Translations under genes and position numbers: made by a program
Virus record (IMG/VR): IMGVR_UViG_3300021254_000020
Span: 1 to 64,000 of that record
Source: a virus
Lineage: Duplodnaviria > Caudoviricetes
Strand: one strand, 5' to 3'
Length of the DNA: 64,000 nt
The notes under the pieces: model-generated
Seen by the model: the letters and a program-made list of their open reading frames with translations, nothing else
Told to the model about the DNA's origin: nothing
The model's database searches: none
Shown: positions 1 through 64,000 of the stretch, piece after piece
Position numbering within the stretch: position 1 is the first letter of the stretch
Layout: the number at the start of each line of letters is the position of its first letter

Positions 1-377
1 ATCAATCCATACGATTGAGTATCTACCGCAGAATTGTATACAGATAAAGTTTTATCCATATTATCCCATTCTGATAATGGTAGGGTTAAAAATCTAGCTT
101 CTTTATCAATATACGCCCCAGGATAATTGGCTTTCTTTACACCCACGAGTAGCATAAACTCTTGTATTCGAATAATCGTAGCATAATAATGATCTAGATC
201 CACATTTTAAATCGTTGTTATATTGTCCACCGGTAACGTTTCGTCTTAATCTACCATTGGTTAATCCATATGATATAGGATCTGTTCCATCACGGTATAG
301 TGATACATCATTCCATTCTCCAGGGTATATTAAACAATGAACACCATCATTAGTTGTTGCCCCAGGATAATAGATAA
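1..377 (-). other. Two tandem start-less coding cassettes sharing a 13-bp junction (second truncated by the window edge)
   Basis: GCCCCAGGATAAT at 115-127 and 359-371. On the minus strand each copy begins a related frame (YPGA...EW..D..S.Y....D..SYGL). No ATG or RBS precedes the first. Confidence 0.55.
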
Positions 378-388
378 TTTACAAAAAA

Positions 389-425
389 TAAATAGGTATG
401 GATTTCTCCATACCTATTTTTCTAT
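389..425. terminator. Bidirectional intrinsic terminator
   Basis: AAATAGGTATGG-ATTTCT-CCATACCTATTT with flanking A/T runs. Confidence 0.75.
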
Positions 426-531
426 TTTGATTATTTAATCATATATTCTCCTCCACAATATAGGGTATGACCTATATTCGGGAAACAATTATATTTAAAT
501 TCGTTCTCAAATACCTTTTCTTATCTCCTAC

Positions 532-1332
532 TCAAGATTCGTCATCTTTTTCGTTCTCGCGACGTTTTAGCTCTCTATTGAAGAATCCTCCCTTTTCTCT
601 ACGTCTTCTAGTCAATTCTGGGCTCTCAACGTATTTGAATTGCTCTATTCCATTTAATTCTTGATTTAGACTGATATCTTTCATATTCAGTCCCATAGGA
701 GGTCTATTGAAGTATGCTAACATACTAGCTGCATAATTATGTATTTGAATTGTTCTGATTAGATACATGAACTCACATGCTTGAGCTATAGTCATACTAG
801 TCATGGTAGTTGTATTGTTTAGGTATACATCTATTACCGGTTGTAATTCATCATTATACATTTTTCTTACACCTGGTTTAAATACCATAAACTTACCATA
901 ATTGAGATCGACTTGTATACTATGTTTCTCAGCATCGTTGATATATATCTTACCATCTCTAGCTTCAAATACTTCAGTGAAGTGAGTAACTATGTATTCT
1001 AGTTTGGGAATAACGAAGAGTCTTAAGAATTCTATATCTTTCCCTCTTAATACAAAATACTCTCTATTGCCTGCAGCATCTAACTTCATACTTTCTATAG
1101 AAAGATAAGGATCAATACGTCTAGTCATTCTTCTACTGAGATAACCATTCTTATCCACGTATTGTGTTTCAGAATAGAAGTACTCCCTTTCGTTATGATC
1201 CTTCAATCTATATAGAGCTATATTCATTCTTACTACTGCATTATTCCCTAAGAACATCAAATCATCTTGAAGTCTATTATATAGCAGCAATTCTGATACT
1301 AAACCGTTATCCAATTTGTTTCCTCCTCTCAA
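532..1332 (-). CDS. Hypothetical phage protein
   Basis: 266-aa ORF; GGAGG RBS suggests a TTG start near 1311; GACT-N6-TA motif upstream. Confidence 0.75.
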   Translation of the reverse strand: MRGGNKLDNGLVSELLLYNRLQDDLMFLGNNAVVRMNIALYRLKDHNEREYFYSETQYVDKNGYLSRRMTRRIDPYLSIESMKLDAAGNREYFVLRGKDIEFLRLFVIPKLEYIVTHFTEVFEARDGKIYINDAEKHSIQVDLNYGKFMVFKPGVRKMYNDELQPVIDVYLNNTTTMTSMTIAQACEFMYLIRTIQIHNYAASMLAYFNRPPMGLNMKDISLNQELNGIEQFKYVESPELTRRRREKGGFFNRELKRRENEKDDES

Positions 1333-1355
1333 CTTATATTCTAGTCATGAGGAGC

Positions 1356-2912
1356 TTAATCAGTAACTATGTTCTCAAAACTGAATCCATATAATTCTGT
1401 TTTTTGAGGAAGTACTTGTCTTGGCATAGGAGACGGAAGTTGAGGAGGAGTATTGATTGGGATTGGATTGTTATTTACATTGAGCGCTCTCTTTTCCATC
1501 TCAAATATATCATAGCTAGGAATGCTAGGAGACTGAACACTCTCTACTCCCATTTCATTACTATCTAACCACACCTTTCTTCCTAATTTGAATTCATAAT
1601 AATCTATTGCTTCTTGAGGAGTAGCTACCAGAGTATATAGATTATCTGTGGTAATATAGAAGCAGTGTTTCTTTGGATTATAAAGAGCCCACTTATCTGG
1701 ATCTATATAGAATTCATTTAGAAATATCATTTCAGATCCCTTTGACTTCTTTATCTCTCCTAGAGTACCAGGATAGAATTCATCTATCACATTGAGAGTA
1801 TAATATATTTTCTTATATAATAATTCTCTCTCTAGACTATCCTCACCCCACTCATCCACATCTCTTAACGTACCTTTCTTTATATACGTATAGATATATT
1901 TAAAGTGTAACTCATCTAGTGGACCAGTAGCTATCTTATATGCTATCATCTTAACTAGATCTTCATCCGTAATAGTGGTCTTCAGATATTTCTTTTTTGT
2001 CTTAGTAATGTCATCACTTATATCATACGGACAAATCACCTTCTCTATTTCTCTATATCTCCCAAAGAACTTATCCTCTCTAGTTCCTGTCAGCAATCCA
2101 GTAGCTCCTACCGTTTTGTATATATTACTTACTGCATTAGCTCTAGCCTGGATTTGAATATTGAAATAAGGAAAGATTTGATTAAGACTCATCAATGCTA
2201 CTGGAATACGCTTTCCATTTGCTATAAATATTTGTTTAGTTGATGCTATTTCGCTAGTTCTAATGATATCGAAGAATAGATCTATATCCACTATTCCTAA
2301 TACGAATAAACTATATGGATCTTCTAGTTTTATCATTTTACTAGCTTCAATTATATCACTCCCTAAACAATAATCAAAATAGTTACCATCAATCGCTGGA
2401 GATGCATGATAGTATCTACGTAGGAATGTATTACTCTTCTCCCATATATCTGCACTTTCTCTCATGGTAGAAATTCTTTTTATCTTAATTCTATTCTGTA
2501 AACAATGTTGTATCTCAGCAGTATCTGGTAGATAAAAAGAATCGGCAGGATCCATAATGCAGCCTCTTTCGAGGCCAGCCTTACACCAGTACCATACGGT
2601 GAGTATTACATCATATAAGCTATCATTATCGAACAGCATCAACTTACTTCTAGTTATAGGATAATCCATTACCTCCGTTTTCTCTACGTTAGTGATATCA
2701 ATTCCATGATCCATCCATAGAAAATCCTTTGGATATTTATCATATCCTAAATTCTTAAACAGTATCGCTAAATATTGTTCTGGTGTTACTCCCCCTTCCC
2801 CATCATAGTCTTTAGGTTCTAGCATCATCATACCATAATAAGATAATATACTACACTCAACTCCATCTATCTTTATGATACACTTATGCTCATCAGAGAT
2901 CATTTTCATCAT
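1356..2912 (-). CDS. Hypothetical protein
   Basis: 518-aa ORF overlapping the upstream gene; no recognised motif. Confidence 0.8.
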   Translation of the reverse strand: MMKMISDEHKCIIKIDGVECSILSYYGMMMLEPKDYDGEGGVTPEQYLAILFKNLGYDKYPKDFLWMDHGIDITNVEKTEVMDYPITRSKLMLFDNDSLYDVILTVWYWCKAGLERGCIMDPADSFYLPDTAEIQHCLQNRIKIKRISTMRESADIWEKSNTFLRRYYHASPAIDGNYFDYCLGSDIIEASKMIKLEDPYSLFVLGIVDIDLFFDIIRTSEIASTKQIFIANGKRIPVALMSLNQIFPYFNIQIQARANAVSNIYKTVGATGLLTGTREDKFFGRYREIEKVICPYDISDDITKTKKKYLKTTITDEDLVKMIAYKIATGPLDELHFKYIYTYIKKGTLRDVDEWGEDSLERELLYKKIYYTLNVIDEFYPGTLGEIKKSKGSEMIFLNEFYIDPDKWALYNPKKHCFYITTDNLYTLVATPQEAIDYYEFKLGRKVWLDSNEMGVESVQSPSIPSYDIFEMEKRALNVNNNPIPINTPPQLPSPMPRQVLPQKTELYGFSFENIVTD

Positions 2913-3141
2913 CCTCCTCTTTATCTACTATCTTCTTATCCTTTCTCAGAATCAATACTTTTAATACCATATAGGTATTCATAACCATGTGAGCAGTTAA
3001 CAGAAATAAGAAGCTAGGAGCATATAACACATATACCATATAACTCTCTTTGACTGTTCTACCACTCTCAATACAGTTCCCAAAGAAGAACGTCTCCGCA
3101 GCTATAAAAACTACATTTGCTAACAAAAATAAAATATCCAT
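2893..3141 (-). CDS. Small membrane protein
   Basis: Two hydrophobic segments; RBS and early-like promoter (3161-3175) upstream. Confidence 0.65.
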   Translation of the reverse strand: MDILFLLANVVFIAAETFFFGNCIESGRTVKESYMVYVLYAPSFLFLLTAHMVMNTYMVLKVLILRKDKKIVDKEEDDENDL

Positions 3142-3222
3142 TTTATTTCCACCTTCCTTTCACTTCTATAGTATATAACCAAGTACAATAATAGAGTAGA
3201 GGAATTACCCTCTACTCCACCA

Positions 3223-3387
3223 TTAGTCTCCATACTCACTACTAAATCCAGTAGGATTGTGACTTTCAGCTATGGACTCTAATGCCTTAGCTTTTCTGAT
3301 CTCAATCTCATTTCTTTCTTGAAGAGCCTTGCTAATCTCTCCAAGTAATACTATTATCATATCTTTTTCTTCTGTTGTCATTTCCAT
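3223..3387 (-). CDS. Small hypothetical protein (54 aa, below ORF-track cutoff)
   Basis: MEMTTEEKDMIIVLLGEISKALQERNEI...; early-like promoter and AGGAGG upstream, hairpin downstream. Confidence 0.6.
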   Translation of the reverse strand: MEMTTEEKDMIIVLLGEISKALQERNEIEIRKAKALESIAESHNPTGFSSEYGD

Positions 3388-3461
3388 AATATCTTATACA
3401 CCTCCTATCACAGATATAGTATATAACCCAGAGGGATATTACTCCCTCTGGGATACACATT

Positions 3462-3788
3462 TTAATCACCAATTAATTCTTTATTACTTATCATATAACT
3501 ATTCAGAGAATCAGTGAATGGGCTAACCTTTTCATCATTTTTTAGACTATATTCATAGTCTATTTTGATCATGGCTAGCATTTCCACCTCAGCATTCACT
3601 ACTCCATTCTCGAATCGTATCTTTGCTTTTTCCAACTCCTCTCTATATTGTTTTGGGTTGCTTTTTCTCCAGAACATTAATGTCTTACCATAATAATCTA
3701 GATATACGTCTAACCTCAATTTCAGATTAGACGTACCAGTACTTACTAGATATAATATCTTCTGGAGATCCTCATCACTATTTATCAT
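3462..3788 (-). CDS. Hypothetical protein
   Basis: 108-aa ORF; TAATG coupling with the upstream small ORF. Confidence 0.65.
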   Translation of the reverse strand: MINSDEDLQKILYLVSTGTSNLKLRLDVYLDYYGKTLMFWRKSNPKQYREELEKAKIRFENGVVNAEVEMLAMIKIDYEYSLKNDEKVSPFTDSLNSYMISNKELIGD

Positions 3789-3940
3789 TAAAACACCATT
3801 CCCATTCTAGCCATAGCATAGTTACGTACTACACCATAACACATATTACCAAACCCAGGATATATGGAATTGGCAATTCTAACACAGTTGCTAACGAAAC
3901 CTACTACACCACTGATGACTCTGCTGATGAAATTAAACAT
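3788..3940 (-). CDS. Small amphipathic peptide (50 aa)
   Basis: MFNFISRVISGVVGFVSNCVRIANSIYPGFGNMCYGVVRNYAMARMGMVF; AAGGGG RBS; stop overlaps next start. Confidence 0.5.
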   Translation of the reverse strand: MFNFISRVISGVVGFVSNCVRIANSIYPGFGNMCYGVVRNYAMARMGMVF

Positions 3941-3964
3941 AATTTTATTATTCCCCTTTTTGTT

Positions 3965-6127
3965 TTATAATTTTAATATGTTGGTATGGGTTACATCCGT
4001 TGTTTCCATCTTAGACAAACCAATCTCCTCCATTGGGAAATTTCTAAGATTATCATGAATTATTTCCGTATAATTTATGAACGGTACAACCCAATCTGGG
4101 ATTTCGATATTCATAGGAATAGCAACTGCATCAATCTTCCCGCGAAACTCTGGATTCTCTAACAGCTTCTGCATCCTTAGATAATGCTCAGGATGTCTTT
4201 CCATAATCTTATCTACATTTCTCAGATTAATGTGAGTCTTAATAATGAGGACAGTATTTCTTTCATCTAGATTGATACTCTCTTCATCATGACTCTTAAT
4301 TGCATTATAAGCCACAGATGCCTTTATTCCCTGAATTCTCATAGGCATCTCATAATTACTTAGTGACTTAATGCGTGCAGGTTTGTGGAATTCTTTATTC
4401 TTAGCGGATATACTATTATATATCCTCTTTTCCAAAGTGGCAAACTTCTTAATTATGTCCACTTGATCTACTATTGATTTTCTAAGAACATCGAACTCCA
4501 ACATCCCCTTTAGAGCTTTAGCAGTCTCTTCAGCTACACCCACTTTATTAATGGGCATACCTTTTACATCAAACTGCTTATTCTCTGGTATCAGATTCCC
4601 TTCTTGTAAAATCTGTATAGTAGCATAATTCTTCCGACCCTTGGTCAATAACAGATTTCGGAATAGGAATTCATTCTTCATAATGAGTAGACACTCTCTA
4701 TCTTTAGCAGACGTATTATACTGGTCTGCAAATAATCTCATATAATCTAATATAAGGTCCGTGAGAACATAACTCATTATATTTACTATAGAGTATCTTA
4801 AGCTATCTTCCTCGATAACCACAGCAGGATATTCCAACCTCTTCTTCTCCACCAATTTCTGATTATAGAAATCATACTCTTCTTCCATCTCAGTCTGTCT
4901 AAACTCCCATACAACATGATCTGCAGCCTCTTGTCTCTGGGCTTGAGTATACTTTATCTTCATAGGTATACCAACTGTTCTCTCTAATACAAACCGATAG
5001 AAGGAATCTAGCGAAATAATGCACGAATCGGTGTCTGTGATTAGTACGGTTGAGCGATTTGCCTCATAGACCTTTCTTAACTTGTCTATTTGAATATGAC
5101 GATAATATACATACTCATATATTAAGTTGGTGAAGACCTCAAGGTCATCCTTTATTTCTTTAGGGGGCTTATTAGGATTAAGGAACGGTGTCTCTAATTC
5201 TACTAGTATCTTTATTATGAGATTCATTACTTTAGTATTCTCAAGAAACTTATATAAGTTATTCTTGTAATATACTATATTAAGCTCTCTCTGATTAAGA
5301 TTACTAATAGTCTTCCATATAATATCCACATCTCTATCATTTGGAACATAACTATCACATCCGCAGTTCTTAATTAGTCTAAGAATACACTCTTCTCTAG
5401 TAACATTACGATCTAAGATGTCCCAGTCATTGAATCTCTGAGGACGATTACGTTGATCTTCACAGCAGAATTCTATAAACGTAAGTACGTCATTTAAACT
5501 ACCAAACTTAACACAATCAGATTCACCATCTAGTATTCCTTCAAACATCAGTATTGAAGCAGATATCGCCCCTCTACCACTTCCTGTAACTGCGGTACAC
5601 AGATATAGGTTATAAAAGATACTACTAAATTGTCCCGCAGCTCCATAAACTGCATTCACTGATATTTTATACCCCTTCTGCAAAAGATCGAAAGCTTTAT
5701 AAGGTTCACTACCTTTAGGGTGCTTTTTCATCTCTTCCTTAGCAGCATTTCGTTTATCCAATAGATATTGGATAAAGTTGTAGAATGGATTCTTTACATG
5801 AGCATGCTTCTGGAATAGTACACCTGTCGGAGTGATAATAGCCTGATCCTTCAACAATTCACTAGCTAATCCAACTACATCCATCTCGGCCGTGCGATGT
5901 AAGTAGTTGTTGTCTATCGTTAAAGGGACCTGTTTATACCTCTTAGATATACTATACTTAATGCCTTCCATGATCTCAAATGGTTCTAACCATTCTCCAG
6001 CACATTTATCTATGATATGATACATAGTATTAGCATACCTATCGATAAGCTCACCATGAGGAGTATTAGCGGCTATGAATGCTTCATGATTACTCATCGC
6101 TAATTTTAGACTAGGTTCTTTATTCAT
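3965..6127 (-). CDS. Family B DNA polymerase, split-gene catalytic part
   Basis: KISVNAVYG (motif B), TDTDS (motif C), RKNYA, DVKGM; no exonuclease motifs and no DxxSLYPS motif A. Confidence 0.92.
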   Translation of the reverse strand: MNKEPSLKLAMSNHEAFIAANTPHGELIDRYANTMYHIIDKCAGEWLEPFEIMEGIKYSISKRYKQVPLTIDNNYLHRTAEMDVVGLASELLKDQAIITPTGVLFQKHAHVKNPFYNFIQYLLDKRNAAKEEMKKHPKGSEPYKAFDLLQKGYKISVNAVYGAAGQFSSIFYNLYLCTAVTGSGRGAISASILMFEGILDGESDCVKFGSLNDVLTFIEFCCEDQRNRPQRFNDWDILDRNVTREECILRLIKNCGCDSYVPNDRDVDIIWKTISNLNQRELNIVYYKNNLYKFLENTKVMNLIIKILVELETPFLNPNKPPKEIKDDLEVFTNLIYEYVYYRHIQIDKLRKVYEANRSTVLITDTDSCIISLDSFYRFVLERTVGIPMKIKYTQAQRQEAADHVVWEFRQTEMEEEYDFYNQKLVEKKRLEYPAVVIEEDSLRYSIVNIMSYVLTDLILDYMRLFADQYNTSAKDRECLLIMKNEFLFRNLLLTKGRKNYATIQILQEGNLIPENKQFDVKGMPINKVGVAEETAKALKGMLEFDVLRKSIVDQVDIIKKFATLEKRIYNSISAKNKEFHKPARIKSLSNYEMPMRIQGIKASVAYNAIKSHDEESINLDERNTVLIIKTHINLRNVDKIMERHPEHYLRMQKLLENPEFRGKIDAVAIPMNIEIPDWVVPFINYTEIIHDNLRNFPMEEIGLSKMETTDVTHTNILKL

Positions 6128-6457
6128 TATATCTTCTCCTTTCGTTGTACTAAGTAGTCAAAATGAACCTACCTTTTGACTACCTGCTTATTTGTATTTA
6201 GTACCCATATGGCTAAAATCAAATAAAAAGAAATTAGTTCACTAATGAAAACGGTATAATAAGTCTAGACCCACAATGGTCTAGACTTTTATTAATCTAA
6301 ATATTATTTCCTATTCATAATTATAGTATATAATTATAGTTGAGGTTATCTATAATTATCAATAATACAGTAAAATAAAAGTGGATAGGATCAGTGGCCA
6401 GAATAACAGGTATATCAGTTATAGCAGTTTATCAGTTTAACATCACTAATCAGTTAT

Positions 6458-6664
6458 TCATACTAACTGATTAGCTAATGAGAAAAGTTCATTTCTTCTA
6501 AAAGAGAGCAGACGATTCATCTGTACATCATTCTTACAAACTCCGTACTCAGGAAAGTCTACTCCATTAACCTTCCGATGTTTGAATGCTTGTACCTGTT
6601 TGAACAGATAGTCGAATTCTTTCATCTTAGAGTTAATTAAGTTTTGTATTGTGTTTTTATCCAT
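6458..6664 (-). CDS. Small hypothetical protein enclosed by a long-range inverted repeat
   Basis: AAGGAGGTG RBS before ATG at 6664; early-like promoter at 6712-6726. Confidence 0.65.
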   Translation of the reverse strand: MDKNTIQNLINSKMKEFDYLFKQVQAFKHRKVNGVDFPEYGVCKNDVQMNRLLSFRRNELFSLANQLV

Positions 6665-6796
6665 GACTCTCACCTCCTTTCTTTACAGATTGGAGGCTAC
6701 TGATCCCACTCCATATTTATAGTATATTATTATAATAAGATTTACGCAAAAGTGAGGTAGACCATTTTGGTCTACCTCTATATAATTTGTTTTGTA

Positions 6797-7273
6797 TTAG
6801 CGGATAGCACGAAGAGTGTTGAATACCTGAGGGTTGATCTGTTTCATACGGCGCTGAGCCATTTGTACATCACGCTTAACCTGCGTGCTGTATTTCTTGT
6901 AGATCTTATCGAGCAAGGCCTTTTCTTGTTTTCTATTTTTCCTTAATGCGATTTCTAATGCATCGTTGTTAGCATGTGCTTTTGCAATCGCGGCTACTTT
7001 GACACGACGCGTGAAATCGTCCTCCTGGTTGAGCCTCATGATGCTCCGAGCTTCAAGTAATCCAGCCTCACACATCTGTTTGAAAGAGTCAGATTCCATG
7101 AAGGCCTTACGATTATCATCATCCATACGAGCAACAGTATCTACTACGAAGGTCTCAATCAGAGATTCCATATTCAATGGCTCACCGTCATCTACACCTT
7201 CTTCGAGAGGGATATCATCTACATGAGTATCCTCTTGTACCGGCTGGTTAAAGCTATTTTCGTTCCAATACAT
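6797..7273 (-). CDS. Hypothetical protein, possibly an internal head protein
   Basis: AAGGAGG RBS places the start at 7273 (MYWNE...); acidic N-terminus, basic C-terminus. Confidence 0.65.
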   Translation of the reverse strand: MYWNENSFNQPVQEDTHVDDIPLEEGVDDGEPLNMESLIETFVVDTVARMDDDNRKAFMESDSFKQMCEAGLLEARSIMRLNQEDDFTRRVKVAAIAKAHANNDALEIALRKNRKQEKALLDKIYKKYSTQVKRDVQMAQRRMKQINPQVFNTLRAIR

Positions 7274-7428
7274 TATTGATTCCTCCTTAAATCGTACGAT
7301 AAGAGTATTAGGGATTAATAGCAGTAGGTACCCTTCTACTACCCTAATTACATCTATGTTTCTCAATTCCATTATCAAAGGAGGATAAAAAATAAAGAGG
7401 TAGGGAATCAACCCTACCTCCTATAATA

Positions 7429-7698
7429 TTACCAAGTAATCTTATACCACGCAAACATTTTGTTGGGTACCTGGACTAGTTCTATTCCGAATCCATTGCT
7501 TCTTAATTCGTCTAGTAACCATTCCCTTTCTTTTTTATTAGGATAATCGGTAGGGAGTAGTTCTAAAGAGTTAAACCTTCTTACATATGCATTCTTCAAT
7601 TTCTCTTCCATTTCTTTGGCTAGTTCTTTTTTACGTTCATCAGTAAGAATGAGTGGTTTCCTCATATCCTCTGCTGTTATCTTGATAAACTGTCCCAT
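7429..7698 (-). CDS. Hypothetical protein, paralog family A
   Basis: C-terminal WLxxELxxxGF...YKITW shared with neighbours. Confidence 0.7.
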   Translation of the reverse strand: MGQFIKITAEDMRKPLILTDERKKELAKEMEEKLKNAYVRRFNSLELLPTDYPNKKEREWLLDELRSNGFGIELVQVPNKMFAWYKITW

Positions 7699-7704
7699 AG
7701 TTTA

Positions 7705-8115
7705 TCACTTCCATTCAGGTCTACTGAGAATAATGGTTTCGGTCAATGGGTCATCATTAACTTCGTATCCATTATCCTCTAACGCCATTATTATCCATGA
7801 CTTCATTAGCATGTCTTCTTCTAAATCATCATTGTAATCTACATTTACTACGTTCTCTCCATTTTCTGGATTGGTTTTCATAATGAGTTCTAATATATCA
7901 CGTTTACCTTGGATACTTACTTTTTGTAGATGATCACCAACAGATCCTTCTGGATAAGAGATAGATTCGCTAACATTAACTTGTTTCTTTCTAGGAGCAT
8001 AGTTAATTAGCAACCCTAGATGTTGTACATCTACTAGTGATACCCCCTCATCCATAGGAAGTAATACTCTACCTCTTTTTGCATGTGCTTCTAATAATTC
8101 TTTTGCGTCTGCCAT
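7705..8115 (-). CDS. Hypothetical protein, paralog family A
   Basis: WIIMALEDNGY C-terminal motif; AGGAGG RBS. Confidence 0.7.
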   Translation of the reverse strand: MADAKELLEAHAKRGRVLLPMDEGVSLVDVQHLGLLINYAPRKKQVNVSESISYPEGSVGDHLQKVSIQGKRDILELIMKTNPENGENVVNVDYNDDLEEDMLMKSWIIMALEDNGYEVNDDPLTETIILSRPEWK

Positions 8116-8133
8116 TACTTATTCCTCCTAATA

Positions 8134-8667
8134 TTACCAAGTTATAGAATAGTGGTTAGAATCTATAAGAGTGGGTTTGAATCCCGCTCTTTCCAACTCT
8201 GGTGATAACCATTCAACAAAGTATTTTACTCTGCTTTTATTTTGATATGGTGTATCATACATCTCAGGGGTGATCATTACCTTGCTTTCATTATTAACCA
8301 TTGCTTCTTTTATCGTTTTCATCACTATATCTGCTGTCTCTTTTCTAAGAGTCTTAATGTGAGATATACACGGTTCAGCCTCAGAACCTTTCTCCGCTTC
8401 GTCTGCATCTACGTGGTATTTACCATTTTCATCCTTATGGAGAATAAACCCTAATTTCTCCATATACTTTGCATCCTCTTCCGTATTAGGTGATGGGATG
8501 ATCAATGATTCATTAACAGATGTAGCTATTACCATTTTAAAATTATGGAGTTTATTTAATTCCCTATCCTTTTCGACTTCTCTCAACATCTCATCTTTAG
8601 TTTGATTGATGTATTTAAGATTCATCAAAGTAACATAATCCTTGAATGCTTTTTTTGTTCTTGTCAT
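8134..8667 (-). CDS. Hypothetical protein, paralog family A
   Basis: WLSPELERAGF...YSITW; AGGAGG RBS. Confidence 0.72.
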   Translation of the reverse strand: MTRTKKAFKDYVTLMNLKYINQTKDEMLREVEKDRELNKLHNFKMVIATSVNESLIIPSPNTEEDAKYMEKLGFILHKDENGKYHVDADEAEKGSEAEPCISHIKTLRKETADIVMKTIKEAMVNNESKVMITPEMYDTPYQNKSRVKYFVEWLSPELERAGFKPTLIDSNHYSITW

Positions 8668-8680
8668 AATAATCCTCCTA

Positions 8681-8776
8681 TCATTTCATTACCATACTAA
8701 CTGACCAACCGAATGCATAGCCACTTATTAAGCCTAAGAACCAGCCAATCAGCCACCCTACTAGAATCTTTTTCAT
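8681..8776 (-). CDS. 31-aa single-transmembrane peptide
   Basis: MKKILVGWLIGWFLGLISGYAFGWSVSMVMK; GAGGTG RBS; early-like promoter at 8793-8807. Confidence 0.6.
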   Translation of the reverse strand: MKKILVGWLIGWFLGLISGYAFGWSVSMVMK

Positions 8777-8888
8777 ATTATACTGCTCACCTCAGTATTA
8801 TAGTATATAAACAAAATTGATTTAAGAGGAGAGTTAATCTCCTCTTATTCCTCACTAAAGTTGTCAAATAAAATCTAAAGTTCAATTA

Positions 8889-8903
8889 TATACTATAATA
8901 GTG
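8889..8903 (+). promoter_or_regulatory. Early-like promoter TATACTAT-N5-TG
   Basis: One of about 19 copies upstream of accessory transcription units. Confidence 0.75.
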
Positions 8904-9116
8904 TAATAAGGAAATGGGACACAACTCAAGGATTTTTGTGGACCATCTAATAAAAGCCATTGGGAAGTGTGATACTCTCAATCTAAAGGGTATGTGCCCG
9001 TCCTATGCTAGCAGGCCCAATCATCCTCTACCTCCTATAATCAGGGTGATGCGAGTTGGCTACTCGAAGGATAGCTAGCCTGAAAAGAAAGGTGACACCA
9101 CTCATCTTTCTTTTTT
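8903..9116 (+). ncRNA. Candidate structured small RNA with an ACCUCCU loop
   Basis: Promoter-to-terminator unit; hairpin 9020-9050 with loop CTACCTCCTATAATC; terminator 9083-9116. Confidence 0.55.
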
Positions 9117-9285
9117 GGTCGTGCGAACTTCTTTTGCTGTTCACTTGAGTCATTGTTTCTTTGTCATGAGAAATGTAAACTACTCTACCTCTTTAATGGG
9201 GTAGAGAGTTACATTTGCATTGACACTTTATTACATGTAGTATATTAGGGGTATCTAAGCTTAAAAGCATATAGAAAGGGGTTTA

Positions 9286-11547
9286 ATGGATATGCTTGAG
9301 AATTTACAGAACTATGGATACTATGTTGACCTAGTCAAAACTGGCAGAACTAGGGTCAACGCCAACCAAATAAGTATTCATAACTGGAGGGATCATTATC
9401 AATCCATTCTTAATATATTAAAGGATGGTATTGAGACAGACTGGGTGCAAAACATGTGCATTACAGTAGATTATGGGAATGGAGAGGATATTGATCTGTA
9501 TATTACGGATTATTATATCAATCTCTTGTTTTGGTATTTACCACTATCTCTAGAGGATACAGCCTTAACTCCTAAGTATCTCTTCTTCGAGGAGAAGATG
9601 ACTGGTAAGGCAATAAAGGAATATGTTGATAAGTTGTTTATTATTCCTCATCGTGGAATAGTAGACAATAAGATATTGAATAACGTAATTTCAGATTTTT
9701 TGTATAATTTCATTGATATTGATCAGTTCTCAATGTTCTTAGCAAATACTCTCAATCTTGAGGATACGATTGAGTTGATGAATGCATCTCCTGAATATGA
9801 TGCAATCATCCATGCAGATTTGTCTACTGAACCTTTGGAGAATGTAAAGAATAAAGGAATGGAGTATGTTGCTCAGGCTCAGAAACTCATTTATGACGCA
9901 GAGAATATAATGGGCCATGAACACTGCCTTCGTAATCCATTCGTATCTGGTGAAGGTATCAATAAGAAACAGTATAAAGAGAACTCTATTAATATAGGGA
10001 CTAAATCTGATGGTCAGGGTTCTATCTATCATACTATAATCAACCAGTCTTATATTACTGGTGGTCTTAATAAGCTGGAATATCAGTTTATTGATTCTGC
10101 TTCTGCCCGTGTAGCCCAGATTATCTCTAAGAAGAATGTTGGTGATAGTGGTGGGTTTGCTCGTATTTTAGGCCTTAATAATGTGGATACATTCTTACAT
10201 AGTGATCCTCATTTTGATTGTGGTACTAATAACTATCTAATTCAATTCATTCCTAATAAGAATGTATTTGAAATGCTTATTGGAAGATTCTATAAGCTTA
10301 ATGAACAAGGACAACTGTTGTGCATTCATGCTGAAGATACTCATCTTATAGGAAAGACTATATTGTTGAGATCTCCAGTATTTTGTGCTAGTCACGCTGC
10401 TGGTAAGGGTATATGTTATCACTGCTATGGTGAACTGGCACATACGAACCATGATATCTCTGTAGGAAGAATCGCTACTGAGATAATCACTGCTCAGTAT
10501 ACTCAGATGAGACTTTCTGCTAAGCATCTGTTAGAGACTAAGATCAAACCAATCCATTGGGTTGATGAGTTCTATGATTGGTTTACTTTGGATATAAATG
10601 GTATTCAAGTAAGACATGATATAGATGCAGCTAGTATTAATGGTTGGAAGTTATCTATCTCTCTTGATTCTATTCAACTTGAGAATGATGATGACTTCTA
10701 TAAACATGAGTATTATATGGATGGTGCTAATAGCACTATAGATGATGGTCCATTCTATAATGAGTACGTTACTGAATTTAGTGTAGTATCTCCTGATGGT
10801 AATACCATTATTCCTATCACATCTCATATCGAAGAAGAGGATGACGAGGAAGAAAAGGTACCATCTAAGTTATATATAACTGATCAGTTCGGTGCTCTCA
10901 TCCGTAAGAACATATCCATTGATGATGAAAGTAATGATATTGAAATTAATCTGAATGAGCTGATTGATACCAATATATTTATAATAAAGATGGAGAATAA
11001 TGAACTCGGTTCTGCTCTTGACACATTCGTTGATCTCATCAATAAGAGAGATGTAACTAAGAAGCTGAATGCATCTGAACTTGTACAGTCTCTCCAGCTT
11101 AATGTATTGAAAGGTAACATTCATTGTACTAGTATTCACTTAGAGGTCATTGTAGCTAATCAGATTAGATCTATTAATGATAGACTCTTAATGCCGAATT
11201 GGTATAATAAGAATGAGCCATATGAGGTACTCACTCTTAATGAAGCACTCAAAGATAGTAGGTCTCCTATCATCAGTCTCACTTACTCTAAGTTAGCAGA
11301 TACTCTTAAGTATCCGCTTACATTCAAGAAGTGTGGAGCATCTATCTTTGACCTCTTCTATATACGGAAGCCACTCAAGTTTATCCACGCAGATCATGAT
11401 ATCTTAGATATCAATGATAAACACGCTCTTAAACCAGGAGATTCCCCAGTAGTATTCGCACATGATCATTCTGGAGAATATCCAAAGAATAGGCTTAATT
11501 ATGTAGAACCCTTCCGTGTAAGACCCAAAGACAGATTAGATGACTGA
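9286..11547 (+). CDS. Multisubunit RNA polymerase beta'-like subunit, C-terminal fragment (phage split RNAP)
   Basis: LRSPVFC...GICYHCYG zinc site, TQMRLSAKH trigger-loop-like motif, SIHLEVIV; no DFDGD; precedes an SF2 helicase as in phiKZ-like phages. Confidence 0.88.
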   Translation: MDMLENLQNYGYYVDLVKTGRTRVNANQISIHNWRDHYQSILNILKDGIETDWVQNMCITVDYGNGEDIDLYITDYYINLLFWYLPLSLEDTALTPKYLFFEEKMTGKAIKEYVDKLFIIPHRGIVDNKILNNVISDFLYNFIDIDQFSMFLANTLNLEDTIELMNASPEYDAIIHADLSTEPLENVKNKGMEYVAQAQKLIYDAENIMGHEHCLRNPFVSGEGINKKQYKENSINIGTKSDGQGSIYHTIINQSYITGGLNKLEYQFIDSASARVAQIISKKNVGDSGGFARILGLNNVDTFLHSDPHFDCGTNNYLIQFIPNKNVFEMLIGRFYKLNEQGQLLCIHAEDTHLIGKTILLRSPVFCASHAAGKGICYHCYGELAHTNHDISVGRIATEIITAQYTQMRLSAKHLLETKIKPIHWVDEFYDWFTLDINGIQVRHDIDAASINGWKLSISLDSIQLENDDDFYKHEYYMDGANSTIDDGPFYNEYVTEFSVVSPDGNTIIPITSHIEEEDDEEEKVPSKLYITDQFGALIRKNISIDDESNDIEINLNELIDTNIFIIKMENNELGSALDTFVDLINKRDVTKKLNASELVQSLQLNVLKGNIHCTSIHLEVIVANQIRSINDRLLMPNWYNKNEPYEVLTLNEALKDSRSPIISLTYSKLADTLKYPLTFKKCGASIFDLFYIRKPLKFIHADHDILDINDKHALKPGDSPVVFAHDHSGEYPKNRLNYVEPFRVRPKDRLDD

Positions 11548-11617
11548 GGTATAATAGGGGGTAGAGGGTACTTATCCCTCTACCCTACTAATTTATATAT
11601 AAGGAGGAAACAGTATA

Positions 11618-13189
11618 ATGGGATTATATTCAGCCCCATATGGGCCTATAGATATTCTTGCCTCGTCCGTTGTTATTCATAATTATAATCCAGGAGATAA
11701 TCAAAGGCTGGAGCATTTGTTTTCTGTATGGTCTAAAATAAAGCATAGATATGAGTCGATGGGTATATTTTATGATTATGAGCATAAAGATTTATACCTT
11801 CCTGGTGGTATTAATCTCGCTCACGTAATTAATTCCTTTAGCTCAGATCTTATTAAAAGGATACCACCCGATCCGTACAAGCATATAGGAGACGTAAAGT
11901 GCCGAATCAAGCCTAGAGACGATCGACAATGGGAAGCAATGAGATTCTGCTTAGGTTTAGAGGAATATTCCGAGAATAGAAATAGATCTCAGATAGGTCT
12001 TAATCTTAATACTGGTGTTGGTAAGACTGCTATAGCCGTATTAACATTCGCTTTTTATGGATTGCGCACAATAATGATAACTGCATCTTCATCTTGGCTG
12101 GACCAGTGGAGGGATAGGTTATTAGAGTATACTGATCTTAAACCAAGCGAGATATATACTATATCTGGAACTCCAGGAATAGTGAAACTATTCAATGGAA
12201 TGAAGAATACTGAAAATATTAAATTTCTGCTTTGTACCCATAGTACTCTTCAAACGTATGCTAAAAAACATGGATGGGGATCTATTCGGAAACTGTTTAT
12301 GGATCTCCAAATAGGGATTAAACTAGTAGATGAAGCACATCTTTATTTTTCGAATATAAATATGATAGACGCGTTCAGTAATTGTCTAAAGACCTATTAT
12401 CTAACAGCTACTCCTATGAAGTCTGATAGATATGAGGATAAGATATATCAGAGATCTTTTGAGACTGTTCCTAAGATTACTCTCTTTGACGAAGAGAATG
12501 ATCCTCATGCTAATGTGCTTATAGTGAAAATTAATTCCCACCCAAGTCCTTATGATAAAGAGGCTATAAATAGTGGTAATTACGGATTCAATGTATTAAA
12601 ATATGTGGATTACTTTATGCAGAATACTATATATTATCCATTACTTCATATCACTCTTTATCACTGTTTATCTGAAATGAAATCAGAAGATAGGGTATTA
12701 ATCTATCACGCTACTAATAGTGCAGTAATGCAATCTTATCGATGGATTAAGTACCATTATGGCCAGTATTCTATAGGTATATATACCTCCCTAGTTCCAA
12801 AGGAGATTAAGCCTGATCAGCTTAATTGCAAGATCATATTATCAACTACTAAGTCAGCTCAGGCATTGCTCGATATAGCTCATCTTAAGAAGATTATTGT
12901 ATTTGTAGAACCATACAATTCTGCTCCTATCACTAGACAGGTACTTGGACGTCTTCGTGATTCAGATACAGAACTGATTGAGATAGTGGACTATGGCTTT
13001 TCCAGACTTCATACCTGGTCTGTACATAGAAAAAAGATATATCAGACGTATGCAAAGGAAATTAATGAGGTCCAGTTCAATGAGCAAGAATTAAACGATG
13101 CTGTGCTTCAGATTAATAGAGCAGAAAAACAAGAACTGGAGAATCGTATGATAGGAAGACCTCTACCAGTTGAGTATGTGAATAAATGA
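11618..13189 (+). CDS. Superfamily 2 helicase
   Basis: TGVGKT Walker A, DEAH, LTATP, QVLGRLR. Confidence 0.92.
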   Translation: MGLYSAPYGPIDILASSVVIHNYNPGDNQRLEHLFSVWSKIKHRYESMGIFYDYEHKDLYLPGGINLAHVINSFSSDLIKRIPPDPYKHIGDVKCRIKPRDDRQWEAMRFCLGLEEYSENRNRSQIGLNLNTGVGKTAIAVLTFAFYGLRTIMITASSSWLDQWRDRLLEYTDLKPSEIYTISGTPGIVKLFNGMKNTENIKFLLCTHSTLQTYAKKHGWGSIRKLFMDLQIGIKLVDEAHLYFSNINMIDAFSNCLKTYYLTATPMKSDRYEDKIYQRSFETVPKITLFDEENDPHANVLIVKINSHPSPYDKEAINSGNYGFNVLKYVDYFMQNTIYYPLLHITLYHCLSEMKSEDRVLIYHATNSAVMQSYRWIKYHYGQYSIGIYTSLVPKEIKPDQLNCKIILSTTKSAQALLDIAHLKKIIVFVEPYNSAPITRQVLGRLRDSDTELIEIVDYGFSRLHTWSVHRKKIYQTYAKEINEVQFNEQELNDAVLQINRAEKQELENRMIGRPLPVEYVNK

Positions 13190-13211
13190 TTATATACTAT
13201 ATTGGTGAGAG

Positions 13212-13454
13212 GTGATTAATATGAAATATGAGATTAATTGGAAACCAGTAGATGAAAAGGACACTAGTGTGACATCTTATGGTACAATGATACGTGAAGT
13301 AGATATAGGGCGTAAACTTACATTCAAAGATGTATCAGAGGTACATAAGAGGGATGGTCATTATGTTCAGCTGTTAGAGGAATCTGATGATCTTATAAGA
13401 TTCATCGATGCCAGTTTTGGTAAAATAATGACATATAAGCTTATTGAAGAATAA
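13212..13454 (+). CDS. Hypothetical protein
   Basis: Own early-like promoter (13193-13207) and terminator near 13456-13490. Confidence 0.65.
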   Translation: MINMKYEINWKPVDEKDTSVTSYGTMIREVDIGRKLTFKDVSEVHKRDGHYVQLLEESDDLIRFIDASFGKIMTYKLIEE

Positions 13455-13582
13455 GATAGAGTAGACCGGTATGGTCTACTCTTCTTTTTTGTAAATTGCG
13501 TATTTTTTAAACATATATTATTGAAGTGAGAAAGTGCATAATAGATGTATGCGCTAAAGGTTACCTAAGGGAGGTAATTAAA

Positions 13583-13972
13583 ATGAAAGTTTGGTTCATT
13601 GAAGCTCGTTCGAAGTATTCTTCCAGTTGGGTTACTCTCAATTATACTTTTAACGAGAAAGAAGCTTTTGGTTGCATTGACGACATCGAAAAGGCTAATC
13701 CAGACTCTAAGGCCCGGTATTACGTAGTTAATATCAAAAAGGATGTCCATGGTTACGATAATGGTGTTGGAGATCACTTCGTATGTCTTGTACGAGTATG
13801 CCGCTATGATAATGAAGAAACTGGCAGAGCTGGAGTATTCGATTCTATCGAAGAAGCAAAAGAATTCGCAAGACATGCTGAGGACGAGACCCATTATTGC
13901 ACAATTGATTACATCCAGCTTGCATCAGAGAGAAAGAGCTGGAAAGCCGGAAAGTATGACAACTGGGCATAA
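13583..13972 (+). CDS. Hypothetical protein with two short internal repeats
   Basis: GGGAGG RBS places the start at 13583; layout resembles 44444-44815. Confidence 0.65.
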   Translation: MKVWFIEARSKYSSSWVTLNYTFNEKEAFGCIDDIEKANPDSKARYYVVNIKKDVHGYDNGVGDHFVCLVRVCRYDNEETGRAGVFDSIEEAKEFARHAEDETHYCTIDYIQLASERKSWKAGKYDNWA

Positions 13973-13989
13973 TCCCAAACACTATTTAA

Positions 13990-14157
13990 AGGGTAGGCAT
14001 GGAAGCCTACCCTTATTTTTTTGAGAAGAGGATGTTATGAGATTCTAATCGAAAGGAAGCCAACATGATTAGCTCTATACTTTTTCGTACTGAGCCGTAT
14101 GGTAAACACAAAGGAGTGATAGTCATCCTCTTCCCATATTGAAAATGGCCTGCCATT
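13990..14157 (-). ncRNA. Candidate late small RNA with two CU-rich loops
   Basis: GACA-N6-TA promoter 14168-14157; closing helix 14023-14034/14124-14135; loops UCCUUU and UUCCUUUC; G-U pairs favour the minus strand. Confidence 0.55.
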
Positions 14158-14267
14158 ATTAGATTGTCAATCACATGCCGCCTTGTACTAAAATATGATA
14201 TAAGAATATACTATAATAATGAGAGTAGAATCTCTATTCAAATATATCAATGAAATGAGGAATAAAA

Positions 14268-15632
14268 ATGAACTACGAAAATGATGAATTCTATTGGATT
14301 AACTTTGCTCCTACCCGAGTCCATGTAAAGGGAACCCCTAGACGTGAACATGTGTTTCTACAAACAGTCGGGTATTATTATAAAGGAGAAATATTTAGAT
14401 CAACACCACTATTTCCCGGAATAATGGTGGGTAACTACGGTACAATATATGATTTTAGAGGGTTTAAGATAGAACCTAATATGGATACAGAGGGGTATTT
14501 GGTTGTTACCGTTTTTTCAGCAAAAGATGGTAAGTGCATCCTTACTGGTGTCCATAGATTAGTAATGATAGCTCACGACTTTATTGAGAACTATGAAGAA
14601 AAGCAGGTGAATCATAAAAATGGCGACAAGACCTTTAATTATTTTAACCCATTTGATAGAGAAGGTTGTAACTTAGAATGGTGTACTGCGAAAGAAAACC
14701 GGAATCATGCAGATAGAACCGGATTGAGAAAACATAAATTTTCTGATGAAACGGTTAGAACCTTATTAAAATTATTACGAGCCGGATATACCAAAAGACA
14801 AGCTTCTGAAAAATTAGGATACGATTATTATAAAGATGGGGTAGATAATCTGCTTAATAAAATACTACATAACGGTTATTTTAGTTGGATTTCCAAAGAT
14901 TTTCCTGATATATTAGCAACTGCTAAACCTGCCTTTAGGTATAACTTCCCTGATGAAATAATACATGGCATCTGTCAAATGATTCTAGCGCGAAGGACTG
15001 TGGATGAAATTCAAGCATATGCTGGGATGACTGATAAGGATAGGAATACATTTCACCACTTTATTATATCTCTTAAAAACAATAATCATCCTAGATATCT
15101 CCATATAACTAGCCAGTATTTCAAACCTGGAGAAAGAGTTCCAAGAATGCAAAAAGCAGTAAAACAAGGTGATGTGTACATAAGACCCCAAGTAATTTAC
15201 ACAGATGAGTTCTTAAGAGGAGTAATGGAAGGGCTCAGAAAAGGACTTAGTATGAAGCAAGCTGTCGAATCATTAGGATATGAATTTACCACACAAGTAA
15301 ATAAAACGATAACCAACATGCTGACCGAAAATTCATACACTCATATATCCAAAGACTACCCCGATGTATTGGCAAATAGAAGGCGACGTGATAAGTTTGT
15401 CTTCTCTGATGAATATATTCATACAATGTGTCAGATGATGATACAGGGATGTACTGTAGATGATATAATGGCTAAGGTTGGATTGAATGATAATAGGGCT
15501 GGGTTTATGCTTTTCTTAGAAAGACTAAGAAAAAATAAAGTTGCAGCCTACAAACATATCACTACTCAATATTTTAAGCCAGGAATGAACATCAAAATGA
15601 TACCTGTGCGTAAACGTAAGGATACTAAATAA
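14268..15632 (+). CDS. HNH homing endonuclease with four C-terminal helical repeats
   Basis: VHRLV...VNHKNGDK..N...NLEWCTAKENRNH; four repeats ending Y/WxHI(S/T)xx(Y/F). Confidence 0.88.
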   Translation: MNYENDEFYWINFAPTRVHVKGTPRREHVFLQTVGYYYKGEIFRSTPLFPGIMVGNYGTIYDFRGFKIEPNMDTEGYLVVTVFSAKDGKCILTGVHRLVMIAHDFIENYEEKQVNHKNGDKTFNYFNPFDREGCNLEWCTAKENRNHADRTGLRKHKFSDETVRTLLKLLRAGYTKRQASEKLGYDYYKDGVDNLLNKILHNGYFSWISKDFPDILATAKPAFRYNFPDEIIHGICQMILARRTVDEIQAYAGMTDKDRNTFHHFIISLKNNNHPRYLHITSQYFKPGERVPRMQKAVKQGDVYIRPQVIYTDEFLRGVMEGLRKGLSMKQAVESLGYEFTTQVNKTITNMLTENSYTHISKDYPDVLANRRRRDKFVFSDEYIHTMCQMMIQGCTVDDIMAKVGLNDNRAGFMLFLERLRKNKVAAYKHITTQYFKPGMNIKMIPVRKRKDTK

Positions 15633-15680
15633 AATAAGAAGAGGTAGGAACATATCCTACCTCTTTTTTTGTTTGTTTGA

Positions 15681-18086
15681 TTACATTGCACCTTGCTGTT
15701 GGGCATTAAGCTGGTCACGCTTCACCGCGAGTTCCACCTTTGCCTCATCTAGGAGTTCATTTATCTTCTCTACTGGCAAGAAGGACTTGAAGTAGTGATT
15801 CATGAGTTTGCTAATAAACTCATTCTTAAGGTTCTCGTCAGTCTGAAGGCTGCCAAGTTTCATAATCACTATATTCTGAATCAATTCATTAGCTACTGCC
15901 AGTATCTGGCTAGTATTGGTAAAATTGAGCATAACCGGCGCAGGAAGAGTTACTTCTAGTTCATCTTCTACTCCATATTCGCACTGGTATACCTTGGTGA
16001 ATATTTCGCTTAAAAAATCTGAGTATCGGCTCTGTCGGTCATATACGCGAATCAAGAATCTAGAGTTACTCATAGTGATATGAGTAGCAGTCTGTTCCTG
16101 ATAACGGCTATTAACCATCTCTAATGATACACCAGTCAGATTAACTGCCATCTCCTCTAGCATATTCATGAAATCAGATTTGATATCAATGTTCTGCCCT
16201 GGCATTACTTCGAAGTTTACAGGAGATTCTCCCTGTCTGTTTTGAGGAATGACTAGGTCATTGAATCTACCAGTTATATTGAGGATATTGTTCATATTCT
16301 CTACTTGGCGTAGATTGAAGTTAGATTGCTTGATCTGGTTAATTACGTTAAGCAGTACTGCTTGGATGTTTGTATCTACAGTCTGACGTACTTGATAGAT
16401 ACGTTTATCATATCCTCTAGTTAATAGTGCTAAACTATTACTAATGTACAAGCAAGATAATAGTTTAGCAGGGAATAATGATTTAGCAATATCACTAATA
16501 CCTCTATGAGTTTTATCATTCATATCAAAATATACATGAACCATATCACTAGGAGGAATGAAGCTAACCCTAATTCTGCTAACCTTACCATTACCATTAT
16601 CAGCATTATATTTGAGAATGGTATAGATCTCTCTAGCCAAGTCTTGGTTTGCATTAACGAATTGAGCGTCAATACGTCTACTAATACTCATAGCTATCTT
16701 AGTCAATACCTGATCATCTATGGTGGGACGATTCATATCTTCTCTAGCTCTAGTAGCACGACGTGGACGAAGACCACCCATAGTACTAGTGAATGTAGTT
16801 TGATCAAACTGCATCTTATTATTGCATTCAATATAGTAATAGCCTAGGCAAGTTTCATCTATATAAAGAGGTTTAACCATAGTATGGTCTAGTAAGCGTA
16901 AGATACAGCCAGGAACATTAATCTCTTGTTCCAATGACTGCTTTTTATTTTTTGTAATAAAACCATCTGTAGCTAGGCTAGTAGGAGATTCCATTGTACC
17001 TCCTTTAGCAAACTTCTCAAACTCTTTATGCATATTTCTTAGATAGTTATTATTACTGAGCATAGTAGTAGCAGTAGTTAATTTTTCTACAGCTTCTGAT
17101 ATTGCATTATCCTCTGCTAGCATCCTAGCATTTTCTACCATTATTCTACGTTTATTCTGAGCTTCCATAAACAAGCTAGGAATAACTCCAGTTTTGTTTA
17201 TCTCTATTTCTATTCCATCTTCTACGGAAGTAGAACCCATAGTACTAGTATCATCGCTAAAACGTACTGATTCTTGTAATACTCCATTGTTATTATCTAC
17301 TCCATAAAAGGCAGTGAATCTAGTACATGATGGAGATATAGCCTCATTCATAACCTCTTCAGTTAATGCAGTATCTTCCGTAATGAAGGCATCACTTTTC
17401 GTTTTCTGCAATAGTCTCCCTAGAGCTTTATTATAGCTTACTATATATACAAACTGCTCACCATATTTAGCAGTCTTTCTATAGCACTTATCAGCAAACT
17501 CTCTTAGCAAATATTTCTTTTTGAATGATTCTATATCAGCATGAGCAGTATCGGAGCTACCCATACCACTACCATCCACCTGATCTACTTCTTTACCAGT
17601 AGCGTTAGTTAAACGGGTTATCTCCATATTATCCTGGTTGAAGTGATCAGCACACATAACATGATCTGCTTTGATGTCTAATGCTTCATCCAGTTTAGGG
17701 ACATATTTGCAGACAGTATCTATTTCTCTATCTAAATCTCTAGCTACAGCATTCTGGCTGTACATATCCATCATATCAGCCAAAGCAGATTCATCGCTTA
17801 GAGCCATTCTAAACTCTTTAATCATATCATCATCATTGTTAGCCAATGTACGACTATACAAATCAGATATATTCCTACCATTATAACGCAATCTAGTCCT
17901 ATCAATAAGACCATTAAGATCCTTATCTATAGTACGTCTAATAGAGTCTATAAACTTAGCATCCTTATTATCACTATAATAGGTGTTCTTGTAAGCGGCA
18001 TCCAAGTCATTCTGTATCTTGGTGGCAATATTCTTATTAAGGGTAGTATCTAAATAAGAAAGATCTACTTTATCATTTCTAGCCAT
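15681..18086 (-). CDS. Portal protein (T4 gp20-like)
   Basis: YGEQFVY, LLTRGYDKRIYQV, FEVMPGQ; directly downstream of tube and sheath; AACA-N6-TA promoter. Confidence 0.78.
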   Translation of the reverse strand: MARNDKVDLSYLDTTLNKNIATKIQNDLDAAYKNTYYSDNKDAKFIDSIRRTIDKDLNGLIDRTRLRYNGRNISDLYSRTLANNDDDMIKEFRMALSDESALADMMDMYSQNAVARDLDREIDTVCKYVPKLDEALDIKADHVMCADHFNQDNMEITRLTNATGKEVDQVDGSGMGSSDTAHADIESFKKKYLLREFADKCYRKTAKYGEQFVYIVSYNKALGRLLQKTKSDAFITEDTALTEEVMNEAISPSCTRFTAFYGVDNNNGVLQESVRFSDDTSTMGSTSVEDGIEIEINKTGVIPSLFMEAQNKRRIMVENARMLAEDNAISEAVEKLTTATTMLSNNNYLRNMHKEFEKFAKGGTMESPTSLATDGFITKNKKQSLEQEINVPGCILRLLDHTMVKPLYIDETCLGYYYIECNNKMQFDQTTFTSTMGGLRPRRATRAREDMNRPTIDDQVLTKIAMSISRRIDAQFVNANQDLAREIYTILKYNADNGNGKVSRIRVSFIPPSDMVHVYFDMNDKTHRGISDIAKSLFPAKLLSCLYISNSLALLTRGYDKRIYQVRQTVDTNIQAVLLNVINQIKQSNFNLRQVENMNNILNITGRFNDLVIPQNRQGESPVNFEVMPGQNIDIKSDFMNMLEEMAVNLTGVSLEMVNSRYQEQTATHITMSNSRFLIRVYDRQSRYSDFLSEIFTKVYQCEYGVEDELEVTLPAPVMLNFTNTSQILAVANELIQNIVIMKLGSLQTDENLKNEFISKLMNHYFKSFLPVEKINELLDEAKVELAVKRDQLNAQQQGAM

Positions 18087-18188
18087 CTTATACGACCTCC
18101 TTTTTAATTACCACCTTGTTCGCTTTATAAGATAATAACTCCCCTAACCCAATTAAGGGCTAGGGGAGAGGGAACTTATTAGTCTATC

Positions 18189-19166
18189 TTAAGCATTGGC
18201 ATTCTGCTGGTTAAGCGTATCTACAGTCGGACTGGAGATATTGTTGCCACCAGCATTCTTAGCCTCGATAGCGTCAACGTAGCTACCATCATTAGCACCG
18301 TTACCGGTAATACCGAGAGCGTCATTGCTAAGGATATTGTAGCCGAATTCCATTTCATCAAAGCACGTATGTGCGTTGATGTATTTCAGGAAGTCAACTG
18401 CACGCTGGCTAACGATACGACCAGGAATGGGCAGGCCTTGGAACTGAATACCCATTTCCTGGAACTGAATTTCACCACGGGTTACATTGTAAATCGTGGT
18501 ATTAGCTATAGTCGGCTGGCAGCTTGCCAGGATATAAGCCTTTTCAACGTTCAGGCAGGTATTATCAGTTATGATCAGCAAGAAGTGGAATACTTCATAC
18601 TGATAGCCCTTGTCATTCATGCTTGCTACTTTATTACCAGTTGTATTATCCGTATTGGTGCCATCAGCAACCTTATTGCTACGGTTAGTCAACGGTTCAT
18701 TCAGCAAGCCACAATAACGTTTAACCTGCGTCTTGGGGTCTTTCACACCACGTAAGAATAACTCGTGCGTCTTAGTCAGGATGGAGCCAGAACGTTCGAA
18801 GTAGTTCATAGTGAACTGAGAGCCACCCTGTTCAGTAACACGAGTGATGATATTCAGGTCGGTGATACCGTTGGTTAACGGAGTCGTCTCACCAGTGATA
18901 TCATCAAGACCCTGTGCACCACGGAATTCATACTCTACAATGTGGCGATAGTTCTCAATAAGGCTTGCATAACCACCCTTTTCAGCGCTGATAGAAGCAA
19001 GCCTATCAAGGAATACAGGAATCTGCAGCAGTACCAAGAAACTGTAACCAGTTTCATAGAGGTCGAACTGTGCAAGGTTCGTGTAATCCGTAACACCCCT
19101 AAAGAGAGTATAGGAGGTGACTGGATTCGGTGCCAAAGTGTTATCAAAGATATTCGTAACAGCCAT
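18189..19166 (-). CDS. Probable tail tube protein
   Basis: Follows the sheath; beta-rich (FTMNYFERSG); high-expression codon bias. Confidence 0.65.
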   Translation of the reverse strand: MAVTNIFDNTLAPNPVTSYTLFRGVTDYTNLAQFDLYETGYSFLVLLQIPVFLDRLASISAEKGGYASLIENYRHIVEYEFRGAQGLDDITGETTPLTNGITDLNIITRVTEQGGSQFTMNYFERSGSILTKTHELFLRGVKDPKTQVKRYCGLLNEPLTNRSNKVADGTNTDNTTGNKVASMNDKGYQYEVFHFLLIITDNTCLNVEKAYILASCQPTIANTTIYNVTRGEIQFQEMGIQFQGLPIPGRIVSQRAVDFLKYINAHTCFDEMEFGYNILSNDALGITGNGANDGSYVDAIEAKNAGGNNISSPTVDTLNQQNANA

Positions 19167-19183
19167 TTCTCTTCACCCCCTTA

Positions 19184-21130
19184 TCAATTCAATGCAATAA
19201 TCTTGAACATTTCCGTCTGAACGAAGTTGCGGAATTTGATCTTGATTACGGCATAGATAACCTTATTCAAATCATACACCTCGTCTTCAACATATTCAAT
19301 CTCACAGCTCTTAAAGCGATCACGATACTTGTCGATAACCACAGTCTGAACGTCTTTACGATACTGCACAAGATCGTCACCATCAATGAAGGAATAACGA
19401 ATCTTCGGGCAGAGAGCACGGATTGCTTTAATGATTTCCTGAACACCCAGTACGTTATTAACCCAGCTCAACTGAGTATAACGAGTCTGGCTAGTATATT
19501 CGGAATTCATCGTCAGAATGTCACCATCATAGAAGGAGAGATAGTTGATACGCAGGGTATCGAAGATCTTCCTCTGATCTTGACTCGGAGTACGTTTCGG
19601 GCAGAAGTTAAGAGAGTTCTTAATGAAGCTCCGACCCGGGATAACGATACCATATTTCTGACCGCAGAAAGGACGAATACGACCATTAATGAAATGGTCT
19701 ACGAAGAGGATTGCCAAGTCATATGTTACCGTTACATGAATCTTACGACGAGTATACGGATCGTAAATCTTGTAGTTGTTCATGTAAGAGCAACAGAAGC
19801 GGCTATGTGCTTGGTATTGATTCATGATTTCCATCTGATTAATGCTATTGCAATTCAGACCAAAGTCACGCATAAATACCAAGTCTTCACGGAAGATTAC
19901 GAGCTGTTCAATAGCACGTTTAACTTCCTGGTGATAATCAGCATCGAAGATAATATCAACACGGTTATTATCCAGGTCGTAGATATCATCACCATCTTCA
20001 GTGTTGCCACTGAATGCTGCTTTGAGAGCAATATCAACAATGTTCATCTGAGTTGCACTAAGCTGATTGTGTGTAATCTGAGCAGGAGCATCACCAAACG
20101 AACCATTGGAACCGCCTACGAGCGGATTGCCATAAACCGTATCAAGTACCGGAGAACCGTTGGTAGTGAAGTGAGGAATAGGATTATTCATCGTATCATT
20201 ACCAAACAGCAAGTCACAGCTGCTAGCATCGCTTATTCCAGAAATATATTCGATATTCTCTATGAAATCATCATAGATATCATCGAAGAACTGGCAACGC
20301 ATCTGCTTAGATCTGCGATCTACAGCGGTTTCAATACTGGTGTTATACTCGCCTTCAGCGATATACGGATTCAGCGTAAACGGAATACGCTCAAGTTCCA
20401 CATCACCTTCACTAATCAAGAGATAATACTTGAAGTAGTTTACAGGATAGGAAACCTTATCATCTACTACGATACGGAAGCGTTTATTGGAAATACCACG
20501 ACCCATATCAGCGAAGACAATAAGCGGATAACTCCCGTTAGTACCTACAGGCGGCGGACCACCAGCGTCATAGGAATTACGAGCAGCTTTAGCAAGAGTA
20601 GCCATCTTATTGCCTACAATGCTATAGCTTTCAAGAGTAAAGTTAATCTTGGTGCTATCTACCATTACCGGAGTAATAGTTACTCCAGAGGGGATAGAAC
20701 CAGTACCAGGACTCGGCATAGTGCTAGAGCTAATCTGCACAATAGAACCGCTGGACGGATCAGTATACTGCCACAAGAAGATACCATTTTCATCCGTATC
20801 TTGTTCGGATTCTTTAGACAAGTTAGCAACAAGAACCAAGTTAGCAAGTGTGGAGTCAGATGCAACTACACGCTTTACAGTTACGAGGCCACCAGCTTGA
20901 ACCACTTTTGCAGTCTGAATAGATACCTGACCATGGCGCATAAAGCTAGGAGCTCCATACAGATCGAAGTAGTCTGTACCGCGTACTTTGTGCTGCCATT
21001 CTTCAGGACCCTTATCTGCTGTCATTGCTACCATGTAAATAGGACGGTCAATGTTGTCATCGCCAGGCACTGTAATAGGTGGAATGTCAGATTGGTCGTC
21101 CCATTCGATAGTTAAACCAGGAATTGGCAT
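19184..21130 (-). CDS. Tail sheath protein
   Basis: N-terminal PG(L)xIE...KGPE; C-terminal RINYL and sheath-like tail; high-expression codon bias; late-like promoter and structured leader. Confidence 0.85.
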   Translation of the reverse strand: MPIPGLTIEWDDQSDIPPITVPGDDNIDRPIYMVAMTADKGPEEWQHKVRGTDYFDLYGAPSFMRHGQVSIQTAKVVQAGGLVTVKRVVASDSTLANLVLVANLSKESEQDTDENGIFLWQYTDPSSGSIVQISSSTMPSPGTGSIPSGVTITPVMVDSTKINFTLESYSIVGNKMATLAKAARNSYDAGGPPPVGTNGSYPLIVFADMGRGISNKRFRIVVDDKVSYPVNYFKYYLLISEGDVELERIPFTLNPYIAEGEYNTSIETAVDRRSKQMRCQFFDDIYDDFIENIEYISGISDASSCDLLFGNDTMNNPIPHFTTNGSPVLDTVYGNPLVGGSNGSFGDAPAQITHNQLSATQMNIVDIALKAAFSGNTEDGDDIYDLDNNRVDIIFDADYHQEVKRAIEQLVIFREDLVFMRDFGLNCNSINQMEIMNQYQAHSRFCCSYMNNYKIYDPYTRRKIHVTVTYDLAILFVDHFINGRIRPFCGQKYGIVIPGRSFIKNSLNFCPKRTPSQDQRKIFDTLRINYLSFYDGDILTMNSEYTSQTRYTQLSWVNNVLGVQEIIKAIRALCPKIRYSFIDGDDLVQYRKDVQTVVIDKYRDRFKSCEIEYVEDEVYDLNKVIYAVIKIKFRNFVQTEMFKIIALN

Positions 21131-21285
21131 AATAAGTTCCTCCTTTTCTGTCTTAATCTATAAAATTACTAATAGATTTTAGACGATCGTTATACCGGTG
21201 GCAACAACCTACTTGGGCTCACAGCCACCTGATTACCAGTATGTTGCTATTACGCCTGTAGATTTGGAGGAACCGAACATATAGT

Positions 21286-22032
21286 TTATTCGCCAACAAG
21301 GATTTTTTCTAGAGGTGTATCTTTCGGAGTGTCATTCAGCATAGCATAGAGAACTGATTCATCGAAGTCTTCACTGATTAGAGCAGTATATGGGCTGATT
21401 AGTTTACTTACTTGCTTAACCGATACACTCTTATATGCATGCATATCTTTAGACTTACTTAGTCTGAAAGGAATATTAGGATCATCCTTAGATCTACACA
21501 GCTCACTGAATGGTACACCAAACATTTGAGCGTTCAATCCATATGAGGAACCATTGAGAGCTAGGTTGTCTACCATGTATTCGTATAACTTGTCATACGG
21601 GATACTGTTGATAATATACCCTAAGATAAACCACAGATTCATAAACTTTTCTGCATTACCAATATATTGCACTACTGTAGTAGATACTGCAACTTGATCT
21701 CCATCTTGATATCTTAAAATACGATAATCTGCAGGTTCCATGTAATCTGCAAACTTAAAGTCCTTAACCTTATCTACTCTATATGGTTTAGTAGTAAATA
21801 CAGTAGGGAATCTGAAAGGATATATTCCGATATTCTTGCCAGTCTCATTATCCTGTACTGTATAATCGAATATTCCTAGTATTTCTATATACTCACCTAT
21901 AACTTCAGCTATCTTACGCTCAAAATACTTCTCAGGAACGTAAGCTAGAAGCTCCTTATTCTTACCACCTTGGAATATCAGTTTATCTTGTTCTTCTCTA
22001 ATGAAGCTAGGAAGTCCATTATTATCAGCCAT
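21286..22032 (-). CDS. Hypothetical phage protein (possibly a small RNAP fragment)
   Basis: 248-aa ORF, AGGAGG RBS; the C-terminal 'ELCRSKDD..PFR' only loosely suggests a beta' C-terminal piece. Confidence 0.55.
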   Translation of the reverse strand: MADNNGLPSFIREEQDKLIFQGGKNKELLAYVPEKYFERKIAEVIGEYIEILGIFDYTVQDNETGKNIGIYPFRFPTVFTTKPYRVDKVKDFKFADYMEPADYRILRYQDGDQVAVSTTVVQYIGNAEKFMNLWFILGYIINSIPYDKLYEYMVDNLALNGSSYGLNAQMFGVPFSELCRSKDDPNIPFRLSKSKDMHAYKSVSVKQVSKLISPYTALISEDFDESVLYAMLNDTPKDTPLEKILVGE

Positions 22033-22100
22033 TTATATCTCCTCCTTTACTATTACTCATAAAGTCAGGCTAGGAGAATCTAATCTCCTAGCCCTATGGT

Positions 22101-22880
22101 TTATTGCTTTTCTTTAATAAATTTCTCAATAATAATCAACCTATATTCGTTTTCTTCTTTAGATAGTGGTACGTTATTGGAATCGTTTCTTTCTATCATT
22201 CTAAGTGCTAAGTCATTTTTAGTGTGTATATTAACTCCCTTATCTATCATCATATTAGCTACCCTATACTTAGCCTTCTTACAAGCCTTAGCAAAAGCCA
22301 TAGAATCATTCTTGCTAGGATCAGCTCCTAGATCTAATAGTTTAACTGCTAATCTGGTATCCTCACCATCTATAGCATATAATAGAGCATCTCCATTTCC
22401 AGCATTACCCCAATTATCCCATTTAGGTTTAACGTCATTACTATTAATGAAGATAAGAGTCTCTAATAAAATACTATACCTATTAGACTCAGCTATAGCA
22501 GTAATGACCTGATCTACTGCTTCTTCTAGATTCTCTGGTTCGTGTTCCTTGACCCAAGAGAGATAAGCTGCTGTCATATTAGATGGATAAGTATTATTTT
22601 TAGCAGAGCATCCTAAGCATGCTCTTACTATCATCAGATCTGGCACAAACTCTGGGTGACTCATGATACTAAATGCTATTTGATTGTATCTGCTTTCTAA
22701 TATCCTACCCCATAGATAGGGGTTTTGGTAGAATCGTCTACCATACATTATGAATGGATGTTCACCATTCATCATATAAGTCTCATTAGTCTTACTATTG
22801 TAATCATAATCCTTTACATTAATCCCTTTAGCTTTCAGCATGAATAATATTTGGCTCCATGTGTTAATTTTCTCTCCCAT
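22101..22880 (-). CDS. Ankyrin-repeat protein
   Basis: ALLYAI...VKLLDLGADP, AFAKAC...MIDKGVNIH. Confidence 0.72.
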   Translation of the reverse strand: MGEKINTWSQILFMLKAKGINVKDYDYNSKTNETYMMNGEHPFIMYGRRFYQNPYLWGRILESRYNQIAFSIMSHPEFVPDLMIVRACLGCSAKNNTYPSNMTAAYLSWVKEHEPENLEEAVDQVITAIAESNRYSILLETLIFINSNDVKPKWDNWGNAGNGDALLYAIDGEDTRLAVKLLDLGADPSKNDSMAFAKACKKAKYRVANMMIDKGVNIHTKNDLALRMIERNDSNNVPLSKEENEYRLIIIEKFIKEKQ

Positions 22881-22941
22881 GAGAATTCCCTCCTATAGAT
22901 AAACTAGAGGGCTGGTATTGCCCTCTAGATATCCACTTATA

Positions 22942-23124
22942 TTATTCCTTCTTATCTTCTTTGGGTTTTACTACCTCTACGTAACCAGAAGTGTATTCCC
23001 CAGTTACTGGTAGAGATTTCATAGTTGTTTCGGATCTACGACGTCTGCCCTTTATTTTCCTATTGGCTCTAAAGTCCTCTTCATCACAAAACTCTATAGT
23101 TACACCAGGAATCATAATAGTCAA
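22942..23124 (-). CDS. Small protein whose N-terminus resembles the tail-sheath N-terminus
   Basis: IPGVTIEFCDE versus sheath IPGLTIEWDDQ. Confidence 0.5.
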   Translation of the reverse strand: MTIMIPGVTIEFCDEEDFRANRKIKGRRRRSETTMKSLPVTGEYTSGYVEVVKPKEDKKE

Positions 23125-23128
23125 CTCC

Positions 23129-24661
23129 CTATTTCCGTCTTCTACCCGGATAATTTAGATGCTCCATAGTACACGTACCAAAGTTCGTATACAACTCACC
23201 AATGTCTTTCTTATCAGTAGCCAAGATAAGATCTTCATAGTTTCTAAGAACTCTTTGCACATTATCCAAGTTCGGATTAACGTCATTCCAATGCGGGTTA
23301 TTATAAATAATACGACCGTACGGATTTTCTATAGAAGCAGCGTCACTAGCAGGAATAATTTTATCTTTGCTAAAGTCATAAGTGGTTGTTCCACCACTAG
23401 TGGTCCCACCGTGGAGAACACCACCTGTAACTACAGCATTATATACGACATTACCAATTCTAGTGCCTCCAGAAATGATACCGCCTACAACAGTACCACC
23501 AGTAGTGATAATATCTCCAGTAGTAGTGCCTCCAACAAACCCAACTCTGGCATTGCCTTCAGTAGTATATATTGCTGTTCCACCAGTAGCTGTTCCTCCA
23601 GTAGTAGTACCGCCAGTAGTGATATCTCCTACGGTGATCCCTCCAGTAGTGACCATATTTTCACCAGTAACCTCAGTACCGATAACAGTAAGATCAGTAT
23701 ACTTATTCTCAAGAATTTCAGCATTCTGGTTTTTATTGGAATCAACATCAGCTTCTGTTATAGTTGTATCTATCAGCATAGCATTTCTGATAGTACCATT
23801 AGTGACTGTAGCATGGGTGATATATCCAGTGTCTGGATCTACATCACCATCTACATCACCAGCACATACAATACCATTCAAGAAGTACCCATCAGCAAAG
23901 CTACCACCCGTAGATTGAGCATGAGTCATGCCGATAATGATATTATCTTTGTTCTCGCCTTCAACGATACCATCCATAGTACAGCCAGTTAGCTTACCAG
24001 ATTCAATATGACCCTTAACAATATTCTTGTTTTTATCCAACTCAGCATCAGTGATGACACATTCTTCGATCTTAGCAGCTATTGTAGTACCAGCCATATG
24101 GATAGCAGCTTTAAGAGAACGATCGACACCAGCATAGTCACTATACTTAGCAAGACCTCTAATCTGGTCAGTCTTAATAACTACTACTAGGTTAGAATAA
24201 TTAGCAGAGCAATCGATTCTAATCTTATAGATATCCATACTCTCCTCAACTTGTTCTACCTTATAGATATCAGTTACCAAACCAGTACAGTGTTTCATTA
24301 CTCCTTTTTCCAGGTAGTCGAATGTATACACATTCCCAGGTTCTACAATAATAGTCTTATCAAGAGAACTATTAACGTACGTCATCTTTATTTCTAGTAC
24401 CAATCTGGCTTTAGTCTCCACTCCTGTCAGGTTATAAATACTAGCCTGAGTACATGAGCAATGAAGAGGTCCACCACATTTATACAATCCTGCGCTTATA
24501 CCAGGATTTACAACGGTACTAGATTTTCCACATCCACATCCAGGCTTCCATGTACCATAGAATGCAGGAGGGTTTGGATCGAAGACATGATTTACATGAT
24601 TGCAATCATGCCCTGGCCCAAATATCTGAGCCGATTTATTCTGTCCGCAATTGCAAGCCAT
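23129..24661 (-). CDS. Probable virion protein with Gly-Thr repeats and a Cys/His-rich N-terminus
   Basis: Tandem (T/V)TGG repeats; CACA-N6-TA promoter. Confidence 0.6.
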   Translation of the reverse strand: MACNCGQNKSAQIFGPGHDCNHVNHVFDPNPPAFYGTWKPGCGCGKSSTVVNPGISAGLYKCGGPLHCSCTQASIYNLTGVETKARLVLEIKMTYVNSSLDKTIIVEPGNVYTFDYLEKGVMKHCTGLVTDIYKVEQVEESMDIYKIRIDCSANYSNLVVVIKTDQIRGLAKYSDYAGVDRSLKAAIHMAGTTIAAKIEECVITDAELDKNKNIVKGHIESGKLTGCTMDGIVEGENKDNIIIGMTHAQSTGGSFADGYFLNGIVCAGDVDGDVDPDTGYITHATVTNGTIRNAMLIDTTITEADVDSNKNQNAEILENKYTDLTVIGTEVTGENMVTTGGITVGDITTGGTTTGGTATGGTAIYTTEGNARVGFVGGTTTGDIITTGGTVVGGIISGGTRIGNVVYNAVVTGGVLHGGTTSGGTTTYDFSKDKIIPASDAASIENPYGRIIYNNPHWNDVNPNLDNVQRVLRNYEDLILATDKKDIGELYTNFGTCTMEHLNYPGRRRK

Positions 24662-24704
24662 TATAGACTCCTCCTTTCTTTATTACCCAGATGTGGAGTG
24701 ATGA

Positions 24705-25460
24705 TTAGCCCTCTGTCCCAGTTTTCTCTTCTGTTGGTTTAATAATACCAGCACGAACTAATTCCAATCTCTGAACGATATAGATAGTTTTTAGGATATT
24801 GATGATACTATCTTTGAGTTCAGGATTCTCATACATAACTTCTGTAGGCATGTAAGTTAGCTGAGATATACGCTGGAAGAACATCATGATGTAGAATTTA
24901 GTTGCATAATCAGTAATACCAATATTACGACTTAAACGGCTGAAAGCAACCATAATCATGATCTGGAACGGCATCTCTTCACTGAAACCACCATTCAACA
25001 ACTCACGATGTTTCTCATTGGTGTATTGGAACTCAAACTGTTGTAACAGTTTAGGAAAGTATATCACCTCGTACTCAAACCCATTTCTATAGAATAACTC
25101 ATACAAGTCCTCTACAGTACGTTTGAATCTCTTATCCTTCATAAACTTACTGAGGTTGGGTCTCTGTTCTTTAACATACCCAATTACTGGTACGCTGATA
25201 TTCTTCTCGCATACAGCAGTATAGTATGCCACAACACATGCATCTAGTTTACGTTTCTGAATATCCGTCAGCTTCTTATCTTGCTTAATCTCCTCAGCCA
25301 GTTTATCAACTAATGCCGTTTGTTTGGAGATAGGAGAGTAAAATATTTTATGGAACATTTTCGCATATTTATCTCCGAAAGGGACGGTAAACATGTTTTT
25401 CGTATAGGGACGAAAATCCTCTTTAGTTTCAATAGCCAGTTCTTCATTGCTGTTACCCAT
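24705..25460 (-). CDS. Hypothetical protein
   Basis: 251-aa ORF, AGGAGG RBS. Confidence 0.75.
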   Translation of the reverse strand: MGNSNEELAIETKEDFRPYTKNMFTVPFGDKYAKMFHKIFYSPISKQTALVDKLAEEIKQDKKLTDIQKRKLDACVVAYYTAVCEKNISVPVIGYVKEQRPNLSKFMKDKRFKRTVEDLYELFYRNGFEYEVIYFPKLLQQFEFQYTNEKHRELLNGGFSEEMPFQIMIMVAFSRLSRNIGITDYATKFYIMMFFQRISQLTYMPTEVMYENPELKDSIINILKTIYIVQRLELVRAGIIKPTEEKTGTEG

Positions 25461-25476
25461 TATTAGGTTCCTCCTA

Positions 25477-26307
25477 TTATTTTTTATTTAGGTTCTCTTT
25501 CTGTTGTTTTGCTATCTCAGCAGCTGCCATAATTTCAGCTCTATGAGTTTGCTGAATAGCCATACGGATATGAGTTATTACTGTAGGATACATATCCTCA
25601 TTAAAGAGAATCCTATTAAACAGATTGAATACACTTGTATGACTAGATATATTCTGAGTCAATAGTTGTACTATATGCTCATTATTAGCACCATATATAG
25701 ATCTATAGATATACTCGTCAGTTACTGGCATATTTCTCAATGCCGAGATTACTTTCTGCAGATTAGCAACTATCAGAGAAATGGCGTCTCCTTCCCCGAA
25801 TGCCATTCTGCTGTATACTGTGCCCATATCCTTATTCTTACGCATATCTTCCAAGTGAAAGTTTACGTAAATATTATCCTTCTCAGAGCTAATATATCTC
25901 TCGTAGAAGGTAACGATGTAGTTGTTTAGTCTAGATACGAAGAAATCATACATACACCTAGCCAAAGTATACAGGTCTACTCCATTACTCTCATTAAACT
26001 GCAAATCCATATGCTTACAGATAGTTTGGATAATAGTAAGATATACCTCAGCTCTACTTTCGTTAATCCGCTCAGCTTCATCAGGATATGTGACTAGCAT
26101 TTCATTAAACACGTTTTCATAGCTTTCTACTGCATTGGGAGGACCAAATAGGTCAAACGAGTTTAAGCTTCTAGTAAGAGTATCTTCAATGATATCCATT
26201 ACGTAATCTGAATCAAACTGACTCAGTATTACACTCAATTGATTATTACTTCGAATGAAGTACTCCTTGTCATTAATTAGAAAATCCAGCATGTTTAATC
26301 TCTCCAA
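25477..26307 (-). CDS. Hypothetical protein
   Basis: 276-aa ORF in a minus-strand operon. Confidence 0.75.
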   Translation of the reverse strand: MERLNMLDFLINDKEYFIRSNNQLSVILSQFDSDYVMDIIEDTLTRSLNSFDLFGPPNAVESYENVFNEMLVTYPDEAERINESRAEVYLTIIQTICKHMDLQFNESNGVDLYTLARCMYDFFVSRLNNYIVTFYERYISSEKDNIYVNFHLEDMRKNKDMGTVYSRMAFGEGDAISLIVANLQKVISALRNMPVTDEYIYRSIYGANNEHIVQLLTQNISSHTSVFNLFNRILFNEDMYPTVITHIRMAIQQTHRAEIMAAAEIAKQQKENLNKK

Positions 26308-26601
26308 TCATCGTAGATTGATATAGTAATCTATATTGGCATCTTTATCGGTCTCGTAAGCTTCATAAAGATTTATAGCATGGTTTATAACTCTATTGCA
26401 ATAGTTAGCCATGTCCTCTTTTTTATATGGCTCTAGTATGAACTCTATAATAGTATAACCGTTCCTCTTCTCTATTACGTATCCATGGGATGATCGAAAT
26501 ATCCACTTCCTTGTGGTACTATCGTCACCAAACGTAATTAGAGGTTTATTATGCTCATGAACAAAGGTTATTCTAGTATACTTATTCTCTTCAATCTGCA
26601 T
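26308..26601 (-). CDS. Hypothetical protein
   Basis: 97 aa; TACA-N6-TA promoter and AGGAGG RBS. Confidence 0.6.
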   Translation of the reverse strand: MQIEENKYTRITFVHEHNKPLITFGDDSTTRKWIFRSSHGYVIEKRNGYTIIEFILEPYKKEDMANYCNRVINHAINLYEAYETDKDANIDYYINLR

Positions 26602-26687
26602 TAGAAACCCTCCTAATTATGTACTTGTATTCAAATTACTAAAATTTAATAGGCTAGAGGTATATACCCCTAGCCTATACCTACTGT

Positions 26688-27254
26688 TTAGAGAGAAGTT
26701 ACGTAATGATAGAATTGTTTACCAAGCAACTCTATCTCACCACTATTCCTAACCACATGGGAATTAACAGAGAAGTGGTTGATAAAGTAATCATTTAATT
26801 GCTCCAAATCATTTTTGTCTACTTCTTCAGGAATACCCTTAACGAAGTAAACTACTTTTTCTGTATCAGGAGCACACCAGAGACCGGCATAGATTATACA
26901 ATCTGGGTTGGTAAGATGATCATGATGAGTCAATCTAGATACATAGCGATCAGTATCCTCTTTTAGATACTTATCCTGAATGAGATGACTCTCATCTGAC
27001 TGTAATAGGCAGATCAGGTCATTCAGTTGATCATCGCTACTAAGAGCATAATAACTGGTATCCATATATTTATGGCCGTTACCAATATCATTTAAGATAC
27101 GATCAGCTGTCTCTCCTACCCAGCAACCTATTCCTATTACTGGGAAACCATTTTGTTCACTGCTTCTAACAGTGTTATATGATCCCCATAATCCTGATGA
27201 AATCCCGTTTGCGATTTTTTCTGCCATTTCTTTCTTAGAAATATCTTTTATCAT
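26688..27254 (-). CDS. Possible lysozyme-like protein
   Basis: GIGCWVG..A..IL resembles phage lysozyme-like motifs; follows a two-TM protein. Confidence 0.4.
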   Translation of the reverse strand: MIKDISKKEMAEKIANGISSGLWGSYNTVRSSEQNGFPVIGIGCWVGETADRILNDIGNGHKYMDTSYYALSSDDQLNDLICLLQSDESHLIQDKYLKEDTDRYVSRLTHHDHLTNPDCIIYAGLWCAPDTEKVVYFVKGIPEEVDKNDLEQLNDYFINHFSVNSHVVRNSGEIELLGKQFYHYVTSL

Positions 27255-27329
27255 TCTAATACCTTCTTTCTAATAAAAAGAGAAAGAAACGAATAGTAAC
27301 CCCCATTACTATTCGTTTTACGTGATGTC

Positions 27330-27671
27330 TCACTTGGTATTATTTTTAGCATCACGTTCCTCACCCTTAGATTCAGCAGGTATTACATCAGGGGAGGTTA
27401 CATCTCTTTCTTCATATTCTACTTCTTGAGTAGGATGTGCTACTTTAGTAGTAGTTTCATTTGTAAGAGCACCCCTACCAAGAAAACCAGTCAGACCAGA
27501 CACAATAGCCATAGGAACTTCACTACCAGTAGCAGTACCAGAAATAATCTGATGAGCGATAGTTCCAGTAACTGCAATTATACCCATTGCTACTAGCCCA
27601 CAAGCTACGATCTTATCTGTAGACCAAAAACTTAGCTTACGTTTAATCATCATCATGCTTCCCTCCTTCAT
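27330..27671 (-). CDS. Holin-like membrane protein
   Basis: Two hydrophobic segments and a charged C-terminal tail. Confidence 0.45.
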   Translation of the reverse strand: MKEGSMMMIKRKLSFWSTDKIVACGLVAMGIIAVTGTIAHQIISGTATGSEVPMAIVSGLTGFLGRGALTNETTTKVAHPTQEVEYEERDVTSPDVIPAESKGEERDAKNNTK

Positions 27672-30001
27672 TGTTGAGACTCATCTTCTATATTCGAAAA
27701 GTCATCTCCATTACCGTACTGTCCCATGAAGGAAGGCATTGATCTATATATCGATCCATTTTCAATCTCTTCAGGATCTTTATTAAAGTCAGTGAAAAGT
27801 GATGATGGCATATTCCCTTCTACTTCACTATAACTAGAACGACCTAGATCAGGATCTACACTATCTGGATGAATACCATAGAATCTAGCATATGCATCTT
27901 TAGTTCGTTCATCTTGGAGCATCATTCTAAGATGATCATCCTCACTCTTTCTCTGCTGAGCTACGAACTCCGAAAATAAAAGTCCTTTAGACTTGTTCAT
28001 CTGAGCTAGATCTAGATTAACTTGAGCAGCTAATGTATTCATATTAGTAGTGGCATTAAATCGCTCGAGATGTTTAGCCATATCAGCTTCATCTTTAGCA
28101 CCACTAGCCATATCAATTTCATCATCTATATAATCATCAGTTTTAATAGCCGATTTCTCTATACCGAAGTTTTCTCTGAGATTAACTCCATTATACCATA
28201 CGTACAAACTAAGCAACATACTGAAGATGCAGTCGTCGTGGGTCAGATCGCTGTGTTCTACACGTCCGTTCTTTTTTGTCTCCATCCCCCTCATCTCTTC
28301 GAGGATGGTTTTACAGATGAACTTATCTTTATGATAGTTTACTCTTTCTCTAAGTAACTCGATTAGTTGGTTTCTAACTTCGTGCGTACTCTGTAATCCA
28401 TATACCTTTGTAAGTTTAGTAGCTCTATACATCTGACCGTGGACAGTACTCTCTTCGACTATTTTATCTTTCATCTCGTAGTAGAGATTAGGTTTAACTC
28501 GTGTTTCTTTCAATTTCCCAATTACTGCTGAACCAAAACCTCCATTCCTTTCGATATTGATGATACAATTGGGCATCATGTTCAGGGTGATATATTCAAT
28601 TACACGAGCTAAGTCAATAAGGCTAATGGTATTGCTATGCATATGAGCGAATACTCTAGTGGTCTTACTATCTATAATAGTTATAGCAGATGAATCTCGG
28701 CTCATACCACCTGCAGGATCAACTCCCATGATAGGAGGATACTTAGGAACCAAGTTGGCCTTAAGAGGAATCTCCTCATAGATTTCCAATGGGTACTTGC
28801 CGAAAATAAGCACTGTTTTCTTAGGATCTTTAGTGAACTTCTCTATAGTATCCAGTTCCTCTTTAGTGAATGGGCAGTTCTCAGATTCATTAGACCATTC
28901 CAGCAAGTATTCTCTTCGTATAGAAATCCAGTCCCAGTTAGATTCTCTTACACGTTCAGCAAACCATTCCTCACTATAACCTAATTGTTGATAGGAGAAT
29001 TGTACCAGGACGAATGTGCTCATTCTATTACTATCTACTATATTACGTATCTGCATATAGGTCAGGTCATACCACATCTCATTGAATCTAGTAGAGTTAC
29101 ACATTACTTGATAACTCCACTTACCCTCTTCTGTGGTTAGGAACCCAGGAGTAGTTGTAAACATAATACCATACGGAACATTGTTCGCTTTAGCAATAGC
29201 AGTAGCCTTACTCATGGCTGGCACCATGTTTTGGTAGATATCTTTCATGAATGCTATAAACGCAGTTTCGTCAGCCCATAATATATTGAAGGTTTCACCA
29301 CGCAGGAGATTGGCAGCAGATATCTGATTTCTTGCCTTACCATACGTTTTCAATTTATTATGAGTAATAGCATTCTCTAAGAACGTGGTTGTATTAGAGA
29401 CTTTAACCTTCTTACCATTCATCTCGCTATAAATAGCATCGAATCTCAGATATGGAGGTAATAAATCTCTTATACCTCTTATACGAGCTAAGTTCAACTT
29501 GCTATCTCTTTGCTCTTTATTGAGTAGAGATATTTGACTGTTAGTGGTAGCAAAATTAAACACATAAGTTACCCAACAAGCAGCACCTATAGATTTACCA
29601 GTCTGACGAGACAAGATTGTCATGGTATTAAAATTCATCATAGTAAGATATAGGAATGCCATATTCCCTCGGTTTAAGATGAATTTAGATGGTTCACCAG
29701 ATGCTGGTATTCTTACTACCTCTCTGAAGAAATACCAAGGATTCCTTCTACACTCTAATAGTACTTTTTGTTTCATTAGAAATGATAGATTAGGATCATG
29801 AGGATCAATAGATGCTAGATCTGGATCTAGTAATACTAGCATGAATCTATAGTTTTTAATTCCTCTAGACTTCAAATATTCACTCATTTCTATAAATGAT
29901 TTATTTGTAGTACTTCGATGATAGTAAACTGTTATTGGCTGCTCTACCATATTAATGGCTGGACTTGAATTAAATGAGAAATTATCATTGTTTGTAGCCA
30001 T
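27668..30001 (-). CDS. Terminase large subunit
   Basis: SRQTGKS Walker A, WADETAF Walker B, TTTPG, GVDPAGG nuclease, HDDCIFS. Confidence 0.93.
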   Translation of the reverse strand: MATNNDNFSFNSSPAINMVEQPITVYYHRSTTNKSFIEMSEYLKSRGIKNYRFMLVLLDPDLASIDPHDPNLSFLMKQKVLLECRRNPWYFFREVVRIPASGEPSKFILNRGNMAFLYLTMMNFNTMTILSRQTGKSIGAACWVTYVFNFATTNSQISLLNKEQRDSKLNLARIRGIRDLLPPYLRFDAIYSEMNGKKVKVSNTTTFLENAITHNKLKTYGKARNQISAANLLRGETFNILWADETAFIAFMKDIYQNMVPAMSKATAIAKANNVPYGIMFTTTPGFLTTEEGKWSYQVMCNSTRFNEMWYDLTYMQIRNIVDSNRMSTFVLVQFSYQQLGYSEEWFAERVRESNWDWISIRREYLLEWSNESENCPFTKEELDTIEKFTKDPKKTVLIFGKYPLEIYEEIPLKANLVPKYPPIMGVDPAGGMSRDSSAITIIDSKTTRVFAHMHSNTISLIDLARVIEYITLNMMPNCIINIERNGGFGSAVIGKLKETRVKPNLYYEMKDKIVEESTVHGQMYRATKLTKVYGLQSTHEVRNQLIELLRERVNYHKDKFICKTILEEMRGMETKKNGRVEHSDLTHDDCIFSMLLSLYVWYNGVNLRENFGIEKSAIKTDDYIDDEIDMASGAKDEADMAKHLERFNATTNMNTLAAQVNLDLAQMNKSKGLLFSEFVAQQRKSEDDHLRMMLQDERTKDAYARFYGIHPDSVDPDLGRSSYSEVEGNMPSSLFTDFNKDPEEIENGSIYRSMPSFMGQYGNGDDFSNIEDESQQ

Positions 30002-30094
30002 AGCTTACTCCTCCTTTCTAGTTAATTTAAAGTCAAAGAAATCAACAACCATATACTATAATAATGGAATAAGAAAAATAGGAGGTAAATAAGT

Positions 30095-31090
30095 ATGGTT
30101 TTAGATCAACCGTATCAATTTTATTGGCCATGGGTACCAGAGGAGTTACATACCTATGGAGAAGCAGTACGATTCGCAGAGGATATGTTTAAATACTTCA
30201 ATGGGAAGGTTAATCCTCATTTCCCAGCTAAAGGAATCACTTTTGGTAATAATAACTCTCCTGGAGTATTGGGGAAGAATGTAGTAGATATAGTTGTCAT
30301 ATATCCTCATAATATAATGAGATATGTTCATGAGAATATAGAAATGATGGGAACTGCTAGAAAAGTGAGCTGTCTGCTTAAGGGAACAATAATCTATGTA
30401 GTCATTCATGAGTTGCTTCATATGGAACAAGACTTTGATGCTTATTATAAGAAGTATAAAAATCCAATTCCAAGAATAGAATTGGCCTGTCACGTTATGA
30501 CTAAAAAATATATTGATTATTTATATGATCATGGATCTTACATAGCGGATATACCATTAGACTACTTTGAATCATTTACTCCAGGAGTAGCTAACTTCTT
30601 TGATATAAGTGCAGAAAAGATTGCTAAGTATGAGGAGAAGGGAGAATCCCTATTCTATTATGCTGATCCAATAAATAAGGCATTATATTTTTGGGATCTA
30701 CTATTAAAGAACCATTTTGATGATTATAGCCCCACAGGATCTATTAGAAATATGGTGAACGTAGATGATGAGAATAAGACTCCTATAGGGACGATTATAG
30801 TTACATTCTACATAGACAGAGAAGTTATTGCTAAAGATATGTATATCAAATTTGCTGGCAAATGGTTATCTCCAGATATTATACTGAACATACCTAGAAC
30901 TATAGTATTATTGGAAGATACTAGTAATGGTGATGAACATGGAGTAGATATATCATCTAGAGTAGGATTCTGTAATGATGCTCCTAGCTGTGCTAGAATA
31001 GATATATCTATGGCAACCCGTCCAGATAATAGCATGTTTGATGTAGTATATAGATTACGGAAAGACCAACATCCAATATTCAGAGTATAA
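30095..31090 (+). CDS. HEXXH zinc-metallopeptidase-like protein
   Basis: VVIHELLHMEQ...IELAC; early-like promoter 30052-30066. Confidence 0.6.
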   Translation: MVLDQPYQFYWPWVPEELHTYGEAVRFAEDMFKYFNGKVNPHFPAKGITFGNNNSPGVLGKNVVDIVVIYPHNIMRYVHENIEMMGTARKVSCLLKGTIIYVVIHELLHMEQDFDAYYKKYKNPIPRIELACHVMTKKYIDYLYDHGSYIADIPLDYFESFTPGVANFFDISAEKIAKYEEKGESLFYYADPINKALYFWDLLLKNHFDDYSPTGSIRNMVNVDDENKTPIGTIIVTFYIDREVIAKDMYIKFAGKWLSPDIILNIPRTIVLLEDTSNGDEHGVDISSRVGFCNDAPSCARIDISMATRPDNSMFDVVYRLRKDQHPIFRV

Positions 31091-31134
31091 GACACAGAAA
31101 TGTAGAGGAGATTTACTCTCCTCTACATATTTTT

Positions 31135-31920
31135 TTATATTACGTAAGAATCATCATCTGTTAGAGGACCAGTCAGACTATAATCTACTACACTATTATA
31201 CCAGCTACTCAGTATCCTTTTTACTAGATCTACTATATATCTATCGTTATAATAGGATACGAAATAGCTCTTAGTATACAGCTCTTTGAGTACCTTATCT
31301 AGTATATCTACTAGAACAGTATCATATGGAGTGTATTCTTCATATAGAGTAGGCTTAAAGAATAATTTGGAATAGAACTCTTCAAAATTCTTATCACTGT
31401 ACAATGCAGCCATCTCTTCTGTATCTATCAAATAGGGCTCACTGTTCTTCATCTTGTCATCCATGACCTTGAAATACATTCTAAAGATATTAAAGAAAAT
31501 AGTAGATACTACAGTAAGATCATAGTACTGATTTGATGATCTATATTTCCCGTTATTATTCTCTTCTATAAATAGCTTGTATTCTCTTATTATATTTGAG
31601 TAACAGTGTCTCATGAAGTACCATAGTCTTTTAGTATAGCTAGCCTCATATGATATTCTTGATAAACTAACGTTGCTATGTGTATAAATAAGATATAGTA
31701 TTCCTAGAATAGCTACACTCATATACGTCATAACATATTCAAAGAAATCACCAGTCTGATTATACCATTTAGATGCGACTGCTGGAAGGATTACTCCTAG
31801 CACTATCATCATAAATATACTAGTTAGACCAGCCATTTCTATTCTCCATTTTTTCTTTAAATGGGCAATCAATATAAATACTATAGATAACTGATTCTTT
31901 ATCTCCAATAATTTAATCAT
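31135..31920 (-). CDS. Membrane-anchored hypothetical protein
   Basis: N-terminal hydrophobic segments; start uncertain. Confidence 0.65.
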   Translation of the reverse strand: MIKLLEIKNQLSIVFILIAHLKKKWRIEMAGLTSIFMMIVLGVILPAVASKWYNQTGDFFEYVMTYMSVAILGILYLIYTHSNVSLSRISYEASYTKRLWYFMRHCYSNIIREYKLFIEENNNGKYRSSNQYYDLTVVSTIFFNIFRMYFKVMDDKMKNSEPYLIDTEEMAALYSDKNFEEFYSKLFFKPTLYEEYTPYDTVLVDILDKVLKELYTKSYFVSYYNDRYIVDLVKRILSSWYNSVVDYSLTGPLTDDDSYVI

Positions 31921-31945
31921 ATACTAATCGCCCCTATCTGATTAA

Positions 31946-32746
31946 TTATTTTAATATTTTCTTTAAGAGATCGTCTCTGTAGGCTTTATGATTTTCTTGG
32001 TCATTGAGAAGGTCATTCCACTTATCATATCTAATAGATTTCTTTGCTACAGAAGAGCTAGGTCTAACCATTGTATCTGGACCTTCTATAGAATCCATAA
32101 TACTTCTATTCAATCTACCACTAATAAACGTATAGAAATCATTATAAGCTTGATACATTCGCTGTACATAAGCTGATGAGTCAAACTCTTCTCCACTCTT
32201 ACGTTTAACAGCTCTATCTAGAACTACATTGATTGGAGGTTGAATGAAAACATAATAATCTACTGCTTTCTTCAAATGGCAGTATTTATTTAGAATTATG
32301 TCCAGGTCAAGTCTCGAATCGTCCTCGCTAATAGCAATATCTCCAGCTAGTCTATTTCTCTTGAGATAGGTACGGATGCTATGATAGATAGTACCACCAT
32401 TCATAGCATTATATAATATAGTAGAAATAGGTCCTCTGTCAATAAGCATAACAGCATCTTTAGGATTCTTCTCAAAGAATGGATTTATAGTCTTTTCGAA
32501 TGTTTCAATCATGTTGAGAACATACAGCCCTTGGAATAGATCTGGAGGATAATCCATAGCCTTCTTATCTGCTAGAATACTGCGTATCTTCAATCCACCA
32601 AATGCCTTCACATTTGGAAACGCAATGGTCTGTACTTTGATCTTAGGATTCTTTTCCTTGATCTCTTCTTTGAGATCATTAATCATAGTACTCTTACCAC
32701 TACCATCTACACCCTCAAACATAACCAACTTGCTGTTCATAATCAA
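31946..32746 (-). CDS. tmk: Thymidylate (dNMP) kinase
   Basis: FEGVDGSGKST P-loop, FP motif, IDRG. Confidence 0.85.
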   Translation of the reverse strand: MIMNSKLVMFEGVDGSGKSTMINDLKEEIKEKNPKIKVQTIAFPNVKAFGGLKIRSILADKKAMDYPPDLFQGLYVLNMIETFEKTINPFFEKNPKDAVMLIDRGPISTILYNAMNGGTIYHSIRTYLKRNRLAGDIAISEDDSRLDLDIILNKYCHLKKAVDYYVFIQPPINVVLDRAVKRKSGEEFDSSAYVQRMYQAYNDFYTFISGRLNRSIMDSIEGPDTMVRPSSSVAKKSIRYDKWNDLLNDQENHKAYRDDLLKKILK

Positions 32747-32755
32747 TTCCTCCTA

Positions 32756-33166
32756 TTAGATGCTCATATATAGAGCTAATATAATTAAACAATGTAACAA
32801 AGCATCGCAGTAGAATAGTAGATGATCATTACGACATAATACATCATCACCACTCATACACATAAAATCAATATCTACTTCAACTTCTTTTCCATTATAT
32901 AACTTATTTCGAAATTTGCATTTTATCAAGTCTATGATAAAATGACTATAGAACAACACTCCAAAGATCCAATCCCAATCTATATTAGACACTATTCCTT
33001 TGTTCAATCCTACTATAAGGAATCCAAACGCAACGACCACTGTATAGATAGCACAGTGGGCTAATAAGATATAAATATCTTTGCTTTTCCATTTAGTAAG
33101 AAAATCAGACTGAAAGGCAAAGTCTCCAAAACAGTGGGAAGCAAATAGAATAAGTATATTTATCAT
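32756..33166 (-). CDS. DUF3307-like membrane protein
   Basis: H..GDF.FQ, LLAH..IY, HFIID, D.LLH pattern. Confidence 0.75.
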   Translation of the reverse strand: MINILILFASHCFGDFAFQSDFLTKWKSKDIYILLAHCAIYTVVVAFGFLIVGLNKGIVSNIDWDWIFGVLFYSHFIIDLIKCKFRNKLYNGKEVEVDIDFMCMSGDDVLCRNDHLLFYCDALLHCLIILALYMSI

Positions 33167-33286
33167 AATACAACCACTCCCATTCTTTAATTATCTGACT
33201 GTTGGCTAGAGATATATTAATAATGATATCCTCCAAAACGTATCTATAAACATCATCAACTAATTATACTTTAGGAGGAGATATAA

Positions 33287-34471
33287 ATGATGCTTAAAAG
33301 AAAACTATTCTTCTTTGGTACTGATAATCCTACTCTCACTATCCACGTTCCAAACTCATGTGGTAATGACTGTTCTTTCTGTGTAAATAAGAATATGTAT
33401 GTACAGGAGAGAGGAGGTACTCTAAAACGTGGAGTACAAGAGGCATTCTTACAAGTCTTAGAAGAAATGCCAGAAGCTGCAGAAACTGTAGTAATCTCTG
33501 GAGGAGAACCACTCTACTCATTTAGTTGGCTAGAGAAGATTGTACTTCCTACTATAGAAAAATACAAGAATAATGGTGTTATTAAACATGCTTATCTCAA
33601 TACGTTCTTGCCATCATCTAGACTTCATGACTTTGTATCATTGATAGTAAAGTACGGTACTAGATATAAGAGTACCAATAAGTTCCCTTATCTAGATGGT
33701 ATATCCATCTCTCGCCCCAATCTGAGCACTGATTCATTTAGAGTTGCTACTCTTAGCGATGATAAATTAGCCAAGTTCATGGAAACACTAGACAAGCATA
33801 TTCAAAAACCAAATCGTTTAGATTTAAGAATCAATGCGTTGATAGATGATAATATGAGTGCAAAAAAGATAGATGAGGGAATCACGCTTTATAGTGATAT
33901 GGGATTCACTGTGAGTTTAAGAGAAGACTTCACTAAAGAAACTCCAACCACTCTCCGTAAACTCACTGATATAGAGAAGTTTAAATATGATTTCTTAGAT
34001 CCAGTATACTCTGTAGGTTGTAATGCGTGTGCTTCATTTATTACTAATAGAAGTGATGTTACTATTCATAAGGGATTAGAACACACCTCTAATGTTAATA
34101 TCTTCCCTGGAGGAAATGCTCTAATAGAAGTAGTAGATGTAATTATAGATCCATGTGGAGGGGTCTTCTATGACTGGGCTATTTCTGATGAGGAAAGGGA
34201 TAAATATGAATTATCCTATTTCAAGAAGTCAATGCATCTACCTCATATTTACTCTAGAAAAGCAATAGAAATCCTTATAAATAAACTACCATCTTGGAAA
34301 TCTATAAATAACGAAGAGAAAGGAGAGACAGATAAAGATGCAATAATAGATGATATAATTGGTTCACTAAAATCGACACCAATATATACTCCAAAGGAAA
34401 CAGTTGGTGGCTTCACTCTAAGAAGGAGTCCAATTATATCTACATGCGAATTACCTGACAGTATATGTTGA
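33287..34471 (+). CDS. Radical SAM protein
   Basis: CGNDCSFC (CxxxCxxC), SGGEP, distal CNAC. Confidence 0.85.
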   Translation: MMLKRKLFFFGTDNPTLTIHVPNSCGNDCSFCVNKNMYVQERGGTLKRGVQEAFLQVLEEMPEAAETVVISGGEPLYSFSWLEKIVLPTIEKYKNNGVIKHAYLNTFLPSSRLHDFVSLIVKYGTRYKSTNKFPYLDGISISRPNLSTDSFRVATLSDDKLAKFMETLDKHIQKPNRLDLRINALIDDNMSAKKIDEGITLYSDMGFTVSLREDFTKETPTTLRKLTDIEKFKYDFLDPVYSVGCNACASFITNRSDVTIHKGLEHTSNVNIFPGGNALIEVVDVIIDPCGGVFYDWAISDEERDKYELSYFKKSMHLPHIYSRKAIEILINKLPSWKSINNEEKGETDKDAIIDDIIGSLKSTPIYTPKETVGGFTLRRSPIISTCELPDSIC

Positions 34472-34553
34472 ATATAAATATATAAGTTAACGGGATAGAG
34501 GAGATAATCCTCTATCCTGTAAAAATGGCTTTCTTCAATTGTATATTATCATT

Positions 34554-34630
34554 GTGAATAGAGGTTGTATGATTAGCGAATCATACGTAAAATAGCTATG
34601 TTCCTTTATCGCTACCTTTAGAAAGGAAGG
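34554..34630 (+). promoter_or_regulatory. Conserved structured 5' leader, copy 1
   Basis: GAGGTT-[hairpin]-GTAAAATAGCTATG-x-TCCT, shared with 60399-60478. Confidence 0.6.
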
Positions 34631-34638
34631 TAATAATC

Positions 34639-34968
34639 ATGAGAACCGCAGTAGTTATTAATTTGGAACAGTATCAGAAGATCAAAGACAGTGGCATTAA
34701 AACTGTTAAAATCGTAGGCATTGAGTGGGAAAAGGCAGAATCTTCTCCGGTCTATTATAAAAATTATAAGACCTGGGGATGGCAGAGCACGTCAACGAAA
34801 CTCAATGTATTCCTGGAAAAAGAAGACGGTACCATTATTAAGAGAGACGTATATGAATACGTTCTCGGTAAACTGGGATGGAAGAAATTGAGTGATAAAA
34901 GATACACTCAATTCCATAACATGTTTATTGGTAAAACTGTAAAAATGAACTGCTTCATGAATGCTTAA
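34639..34968 (+). CDS. Hypothetical early protein
   Basis: GAAAGGAAGG RBS; early-like promoter 34542-34556. Confidence 0.7.
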   Translation: MRTAVVINLEQYQKIKDSGIKTVKIVGIEWEKAESSPVYYKNYKTWGWQSTSTKLNVFLEKEDGTIIKRDVYEYVLGKLGWKKLSDKRYTQFHNMFIGKTVKMNCFMNA

Positions 34969-34981
34969 GGAGGAATTAACC

Positions 34982-35344
34982 ATGGAAGCAATCGTTTATC
35001 TCGTATCCACTATTTCCGTAGTACTTGAAAGAGAGTACTATACCAATGACGACCTCAAGAAATTGAGAGAAGAGCTCATTAACAGTATAGAAGACCTTAT
35101 GTCTGAGAAGGGCATTAAGTTCTTCGATATCGAAGAAATCACTCCCGAGCAGCTGGCACACATCGAAACTTCTAATAACACATTTATCTTCTTATATGAG
35201 GGAAACACCAAAAAGAGGAAAAATGTGTATGTTCCGGAAAATCTTATGTGGCTAGATTACGACAAGGGGGAAGTTGTAATTGGTGAGCCAAAAGATCATC
35301 CGGAATATCCAGTAGGCGTGTCTGGTTGGGTTGAGAAGAAGTAA
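34982..35344 (+). CDS. Hypothetical early protein
   Basis: AAGGAGG RBS places the start at 34982. Confidence 0.7.
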   Translation: MEAIVYLVSTISVVLEREYYTNDDLKKLREELINSIEDLMSEKGIKFFDIEEITPEQLAHIETSNNTFIFLYEGNTKKRKNVYVPENLMWLDYDKGEVVIGEPKDHPEYPVGVSGWVEKK

Positions 35345-35398
35345 AAATGACTGGGAGGCATCGTAAGTGCCTCCCTATTAAAGAAAGGAAGATTAATC

Positions 35399-36040
35399 AT
35401 GAAAAACATTATTATCAATGTAGTATTAGCTGTATTGCCGTATTTGCTCAGAATCGATTTCGTATTCAAGTTCGTCTCTTGGTCTTTGTGGCAGGGGTAT
35501 CTGCAGGGTGAAGGTAAATGTGTAGATCTCCTCGTGATGATCATGCATGCCAGATATAAATTGGTTGATTCCAAACTCAATATTATGAGTGAGGAAGAAG
35601 CCGTGGAATACTACAAAACCATTTCTGCAGCAGGGGCTAAAACCAATTACGATAATAACACTGCAGTAGATGGTTCAGTTAAGATCGTAGATGGTTTGAT
35701 TATCCCTCCTGCATCCAGTGCTCCAACACAGGATGGTGAGATTCATATTAATGCAGTCCCATCGTTAATGGCATCTCAGTCTGTACAGGTATGCAAGACT
35801 TATCATCAGGATGTGGCTAAGGGATGGAGATTCATCCGCTTCATGATGATGCATGAAATTTGGCATACCAATCAGTTCAGATTCGTGCTCGATAACGGTG
35901 GATTATCCCTTCTGAAGAGGGTGGCTGCTATGGAAGTAAATTCCCAATACTCGGAAGGTCCACTTGAAGTTGGGGCCAACCGGTATGCCGCTTCCAAAGG
36001 AAAGGATAAACAGGATCTGAGTATTCTGTTAGCCGCTTGA
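35399..36040 (+). CDS. HEXXH metallopeptidase-like protein
   Basis: MMHEIWHTNQ...PLEVGA. Confidence 0.6.
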   Translation: MKNIIINVVLAVLPYLLRIDFVFKFVSWSLWQGYLQGEGKCVDLLVMIMHARYKLVDSKLNIMSEEEAVEYYKTISAAGAKTNYDNNTAVDGSVKIVDGLIIPPASSAPTQDGEIHINAVPSLMASQSVQVCKTYHQDVAKGWRFIRFMMMHEIWHTNQFRFVLDNGGLSLLKRVAAMEVNSQYSEGPLEVGANRYAASKGKDKQDLSILLAA

Positions 36041-36119
36041 TATGGATAAGCTGTATTATTATGGAGCCAGTGAATAATTCCTGGCTCCATTTATTTTGTT
36101 TGATAGGAGGAGAGTACAT

Positions 36120-36374
36120 ATGTACATCGTAAACATCATAGAGAGACAGCCGGACCCGGCTGACTACAGTTCGTTTGTCGTGTTGTTCCCTCTTAACTCG
36201 ATTCAGTTCGAGTCGAAGAGGGATGCTCAGCGGTGGCTCAATAAGCAGAACTTCGTTCTTCGTCCATACCATTCTGTATATGAAAAAGACAATGATATTG
36301 CCTATATTACTGAAGTGGTAGCAGGGTACCCCAGCTATGCCGGAGTCAAGTGGAATGAAGGTCATGCTGAGTGA
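36120..36374 (+). CDS. Hypothetical early protein
   Basis: AGGAGG RBS before ATG 36120. Confidence 0.65.
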   Translation: MYIVNIIERQPDPADYSSFVVLFPLNSIQFESKRDAQRWLNKQNFVLRPYHSVYEKDNDIAYITEVVAGYPSYAGVKWNEGHAE

Positions 36375-36427
36375 GTTTGTTAAAGGGCTGGTAAATGCCA
36401 GCCCTATTTTTTGAGGAGGTAATAATC

Positions 36428-37003
36428 ATGGGTGCAAGAAAAGTACAAGAGCAAAAAGTCAAGGTTCTTGGTCATGAATATGAGTTAGAGTATATAGACC
36501 ATGGGTTTAATCTGGAACTCCCAGGTGTAGAAACTCATTTGAAAACAAATGACGAAATCTATACAAGGGATACCAGAAGAATCGGTATCTATGATCTCGT
36601 TCTGCGCAACAATGAAAACGAGGCAAATTTCCAGGCCGGAATGACGTATATCAAAACGTTATTCCCTGGCAAAGAAACTAGATCTAGATTAGATGGGGAG
36701 CTATCGACAATAGGAACCTCTTCTGGTCTATCAACAGATGGGTATATTCTCATAGATACCTATACCGATGTGATGATTGGTATGCCGACCTTCTTTCAGA
36801 GATGGTACAATATATGGCTATATTCAGTAGCGGCAGAGATGGCAGCAGAAAAAGGGATTAATTTTACAGTATCTATCGGAGAATCAGAACCTCGTTTCAA
36901 TAAGGAGCTCAACCGTATAGAAATTAACGATCCGTATCTCTCTGCCAATAATAACACTAAAGAGTTCCTCAAATCAATTGAGGATATTCTTAATAGTATC
37001 TAA
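36428..37003 (+). CDS. Hypothetical early protein
   Basis: GAGGAGGT RBS before ATG 36428. Confidence 0.7.
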   Translation: MGARKVQEQKVKVLGHEYELEYIDHGFNLELPGVETHLKTNDEIYTRDTRRIGIYDLVLRNNENEANFQAGMTYIKTLFPGKETRSRLDGELSTIGTSSGLSTDGYILIDTYTDVMIGMPTFFQRWYNIWLYSVAAEMAAEKGINFTVSIGESEPRFNKELNRIEINDPYLSANNNTKEFLKSIEDILNSI

Positions 37004-37137
37004 CTCCCAATACTCATTTCCTTACATCTTATTTAGAAGGCTGCTTAATTGCAGTCTTCATTTTTTTTTATTCACACGGTTGGGTAGAGGATCATTTCCT
37101 CTACCCACTACTATCATTCATTCATATACATTATATA

Positions 37138-38019
37138 TTAGAAGTATCTAGATATACCATCTAGTACTTCCCTTTTAACAGCATCTTCCAAACAGATATG
37201 GAAAGTATCTCCCATACGTGTTTTCATAGTAACTGTATTAAGAGAGGTATCTAATTGAATAGACTCATATAACACATCGAAGGTGGAGATAATTGATTTG
37301 ATATTATTACTTTCTGCTACCATGAATCTAGCCATCTCATCTTGAGTTAATGGGAATACCAATGGGGTAGCATCTAAACAGTTACCTTCTTCTTTAATAG
37401 CTTCAGCAATTTTAGGGTTGCTAAGGAAAGCACTCTCATTAAGCAATGCATTCTCATCTACTTTAACTGCTTCTGATGATACGATATTAGTCATATAAGC
37501 TTTAACATGAGAAGGATATATGACTTTATCATAAGTGATCATTACCATGTTTTTGACCTTATTGATACCATTTTCATTTACTAATGAACCTATGGCTCGT
37601 AATGAGAAAGACGGTCTACGTCCACGACGCAAATCTTCATTAAATGCTTTACCAAGCTCATTGCTTGTTCCAGTAAACCAAGATTTAACCAAATTACCAT
37701 CCATCCATAATTTTTTATGAAAGCAGCATCCATTCTTTTCTACAATGGTAGACTGCCTGTGGACTGATTGGTCCAAAGGGTGACCTAGTTCCGAAACTAG
37801 ATTACCCGTACGTACTAATTCACGAATTCTAGGAGCCTGAATAGCTCTATTAAGCTCCTCAGTTCCGTAGAATCTCTTGTTTCTATTCACAACCCCTCCG
37901 TCCTGGAGAATACCTTCAGCTACTATATAACCATCTTTACCTTCGTGAACTGGTTTGAATTCTATTTCACTCCTAGTTTCTTCGGAGATAACACAACCGA
38001 TCATTTGATTTTTATCCAT
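37138..38019 (-). CDS. Prohead maturation protease (T4 gp21-like)
   Basis: NRNKRFY, ELGHP, SFSLRAIG, TYDKVIYPSH; GACA-N6-TA promoter. Confidence 0.88.
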   Translation of the reverse strand: MDKNQMIGCVISEETRSEIEFKPVHEGKDGYIVAEGILQDGGVVNRNKRFYGTEELNRAIQAPRIRELVRTGNLVSELGHPLDQSVHRQSTIVEKNGCCFHKKLWMDGNLVKSWFTGTSNELGKAFNEDLRRGRRPSFSLRAIGSLVNENGINKVKNMVMITYDKVIYPSHVKAYMTNIVSSEAVKVDENALLNESAFLSNPKIAEAIKEEGNCLDATPLVFPLTQDEMARFMVAESNNIKSIISTFDVLYESIQLDTSLNTVTMKTRMGDTFHICLEDAVKREVLDGISRYF

Positions 38020-38127
38020 GTTAAACTCACTCCTATCTATATATTATTGCAATATATCATTATCAAGTTACCGTGATGTCTTGCTTATATAAACGGGGTA
38101 GACCTAAAATGGTCTACCCCTTATTTT

Positions 38128-38868
38128 TTATTTGTGATTCTTATCTTTTTTATCCCACTTGCTGTCTTTATTCTGCTGCTGATTGGAGTTGTCTTTCTTT
38201 TCTTCCTTCTTGTCAACAGTAGCCGTTACTGATACTTCTTTAGTAACTTCTACAGCTGGAGTCTCTTTCTTCTCTTCTTTAACAGTGCTGATCGTGAAGG
38301 ATTCTACTTTCTTTTCGTCATTTTTCTTTTTATTCTTTTCTTCACGAGCATATACCTCTTTCAGAGCTTCTGCGCGTTTCTTTTCTTCATATTCTTTACG
38401 TTTAGCAGCTTCCTCTGCTTCTTTAGCAGCAGCTTCTTCTTTAGCTTTCTTAAGAGCCTCTTTAGCGGCGGCTTCCTTTTCAGCCTTTTCTTTAGCGATC
38501 TTTTCTGCTTCCAGATTGATACGTTTAATAGGCGGAGCTACTACAACACGATTGTTGATTACAGTTTTATTACCATCGAGATCGGTTACAGTAATAGCTT
38601 GGTCAACCGGATTTACGATGAACTCGCTAGCACCTTCAGGAACTGCCGATGGACCATTATCGGTATTATAGTTAGCGAAATCCAAAGGTACCTGTTTACC
38701 ATTAGCCAAGTTTTCTGTAACAAGTGCCTTTTCCTGTAAGCAATATGCGATAGATTCGCAAGAAAGGATAATGTTGCGTACTAAGCTAGTGAAGTTAGCA
38801 GCTTTAAGACGGAACGGGCGTGCGGGACGTACTGTTACGAGCTTGAGATCTTTGTTTGAGAGATACAT
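38128..38868 (-). CDS. Hypothetical protein with Lys/Glu/Ala-rich coiled coil
   Basis: EAAAK-type repeats; GAGGAGG RBS. Confidence 0.72.
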   Translation of the reverse strand: MYLSNKDLKLVTVRPARPFRLKAANFTSLVRNIILSCESIAYCLQEKALVTENLANGKQVPLDFANYNTDNGPSAVPEGASEFIVNPVDQAITVTDLDGNKTVINNRVVVAPPIKRINLEAEKIAKEKAEKEAAAKEALKKAKEEAAAKEAEEAAKRKEYEEKKRAEALKEVYAREEKNKKKNDEKKVESFTISTVKEEKKETPAVEVTKEVSVTATVDKKEEKKDNSNQQQNKDSKWDKKDKNHK

Positions 38869-38921
38869 AATTTATTTCCTCCTCTTTGAATACAGATTAG
38901 TGATCTGTTATTCTTTTATTA

Positions 38922-39107
38922 TTATAAATCCAATATGTGATCTATAGTATCATAAAGAGCAGATTCAGCCATCAAGCTATACTCTGCCTCTTCATCATCT
39001 TCAATAAGAGTATCTACGAAACTCATTGTAGAATCCTCTAGTAGTGTATCATCGATACCACCAATATTCATATTATCTATAATGGATTGATCCAACATTG
39101 TTATCAT
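38922..39107 (-). CDS. Small acidic protein
   Basis: 61 aa, D/E-rich; AGGAG RBS. Confidence 0.55.
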   Translation of the reverse strand: MITMLDQSIIDNMNIGGIDDTLLEDSTMSFVDTLIEDDEEAEYSLMAESALYDTIDHILDL

Positions 39108-39396
39108 CTCCTATCTATGTGTTAAAACAACGGTTCACTAGATGGATCTATCTCTCCATCATCATCAATTCCTAATATATAATCTATGGTTTCCCTAAGG
39201 GAATCATATTCTTGGCCTAATTCAATAGCTTCATCTTCTTCACGCATCGATTCTGCCAATATATTCTCCATCTCAGTAGTCATATATACCACCTCCTATT
39301 CAATTACCATGATGTAACTAAAACAGAAAATTAGGATACCAATTACGGTCGACATTTATATAAAATAACAGGAGGTCTGAATTGAGGTGATGGACT

Positions 39397-39690
39397 ATGG
39401 TAGTTCAGATATTTGATCCGGATAGAGAATATGCTCGTCTCCTGCATGATCCTGATAAAAGTAAGGCTGTCAGGTTTCTTAGTCAAGAAGCAGCTTATTT
39501 CATCAGTATCAAATGTATGATTGATAATTGTAATAGTGATGCTGATTATGAGAGGTTGTTTCCTTCTATGGTAGAAGTTTCGAGTCATATTCGCCGTAAT
39601 ATCTTCAAGTCACTGAAAGATCAATACAGTATTCTAGAATGGAAAAAGAGGAAGTACTTAAATAGACTATTTAAGTCCCTCGAATTCTAG
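39397..39690 (+). CDS. Hypothetical protein
   Basis: 97 aa; GAGGTGA RBS. Confidence 0.6.
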   Translation: MVVQIFDPDREYARLLHDPDKSKAVRFLSQEAAYFISIKCMIDNCNSDADYERLFPSMVEVSSHIRRNIFKSLKDQYSILEWKKRKYLNRLFKSLEF

Positions 39691-39795
39691 ACGGTAATAG
39701 TGTATACAGTTATATACTATAGTAGTGAAGAAGACCATTATAGGTCTTCTTCATAACGTGTCTCTGCATCTGTTTTTTAGAAAGGGAGTATTAAA

Positions 39796-40395
39796 ATGAA
39801 CAGAAGAGATTTAGGTTTCTTAGTCAGTGGTTTTATTGTTGGTGCTATTACTGGTTTAGCATTCAGAGAAAAGAGGGAGATGAAAGAGATAAGCCCCAAA
39901 GAGTTCTTTGATATGGCAAAGAAAAATGGAGGGGCAGCGTCAGTAACTATGAAGTTCAAGCCAGCAGAATCTGAACAGGTTCCGCAGCATCAAGTTCCAG
40001 TAGTACCTCCTCATATGGCGTATCAGATGGCTGCTCAGATGCCGCCTCAATTTAATCAGGGTGAATTGAGCGAAGAAGATAAGGCCAGAATAGCTAGAGA
40101 TGTCGCAAAAGCATTATCCGATATTAAGAAGAAACGCGATAATGGTGAAGAATTATCCCAAGGCGAGTCAACGATTCTTGATGCAGCTGACAAGAAAGAT
40201 GTTATGGTGAAAATGATGATTCCTAATCTAGAATCTAGGTTAAGGACTAACAATGTATTCTTGTCTCAAGATGAGACGTTCCTGTATAGACAGTTAAAGG
40301 AACAAAAGGGATACGGTGTTGAATTATCCGATGCTGATGAGAAAGCATTTGAATTGTTGAGTAAATTTGTTCAGTTAGAACCAGGAAACGCATAA
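39796..40395 (+). CDS. N-terminally anchored protein, paralog family B
   Basis: MNRRDLGFLVSGFIVGAITG; early-like promoter 39713-39727. Confidence 0.75.
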   Translation: MNRRDLGFLVSGFIVGAITGLAFREKREMKEISPKEFFDMAKKNGGAASVTMKFKPAESEQVPQHQVPVVPPHMAYQMAAQMPPQFNQGELSEEDKARIARDVAKALSDIKKKRDNGEELSQGESTILDAADKKDVMVKMMIPNLESRLRTNNVFLSQDETFLYRQLKEQKGYGVELSDADEKAFELLSKFVQLEPGNA

Positions 40396-40452
40396 GACGA
40401 TAGCAAAGAGTGGTACACATTGGTACCACTCTCATTTTAAGGAGGAATAACA

Positions 40453-40875
40453 ATGAATAGTAAAGAATTTGCGTATTTACTTGGCGGATTTTCTGTAGGT
40501 GTAGTGACGGGGCTTATGCTTGAAAGAAAAGAAGAATCAACCAAGGATAGATTGGTGAAGGAGCTCAATGATGATTGCAACTTTGATGTTGAGGGCAACT
40601 ATACTGCTCCTCAGGCAAACCCAGTTAAGCAGGCTAAGTGGGATGTTTATGTTACCAATGTAATGAACAAGTTCAGTGAGAAACAGGCAAAGATTAAAGA
40701 GCCTTATTCTAAAGATAATCCCCCGAAACCACTTACTGCAGAGGAGATGCAGCTCTATACTAAGTTGAAAAACAAACTTTATGAGAGTAAATATCAGATG
40801 AGCCATACAGAAGGTAGTGCATTGGCCATGCTAGCTGAATATATGCATGTCGTAAATCTGTATAACAAGGAATAA
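40453..40875 (+). CDS. N-terminally anchored protein, paralog family B
   Basis: MNSKEFAYLLGGFSVGVVTG. Confidence 0.75.
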   Translation: MNSKEFAYLLGGFSVGVVTGLMLERKEESTKDRLVKELNDDCNFDVEGNYTAPQANPVKQAKWDVYVTNVMNKFSEKQAKIKEPYSKDNPPKPLTAEEMQLYTKLKNKLYESKYQMSHTEGSALAMLAEYMHVVNLYNKE

Positions 40876-40887
40876 GGAGGAATATCA

Positions 40888-49378: not shown

Positions 49379-50146
49379 TTAAAAATCCGATCCAGAATAG
49401 CTGCTAGAATCATAACTGGAGGAACTATAATCAGAATAAGAGCTACTACTCCCAGAACTATAAGAGGAGTCATCACTACTATAGCCCCAACTGCTGCTAC
49501 TATTAGAATCGCTACTAGAATCGGAAGAATAGGAGCTGCTAGTGCTATTATAATAGCTGTTACTACTCCAACTATCGTTTGTAGTAGAGTTACTATCGTC
49601 GTTAGTAGACTCTTTATAGGGTTCGGTTTCTTCGGTGGTAGAAGAATTGGTGTATTCATATGACTCATCCTTCTTTTGTGTTTCATTATTATCAATGAAA
49701 CTATTCATCAGATACAGATACCAATAGTAGTCTAATATACTATCTGTAGACTGATTATTCATTTGAGTAGGAGTGAAGTTAGAGTGTTGAGTGATATACC
49801 GAACTGCTTTAGATCTAGATATGTGTTCAGATCCCTTTAATCTAGATACTTCTTCTTTAATCGAATTAGTTTTATCGATACTAGTATTTGTCCCATTGCG
49901 TTTCTTTTCTTGTTTAAGCTCTATTTCTAAACATTTTATTTTTTTCTCTAGCTGAGTTATCTTGGTTGATAATGCATTGTTTAGATTACGTTGAGTATTA
50001 AGCTGTTTATATGCATCATCGTACCTGTCTAATAACGAATGATATCTATTTTTCCAATCTTTTGATTTAACCATCCCTAAATAAGATATCATAGCAACTA
50101 AAATAACAGCAACTATCATTACAGTAGCAAACAATTCAGCACTCAT
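49379..50146 (-). CDS. Membrane-anchored coiled-coil protein with a Ser/Asp/Tyr-rich tail
   Basis: TM segment, coiled coil, low-complexity SSSY/SSSD C-terminus. Confidence 0.72.
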   Translation of the reverse strand: MSAELFATVMIVAVILVAMISYLGMVKSKDWKNRYHSLLDRYDDAYKQLNTQRNLNNALSTKITQLEKKIKCLEIELKQEKKRNGTNTSIDKTNSIKEEVSRLKGSEHISRSKAVRYITQHSNFTPTQMNNQSTDSILDYYWYLYLMNSFIDNNETQKKDESYEYTNSSTTEETEPYKESTNDDSNSTTNDSWSSNSYYNSTSSSYSSDSSSDSNSSSSWGYSSDDSSYSSGSSSSYSDYSSSSYDSSSYSGSDF

Positions 50147-50173
50147 TTAAACCATCCTCTCTTATGCTCCAAC

Positions 50174-50413
50174 TTACTTATTTTCTGCTATGCTATAATA
50201 CATGTCTTGGTATTTTTCTTTGAGATGACGTTCCTTGTTATATAGATCATTAGTGATCTTATTTGATTCTTTTAGGTGATCTAGCTGTTCCTGTAGATGA
50301 TACACCTCATGAATAGAAGCTTTGTACTTATGAGCCCTACCTAAGCAGAATCCAATAAAAAACGATAATAAGACAGTGGATACAGTTGGGATATATTCCA
50401 TGACTATCTTCAC
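50174..50413 (-). CDS. Small membrane-anchored coiled-coil protein
   Basis: N-terminal hydrophobic helix. Confidence 0.55.
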   Translation of the reverse strand: MKIVMEYIPTVSTVLLSFFIGFCLGRAHKYKASIHEVYHLQEQLDHLKESNKITNDLYNKERHLKEKYQDMYYSIAENK

Positions 50414-50429
50414 CTCATTCTTTTAGTAC

Positions 50430-50675
50430 CTAATCGGAAATCGTTTGTCTCCGAACCTGAGACAGGAGTTCATCGTATTCTTTATCTCTATCTTCTCTGC
50501 TATCATATAACAGATTGATTTCCTTTCCTCCTTGTCTCTCTATCTTTATTCCATAAATACCTTCAAAGTTATCAGGATATCCTGGATCATTTGGATCTCC
50601 CATTTCCAGATATTTGTGGAATTCTACTGCATCTATTACTACACCTTCTTTGGCTATTGAATAATTTAAAACCAT
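50430..50675 (-). CDS. Hypothetical protein
   Basis: 81 aa; AGGAGG RBS. Confidence 0.65.
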   Translation of the reverse strand: MVLNYSIAKEGVVIDAVEFHKYLEMGDPNDPGYPDNFEGIYGIKIERQGGKEINLLYDSREDRDKEYDELLSQVRRQTISD

Positions 50676-50940
50676 TGTTCTTCCTCCTAACTTCTTATAT
50701 ATTCTATTTCTTTAGTATAGGTGGTAGTAATGATACTATTGGGTTAAACCCACTTTCAAATACTTCCTCTCCTAGTTTAGTGAGTTCTCTAGTTTTTCTC
50801 CTTTTCTCTTCCCTTTCTAACTTATGTATCAATCTATGTCTGTTGTTCATATTAATTATTCCTCACTATATATGATAAATAAAAAATATATGAGAGAGTA
50901 TCGTTATGATACTCTCTCATCCCATAGCTATTCTGTTCTG

Positions 50941-51102
50941 TTAATCGTCCTGCTTAATACGAGCACGGAGCTTTTCACGAATCACAGACAGATCATCCTT
51001 CTCCCAATCAATCAGGTTATAGCCTTTCGTAGCATCCCAATCGAAAGAATCTGCGTATTCTTTCAGCTCCTCATAAGTCATTTCGTCCAAATGTTCCAAC
51101 AT
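50941..51102 (-). CDS. Small acidic protein (53 aa)
   Basis: MLEHLDEMTYEELKEYADSFDWD...; AAGGAGG RBS. Confidence 0.6.
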   Translation of the reverse strand: MLEHLDEMTYEELKEYADSFDWDATKGYNLIDWEKDDLSVIREKLRARIKQDD

Positions 51103-51278
51103 GGCGACTTCCTCCTTTATTATATCATTACTTACGTTTAGAAATTAGTCTAAACGCTTTTATCATATTAATAATCCTAGGATATTTAGATTTTCTCTTA
51201 AACCTGTATTGGGGTTTCCCGAATGTTCTAATCATGTCCTCAAAAGAAGATATACGTACTATCTCCATTCTATCACCC

Positions 51279-53039
51279 TTATATTAATATAACAAACCGG
51301 CATACCTCTTCAGCCACGATATCGGGAATAACGTTGATAGGAATACCATTCCATTGTCTATTGTAGTAATCAATGGTCTGGAATTCACTGCTCAGTATCT
51401 GAGCTATCAGACCGAGAATGATTTCTTTCTCAATCTTTTCGTTATTGTATTTTTCGTGGATCATCGGGTACCATTCAGAAGATTCAATCTTCAGCAACTC
51501 TTTCTTATTGATACTCTTTCTAGTTACTACTCGATTAACTCTTCCACCAATCATATACGGTAACAGCATCATTTTATAAGACTCTAACAGCCTCTTAGCT
51601 GCTATCACTAATATGATATAGTTACGAATGTCTACGATCTTAGTAGATTGCGGATCGTTGAATTCCTTGGCAAAGAGATAGGTTACTAATGTCTTCTGCA
51701 AGCTGTTTACAATAAACTTGCCGTCTCTGCTCATTTCTTTTTTATAGAATTCGATCTCGCTTTCGTCGAATGGGCCATATTTGAGTTCAATCCTCTTCAT
51801 AGTAGTCTTACAGTTAGTGATGGTTTGCATCATAATCGCTTCATTGATTTTTGCAGCATGAGCTTCGAATTTATCACACTCACTGTTATTATCTTCATCA
51901 CGATTACTACTACTAAGAACTACAAATCCAAATTCATAAGGAACTTCAGTTACACGGAATTTAATGTCTCTATTTATTGCATTGTAGTTGAAGTGGATTA
52001 TGTTCTTGTTATAGGTATACTTAGGAATGATTTGCATGATAATGTTCTCTACCGTTTCAACTGAGTGAGTAGTAGAGTTCCTTCCACGGATTATCTGCAT
52101 ATCCCACAATACACCATTATTATTCATATTCTTATTAACGTTGCTGGTAGTAGTCTCATAGATCTTACTCCCCAAGTCTACGTTATAGATCTTATTACAG
52201 ATCTGGAATAGCAGGTCAAAGGCTTTTAGCAGTACATTCTTAATCTCTGCTTGAGGAATCTTCTTCTTAGTAATGAAGTGAGTTAGCAGAGGAATCATCA
52301 TATTCTGCATTACTGATATCTTCAGCATAATCTTAGCATGGAAGTCATTGTATTCCAATACCGGACTCTTATTATTCTTATAATTAAGTTCCAGATTATA
52401 CTGTTCTATATTCATCTTATCTAAACAGCAATTTAGATACTGACTAGTATAAGATGCATTCGGATTGATGAAGTTCTTCCAAAGGTCATGCAAGAACATA
52501 TCCAAGTTATATCTTGGTTCACAATCAATAAAGTATTTGAGCTGGGCATATAGCCCTAATAACTGCTTCTGAGTATCATAGTACTTCTCGAAGTAGTTCA
52601 TGTAGTTTGTGCAATGGTCTCTAAAACCTAAACTTACTTCCCCATCTTTAATCTTCGTATCGCTATTATAGCATCTCTTAGAAGTGACGTAGAAGTAGTC
52701 AATCATGTTGTTGGCTGCATCCTCATCACTCATATTATAGAACTTGTGAACTGGAGCTATTACGGCACCTCTTATATGAGAGAATATCCTATCTCCCGGC
52801 TCAGTAGGTTGCCACTGATCTATAGGAGGTTGAATAGTAGCAGGAATCCCCACCTGCTGTAGGCATTGTCCCTGGTTGTGGGTCGCAATCTGTTTACCGT
52901 TTTGATATATACCAGTACTTACTCTATATACTATAGGTATCAATTCGTTCTCTGGGTATAAAGAACGATTAAATACCATTCTAGGGCTATAGAAGCACTG
53001 ATCGTTATAAGTCATTCTGTTCTCAGTTCCATTTGGCAT
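51279..53039 (-). CDS. Candidate promoter-specificity (sigma-like) subunit of the non-virion RNAP
   Basis: 586-aa helical protein two major genes downstream of the chaperonin, echoing AR9 gp228/gp226; call rests on synteny and size. Confidence 0.5.
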   Translation of the reverse strand: MPNGTENRMTYNDQCFYSPRMVFNRSLYPENELIPIVYRVSTGIYQNGKQIATHNQGQCLQQVGIPATIQPPIDQWQPTEPGDRIFSHIRGAVIAPVHKFYNMSDEDAANNMIDYFYVTSKRCYNSDTKIKDGEVSLGFRDHCTNYMNYFEKYYDTQKQLLGLYAQLKYFIDCEPRYNLDMFLHDLWKNFINPNASYTSQYLNCCLDKMNIEQYNLELNYKNNKSPVLEYNDFHAKIMLKISVMQNMMIPLLTHFITKKKIPQAEIKNVLLKAFDLLFQICNKIYNVDLGSKIYETTTSNVNKNMNNNGVLWDMQIIRGRNSTTHSVETVENIIMQIIPKYTYNKNIIHFNYNAINRDIKFRVTEVPYEFGFVVLSSSNRDEDNNSECDKFEAHAAKINEAIMMQTITNCKTTMKRIELKYGPFDESEIEFYKKEMSRDGKFIVNSLQKTLVTYLFAKEFNDPQSTKIVDIRNYIILVIAAKRLLESYKMMLLPYMIGGRVNRVVTRKSINKKELLKIESSEWYPMIHEKYNNEKIEKEIILGLIAQILSSEFQTIDYYNRQWNGIPINVIPDIVAEEVCRFVILI

Positions 53040-53090
53040 TTATATTCCCTCTCTCTTTTGGCGTCTGCTCGCCAAGAAAATCCTTTGTGT

Positions 53091-53384
53091 TTATTCACTT
53101 ACTTCTATCTCTTGAACATAGAAGCCCCCTAAAGGAGGAAACACTGCTGGAGATCCATATACAGGACCCTTGCTATCCTGCATATATGATTTCACATATT
53201 GTCGTTTCTCTTCTGCCCCCTTATACTTCTCGTTCAATTCAGCTACTACCCTTTCTGCCGTATCCTTGTTGGCATAGATCTTAATAATAGCTTGACTAGT
53301 AAGCCTTTTATATTTCATCTCCTCGAATACATAAGTCATAGTAGAAGATGAATAGAACAATAATGCTACCCCGTAAACTTTCAT
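53091..53384 (-). CDS. Hypothetical protein
   Basis: 97 aa; GAGGTGA RBS. Confidence 0.6.
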   Translation of the reverse strand: MKVYGVALLFYSSSTMTYVFEEMKYKRLTSQAIIKIYANKDTAERVVAELNEKYKGAEEKRQYVKSYMQDSKGPVYGSPAVFPPLGGFYVQEIEVSE

Positions 53385-53448
53385 TTATAAATCACCTCTA
53401 ATATACTATGATGCATCACAGTTCTTCACTGCGATTTAATCTCATTAT

Positions 53449-54252
53449 TTACCTCTTCTTTCCAATGATTTTGGTAGTTTTAATAGTAGAGGCTAGTGAA
53501 CGAGTTCTATTGATTTTTTTCACTTCATTAGTTCTTTTAATATAACTGGTTTGGTGATCAACGTAATGAGCTGCCTTATTCAGACCAGATAAGTTGTTCT
53601 CCTGTTTGGATACTCGTACATTACCTTTCTGATTCTTCAGCTTTTTAAAATTCTGAGCGTATAAATACTTCTTATCAGAATCCATTACGTATTGATTAAC
53701 CCATTGCTTCATTTGGCTAATTGGGTGTGCTTCTAACCAATTCAGTTTATTAAACAATCCCTTATTTCTCATAAAAATATATGCGAAATAAATACTCTTA
53801 ACATAACCTGCCAGTATATTTGGGTTGGTTTTAGTTGGAGGTTCTTTAAGAGCTTTAGGACTAATCTTATTCTTCAATTCAGGAATAATCATGCCTTTCT
53901 TATTGAAGGCATGTGCAAAAGTGAATGTGAAATTTGGATCATTAGAGAAGAATCTAACCTTATAGTTATCCAGCTTCGCAATGCTGTAATCTAGATTGTC
54001 TTCTCCAGTGAATTCAATCATCACGTCATAATATAATTTTGGTGTAGTCTCACTTGGCATCTGTATGTATATTACGTATCTTTTTGGCTCAGATTTCCAC
54101 ATTAAGTAGTTAATCTGTCCACCACACATCAGAATCATTTTATTGTATTTATCATTATAAACCGACTGAGCTACTTCCTTTTCGCCAACCATATGACTTC
54201 TAGACCCAGACGGATTATCGATATACTGTTTGAAAGTATACTTCTCGGCCAT
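53449..54252 (-). CDS. Hypothetical phage protein
   Basis: 267-aa basic protein; GAGGAGGT RBS. Confidence 0.75.
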   Translation of the reverse strand: MAEKYTFKQYIDNPSGSRSHMVGEKEVAQSVYNDKYNKMILMCGGQINYLMWKSEPKRYVIYIQMPSETTPKLYYDVMIEFTGEDNLDYSIAKLDNYKVRFFSNDPNFTFTFAHAFNKKGMIIPELKNKISPKALKEPPTKTNPNILAGYVKSIYFAYIFMRNKGLFNKLNWLEAHPISQMKQWVNQYVMDSDKKYLYAQNFKKLKNQKGNVRVSKQENNLSGLNKAAHYVDHQTSYIKRTNEVKKINRTRSLASTIKTTKIIGKKR

Positions 54253-54355
54253 TGTTGTGACCTCCTCTTATAAAAGAGAGTAAACCCCCTAGGGTGACTA
54301 GTCCTAGGGGGTAGAAAATGTTGGACAACTCTATATAAATATGTTAGGTAGGTTT

Positions 54356-54961
54356 TTAAGATTGATTAATGTAGAACTCTCTTACAAACTGTTCTTGGTT
54401 TTCTCTAAACCATTCATCAGCTTCTAAATGAGAGAGATCTATTTTATAGAGTGGTTTGTGATAGCATCTTAATGCCTTCCTATACTTCTGAGGAAATACA
54501 TCCCAATTGTAGCCATGAATAGCCACATTAGAGATCTGTTTAATTAAGTAGAGTCTAGCGTTCATCATTAACTGCCTTTCTAAGACCAGGGAACACGAAC
54601 CGTTTTATAGTAACGATTTCTTCAATCTTGTGCTTAATCGATTGAATAAAGGTAATCAGTCTAGGATCGCATTTCAATGCCTTTCTTTTCTTTACTGAGA
54701 AGGAATCTAATATCTTCCTTCTATCAGAGATACGGCGTTTTCTTCTGTGTATCATGATTAGCTACCTCTACCAGATCTCTTGTTAGCCTGATGAGTAGCA
54801 GACTTGTCGATACTCTTTAGACTAGCGTTTCTAACTGATTTGTTTACTGCCTCTTTAACCAGTCCATTCATCATCATAGTATCAACATCAGAACCATGCT
54901 GTTTCCGATTTAGATTGTCAAACACGGCTTTCATATTGTACTTCTTTTTTATTCCGCCCAT
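54356..54961 (-). CDS. Three small coupled ORFs (54356-54568, 54555-54755, 54758-54961)
   Basis: Overlapping or adjacent starts and stops downstream of the chaperonin; basic peptides. Confidence 0.5.
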
Positions 54962-56877
54962 AATTCTCTTACCTCCTCTATAGAGATGAGATCTAATTTA
55001 GGAATCTCTTCCTCTTCATCTACCACTTCTTCTGTAGTGCCATCGGGACGGATTACAGTCTTGGCCTCCATATCCTTATAGATATTAAACTGAGGAGTAG
55101 GAAGCAGGAACTGATTGGTATTGAAGAGTACTGTGATGATACGGGAGATGCTATCAAGAATAGCAGGCTCACTCTTAATAGAGGTTAATACTGTACCATC
55201 ATATTTTTCAGTGATGATATTGAGAGGGCCACAGTCCTCTTTCAGCATTTTATGAATAGCCTCTTTGGTTAACTCCTCATCCTCAAAGTAGGGTTCATAC
55301 AGACGTTTGGTGATAGTCATATAAGCTGTAGCAACAAGGTTGTAGGTCAAGTTCAATACCTTGCAGTATTCAGCATCTTCATCAATTAATCTTCCCTTCT
55401 CGCATGAGTTGTAGAACGCATCCATGCTGGCACGTAAGCCTTCATAACTAGCACCATATCCAACACCGTCTTGAGCAGCAGATCTGCAGTTTAATACAGC
55501 GTCTTCTACAGCATCAGTCAAGCTACGTTTGTCACTGGTACCAATACCACCAACGTAGAGGTCAACCATATTGCCCTTAATGATATGGATACGTCTCTTC
55601 AGATTACCAATCTCTACTACTTCTTGATTAGTTTCCTGCAGCTTCTCCAACTGATCTTCCAAGTTGGATACATAGTTCTTGAAGTAATCAGTATACTCAT
55701 AGTTTTCATCACGCATTTTAGACGGATTGAGAATCTTGGTCTGGAGTTTATCTACAATGATCTTCTCTGCAGAACCTGCAAAGGTACGGATATTCATTTC
55801 ATTAGGAGCCAAACCCAATGCCTGATCTTTCTTGAAAGATTCAGGATCAATGTACTTCTTGATGAATTTACCACCACTCAGCTTACAGATATCAATCAGC
55901 TTATTAGGATCAGCAGCACCAGTCTGTACGATACAGAGACCATACCTCTGTTCTGGTTTTACGTTGTTATAACTAGCAATGATCTGATCCAGATAAGAGT
56001 TTGCATCACGGCTAAAGTGAGGAGCGAAGATGATAGTTGGGTAAGGCATAGTAACCTCACCTTTAGCAATCTTATCCTTGAGAGTACCATTCCGCTGAGC
56101 AGTTTGGAGTTTGATATTGGGCTCTTCAATCTCAGTATGAATAATGAGATGGAATATATCAATCATAGTAGGAGTATCTACAGGGCAATCAAATACGTAG
56201 ATATGAGGTTGCTCAAGAGTACAAGTATGATCAGAACGGTTGATGAAGCATGGATCCAGATAACCATTATCATAGATCATGCCATCGAATCCTTTGATTA
56301 CAGTCTCTTTAGCAGAGTTACCCTGTACATCAATGAATACACCCATACCATACTGCTTATAGATATCATAGATGACTTTGGCCATCTCTTCATTACCATC
56401 AAGAGAAGTGAGAGCAATGTCATAGATATCATCCAGAGTAGTCTTTCTGCCATTCTTTTCTACGGCTTCAGAGATTTCAGCAACTACATTCTTAAAGGCT
56501 TTGATAATCTTACGTTTCTTATAACCCATCTTTTGAAGAGTAACCAATCCTTCAAAGATGATATAAGAGAGCATAACTGCACTACTAGTACCGTCTCCCA
56601 CCACTTTGAGAACCTGAGTGCAGATATCACGAATCTCTTCTTTGAGAATTGATTCGATAGGCATATCGCATTCAATATTCTTGTGGATAGTAAATCCATC
56701 CTTAGAATAGTTGCTTACTGCCATCGTTTTCCCATCACTACTCATTTTAGAATAAGCAGTATAGCCTCCAAGAGGGCCATACGTCATACCCACAGTATCT
56801 GAGAACAATTTCAGTGCTCTCAGCTGTGCTTCTCTTAATGGCTTTTCGGGGACTACGTTGTCGACGAGCTTCTTCAT
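54949..56877 (-). CDS. groEL: Phage GroEL-like chaperonin
   Basis: TYGPLG, SKDGFTI, GDGTSS, FDGMIYDNGYL, VEDAV. Confidence 0.9.
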   Translation of the reverse strand: MKKLVDNVVPEKPLREAQLRALKLFSDTVGMTYGPLGGYTAYSKMSSDGKTMAVSNYSKDGFTIHKNIECDMPIESILKEEIRDICTQVLKVVGDGTSSAVMLSYIIFEGLVTLQKMGYKKRKIIKAFKNVVAEISEAVEKNGRKTTLDDIYDIALTSLDGNEEMAKVIYDIYKQYGMGVFIDVQGNSAKETVIKGFDGMIYDNGYLDPCFINRSDHTCTLEQPHIYVFDCPVDTPTMIDIFHLIIHTEIEEPNIKLQTAQRNGTLKDKIAKGEVTMPYPTIIFAPHFSRDANSYLDQIIASYNNVKPEQRYGLCIVQTGAADPNKLIDICKLSGGKFIKKYIDPESFKKDQALGLAPNEMNIRTFAGSAEKIIVDKLQTKILNPSKMRDENYEYTDYFKNYVSNLEDQLEKLQETNQEVVEIGNLKRRIHIIKGNMVDLYVGGIGTSDKRSLTDAVEDAVLNCRSAAQDGVGYGASYEGLRASMDAFYNSCEKGRLIDEDAEYCKVLNLTYNLVATAYMTITKRLYEPYFEDEELTKEAIHKMLKEDCGPLNIITEKYDGTVLTSIKSEPAILDSISRIITVLFNTNQFLLPTPQFNIYKDMEAKTVIRPDGTTEEVVDEEEEIPKLDLISIEEVRELWAE

Positions 56878-56895
56878 ATACTAATACCTCCTATA

Positions 56896-57540
56896 TTATC
56901 CCACTGGTTGTTGGTCGCTATACGGACTAATAAAGTTGAATATAGCCTTATTCATCCATCGAATAGCCAATGGGTTGATACCTGCTTTGGCATCCATCTT
57001 GAATCCTACATGATTCTTTGCCCAATCATATAAATAAACAACCTTTTTGTCGATATTCCATTTTCTACGTATTATATCTTCAATATCATAGATATATAGA
57101 ACATCGTACTTAGATACATCCTCTACATTGATCTTAGTATTCCAAAGATTAGTAAAATCTTTGCTACGTTTAACTTCTAAATCATTTTCACAGTTTATAG
57201 TAATCCTATACTTACCATCTTTGGCTCCTAGATACATCACGTTAGCAATTTCAGTGGGAGGAGAGTACTCTAGTACCTTATTCCACTTATCTGCCTTAAG
57301 TTCTCCATAGATTGTATCAGCATGACCAGCATATTCATCTTTAAATAAATACGCTATAGGATTTTCCTCACTTCTATTTAGAGCCATATATCTAAAGTAA
57401 TCGAAACTACTTTTACTGAGGAAATCATGATAGTAAGTTTGGTTTTTAGAACACAATCTCAAGTATAGGGCTGATCCTAATGCAGTATCATATATACAGT
57501 TGAAATCAACCAATATATTCTGATTATTATGCACTGCCAT
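56896..57540 (-). CDS. Hypothetical protein, possible degenerate HAD-like fold
   Basis: N-terminal ILVDFNCIYDT. Confidence 0.55.
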   Translation of the reverse strand: MAVHNNQNILVDFNCIYDTALGSALYLRLCSKNQTYYHDFLSKSSFDYFRYMALNRSEENPIAYLFKDEYAGHADTIYGELKADKWNKVLEYSPPTEIANVMYLGAKDGKYRITINCENDLEVKRSKDFTNLWNTKINVEDVSKYDVLYIYDIEDIIRRKWNIDKKVVYLYDWAKNHVGFKMDAKAGINPLAIRWMNKAIFNFISPYSDQQPVG

Positions 57541-57603
57541 ACTCTATCACCTTCTAAAAAAGAGATCCCCGTTAAGGGATCTCTTGTTTTATTAAGGGGC
57601 TGA

Positions 57604-58425
57604 TTAATCAGCTCCCTCTACTAACTTTTTCAAAGCAGATGCATCATATGTTTGCTGAGACGGACCAGTAATAATACTCTGGTTAGTAGAACCAATAGCA
57701 GGACCGCTACCAAATGTAGTATCACCTACACCCATACCAGCATTACCACCAGCAAAGAATCCATTGCTTCTCTGCTGACGATGCAGATTACCGCTCAGGT
57801 CTACAGACATCTTAGCTGCGATCTTATCAAGATACGGATACACCTGACCGATTACACTGAATGCAGTTGCATTGGTCATTGCCAGATAGTATTGTTCCAA
57901 CTGGGTAATGATGCTATCGAGCTCGATGTTCTGGAAATGGCTAGTGTCTTGTTTAAATGCCTTCGGGTTGTTGACATTGAATCCTACAATAGCACTAGTA
58001 CCATCAATATTACATTCATAAGAATAGGAGAGTTCTACGTTACCCTCTTCACTTACACGACGAATGCTGATGACAGGACCACGTCCAGGATACCCAAACG
58101 TATCAGGTTTATCTACGGTGATAATAGCTTGGCTGGTTGCTACACCATAGTTATCATACTGATCAGGATCTTCTTTATAACCTTTAAGAATCTGAGCAAA
58201 CTGATTTGCTTTCTGCGGAGTCAGCCAGATATTGACACCATTCTTATAGCCATAACGAGGAGCTTCATCAGTACCTGATTCAATAGCGGGAATGATACTA
58301 ATACGAATAGTAGTCTTCCACATACTAAAAGTGATGCAAGTCTTATCAATCTTGCTCGTCGGGTTGTACAGTGCGATACCACTCACTGTAGGGGACCATG
58401 GTTCTTGTGCACCATAAAATGCCAT
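57604..58425 (-). CDS. Hypothetical protein, possible ssDNA-binding protein
   Basis: Repeated beta-beta-helix pattern, Gly-rich tail, both early-like (58565-58579) and late-like promoters; function is inference. Confidence 0.5.
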   Translation of the reverse strand: MAFYGAQEPWSPTVSGIALYNPTSKIDKTCITFSMWKTTIRISIIPAIESGTDEAPRYGYKNGVNIWLTPQKANQFAQILKGYKEDPDQYDNYGVATSQAIITVDKPDTFGYPGRGPVISIRRVSEEGNVELSYSYECNIDGTSAIVGFNVNNPKAFKQDTSHFQNIELDSIITQLEQYYLAMTNATAFSVIGQVYPYLDKIAAKMSVDLSGNLHRQQRSNGFFAGGNAGMGVGDTTFGSGPAIGSTNQSIITGPSQQTYDASALKKLVEGAD

Positions 58426-58633
58426 AATGTTTACCTCCTAAACACTAAATAAAATAAAAAATATTCATGTACCTAGGTGTTAATTGATTATTCAAGTCTG
58501 ATGACCAATCAGACTTGCAATACACACTAGAGTACATTTACGGCTATAGTGGTTTCTCCCACTACATTTATATAGTATATAGTTGAGAGTTATATTAGGA
58601 TAAATTGAGGTAGACCGAAGTCTACCTCTTTTA

Positions 58634-59839
58634 TTATTGATCTTTCTGGGCTTTGTATTTATTTAGCAGTGATTTGGATTTGGTATAAGACGTACCGCCC
58701 TTGGAGAGTTCTTTACGTCTCTTATCCATTTCCTTAAAGATACCAGTCCATTGTTTAAATACCTCTTTCTCATCAGGAGAGATATTCTCATCCATGTAGT
58801 CTTTCACATACATCATTGAAGTATTGATGCTATGGAGCAAATCAGGAAGAGCATCAGGCTCTGATTTATCCAGATTCTCTTGTTTCAGCATAAATCCTAC
58901 CAAATCATTCTTTGAGATATCCAAGCAGTCTACTACATTAGTCTGAATAGGATATTTAGCATTACGCATCATATCCAACATATCGTCTTCATTGATAGTA
59001 GTATAGCCATATTCTTCTAATAGCATATCGTCATCAATTCGACTCAAACGTTTAACGAAGTTAGCCAGCTCCTGTTTTTCTATCTTACTGGGGGTAAGCT
59101 CTTGTAACCTCTCAAGAGTCTTGATAGCAGAGATACGATAACCAAGAACGTCTTTATATATACGCATAACCCAAGCTAGTGTGATATATTTATTAGTGAT
59201 TTCCTTCTTGGTATTATAGCCAAGCTTATCAATTTTATCCATAGCAGATTTGATATCCCCTCTATAATCAGTCCAAGTGATGAAGTCAGCAAAGGTATCT
59301 TCGGCTTCCTTATATACACCGAGTTCGAAAATGCTAGTGCATTTTCTCAGACTATCCCTAAAAGCATAGGAGAGGATTTTCTGATAGTGAATAACGTCAC
59401 TCAGTTTCAATACGTCATCATTGTCTATCAGATATTTATCCAAAGCATGTACTACCTCTTCAGCAGGTGCACTATTATTTGTAAGAGCTCCAATATCATG
59501 TACAATTAAAGCAGCAATCTGCTTATAGTTTAACCCCAAATAAGAACCAAACAGTTTACCATCTAATTCTAGTACATATTTATCTACCCTATACCGATTA
59601 TCTTTAGTGATAATCTGTACTACCTTTTCTGGTTCGATCTCAGGCATAGCATATAACCCAAAGAATAACTTATCCTCATTTCTAGTGAAAATAACGTTAT
59701 CACATTCTGTTTCTGGGAATAATTTATTTAATGCTGATTTGAGATCATCCAGATTGCGTTGTACTGCATTACGCATAATAGCAGATATAGCCAGTTCTAC
59801 ATCTTCATATGCATTCCTAGTTTTATTTTCAGAATTCAT
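58634..59839 (-). CDS. Hypothetical protein, possibly a head component
   Basis: 401 aa; GACT-N6-TA promoter; AAGGAGG RBS. Confidence 0.65.
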   Translation of the reverse strand: MNSENKTRNAYEDVELAISAIMRNAVQRNLDDLKSALNKLFPETECDNVIFTRNEDKLFFGLYAMPEIEPEKVVQIITKDNRYRVDKYVLELDGKLFGSYLGLNYKQIAALIVHDIGALTNNSAPAEEVVHALDKYLIDNDDVLKLSDVIHYQKILSYAFRDSLRKCTSIFELGVYKEAEDTFADFITWTDYRGDIKSAMDKIDKLGYNTKKEITNKYITLAWVMRIYKDVLGYRISAIKTLERLQELTPSKIEKQELANFVKRLSRIDDDMLLEEYGYTTINEDDMLDMMRNAKYPIQTNVVDCLDISKNDLVGFMLKQENLDKSEPDALPDLLHSINTSMMYVKDYMDENISPDEKEVFKQWTGIFKEMDKRRKELSKGGTSYTKSKSLLNKYKAQKDQ

Positions 59840-59909
59840 TAGTAGTCCTCCTTTATTTCAACAGCTTCGTAAGAAGTTCTTATTATTAAGTCGAGAGGAT
59901 GTGATTCTA

Positions 59910-60086
59910 ATGGAAAATAAGAACCATTATGTTATTGGCCCTAGGGCTTTGAATGACTACACGGCCAACCTACCAGAAAATGATCCTAGAAAGAAACAGA
60001 AGCCATGGTGGGAGAAAGAGAAGAAGGTGGCTAGTGTTGTAGTAGCATCTCCTATGGAGAGTAAAGTAAGACCTGAGAATTTCTAA
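59910..60086 (+). CDS. 58-aa microprotein with capsid-identical motif IGPRALNDYTAN
   Basis: AACA-N6-TA promoter 59860-59871, GAGAGG RBS, terminator 60102-60128; synonymous-only divergence from the capsid copy. Confidence 0.75.
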   Translation: MENKNHYVIGPRALNDYTANLPENDPRKKQKPWWEKEKKVASVVVASPMESKVRPENF

Positions 60087-60129
60087 TTCATACACAAGAA
60101 CGGAGTAGAGGTACCCATCCTCTACTCCA

Positions 60130-60322
60130 ATTCCTTGTTTTAGTGTTTGAGAGAATACTAGTTAGTATCATCTTCTATTGTCGGAAAGGAACAACAGTAG
60201 TCGTATGATACATAGCATAGGCTTGCCAAAGCCATCCAAATATTAAGAGATTAATGAATTCGATCAGCGGATTTCCGTTCCAGCCCCAACCATTAGCTGT
60301 ACCGCCGACTACTATACTGTTA
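60130..60322 (-). ncRNA. Candidate structured small RNA with a UCCUUUCCG loop
   Basis: ORF-free; AGTAGTCG/CGACTACT long-range helix; several hairpins; G-U pairs favour the minus strand. Confidence 0.45.
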
Positions 60323-60398
60323 GTACCTATGTAAAAACCTATTTTGATAAATAACTGTGTTCAGTAAAAATGCATATTTTCAATTGTATATTATCGAG

Positions 60399-60478
60399 GT
60401 GAATAAGAGGTTACTTAGATATAGATCTAGGTGTAAAATAGCTATGATCCTCTGTTTACTTATCCTATAGAAAGGGGT
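60399..60478 (+). promoter_or_regulatory. Conserved structured 5' leader, copy 2
   Basis: GTAAAATAGCTATG at 60433-60446 after a covarying hairpin. Confidence 0.6.
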
Positions 60479-60485
60479 ATGTGCC

Positions 60486-60818
60486 ATGTCGACTCGTTTA
60501 TTTAAGATCAGATCATTTATGGATGCAGATATCGTTTCTGATAGCACCCATATTTATGATCGTATGATCGAACGCAAAATGAATATCCGTGATTTCCTGT
60601 ATCTCCTTGAATCCGCAGTAGATGACGTTCTTGATGAAGTCGATAGTGGCTTCGAAATTATGCTTCGTTCAAAGAGCATGAAAAAGAGCATCGTATTTGT
60701 AGCGGTATACAACGAGGAAAAGGACATCATTGATATTCAGATGATCACTTGCATCAATAAGTTTGCGGTAGTATCCGAAAAGGATGCTTATAAAACGCAT
60801 GCTTATGATGTAGCTTGA
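60486..60818 (+). CDS. Early protein with a DUF4258/RelE-like HxxxRMxER motif
   Basis: STHIYDRMIERKMN; C-terminal MITCI strand. Confidence 0.55.
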   Translation: MSTRLFKIRSFMDADIVSDSTHIYDRMIERKMNIRDFLYLLESAVDDVLDEVDSGFEIMLRSKSMKKSIVFVAVYNEEKDIIDIQMITCINKFAVVSEKDAYKTHAYDVA

Positions 60819-60961
60819 CAATTTAATATGGAGAAAGATAGGCAGTTAATTCTGCCTATCTTTTTTGCAATAGTTTTGTTATTCCGTTATATATTATTGT
60901 AGTGAGAAAGTCAATATTATAGGATATTGATTAGTGCATATACCTAGAAAGGGGTATTAGT

Positions 60962-61213
60962 ATGAACAGTATTACGCTAAAATTAACAAAGGGTCAGATC
61001 GAGTTTCTCAAAACACACAAAGATGTTATGGAAGACGTGAGCAAATATCTCACAGTAGAAACCATCATTGACTTGGCATCTCAAATTCGCGATTTGGAAA
61101 TGGATGATATCTCTGCATATCATAGTGGAGATATTGCGAATGTCGAGTTAGATGTCAAAATGGATACCAATGGGAATTGTTCTATTGGTATTGATAATGT
61201 TGATGTAAAGTAA
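60962..61213 (+). CDS. Hypothetical early protein
   Basis: Early-like promoter 60890-60904; GAAAGGGG RBS. Confidence 0.65.
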   Translation: MNSITLKLTKGQIEFLKTHKDVMEDVSKYLTVETIIDLASQIRDLEMDDISAYHSGDIANVELDVKMDTNGNCSIGIDNVDVK

Positions 61214-61222
61214 GAGGAGGAA

Positions 61223-61918
61223 ATGACCATGTTAGCAAATAAAGTATTTAGCCAGGACGTAAATACCGTAATCAAATTCATTAGCAATTTATCTCACGAT
61301 GTTACTGAAAATAAATTATCATTCCAGTTTGAGATCAAAGCATTGAAAAATAGCGGTAAAAACGAGAAAGCCCATATACTTGAAAAACGCTGCGCTATGT
61401 TCTTAGAAGAAGCAAAGAAAGTAGAACAGGTATATGAGCATAACCTCGAGCAGGGCACCAAATTACATCGTTTATTAATTTCGAAGTATGGGTACAATGA
61501 AGCTACTAGTGAACTTAATAAAGAGCTGGAGCTTGATAACTTTAAAGATTATTTCATCAATAATTATTCTCTGTTCCGCAAAGCTGTAGGACTCACCCGC
61601 AAGCAGGTAGGAATCGAATTACATGTAACAGAAACGTATATCTATAGTATAGAACGAAATAATGATGAGAAATTCTTCAGCCTGTATTTCCTTGCAGTTT
61701 TGAAAAAGAGTAAATCTCTTGGGAATTTCGATATGCTCATTCTCAGCCATAGGGAAAAGGAGTTGTTCGAAAACATCGTGCTTACAAACAAAAACAAATA
61801 TAATGTAAGAGAATCTCTCACTCCTCAAAAAGTTGCTATGCTTGAAAAAGAGGAATGTGTAGATTACGATGGTATTAAAATTCCCAAGTTTCTGATGAAC
61901 GTGTTATTTAATTCTTAA
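61223..61918 (+). CDS. XRE-type helix-turn-helix protein
   Basis: FRKAVGLTRKQVGIELHVTETYIYSIERN. Confidence 0.7.
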   Translation: MTMLANKVFSQDVNTVIKFISNLSHDVTENKLSFQFEIKALKNSGKNEKAHILEKRCAMFLEEAKKVEQVYEHNLEQGTKLHRLLISKYGYNEATSELNKELELDNFKDYFINNYSLFRKAVGLTRKQVGIELHVTETYIYSIERNNDEKFFSLYFLAVLKKSKSLGNFDMLILSHREKELFENIVLTNKNKYNVRESLTPQKVAMLEKEECVDYDGIKIPKFLMNVLFNS

Positions 61919-61931
61919 GGAGGAAAATAAA

Positions 61932-62318
61932 ATGAGAGAAAAATTGATTGCAGGGTTGATTAACAGCGCAGATTCTATTCTTGAAGTAGCAAAAACTGGC
62001 AATAAGTTGGCAATGCCAGTATACTATTTATTCAGTTTGGTCGGTATGGCAATATCTCTTCCAATAACTATATTGGTCACAATTCCGTTCATTAGTAATG
62101 CACATGTTAGATCATTGCTTATTAGATCTATCAATAATACTATAAGAATGGTAGGGATCTCCTTTGTCGGTATGTTTCTATCTCCATTATCGCCTACGTC
62201 TTTCATTATAGTAACGATTGAGTCATTAGAAGCTAGCCTAAATGGTTATGGCACTAGCTTAAAAATGTATGATCGTCCATACGATGAGAAGACCGTAAAA
62301 GAATATTTGGCAGCATAA
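61932..62318 (+). CDS. Membrane protein
   Basis: Two to three hydrophobic segments; resembles the N-terminal half of 62428-63159. Confidence 0.7.
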   Translation: MREKLIAGLINSADSILEVAKTGNKLAMPVYYLFSLVGMAISLPITILVTIPFISNAHVRSLLIRSINNTIRMVGISFVGMFLSPLSPTSFIIVTIESLEASLNGYGTSLKMYDRPYDEKTVKEYLAA

Positions 62319-62427
62319 GCATAACAAATCCCCCTCACTTGAGGGGGTTATTTTTTGTAAACTGCAATACGATTATATATTATACTAGTGAGTGATAATA
62401 AATTGAAATTTAAAGGAGGATAAACCT

Positions 62428-63159
62428 ATGCCTATTTTTGATCAATTTTTAATGAGACTTATCAGTGAGCTTATTGATTACGGAAGAGCAAATAATAAGT
62501 TTGCTATTGTCAGAAAACTACTAGGAGTCTTTGTATTTTCAACAGCTCTTACATTGATGAGCACTATACTTCTTCCATTTTCTGTGTTACTGGGTAAAGA
62601 TAGTTTGAGTAGTTGTTTTAAAAGCATATATGTATATGGTCGTCTACTTGGAGCTTCTCTGATAGGAATTCCAGTTACAATAATTAACCCTAAAGATGTG
62701 GTAATATCTGTAGTGACTTTGTTAGCAGATGTAATCAAACTGTTCTCTGGAAAGGACGTCAATTTCGGACCTTCTGATGATAAGGATGCTATGCTTAAAG
62801 TTATATTAAATACTGAACCTGGAGCTACTGTAGTATTTAATGTACCAAATCAACCTACGATTTCTATTGAAGATCAGATCAATGATGAATTGAGAAATAA
62901 TACTTTGTTTAAAAGAAGGTTTGATACTAATGCACAATTATACGATGCGTATTGGCCCATGTATACTAATATGATGGAAGAATTAAAGAAGCTTCTCAAA
63001 TCAAGCCCAAATGAATTTGATAGTTTAATGCATATTAAAGTAGATATGACTAATGAGTTCAATGCATTATCGGCAGAGATAATCAATTTACAATCTGATA
63101 CTGATTTTGAGATAATGGATTCCAAGATCAGAAATTTTATGAACAAGTATAAATCATAA
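62428..63159 (+). CDS. Membrane protein with a soluble helical C-terminal domain
   Basis: Hydrophobic N-half; early-like promoter 62376-62390. Confidence 0.72.
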   Translation: MPIFDQFLMRLISELIDYGRANNKFAIVRKLLGVFVFSTALTLMSTILLPFSVLLGKDSLSSCFKSIYVYGRLLGASLIGIPVTIINPKDVVISVVTLLADVIKLFSGKDVNFGPSDDKDAMLKVILNTEPGATVVFNVPNQPTISIEDQINDELRNNTLFKRRFDTNAQLYDAYWPMYTNMMEELKKLLKSSPNEFDSLMHIKVDMTNEFNALSAEIINLQSDTDFEIMDSKIRNFMNKYKS

Positions 63160-63179
63160 TATGATTATATACTATAGTA

Positions 63180-63313
63180 ATGTAGGAAGTATGACACTTG
63201 TGTTAACACAATGCATTCCTACATGTGTCTACATGGCATCGCTCATAGCGATGACCTCCAAAAAAGAAGAGCCTATATATCGCTGCTGTGGTTGATCGGT
63301 TCTTCTTTTTTTT
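63180..63313 (+). ncRNA. Candidate early small RNA with unpaired ACCUCC
   Basis: Promoter 63168-63182; stems 63180-63224 and 63237-63253; ACCTCC at 63254-63259; terminator to 63313. Confidence 0.55.
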
Positions 63314-63405
63314 CTAATTGACACAGTGAAATGGAGAGAGTCACTACGACTCTCTCCATCTCTATGGTTAGCCGTTCTATTGAACGGTGGCAATTGGAAT
63401 CGATA

Positions 63406-64000
63406 TTAGTAACCAGTGGTATCATTGCTCGGTGCCGGGTTAGACGGATCCGATACAGCATAATTAGGCTGGTGAGCCGACTTATTGTTGCCATAGACCG
63501 CATCTTTAAACTCGCCCGGAGCATTAGTCATCTGGTTCATTACGCTGACTGGAGTCTTCGGAATAGCATCGGAACCGAACTGAACGAACTGCTTAGTGGT
63601 TTCATCGAAGGTAATCTTATTAGCAGTGTAGTCGTTGAGAGCACGCGGACCGATCGGGCTGTCATTCTCAACTTCAGTCTTGAGACCAGTCGGGTTGAGG
63701 ATCTGGATACGACCCTGAACAGGTTGATAGCTCAGGAACAGGAAGCGTTCGAATGCAGTTACTGCCGGCAGCTGGTAGTTATCCGTATCACGAATTTCGT
63801 TACCAACGTACAGCTGATAATCGAAGATCTTGTACATGATACGATTCGAGTTACGCGGATTCAGAATGATAATCAGGTTGTTATCGTTACGCAGCTTGTT
63901 GGAGCTGATGAACTGGTAAACACGATTATCGCTAGTCTTAACCGTCTTCTTATAGTCGAGCATTACAGGACCAATGTTGGACGGAGTTACATAGCTGTAT
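63406..64000 (-). CDS. Probable major capsid protein, C-terminal part (continues beyond the window)
   Basis: Open to the window edge; very strong C-ending codon bias; LPAVTAFERF..YQPVQGRIQILNP resembles my recollection of capsid C-termini in this group; terminator near 63330-63360. Confidence 0.68.
   Translation of the reverse strand, partial: YSYVTPSNIGPVMLDYKKTVKTSDNRVYQFISSNKLRNDNNLIIILNPRNSNRIMYKIFDYQLYVGNEIRDTDNYQLPAVTAFERFLFLSYQPVQGRIQILNPTGLKTEVENDSPIGPRALNDYTANKITFDETTKQFVQFGSDAIPKTPVSVMNQMTNAPGEFKDAVYGNNKSAHQPNYAVSDPSNPAPSNDTTGY

Follow-up and report, generated by a model that had tools for sequence, protein, structure and literature searches.

Five structured non-coding stretches in an AR9-like jumbo phage are probably elements of different kinds, two of them conserved candidate RNAs with pyrimidine-rich loops

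Five non-coding stretches and their signals

The window analysed here (64,000 nucleotides) is the first 64 kb of the 266-kb genome of an AR9-like jumbo phage known from metagenomes only. It contains five non-coding stretches, units 1 to 5 (Table 1), which lie where an initial annotation had placed them and which, as sequence comparison confirms, are mutually unrelated. Rfam and tRNA searches of all five units give no match, and none of the five contains a conserved ORF. They are probably transcribed segments of the phage genome. They are real structured stretches, yet they do not look like one system: two occupy a 3'-UTR position, and the others are a leader, a convergent non-coding RNA and a promoter-terminator cassette.

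Table 1. Positions of the five units and of their signals and structures in the window
Feature	Position	Strand	Description
Unit 1 early promoter, virion RNAP type	8886..8903	+	full match to tTATATACTATA-N3-RTG
Unit 1	8903..9116	+	5' part of ~380-nt early leader of nvRNAP beta'-like gene 9286-11547
Unit 1 hairpin	9020-9050	+	loop ACCUCCU at 9030-9036, unpaired probability 0.98
Unit 1 terminator-like hairpin and U6	9081-9116	+	
Remainder of beta' leader	9117..9285	+	hairpin 9183-9206; late-type promoter GACACTTTATTAC 9222-9234; RBS AAAGGGG
Unit 2 late-type promoter	14157..14168	-	GACAatctaaTA; full late motif GACAatctaaTAA; +1 A14157
Unit 2	13985..14157	-	structured RNA in 3'-UTR position
Unit 2 long-range stem	14136-14124 with 14034-22	-	13 bp
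Unit 2 UCCUUU	14115 and 14057	-	
Unit 2 bidirectional terminator	13989-14014		
Unit 3	41692..41900	-	multi-hairpin RNA immediately past the stop codon of gene 41899-43197 (virion structural)
Unit 3 late-like motif	overlaps stop codon of gene 41899-43197	-	only tACAggaaagTAA, weak
Unit 3 closing stem	41885-79 with 41748-38	-	
Unit 3 H1	41873-42	-	
Unit 3 H2	41831-04	-	loop UACUCCUC
Unit 3 H3	41800-41767	-	loop ACCCCUUGA at 41787-79
Unit 3 H4	41737-10	-	loop CCCCUU at 41726-21
Bidirectional terminator hairpin	41653..41690	.	common to unit 3 (-) and interspaced array 41392-41687 (+)
Unit 4	60100..60322	-	conserved ncRNA candidate
Unit 4 late-like motif	60321-60310	-	AACAgtatagTA, weak (only AACAgtatagTAg)
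Unit 4 hairpin	60211-60165	-	loop UUCCUUUC at 60191-84
Unit 4 end hairpin	60104-60130		common to unit 4 and convergent 58-aa gene
Unit 5	63165..63313	+	orphan early promoter-to-terminator cassette; full early promoter
Unit 5 TSS and 5' hairpin	TSS G63182; hairpin ends 63224	+	
Unit 5 hairpin 2	63235-56	+	
Unit 5 ACCUCC	63254-59	+	
Unit 5 terminator	63260-63313	+	

Both promoter motifs were derived from the whole 266-kb genome. The early consensus, tTATATACTATA-N3-RTG (core TATACTATA-N3-RTG), has 52 copies genome-wide, mostly ~30 nt before a Shine-Dalgarno (SD) sequence, and is also found in relatives. The late consensus is (G/A)ACA-N6-TAA; ACA-N6-TAA is found 47 times in upstream regions versus 2.9 expected, and 61 of its 102 copies lie between genes, as a rule 32-48 nt ahead of an ATG, while 41 fall inside genes by chance. 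Both classes parallel those of AR9, given by Lavysh et al. (2017, PMC5312081) as early AAATATATATTAT-6N-G and late AACA-6N-TA/G. Full early promoters precede units 1 and 5 and a full late promoter precedes unit 2, whereas units 3 and 4 have weak late-like motifs. Units 1 and 5 each terminate with a hairpin and U-run on their own strand; the hairpins ending units 2, 3 and 4 belong to convergent + strand genes and have their T-run on the + strand. The initial annotation, which had every unit run from promoter to terminator, is borne out in part.

Fold z-scores are -2.4, -5.1, -6.2, -2.6 and -6.5 for units 1 to 5, and in all five the claimed strand reaches a better minimum free energy (MFE) than its complement. 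The CU-rich strings that had been described as exposed in every unit are present and mostly predicted to be unpaired (probability 0.67-0.98), but the string of unit 4 reaches only 0.40 in a single-sequence fold. Anti-SD words are only mildly enriched, with 18 5-mers versus 10.2±3.3 in dinucleotide shuffles (p ~0.013, with no correction for the motifs having been chosen post hoc), and at 19.9/kb they are no denser than in the genome's intergenic DNA as a whole (12-23/kb). Units 3, 4 and 5 are no more complementary to the regions where translation of phage genes starts than shuffled controls are. As to the two ribosome-binding site (RBS) types that had been ascribed to early genes, AAGGGG is found at 16 genes and does lean that way (of those whose promoter can be recognised, 5 are early and 1 is late), whereas GAAAGGA is unbiased, at 7 early to 7 late.

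Units 1, 2 and 5: a probable leader, 3'-UTR segment and cassette

Unit 1 would form the first 214 nt of a long early leader of the beta' gene of the non-virion RNA polymerase (nvRNAP), ending in an attenuator-like hairpin, and a short RNA from it, if any, would be a by-product of premature termination. Its predicted start is G8903, the G six bases past the early motif, by analogy with AR9 (PMC5312081). The beta' gene corresponds to the AR9 beta' locus at 128-130 kb, and in relatives its sole early promoter sits 74-565 nt before the ATG (at -74 to -155 in the distant ones and at -360 to -565 among members of the window's clade). An early and a late promoter together mark the "continuously expressed" class of AR9 (PMC5312081). 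Three relatives (L003, L004 and L068) keep the hairpin and a GACAC-N5-TAC of the remainder of the leader, and at the unit 1 locus have a different leader RNA with an unpaired, invariant CCUCCUUAUG. Carriers of units 1 and 2 among the relatives are only near-identical or recombinant, and in two of them, L002 and L005, a 1-nt indel disrupts a 54-aa ORF of unit 1.

The HNH gene is absent from L005 (98% identical), and there unit 2 directly follows the stop codon of an 801-aa gene. This comparison identifies unit 2 as a 3'-UTR segment, apparently severed from its gene, now 1.5 kb away, by an HNH endonuclease insertion. Its promoter is one of the 61 intergenic ACA-N6-TAA sites and among the few without an ORF ~35 nt downstream. 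As a 47-codon ORF starts at +2 of the predicted start and stops just short of the terminator, unit 2 may encode a leaderless small protein.

Unit 5 would be an orphan early cassette within a hypervariable island of early genes, of which close relatives conserve the ends but exchange the body. In the 92% relative L096 the promoter and terminator are kept, the body is replaced and the ACCUCC is gone, so that the loop conservation anticipated in the initial annotation is not seen; two further orphan early units adjoin this counterpart in tandem. Relatives at 50-60% lack the island in which units 4 and 5 lie.

Conserved hairpins and loops in units 3 and 4

Unit 3 is kept in relatives with 84% and 68% identity in the neighbouring protein, and the copies from the window, L125 and L127 independently fold into a closing stem and four hairpins. 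Alifold predicts 46 consensus pairs, 12 of them with compensatory changes, the covariation evidence comprising only two or three sequences per unit. Identity over the segment is 81-83% (flanks, 82% and 81%) versus 66% at codon position 3, used as neutral sites. On rewritten stems, the H3 loop retains CCCC(C)U and the H4 loop CCCCUU, whereas the H2 loop is not conserved. On each strand, CCCCTT is found about once in 8.5 kb; a pair within 60 nt, each copy in a loop, is therefore unlikely to be due to chance. The G-U pairs and MFE point to the - strand, and in L125 the shared terminator carries U6 on the strand of unit 3. Unit 3 shows what had been named beforehand as the support to look for, unpaired loops that are conserved while their stems covary.

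The same pattern is fainter in unit 4. This unit is 87% identical to its counterpart in L081, a 92% relative, versus 61-76% at codon position 3 (neutral), while the leader next to it stands at 54%. Its UUCCUUUC loop does not vary, and each of four one-sided changes turns G-U into A-U on the - strand, the substitutions being compatible on that strand only. Unit 4 has no ORF of at least 30 aa.

C-rich loops on hairpin stems are a signature of seed regions in Bacillota small RNAs (sRNAs). Units 3 and 4 would be RNAs from the late-gene strand, unit 4 convergent with an early-strand gene, in which selection maintains the hairpin architecture and the pyrimidine-rich loops; unit 2, like unit 3 placed just past a late gene's stop codon, is perhaps another RNA read from that strand. 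These candidates would most likely base-pair with purine-rich RBSs in the Bacillota manner. The natural partners of unit 3 would be AAGGGG-type RBSs, here mostly those of early genes, and its H3 loop has a 10-nt match to AAGGGGUAUU of two AAGGGG-RBS genes. Conservation and structure are seen directly in units 3 and 4, whereas pairing and its effect are what we infer; their promoters match weakly, and both units may be no more than 3' UTR or read-through.

Competing readings and known systems

We consider it somewhat better than an even bet that the units are of three kinds: base-pairing RNAs, a beta' leader and an orphan cassette. The initial annotation had instead proposed five trans-acting sRNAs forming one translation-control system, which we think improbable. 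CU-rich motifs, mostly unpaired, do occur in every unit, and their pooled enrichment agrees with such a system, as do the CCUCCUUAUG of the alternative leader RNA and the CCUCCUUCC loop that a 53% relative has at the locus of unit 3. The unit 1 loop is also complementary to the common start-region motif TATAGGAGGT, with 18 ten-mer matches versus 4.1 in shuffles. Yet the units have neither sequence nor structure nor genomic context in common, the motifs were selected post hoc and are no denser than the intergenic average, units 2 and 3 are in 3'-UTR position, the 92% relative lacks the ACCUCC of unit 5, and early expression of the nvRNAP subunit requires read-through of unit 1. Nothing was found that binds these different elements together, a coordinated five-RNA system is not supported, and neither is the suggested division of labour, with early RNAs dampening host or late translation and late RNAs silencing early genes. 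That both early-promoter RNAs hold a 16S-like ACCUCC is borne out, but each site is also the exact complement of an SD and ATG on the opposite strand (TATAGGAGGT-N6-ATG and a 13-codon ORF in unit 1; GGAGG-N8-ATG and a 5-codon ORF in unit 5), as predicted if the sites were remnant RBSs. The estimated chance of such spacing opposite both motifs is ~0.01, and the unconserved body of unit 5, the displacement of unit 2 and the absence of the unit 4 and 5 island from 50-60% relatives also suit functionless leftovers, relic RBSs or UTRs of decayed or deleted genes with ordinary terminators. This reading is equally doubtful, as units 3 and 4 exceed neutral-site conservation, unit 3 with compensatory changes, full-strength early promoters precede units 1 and 5, and the claimed strands of these two fold 13-15 kcal/mol better than their complements.

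A rather unlikely reading, though one with more in its favour than these, takes units 2, 3 and 4 as cis-acting parts of mRNAs, serving 3'-UTR stability, processing or protein binding, or, for unit 4, forming an extended 5' leader of the late gene that follows; proteins or the ribosome would contact the pyrimidine-rich loops, unless these are incidental. Units 2 and 3 run from a late gene's stop codon to its terminator, their own promoters are of a low-information type that also arises by chance inside genes, and the target searches are not significant. A transcript initiated at unit 4 could serve the 401-aa gene because that gene has no recognisable late promoter directly upstream. However, two identical C-rich loops on rewritten stems are the seed signature of Bacillota sRNAs, and unit 2 has a promoter fully matching the consensus and lies far from its former gene. 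Finally, the opposite strands might act as GGA/GGGG-loop sponges for a CsrA/RsmA-type protein, and the + strand of unit 3 would indeed display AAGGGGA, AAGGGGU and GAGGAG in three hairpin loops. We judge this highly implausible: that strand is promoterless and downstream of a strong + strand terminator, consensus G-U pairs become A-C mismatches on it, the opposite strand has the worse MFE in all five units, and the Rfam search gave no CsrB/RsmY-type match.

The paper on Bacillus phage AR9 (Lavysh et al. 2017, PMC5312081) describes an AT-rich early motif with a G start six bases on, late ACA-N6-TA, dual-promoter genes that are continuously expressed, a class to which the beta' gene downstream of unit 1 is predicted to belong, and some late promoters driving antisense or orphan transcription; a search of its text finds no "noncoding", and the passages covered do not describe structured ncRNA. 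Unlike AR9, the early core here is TATACTATA, not TATATTAT, and the beta' protein shares only 28% identity with its AR9/PBS1 counterpart. In phiKZ-like phages, also jumbo and with their own RNAPs, sRNAs were predicted from transcript maps; phiKZ yielded a single 75-nt prediction, which a northern blot failed to confirm (Wicke et al. 2020, PMC8244752) and which has no sequence relation to the units here.

Unit 5 appears closer to the PeSL (promoter-early stem-loop) cassettes of T4-type phages than to a conserved regulator. These combine a strong early promoter with a terminator stem-loop in hyperplastic accessory-gene regions (Arbiol et al. 2010, PMC2839356), and the content between repeated cassettes is shuffled among close relatives, a behaviour that unit 5 shares, as do the three units lying in tandem in L096. 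Unlike in PeSL, the promoter of unit 5 is of the virion-RNAP type, not sigma-70-like, and the cassette encloses an 80-230-nt structured body. Units 2 and 3 resemble 3'-UTR-derived bacterial sRNAs such as MicL, which are transcribed from a promoter within the upstream gene or at its end (PMC4102768), in that the promoter motif overlaps the 3' end of the preceding coding sequence, the mRNA terminator is shared and the putative seed is in an exposed loop; they differ in being phage-encoded, with predicted 5' ends. In units 3 and 4, the anatomy is that of the Bacillota sRNAs (RoxS/RsaE, Staphylococcus aureus RNAIII and the Rsa RNAs), with several CCCC/UCCC loops per RNA, complementary to G-rich SD sites, and a 3' terminator hairpin. 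There is no sequence or covariance-model similarity to these RNAs (Rfam) and, unlike them, the units are phage-encoded, in the 3'-UTR position of late genes, with a phage RNAP promoter if any.

Promoter classes and the five units

The window covers the first 64 kb of one 266,420-bp contig, at a GC content of ~36%; scans for tRNAs and for Rfam families at gathering score found neither in it. The gene downstream of unit 1, the first of five candidate small RNAs (units 1 to 5), encodes a 753-aa split RNA polymerase beta'-like subunit whose best named matches, at 28% identity, are the beta' genes of Bacillus phages AR9, PBS1, and their relatives. Megablast and blastn searches of GenBank phages returned no DNA-level relative, the AR9/PBS1 matches being distant and at the protein level only. 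Metagenomes contain many relatives of the phage, and the names of two sample series suggest a rumen or gut origin for several close ones.

The early promoter motif TATACTATA occurs in 52 copies genome-wide. Intergenic copies have the extended form tTATATACTATA-N3-RTG, usually ~30 nt ahead of the Shine-Dalgarno (SD) sequence, and the same motif precedes the beta' gene in relatives with as little as about 40% identity. Across the whole genome, searching upstream regions for gapped words yielded the late motif ACA-N6-TAA, observed 47 times in these regions against 2.9 expected; 61 of its 102 copies are intergenic, mostly 32 to 48 nt before an ATG, and 41 lie inside genes. The two classes correspond to the AR9 early (AAATATATATTAT-6N-G(+1)) and late (AACA-6N-TA/G(+1)) promoters as given in the AR9 paper (PMC5312081), where genes having both classes are described as continuously expressed. 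A scan for sigma-70 promoters, giving the same count as shuffles, is uninformative for this phage. The definitions drawn from this genome can be reused to annotate its uncultivated clade. Immediately 5' of the SD sequence, ~50 genes genome-wide carry TATAG (TATAGGAGG, TATAGAAAGG), for example upstream of window positions 22880, 44444, and 54949; this may be a third promoter or a processing signal.

The initial annotation had read units 1 to 5 as promoter-to-terminator RNAs forming a candidate anti-SD translation-control system. The five stretches do exist and have no sequence relation to one another, nor do their cores have paralogues in the genome. Fold z-scores are -2.4, -5.1, -6.2, -2.6, and -6.5 for units 1 to 5, with the lower free energy on the claimed strand in all five. 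As for promoters, units 1 and 5 match tTATATACTATA-N3-RTG in full, the AR9-type early (virion RNAP) consensus, which is AT-rich and has a G start six bases further on. Unit 2 has a full match (GACAatctaaTAA) to the AR9-type late (non-virion RNAP) motif, which starts transcripts at its final A, carries about 10 bits, and has 41 of 102 copies within genes. In units 3 and 4 the late-like matches are weak ones only (tACAggaaagTAA, overlapping a stop codon, and AACAgtatagTAg), and the early motif is absent from the own strand of units 2 to 4. The hairpins ending units 2 to 4 primarily terminate convergent + strand genes.

The CU-rich strings on which the proposal was built are present and mostly predicted to be unpaired. 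Anti-SD 5-mers number 18 in the units versus 10.2±3.3 in dinucleotide shuffles (p about 0.013, with no correction for the post hoc choice), and their density, 19.9 per kb, falls within the 12 to 23 per kb found generally in the genome's intergenic DNA; the statistical case for enrichment is thin. Permissive Rfam scans of the unit regions gave terminator-driven noise only, far below threshold. Overall, the observation was partly confirmed and the interpretation partly supported: a single five-part RNA system is not indicated, and units 1, 2, and 5 have more ordinary explanations. The set of such units extends beyond these five. Two further orphan early-promoter units without an ORF, both outside the window, are included in the table: the one on the + strand has a good terminator, two CCCUUG motifs, and a CUUCUUCCU terminator loop, and the one on the - strand contains UUCCCCUUAACC.

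Coordinates of the units and neighboring features (positions in the phage record unless a relative is named)
Feature	Coordinates	Strand	Remark
Unit 1	8903-9116	+	
Unit 2	13985-14157	-	
Unit 3	41692-41900	-	
Unit 4	60100-60322	-	
Unit 5	63182-63313	+	
beta' gene	9286-11547		Downstream of unit 1
31-codon ORF	8681-8776	-	Unlisted
Orphan early-promoter unit	253365-253490	+	
Orphan early-promoter unit	140776-140420	-	
Interspaced array	41392-41687	+	
Interspaced array	about 86246 downward	-	
~130-nt leader copy	60345-60480	+	
~130-nt leader copy	164937-164803	-	
~130-nt leader copy	187921-187807	-	
~130-nt leader copy	34510-34605	+	
~130-nt leader copy	244034-243947	-	
~170-nt leader RNA core	L003:9677-9844		beta' leader of 68% relative, after early promoter
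~170-nt leader RNA core	L004:1869-2035		beta' leader of 68% relative, after early promoter
~170-nt leader RNA core	L068:5686-5857		beta' leader of 68% relative, after early promoter

Genomic settings of units 1, 2, and 5

The beta' gene has a sole early promoter, located 74 to 155 nt 5' of the ATG in distant relatives and 360 to 565 nt in the window's clade. Its product matches the AR9 locus at 128 to 130 kb, which from the AR9 gene map we take to be the C-terminal half of the non-virion polymerase beta' subunit. Genes for non-virion polymerase subunits require early expression. Early transcripts of the beta' gene, which start from 8889, must therefore cross unit 1 and the hairpin-U6; unit 1 makes up the 5' portion of a leader that has an attenuator-like stop. 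A late-type promoter is found at 9222, 3' of unit 1.

A 54-aa ORF in unit 1 was rejected as a gene, its SD sequence lying one base from the ATG and its frame being shifted by a 1-nt insertion in the relatives L002 and L005. Also set aside was the 98.6% identity of L002 in unit 1 as evidence of selection: identity falls from ~99% to ~75% along the adjoining gene, and this gradual decay marks L002 as a recombinant, so that the figure is no sign of selection. Nearby on the - strand, a 31-codon ORF for a hydrophobic peptide (MKKILVGWLIGW...) has its SD sequence 27 nt past an early promoter at 8807; it probably specifies a small membrane protein.

Three relatives (L003, L004, and L068) have at the unit 1 locus a different, strongly conserved structured core of 170 nt, in which an invariant unpaired CCUCCUUAUG adjoins a GGAGG/CCUCC hairpin. 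This core matches no Rfam family, and it lacks a conserved ORF, its indels not being multiples of three. A by-eye likeness (AGGCC.A, a hairpin, CUAC.CG) had made unit 1 a candidate for a diverged copy, which is unsupported by R1, a covariance model of the core: the window gave no hit with default filters and at best 1 to 3 bits with filters off, the training sequences scoring 183 to 190 bits. An exposed ACCUCCU is therefore predicted to recur at this locus in unrelated sequence, an intriguing pattern, though one drawn from two lineages.

For unit 2, the relevant comparison is with L005 (98% identical), which lacks 14187-15723, the stretch carrying an HNH endonuclease gene. There, unit 2 lies directly 3' of the stop codon of an 801-aa gene, and the late motif overlaps that stop. 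In the window, 14186-14170 is a relic of the last codons of the 801-aa gene (QGGM-stop), and the HNH gene, equipped with an early promoter of its own, has been inserted, relative to L005, into the 801-aa gene at its 3' end. The L005 arrangement and the relic together identify unit 2 as an element in 3'-UTR position that a homing endonuclease insertion has displaced; in the window, unit 2 can be expressed solely from its own late motif. A 47-codon leaderless ORF that fills the unit from +2 of the predicted transcription start site may be coding; the sole relative copy is identical. Two other relatives (L070 and L071) have no unit 2 homologue 3' of their 801-aa homologue and instead carry other elements, including + strand early gene starts.

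An island of small + strand genes separates two conserved late genes, and unit 5 is situated at its edge; three related genomes (G002, G004, and G005) have this island replaced. The 92% relative L096 has an identical early promoter, and megablast aligns 63263-63371 (the terminator and beyond) at 82%; the 75-nt body is unalignable and lacks ACCUCC. Beside this homologue stand two further orphan early promoter-to-terminator units in tandem, making three in total. Unit 5 thus resembles the promoter-early stem-loop (PeSL) cassettes of T4-type phages (PMC2839356), which also combine an early promoter with a terminator stem-loop in a hypervariable region and keep their ends while exchanging content, but it has a promoter of the phage virion-RNAP type rather than a sigma-70-like one (TTGACA/TATAAT). 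The L096 region 490-2201 also has a 406-aa gene inserted between a 674-aa gene and its homologue of unit 5; two copies of the hairpin region with GGAGAGAGTC, which lies at 63318-63371 in the window, flank the insertion.

Conserved structure in units 3 and 4

Unit 3 is the strongest case among the five. Its start coincides with the stop codon of a gene for a virion structural protein (PHROG 3013), and it ends in a bidirectional terminator that it has in common with an interspaced array on the opposite strand. Homologues follow the same gene in the relatives L125 (protein 84% identical), L127 (68%), and L126 (identical). Folded independently, the window, L125, and L127 copies give one plan (z-scores of -6.2, -6.0, and -6.9), composed of an outer AGGA/UCCU pairing, a closing stem AUUGAGC/GCUCAAU, four hairpins (H1 to H4), and the terminator. 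H1 keeps its loop, UUCUGCCAUU, on a stem rewritten in L127, and H2 is wholly rewritten, its loop included. The stems of H3 differ in all three copies, with loops ACCCCUUGA, CCCCUUAA, and, in L127, CCCCCUAAAAA; in H4, two pairs are compensatory and the loop CCCCUU is retained. By RNAalifold on a plain MAFFT alignment, 12 of 46 pairs are changed on both sides. Conserved loops on covarying stems, the support that the initial annotation had looked to, are therefore found in unit 3, where H3 and H4 display CCCCUU in the window, L125, and L127.

Relative to L125, the outer segments of unit 3 are 81 to 83% identical, versus 66% at third codon positions of the adjoining gene; drift has brought the middle segment down to about 43%, with its hairpins retained. 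G-U pairs and minimum free energy (MFE) point to the - strand, and the copies have no ORF in common. The 53% relative G002 has at this position an unrelated domain of several hairpins that includes a CCUCCUUCC loop. Pattern scans of IMG/VR with unit 3 and unit 4 motifs returned chance 17-mers or nothing. Interspaced arrays of YCAAT ... AATG motifs occur at two places in the genome; L125 retains the one adjoining unit 3 with changed unique segments, and the one near 86 kb begins directly after a full early promoter.

Unit 4 is 87% identical in the relative L081, where the neighboring 401-aa protein is 92% identical, against a backdrop of 61 to 76% at third codon positions of three neighbor genes and only 54% in the adjacent + strand leader. 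It has no ORF of at least 30 aa. The consensus fold contains a long hairpin whose loop, UUCCUUUC, is invariant in L081, and all four substitutions in paired columns turn G-U into A-U on the - strand, where a + strand RNA would have mismatches. Drawn from one relative, L081, this evidence is suggestive and falls short of proof. A ~130-nt leader is present in five genome copies of 69 to 85% identity, each with the early-variant promoter TATATTAT-N6-G and ending in TATAGAAAGGGGTA plus ATG; the leader is not conserved in the 92% relative L081, which has in its place a different one with AGGAGG. Separating selection-maintained units (3 and 4) from a leader, a displaced UTR, and a shuffling cassette matters for the annotation of anti-SD small RNA candidates in giant phages.

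Possible targets and relation to C-rich-loop RNAs

Targets were sought by counting exact complements in phage start regions, with shuffled controls; energies from whole-RNA duplexfold against start regions were uninformative. The unit 1 loop is complementary to TATAGGAGGT, which is frequent in phage start regions (18 ten-mer matches versus a shuffle mean of 4.1). The complement of this loop reads as TATAGGAGGT, six bases, and the ATG of a 13-codon ORF, and that of the unit 5 motif as GGAGG, eight bases, and the ATG of a 5-codon ORF. The 16S-like motifs are either relics of - strand gene starts or parts of RNAs antisense to a generic start region. For units 3 to 5, overall complement counts are not above shuffles. 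The H3 loop of unit 3 has matches of 10 nt in two early genes, 60962 and 164477, at AAGGGGUAUU. The initial annotation held that the late RNAs complement early-gene ribosome-binding sites (RBSs) of two styles. This applies to AAGGGG, found in 16 genes (5 early versus 1 late among those with a recognizable promoter), but not to GAAAGGA, with an early:late ratio of 7:7; the ratio for GGAGG is about 1:1. Its alternative, a CsrA/RsmA sponge on the opposite strand, is not borne out: GGA/GGGG loops occur on the unit 3 complement only, a strand that lacks a promoter, is disfavored by G-U pairs and MFE, and has no Rfam match.

We regard it as unlikely that unit 3 is a late RNA that shuts off early proteins. 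It would be released late from the 3' end of the virion-protein mRNA, and its two invariant CCCCUU loops would pair with AAGGGG RBSs of an early-gene family, to which the five genes having the common ~130-nt conserved leader would belong. Early proteins would then be shut off by RNA at the early-to-late switch, with units 4 and 2 as putative further members of a late anti-RBS layer. To our knowledge, the timing of the program in jumbo phages with their own RNA polymerases is thought to rest on promoters alone. If true, a late conserved RNA blocking early-gene RBSs would add a post-transcriptional layer to this timing, and unit 3 would be a testable example in a Bacillota-type phage lineage.

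Covariance models of RsaE and related Rfam families have no match in the window at gathering score, and units 3 and 4 belong to no described family. RNAs of the RoxS/RsaE type in Bacillota are characterized by at least two conserved unpaired C-rich hairpin loops on varying stems. Units 1, 2, and 5 give no demonstrated case of such loops, unit 4 has one (UUCCUUUC), and unit 3 has two. Units 3 and 4 can be counted as new phage RNA candidates, whose mode of action may be that of the C-rich-loop small RNAs of Bacillota.

What the first reader, a model, noticed from the sequence alone, without database searches (positions are those of the whole stretch)
59860..60128. Hidden 58-aa late microprotein carrying an exact, synonymously recoded 12-aa capsid motif
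Seen: IGPRALNDYTAN is encoded at 59934-59969 (+) and in the C-terminal extension of the probable major capsid protein at 63619-63654 (-). Nine of 12 codons differ, all synonymously (for example AGG/CGT and TTG/CTC), so selection acts on the peptide. The small ORF has its own late-like promoter, RBS and terminator. Inference: a stand-alone mimic of a capsid docking motif, acting either as an assembly or cargo adaptor or as a decoy for a host capsid-sensing defence (capsid-triggered systems such as CapRel and Lit are established).
Basis: partly seen in the sequence, partly recalled or inferred. Interest (0 to 1): 0.72.

Follow-up and report, generated by a model that had tools for sequence, protein, structure and literature searches.

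The report
Free-standing copy of capsid protein's tail
A 266-kb jumbo phage and all its close relatives examined carry a tiny gene (about 58 codons) that is an old, separately evolving copy of the flexible C-terminal tail of their own major capsid protein, so the phage probably makes that tail both attached to the capsid protein and as a loose peptide that docks at the same site.

Summary
IGPRALNDYTAN is encoded at 59934-59969 (+) in a 58-aa ORF (59910-60086). It is encoded again at 63619-63654 (-), at residues 593-604 of a 674-aa protein. Nine of 12 codons differ, all synonymously.

The large protein is the major capsid protein (MCP). It matches the solved capsid of Staphylococcus jumbo phage S6 (7x30). 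The motif lies in an ~89-residue tail beyond the HK97 body.

The small ORF is a real gene:
- At least 36 clusters at 50% identity, all 43-68 aa.
- R and N invariant; D, Y and K in at least 90% of members.
- pN/pS below 1 in three close pairs.
- Shine-Dalgarno sites in most relatives and terminator-like hairpins in several.

It is more than a 12-aa motif. It is collinear with the whole MCP tail. With the motif removed, the two profiles still align (P 2e-4).

It sits where a tandem duplicate of the MCP 3' end would lie. In two lineages it directly follows the MCP gene. A near-complete short-tail relative lacks it.

One lineage changed the motif in both genes (NEY-S/T-SM) while every shared degenerate codon differs, which points to peptide-level co-evolution.

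Function is inferred: a trans-acting tail mimic sharing the tail's docking site. The defence-decoy idea is untested.

The scan had already noted this same stretch in an overlapping window of this genome.

The parts
59860..59872 (+). Promoter-like motif AACA-GCTTCG-TAA (AR9-type late consensus AACA-N6-T-A/G), 38 nt before the start codon
   Evidence: Sequence. Consensus from PMC5449584. AACA-N6-TAA occurs 29 times in the genome against about 62 expected, often just upstream of Shine-Dalgarno sites. The MCP gene has AACATAAACGTAA upstream. The motif is not conserved upstream of the small gene in relatives.
59893..59899 (+). Shine-Dalgarno-like GAGAGGA, 10 nt before the ATG
   Evidence: Relatives carry AGGAGG or GGAGG at matching spacing.
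59910..60086 (+). 58-aa microprotein gene (P0002), a free-standing paralogue of the MCP C-terminal tail
   Evidence: Family of 34 clusters at 90% identity and 36 at 50%, all 43-68 aa. Alignments A2 and A3. hhalign against MCP tails E 1.2e-11. pN/pS 0.05-0.49.
59934..59969 (+). Module 1: IGPRALNDYTAN (family core R-A-L-N-D-Y-T-A-N)
   Evidence: R12 and N15 are invariant; D16 and Y17 are present in at least 90% of 36 cluster representatives.
60021..60059 (+). Module 2: KKVASVVVASPME (family consensus PKKVAxxIxxxSPME), collinear with MCP tail VSVMNQMTNAPGE
   Evidence: With module 1 removed, the small-protein and tail profiles still align here. P 1.9e-4, 19 columns, at nearly the same distance from module 1.
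60102..60128 (.). 10-bp G+C-rich hairpin directly after the stop codon, terminator-like on both strands
   Evidence: -25.1 kcal/mol, z -6.5. Comparable hairpins follow the gene in L008, L012, L014/L015 and L021.
63406..64000 (-). 3' part of the major capsid protein gene. The whole gene is 63406-65430 on the genome and runs out of the window.
63409..63675 (-). MCP C-terminal tail (residues 586-674), beyond the part that aligns with solved HK97-fold capsid proteins
   Evidence: 7x30_A and phrog_20655 alignments end at residue 582. pLDDT is below 50 for residues 585-674 in the AlphaFold model. The most distant relatives lack the tail, and an intermediate group has a short one.
63619..63654 (-). 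Module 1 in the MCP tail: IGPRALNDYTAN (residues 593-604)

Best explanation
The 58-aa ORF is a translated, conserved microprotein that is a paralogue of the MCP's own disordered C-terminal tail.

Origin. It arose once, by duplication of the 3' end of the MCP gene into the gap between the MCP gene and the next conserved gene (g401). It then diverged at synonymous sites and became basic, while keeping the tail's short docking modules: RALNDYTAN, PKKVAxxIxxxSPME, and in some members YVYAPN or a terminal PENF.

Inferred mechanism. In HK97-fold capsid proteins the C-terminus usually emerges on the outer face near the capsomer centre. Module 1 follows the last strand of the fold after only about 14 residues. 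The tail modules should therefore dock on the capsid lattice itself or on something bound to it. The free peptide then docks at the same site in trans. Its genome-average codon usage suggests it is made in much smaller amounts than the MCP. The likeliest role is a sub-stoichiometric capsid accessory peptide: a tail supplied in trans that completes, staples or tunes the lattice during late assembly.

Shown: paralogy, conservation, purifying selection, position, and co-variation in one lineage. Inferred: shared docking site, capsid association, timing.
For: Gene reality:
- 34 clusters at 90% identity and 36 at 50%, all 43-68 aa.
- Invariant R12 and N15; near-invariant D16, Y17 and K39.
- pN/pS 0.34, 0.49 and 0.05 in three close pairs.
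- Shine-Dalgarno sites in most relatives and terminator-like hairpins in several.

Paralogy with the tail:
- hhalign of small-protein against tail profiles: 97.4% probability, E 1.2e-11, 42 columns.
- With module 1 cut out, P 1.9e-4 at a collinear position.
- Some MCP tails even read SSPME (P0078, P0086, P0090).
- Some small proteins end in NYIYAPNN, YVYAGKNK or PENF, like the tails' YVYAPNY and PDNF.

Origin:
- Conserved order RNAP-beta, g482, g266, MCP, [variable], small, g401, g273, g214, Cpn60.
- Relatives with no tail or a short one (L019, L016) have the MCP gene abutting g401.
- In L023 and L028 the small gene lies 98 and 80 nt after the MCP stop, on the same strand.
- The near-complete short-tail genome G001 has no small gene.
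- All 11 long-tail loci with enough flank have one.
- A tree that keeps all small genes as one clade is the best found (p-AU 0.976).

Shared constraint:
- In L023 the MCP tail reads RALNEYSSM...APGQHIDLH and the small protein RALNEYTSM...APGEHIDIH. All 8 identical degenerate codons in the motif window differ.
- True small/tail pairs share 8.5 of 13 positions against 7.6 in shuffled pairings (P 0.023, n=10).

Expression:
- MCP Arg CGN 84% and NAY-C 0.46 (99th percentile of the genome). Small gene 11% and 0.23; genome median 0.26.

Location and precedent:
- In phiKZ the MCP C-terminal arm contacts the outer decoration protein gp244.
- In phiKZ, extended peptides (gp93 residues 14-84, gp162II) staple capsomers by strand addition at 3 and 2 copies per 27 MCPs (PMC11297242).
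Against: - No direct evidence that either the tail or the microprotein binds the capsid body. The tail is low-confidence in the monomer model, and that model is poor overall (pLDDT 59, pTM 0.32).
- If every MCP subunit brings its own tethered tail, it is not obvious which sites are left free for a loose copy.
- Co-variation is not strict. L027 has MCP NDWTAN against small NDYDAN. L028 has NDYYAN against NDYTAN. L013 and L021 have NDYTAN against NDYNAD.
- The permutation test is not corrected for relatedness.
- The small proteins are basic (pI 9.0-9.9) while most tails are acidic (pI 4.6-5.1). They are therefore not interchangeable and may have a second, different partner.
- No virion proteome or cultured isolate exists for this clade.
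Confidence: 0.45

Rival explanations
1. Assembly regulator or competitor. The free tail copy binds the tail-docking site on unassembled MCP or on capsomers. By competing with the tethered tails it delays or steers lattice closure, acting as a chaperone-like cap or a timing or size control, and it is absent from the finished virion.
For: It rests on the same paralogy and shared-motif evidence as the main explanation. Genome-average codon usage fits a sub-stoichiometric regulator. The opposite net charge of the peptide and the tail could make the free copy a better or worse binder than the tethered one, as a competitor would need.
Against: A low-abundance competitor would have to act against more than a thousand tethered tails per capsid, each with a high local concentration. 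No timing data exist. The AR9-type late motif, if real, would put the gene in the same late class as the MCP gene. That gives the peptide no head start.
Confidence: 0.2
2. Shared third-party partner. The tail modules are short linear motifs read by another protein: a decoration or trafficking factor of the phage, or a host factor. This includes the first reader's idea of a host defence sensor that recognises the capsid protein. The free peptide would then act as an adaptor, buffer or decoy for that partner.
For: The tail is predicted disordered and made of short conserved motifs. Peptide-level co-variation in the L023 lineage fits any common receptor. The same genome holds a second, unrelated 247-aa protein carrying a 46-aa copy of another MCP segment (26/46 identical, E 1e-12) in a non-structural neighbourhood. 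MCP-fragment mimicry may therefore be a recurring theme here.
Against: No candidate partner was identified. Module 1 sits only about 14 residues from the end of the fold, which favours a site on the lattice itself. For a defence decoy, binding a sensor usually triggers it. A weakly expressed peptide would also have to out-compete the most abundant late protein. The gene is core to the whole long-tail clade, whereas counter-defence genes are usually patchy. PADLOC and anti-defence libraries were not searched.
Confidence: 0.2
3. Neutral remnant. The ORF is a decaying leftover of a partial duplication of the MCP gene and has no function of its own.
For: It lies where a tandem duplicate of the MCP 3' end would be.
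Against: The reading frame, start, Shine-Dalgarno site and length (43-68 aa) are kept across 36 clusters at 50% identity, with invariant residues. pN/pS is below 1. Synonymous sites differ heavily from the MCP copy while the peptide is kept. The gene survived inversion and the insertion of up to 3.6 kb of other genes between it and the MCP gene.
Confidence: 0.03

Closest known systems
phiKZ fiber-like minor capsid proteins gp93 (ordered residues 14-84) and gp162II (PMC11297242)
   Same: They are short extended peptides without a globular fold. They bind MCP subunits of a related jumbo-phage capsid by strand addition. They are present at far fewer copies than the MCP, and they staple capsomers together.
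   Different: They lie on the inner capsid surface and are cut by the head protease after Glu. They are not paralogues of any MCP segment. The microprotein here has no PHROG or Pfam match, has no [L/I/V]-x-E leader, and derives from the MCP's own C-terminal tail, which by topology should be external.
C-terminal arm of jumbo-phage MCPs (phiKZ gp120, phiKp24; PMC11297242)
   Same: It is a flexible C-terminal arm of an HK97-fold MCP of the same broad lineage. Foldseek hits 8y6v and 8bfl. In phiKZ the arm makes contacts on the outer face of the capsomer, with gp244.
   Different: The tail here is much longer (about 89 residues) and clade-specific. It is absent from S6-type and more distant relatives. 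It also exists a second time as a separate gene.
Small outer capsid and decoration proteins (T4 Soc, lambda gpD)
   Same: They are small accessory proteins added to an HK97-fold lattice late in assembly to stabilise it.
   Different: Soc and gpD are folded proteins unrelated to their MCPs, and they bind at near-stoichiometric sites between capsomers. No sequence similarity was found here. This comparison rests on my own knowledge of those proteins.
Docking peptides that load proteins onto HK97-fold shells (encapsulin cargo-loading peptides, T4 capsid-targeting sequences)
   Same: A short linear peptide is enough to dock on a shell protein. Such peptides occur both fused and free.
   Different: Those peptides target cargo to the shell interior. 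T4 targeting sequences are N-terminal leaders removed after [L/I]-x-E. Here the peptide carries no cargo, has no such leader, and copies the shell protein's own tail.
Capsid-triggered defence (CapRel sensing an MCP; Lit sensing the T4 Gol peptide)
   Same: A short region of an MCP is the recognised element, so a free copy of such a region could in principle interfere.
   Different: No sensor, host or trigger is known for this clade. Known triggers activate the sensor rather than block it. Nothing here tests this.

Membership tests
HK97-fold major capsid protein (for the 63406-65430 ORF) | Sequence similarity to known or solved major capsid proteins | tested here: met
   phrog_20655 'major head protein' E 1.6e-14. 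7x30_A, capsid of Staphylococcus jumbo phage S6, E 1.1e-9 over residues 287-582.
HK97-fold major capsid protein (for the 63406-65430 ORF) | Fold similarity to solved capsid proteins | tested here: met
   Foldseek best hits are 7x30 (E 3.7e-14), 8bfl, 8y6v and 9ukm, all phage head proteins. The model itself is poor (pLDDT 59), so TM-scores are low.
MCP C-terminal tail paralogue (for the 58-aa ORF) | Significant, collinear similarity to the MCP tail beyond the 12-aa motif | tested here: met
   hhalign E 1.2e-11 over 42 columns. With the motif removed, P 1.9e-4 over 19 collinear columns. Third-module and C-terminal matches seen in alignments.
MCP C-terminal tail paralogue (for the 58-aa ORF) | Genomic position consistent with duplication of the MCP 3' end | tested here: met
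   The gene is always between MCP and g401. It is directly downstream of MCP on the same strand in L023 and L028. It is absent where the MCP has no tail or a short one.
phiKZ-type fiber-like minor capsid proteins (gp93/gp162) | Sequence family membership | tested here: not met
   No PHROG or Pfam family matches P0002. A HMMER search of 1.84 billion representatives returned only 43-68 aa proteins of its own family.
phiKZ-type fiber-like minor capsid proteins (gp93/gp162) | Presence in the virion, bound to MCP | not testable with these tools
   No isolate or virion proteome exists for this clade.
T4-type capsid-targeted internal proteins | N-terminal leader ending in [L/I/V]-x-E, cut by the head protease | tested here: not met
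   The N-terminus MENKNHYVIGPRAL has no such site. The conserved distal S-P-M-E does not fit S/A/G-x-E or L/I-x-E, and it is absent from several tails and small proteins.
Decoy of a capsid-sensing defence system | Binds or blocks a host sensor that recognises the MCP | not testable with these tools
   Host and sensor are unknown. No computation here bears on it.

The most novel reading that the evidence does not exclude
This phage uses copies of its own capsid protein's contact elements as free agents. Two such copies are present: the tail microprotein, and separately a 247-aa protein carrying a copy of the MCP's probable E-loop hairpin. On this reading they act as decoys. They would either titrate a host sensor that recognises capsid protein, or poison the capsid assembly of competing related phages, rather than building the phage's own capsid.
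Probability: 0.1. Interest if true: 0.85.

Novelty: new variant of a known kind. Interest (0 to 1): 0.55.

Why it matters
Capsid accessory proteins are normally unrelated to the capsid protein they bind. Here a whole clade of uncultured 250-340 kb phages keeps a stand-alone gene made from the capsid protein's own flexible tail. That gives a clean natural case of a tethered and an untethered version of the same docking peptide in one virus.

If the peptide docks on the lattice, three things follow:
- It defines a minimal, transferable capsid-binding tag (core R-A-L-N-D-Y-T-A-N) for a jumbo-phage shell.
- It shows one way minor capsid proteins can originate: partial duplication of the capsid gene.
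- It gives a concrete handle on how very large HK97-type shells are completed or stabilised.

It is also a well-supported example of a functional phage microprotein of about 50 residues, of the kind often left unannotated.

Tried and rejected
- Complex prediction: two copies of MCP residues 120-585 plus the microprotein gave 'no answer' (score 0.06, mark 0.32, controls not run). This is neither for nor against binding.
- AlphaFold of the full MCP with 45 sequences gave pLDDT 59 and pTM 0.32, with the tail below 50. It was of no use for locating a docking site.
- Family and collection searches. Pfam and PHROGs gave nothing for the microprotein or for neighbours g401, g273, g214, g110, g231, g128 and g243. 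The ESM Atlas gave no usable hit. The cultured-phage collection has no near relative of the region, and none of g401 or g273. Only S6-like Staphylococcus jumbo phages hit the MCP, at 20% identity.
- Head-protease site idea. The conserved S-P-M-E / A-P-G-E could have been a cleavage site after Glu. I rejected it. The P3 residue is usually Pro, not S/A/G or L/I. Several lineages also lack the Glu (L010 tail KAPGVPQ; small proteins with APGM or APGW).
- Gene conversion as the cause of identity. Rejected. 53 of 81 identical degenerate codons differ across 9 genomes, and Arg is CGT in the MCP against AGA or AGG in the small gene in all eight pairs where Arg aligns (L013 has Ile there).
- Repeated re-duplication as the cause of the L023 co-variation. 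Not excluded outright, but the best tree keeps all small genes together. The L023 small protein also has the small-family module 2 (QPIKTAVNI) rather than its own tail's LPGPAVSVM.
- A second MCP-like (vertex) paralogue lacking the tail, whose sites the free peptide might fill. None was found in the genome.
- Conservation of the AACA-N6-TA motif upstream of the gene in relatives. Not found.
- A passing resemblance of ALNDY to the SspB-binding part of the E. coli ssrA tag. This was recalled from memory only and not pursued.
- Literature searches for a described capsid-arm paralogue found none.

Full report
**1. The observation**

The window is the first 64 kb of a 266,420-bp virus record of 36% G+C. 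A 58-aa ORF runs from ATG 59910 to TAA 60086 on the + strand and reads MENKNHYVIGPRALNDYTANLPEND....

The peptide IGPRALNDYTAN at 59934-59969 recurs on the - strand at 63619-63654. Nine of 12 codons differ, all synonymously, and 25 of 36 bases are identical.

The - strand ORF runs out of the window. On the genome it is 63406-65430 and 674 aa long, with the motif at residues 593-604. A six-frame scan of the whole genome finds the motif only at these two places.

**2. The large ORF is the major capsid protein, and the motif lies in a tail beyond the fold**

- It matches phrog_20655, 'major head protein' (E 1.6e-14).
- It matches chain 7x30_A, the capsid of Staphylococcus jumbo phage S6 (E 1.1e-9).
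- An AlphaFold model of it is poor (pLDDT 59). Even so, its best Foldseek matches are 7x30, phiKp24 (8bfl), phiKZ (8y6v) and P1 capsid proteins.

All sequence alignments to known capsid proteins stop at residue 582. Residues 586-674 are a Pro/Asn/Thr/Ser-rich tail with pLDDT below 50.

Nearby genes include a split RNA polymerase beta subunit and a GroEL-like chaperonin. That places the phage in the AR9/phiKZ-related group with multisubunit polymerases.

The tail is clade-specific:
- MCPs at 40-43% identity end right after VQGR..NP.
- An intermediate group (47-53% identity) carries a short tail with only a degenerate module 1.
- MCPs at 57% identity or more carry the long tail.

**3. The small ORF is a real, conserved gene**

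A profile of eight copies found 34 clusters at 90% identity. A word-index-free HMMER search of 1.84 billion representatives found 36 clusters at 50% identity. All members are 43-68 aa, and no larger protein came up.

R12 and N15 are invariant. D16, Y17 and K39 are present in at least 90% of the representatives.

pN/pS is 0.34, 0.49 and 0.05 in three close pairs. Shine-Dalgarno sites (AGGAGG or GGAGG) stand at the right spacing in most relatives, and terminator-like hairpins follow the gene in several. In the window the hairpin is at 60102-60128 (z -6.5).

**4. It is a paralogue of the whole tail, not a 12-aa motif**

Small proteins and tails share three collinear modules.
- Module 1: R-A-L-N-D-Y-T-A-N, preceded by a similar E-N-x-x-x-[VI]-[GS] run.
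- Module 2: P-K-K-V-A-x-x-I-x-x-x-S-P-M-E in the small proteins, against L-P-G-T-x-R-S-A-[IM]-x-x-x-x-N-A-x-N-E in the tails. Some tails read SSPME outright.
- Module 3, in part of the family: N-Y-[VI]-Y-A-P-N or a terminal PENF, against the tails' Y-V-Y-A-P-N-Y and terminal PDNF.

Profile-profile comparison gives 97.4% probability and E 1.2e-11 over 42 columns. After module 1 is cut out of both larger alignments, the remainders still align at P 1.9e-4, at almost the same distance from the cut.

**5. Origin**

The gene order is RNAP-beta, g482, g266, MCP, [variable genes], small gene, g401, g273, g214, Cpn60. It is conserved across the clade.

- In relatives with no tail or a short one, the MCP gene abuts g401.
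- In L023 and L028 the small gene follows the MCP terminator directly (98 and 80 nt after the stop) on the same strand.
- In L013, L021 and L022 it is on the same strand but further away.
- In the window and six other loci it is inverted, with 1-3.6 kb of unrelated genes inserted.
- The near-complete short-tail genome G001 has no copy anywhere.

A tree of the shared region with all small genes held as one clade is the best tree found (p-AU 0.976). The simplest history is one tandem duplication of the MCP 3' end after the long tail had evolved.

**6. What the synonymous 'recoding' means**

Across ten genomes the MCP uses Arg CGN 84%, Leu CTN 82% and C-ending NAY codons 46%. In this genome it sits at the 99th percentile for C-ending NAY codons. 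The small gene uses 11%, 46% and 23%, close to the genome median of 26%.

In all eight pairs where Arg aligns, the module-1 Arg codon is CGT in the MCP and AGA or AGG in the small gene. The two copies have therefore sat in different expression regimes for a long time, without gene conversion. The peptide is kept by selection in both. The small gene is probably expressed far below MCP level.

**7. Co-variation**

In the L023 lineage, module 1 reads RALNEYSSM in the tail and RALNEYTSM in the small protein. A downstream stretch is also mirrored (APGQHIDLH against APGEHIDIH). All eight identical degenerate codons in the motif window differ.

Over ten genomes, a small protein matches its own MCP tail better than the tails of other genomes. 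The score is 8.5 against 7.6 of 13 positions (permutation P 0.023, not corrected for relatedness).

The coupling is loose at the less constrained positions. L027 has NDW-T against NDY-D, and L028 has NDYY against NDYT.

**8. Differences between the copies**

The small proteins are uniformly basic (pI 9.0-9.9) because of a Lys-rich linker and C-terminus. Most tails are acidic (pI 4.6-5.1).

**9. Expression signals**

AACAGCTTCGTA at 59860-59871 fits the AR9 non-virion polymerase late consensus A(-11)ACA-N6-T-A/G(+1) (PMC5449584).

In this genome AACA-N6-TAA is under-represented (29 against about 62 expected). It often sits just upstream of Shine-Dalgarno sites, and the MCP gene has AACATAAACGTAA upstream. 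The motif is short and is not conserved before the small gene in relatives. Late expression is therefore plausible but unproven.

In the tandem arrangement, the gene could also be reached by read-through of the MCP terminator.

**10. Mechanism**

From general knowledge of the fold and of phiKZ (PMC11297242), the C-terminus of HK97-fold capsid proteins lies on the outer face near the capsomer centre. In phiKZ the C-terminal arm contacts an outer decoration protein.

Module 1 starts only about 14 residues after the last strand, so its receptor must lie within the same capsomer or be bound to it.

I therefore read the tail as a tethered, extended docking arm and the microprotein as the same arm supplied in trans. 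The closest analogues by way of working are the extended 'fiber-like' minor capsid proteins of phiKZ, which staple capsomers at 3 and 2 copies per 27 MCPs. They are unrelated in sequence and lie inside the shell.

Which sites a loose copy fills is open, since each subunit brings its own tail. No tail-less MCP paralogue exists in the genome that could leave sites empty.

The rivals are:
- a competitor that times or steers assembly;
- a neutral remnant, which the conservation data disfavour.

**11. Verdict**

The function is inferred. It is a new variant of capsid accessory protein of moderate interest, with a well-defined experiment to settle it.

Noticed in passing
Outside the window: genome 170075-170815 (-), = L029:4076-4816 (-): A 247-aa protein in a non-structural neighbourhood, next to the ribonucleotide reductase gene, carries a 46-aa copy of MCP residues 130-175 (26/46 identical, E 1e-12). 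That MCP segment is a predicted beta-hairpin and probably the E-loop. 10 of 25 identical degenerate codons differ. I found no orthologue in five complete relatives or in IMG/VR. This is a second, independent MCP-fragment copy in the same phage.
   Followed up: partly
window 54949-56877 (-): A phage-encoded GroEL-like chaperonin (phrog_5725 E 1.8e-50; Cpn60_TCP1 in relatives). It is the last gene of a block g401, g273, g214, Cpn60 that is conserved next to the capsid gene across the whole clade, including tail-less relatives.
   Followed up: partly
window 56896-59839 (-): Three conserved genes of unknown function (401, 273 and 214 aa) have no Pfam, PHROG or cultured-phage match. The 273-aa protein has a Gly/Gln-rich linker and an acidic C-terminal tip. 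That recalls single-strand DNA-binding proteins, from my own memory only and untested.
   Followed up: partly
whole genome; examples at 18120, 33203, 82632, 83687 (-): AACA-N6-TAA is depleted genome-wide (29 against about 62 expected). Many copies sit 30-140 nt upstream of ORFs, just before Shine-Dalgarno sites, which fits an AR9-type late promoter class.
   Followed up: partly
window 63406-64000 and beyond (MCP gene): The MCP gene has extreme codon usage for this genome. It is at the 99th percentile for C-ending NAY codons, and all 26 Arg codons are CGN with no AGR.
   Followed up: yes
L025:1382-2780 and L026:650-2402: In a divergent lineage whose small protein reads RAMNEYTSM, the gene directly upstream of the microprotein gene encodes a Laminin_G_3 (concanavalin-like) domain protein of 377-495 aa. 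The contigs are too short to see the MCP gene.
   Followed up: no
window 60486-63159 (+): The DNA between the microprotein gene and the MCP gene is a variable insert that differs between relatives. Here it holds five + strand ORFs of 110, 83, 231, 128 and 243 aa, none with a family match among those searched. The 128- and 243-aa products look like membrane proteins by eye.
   Followed up: no
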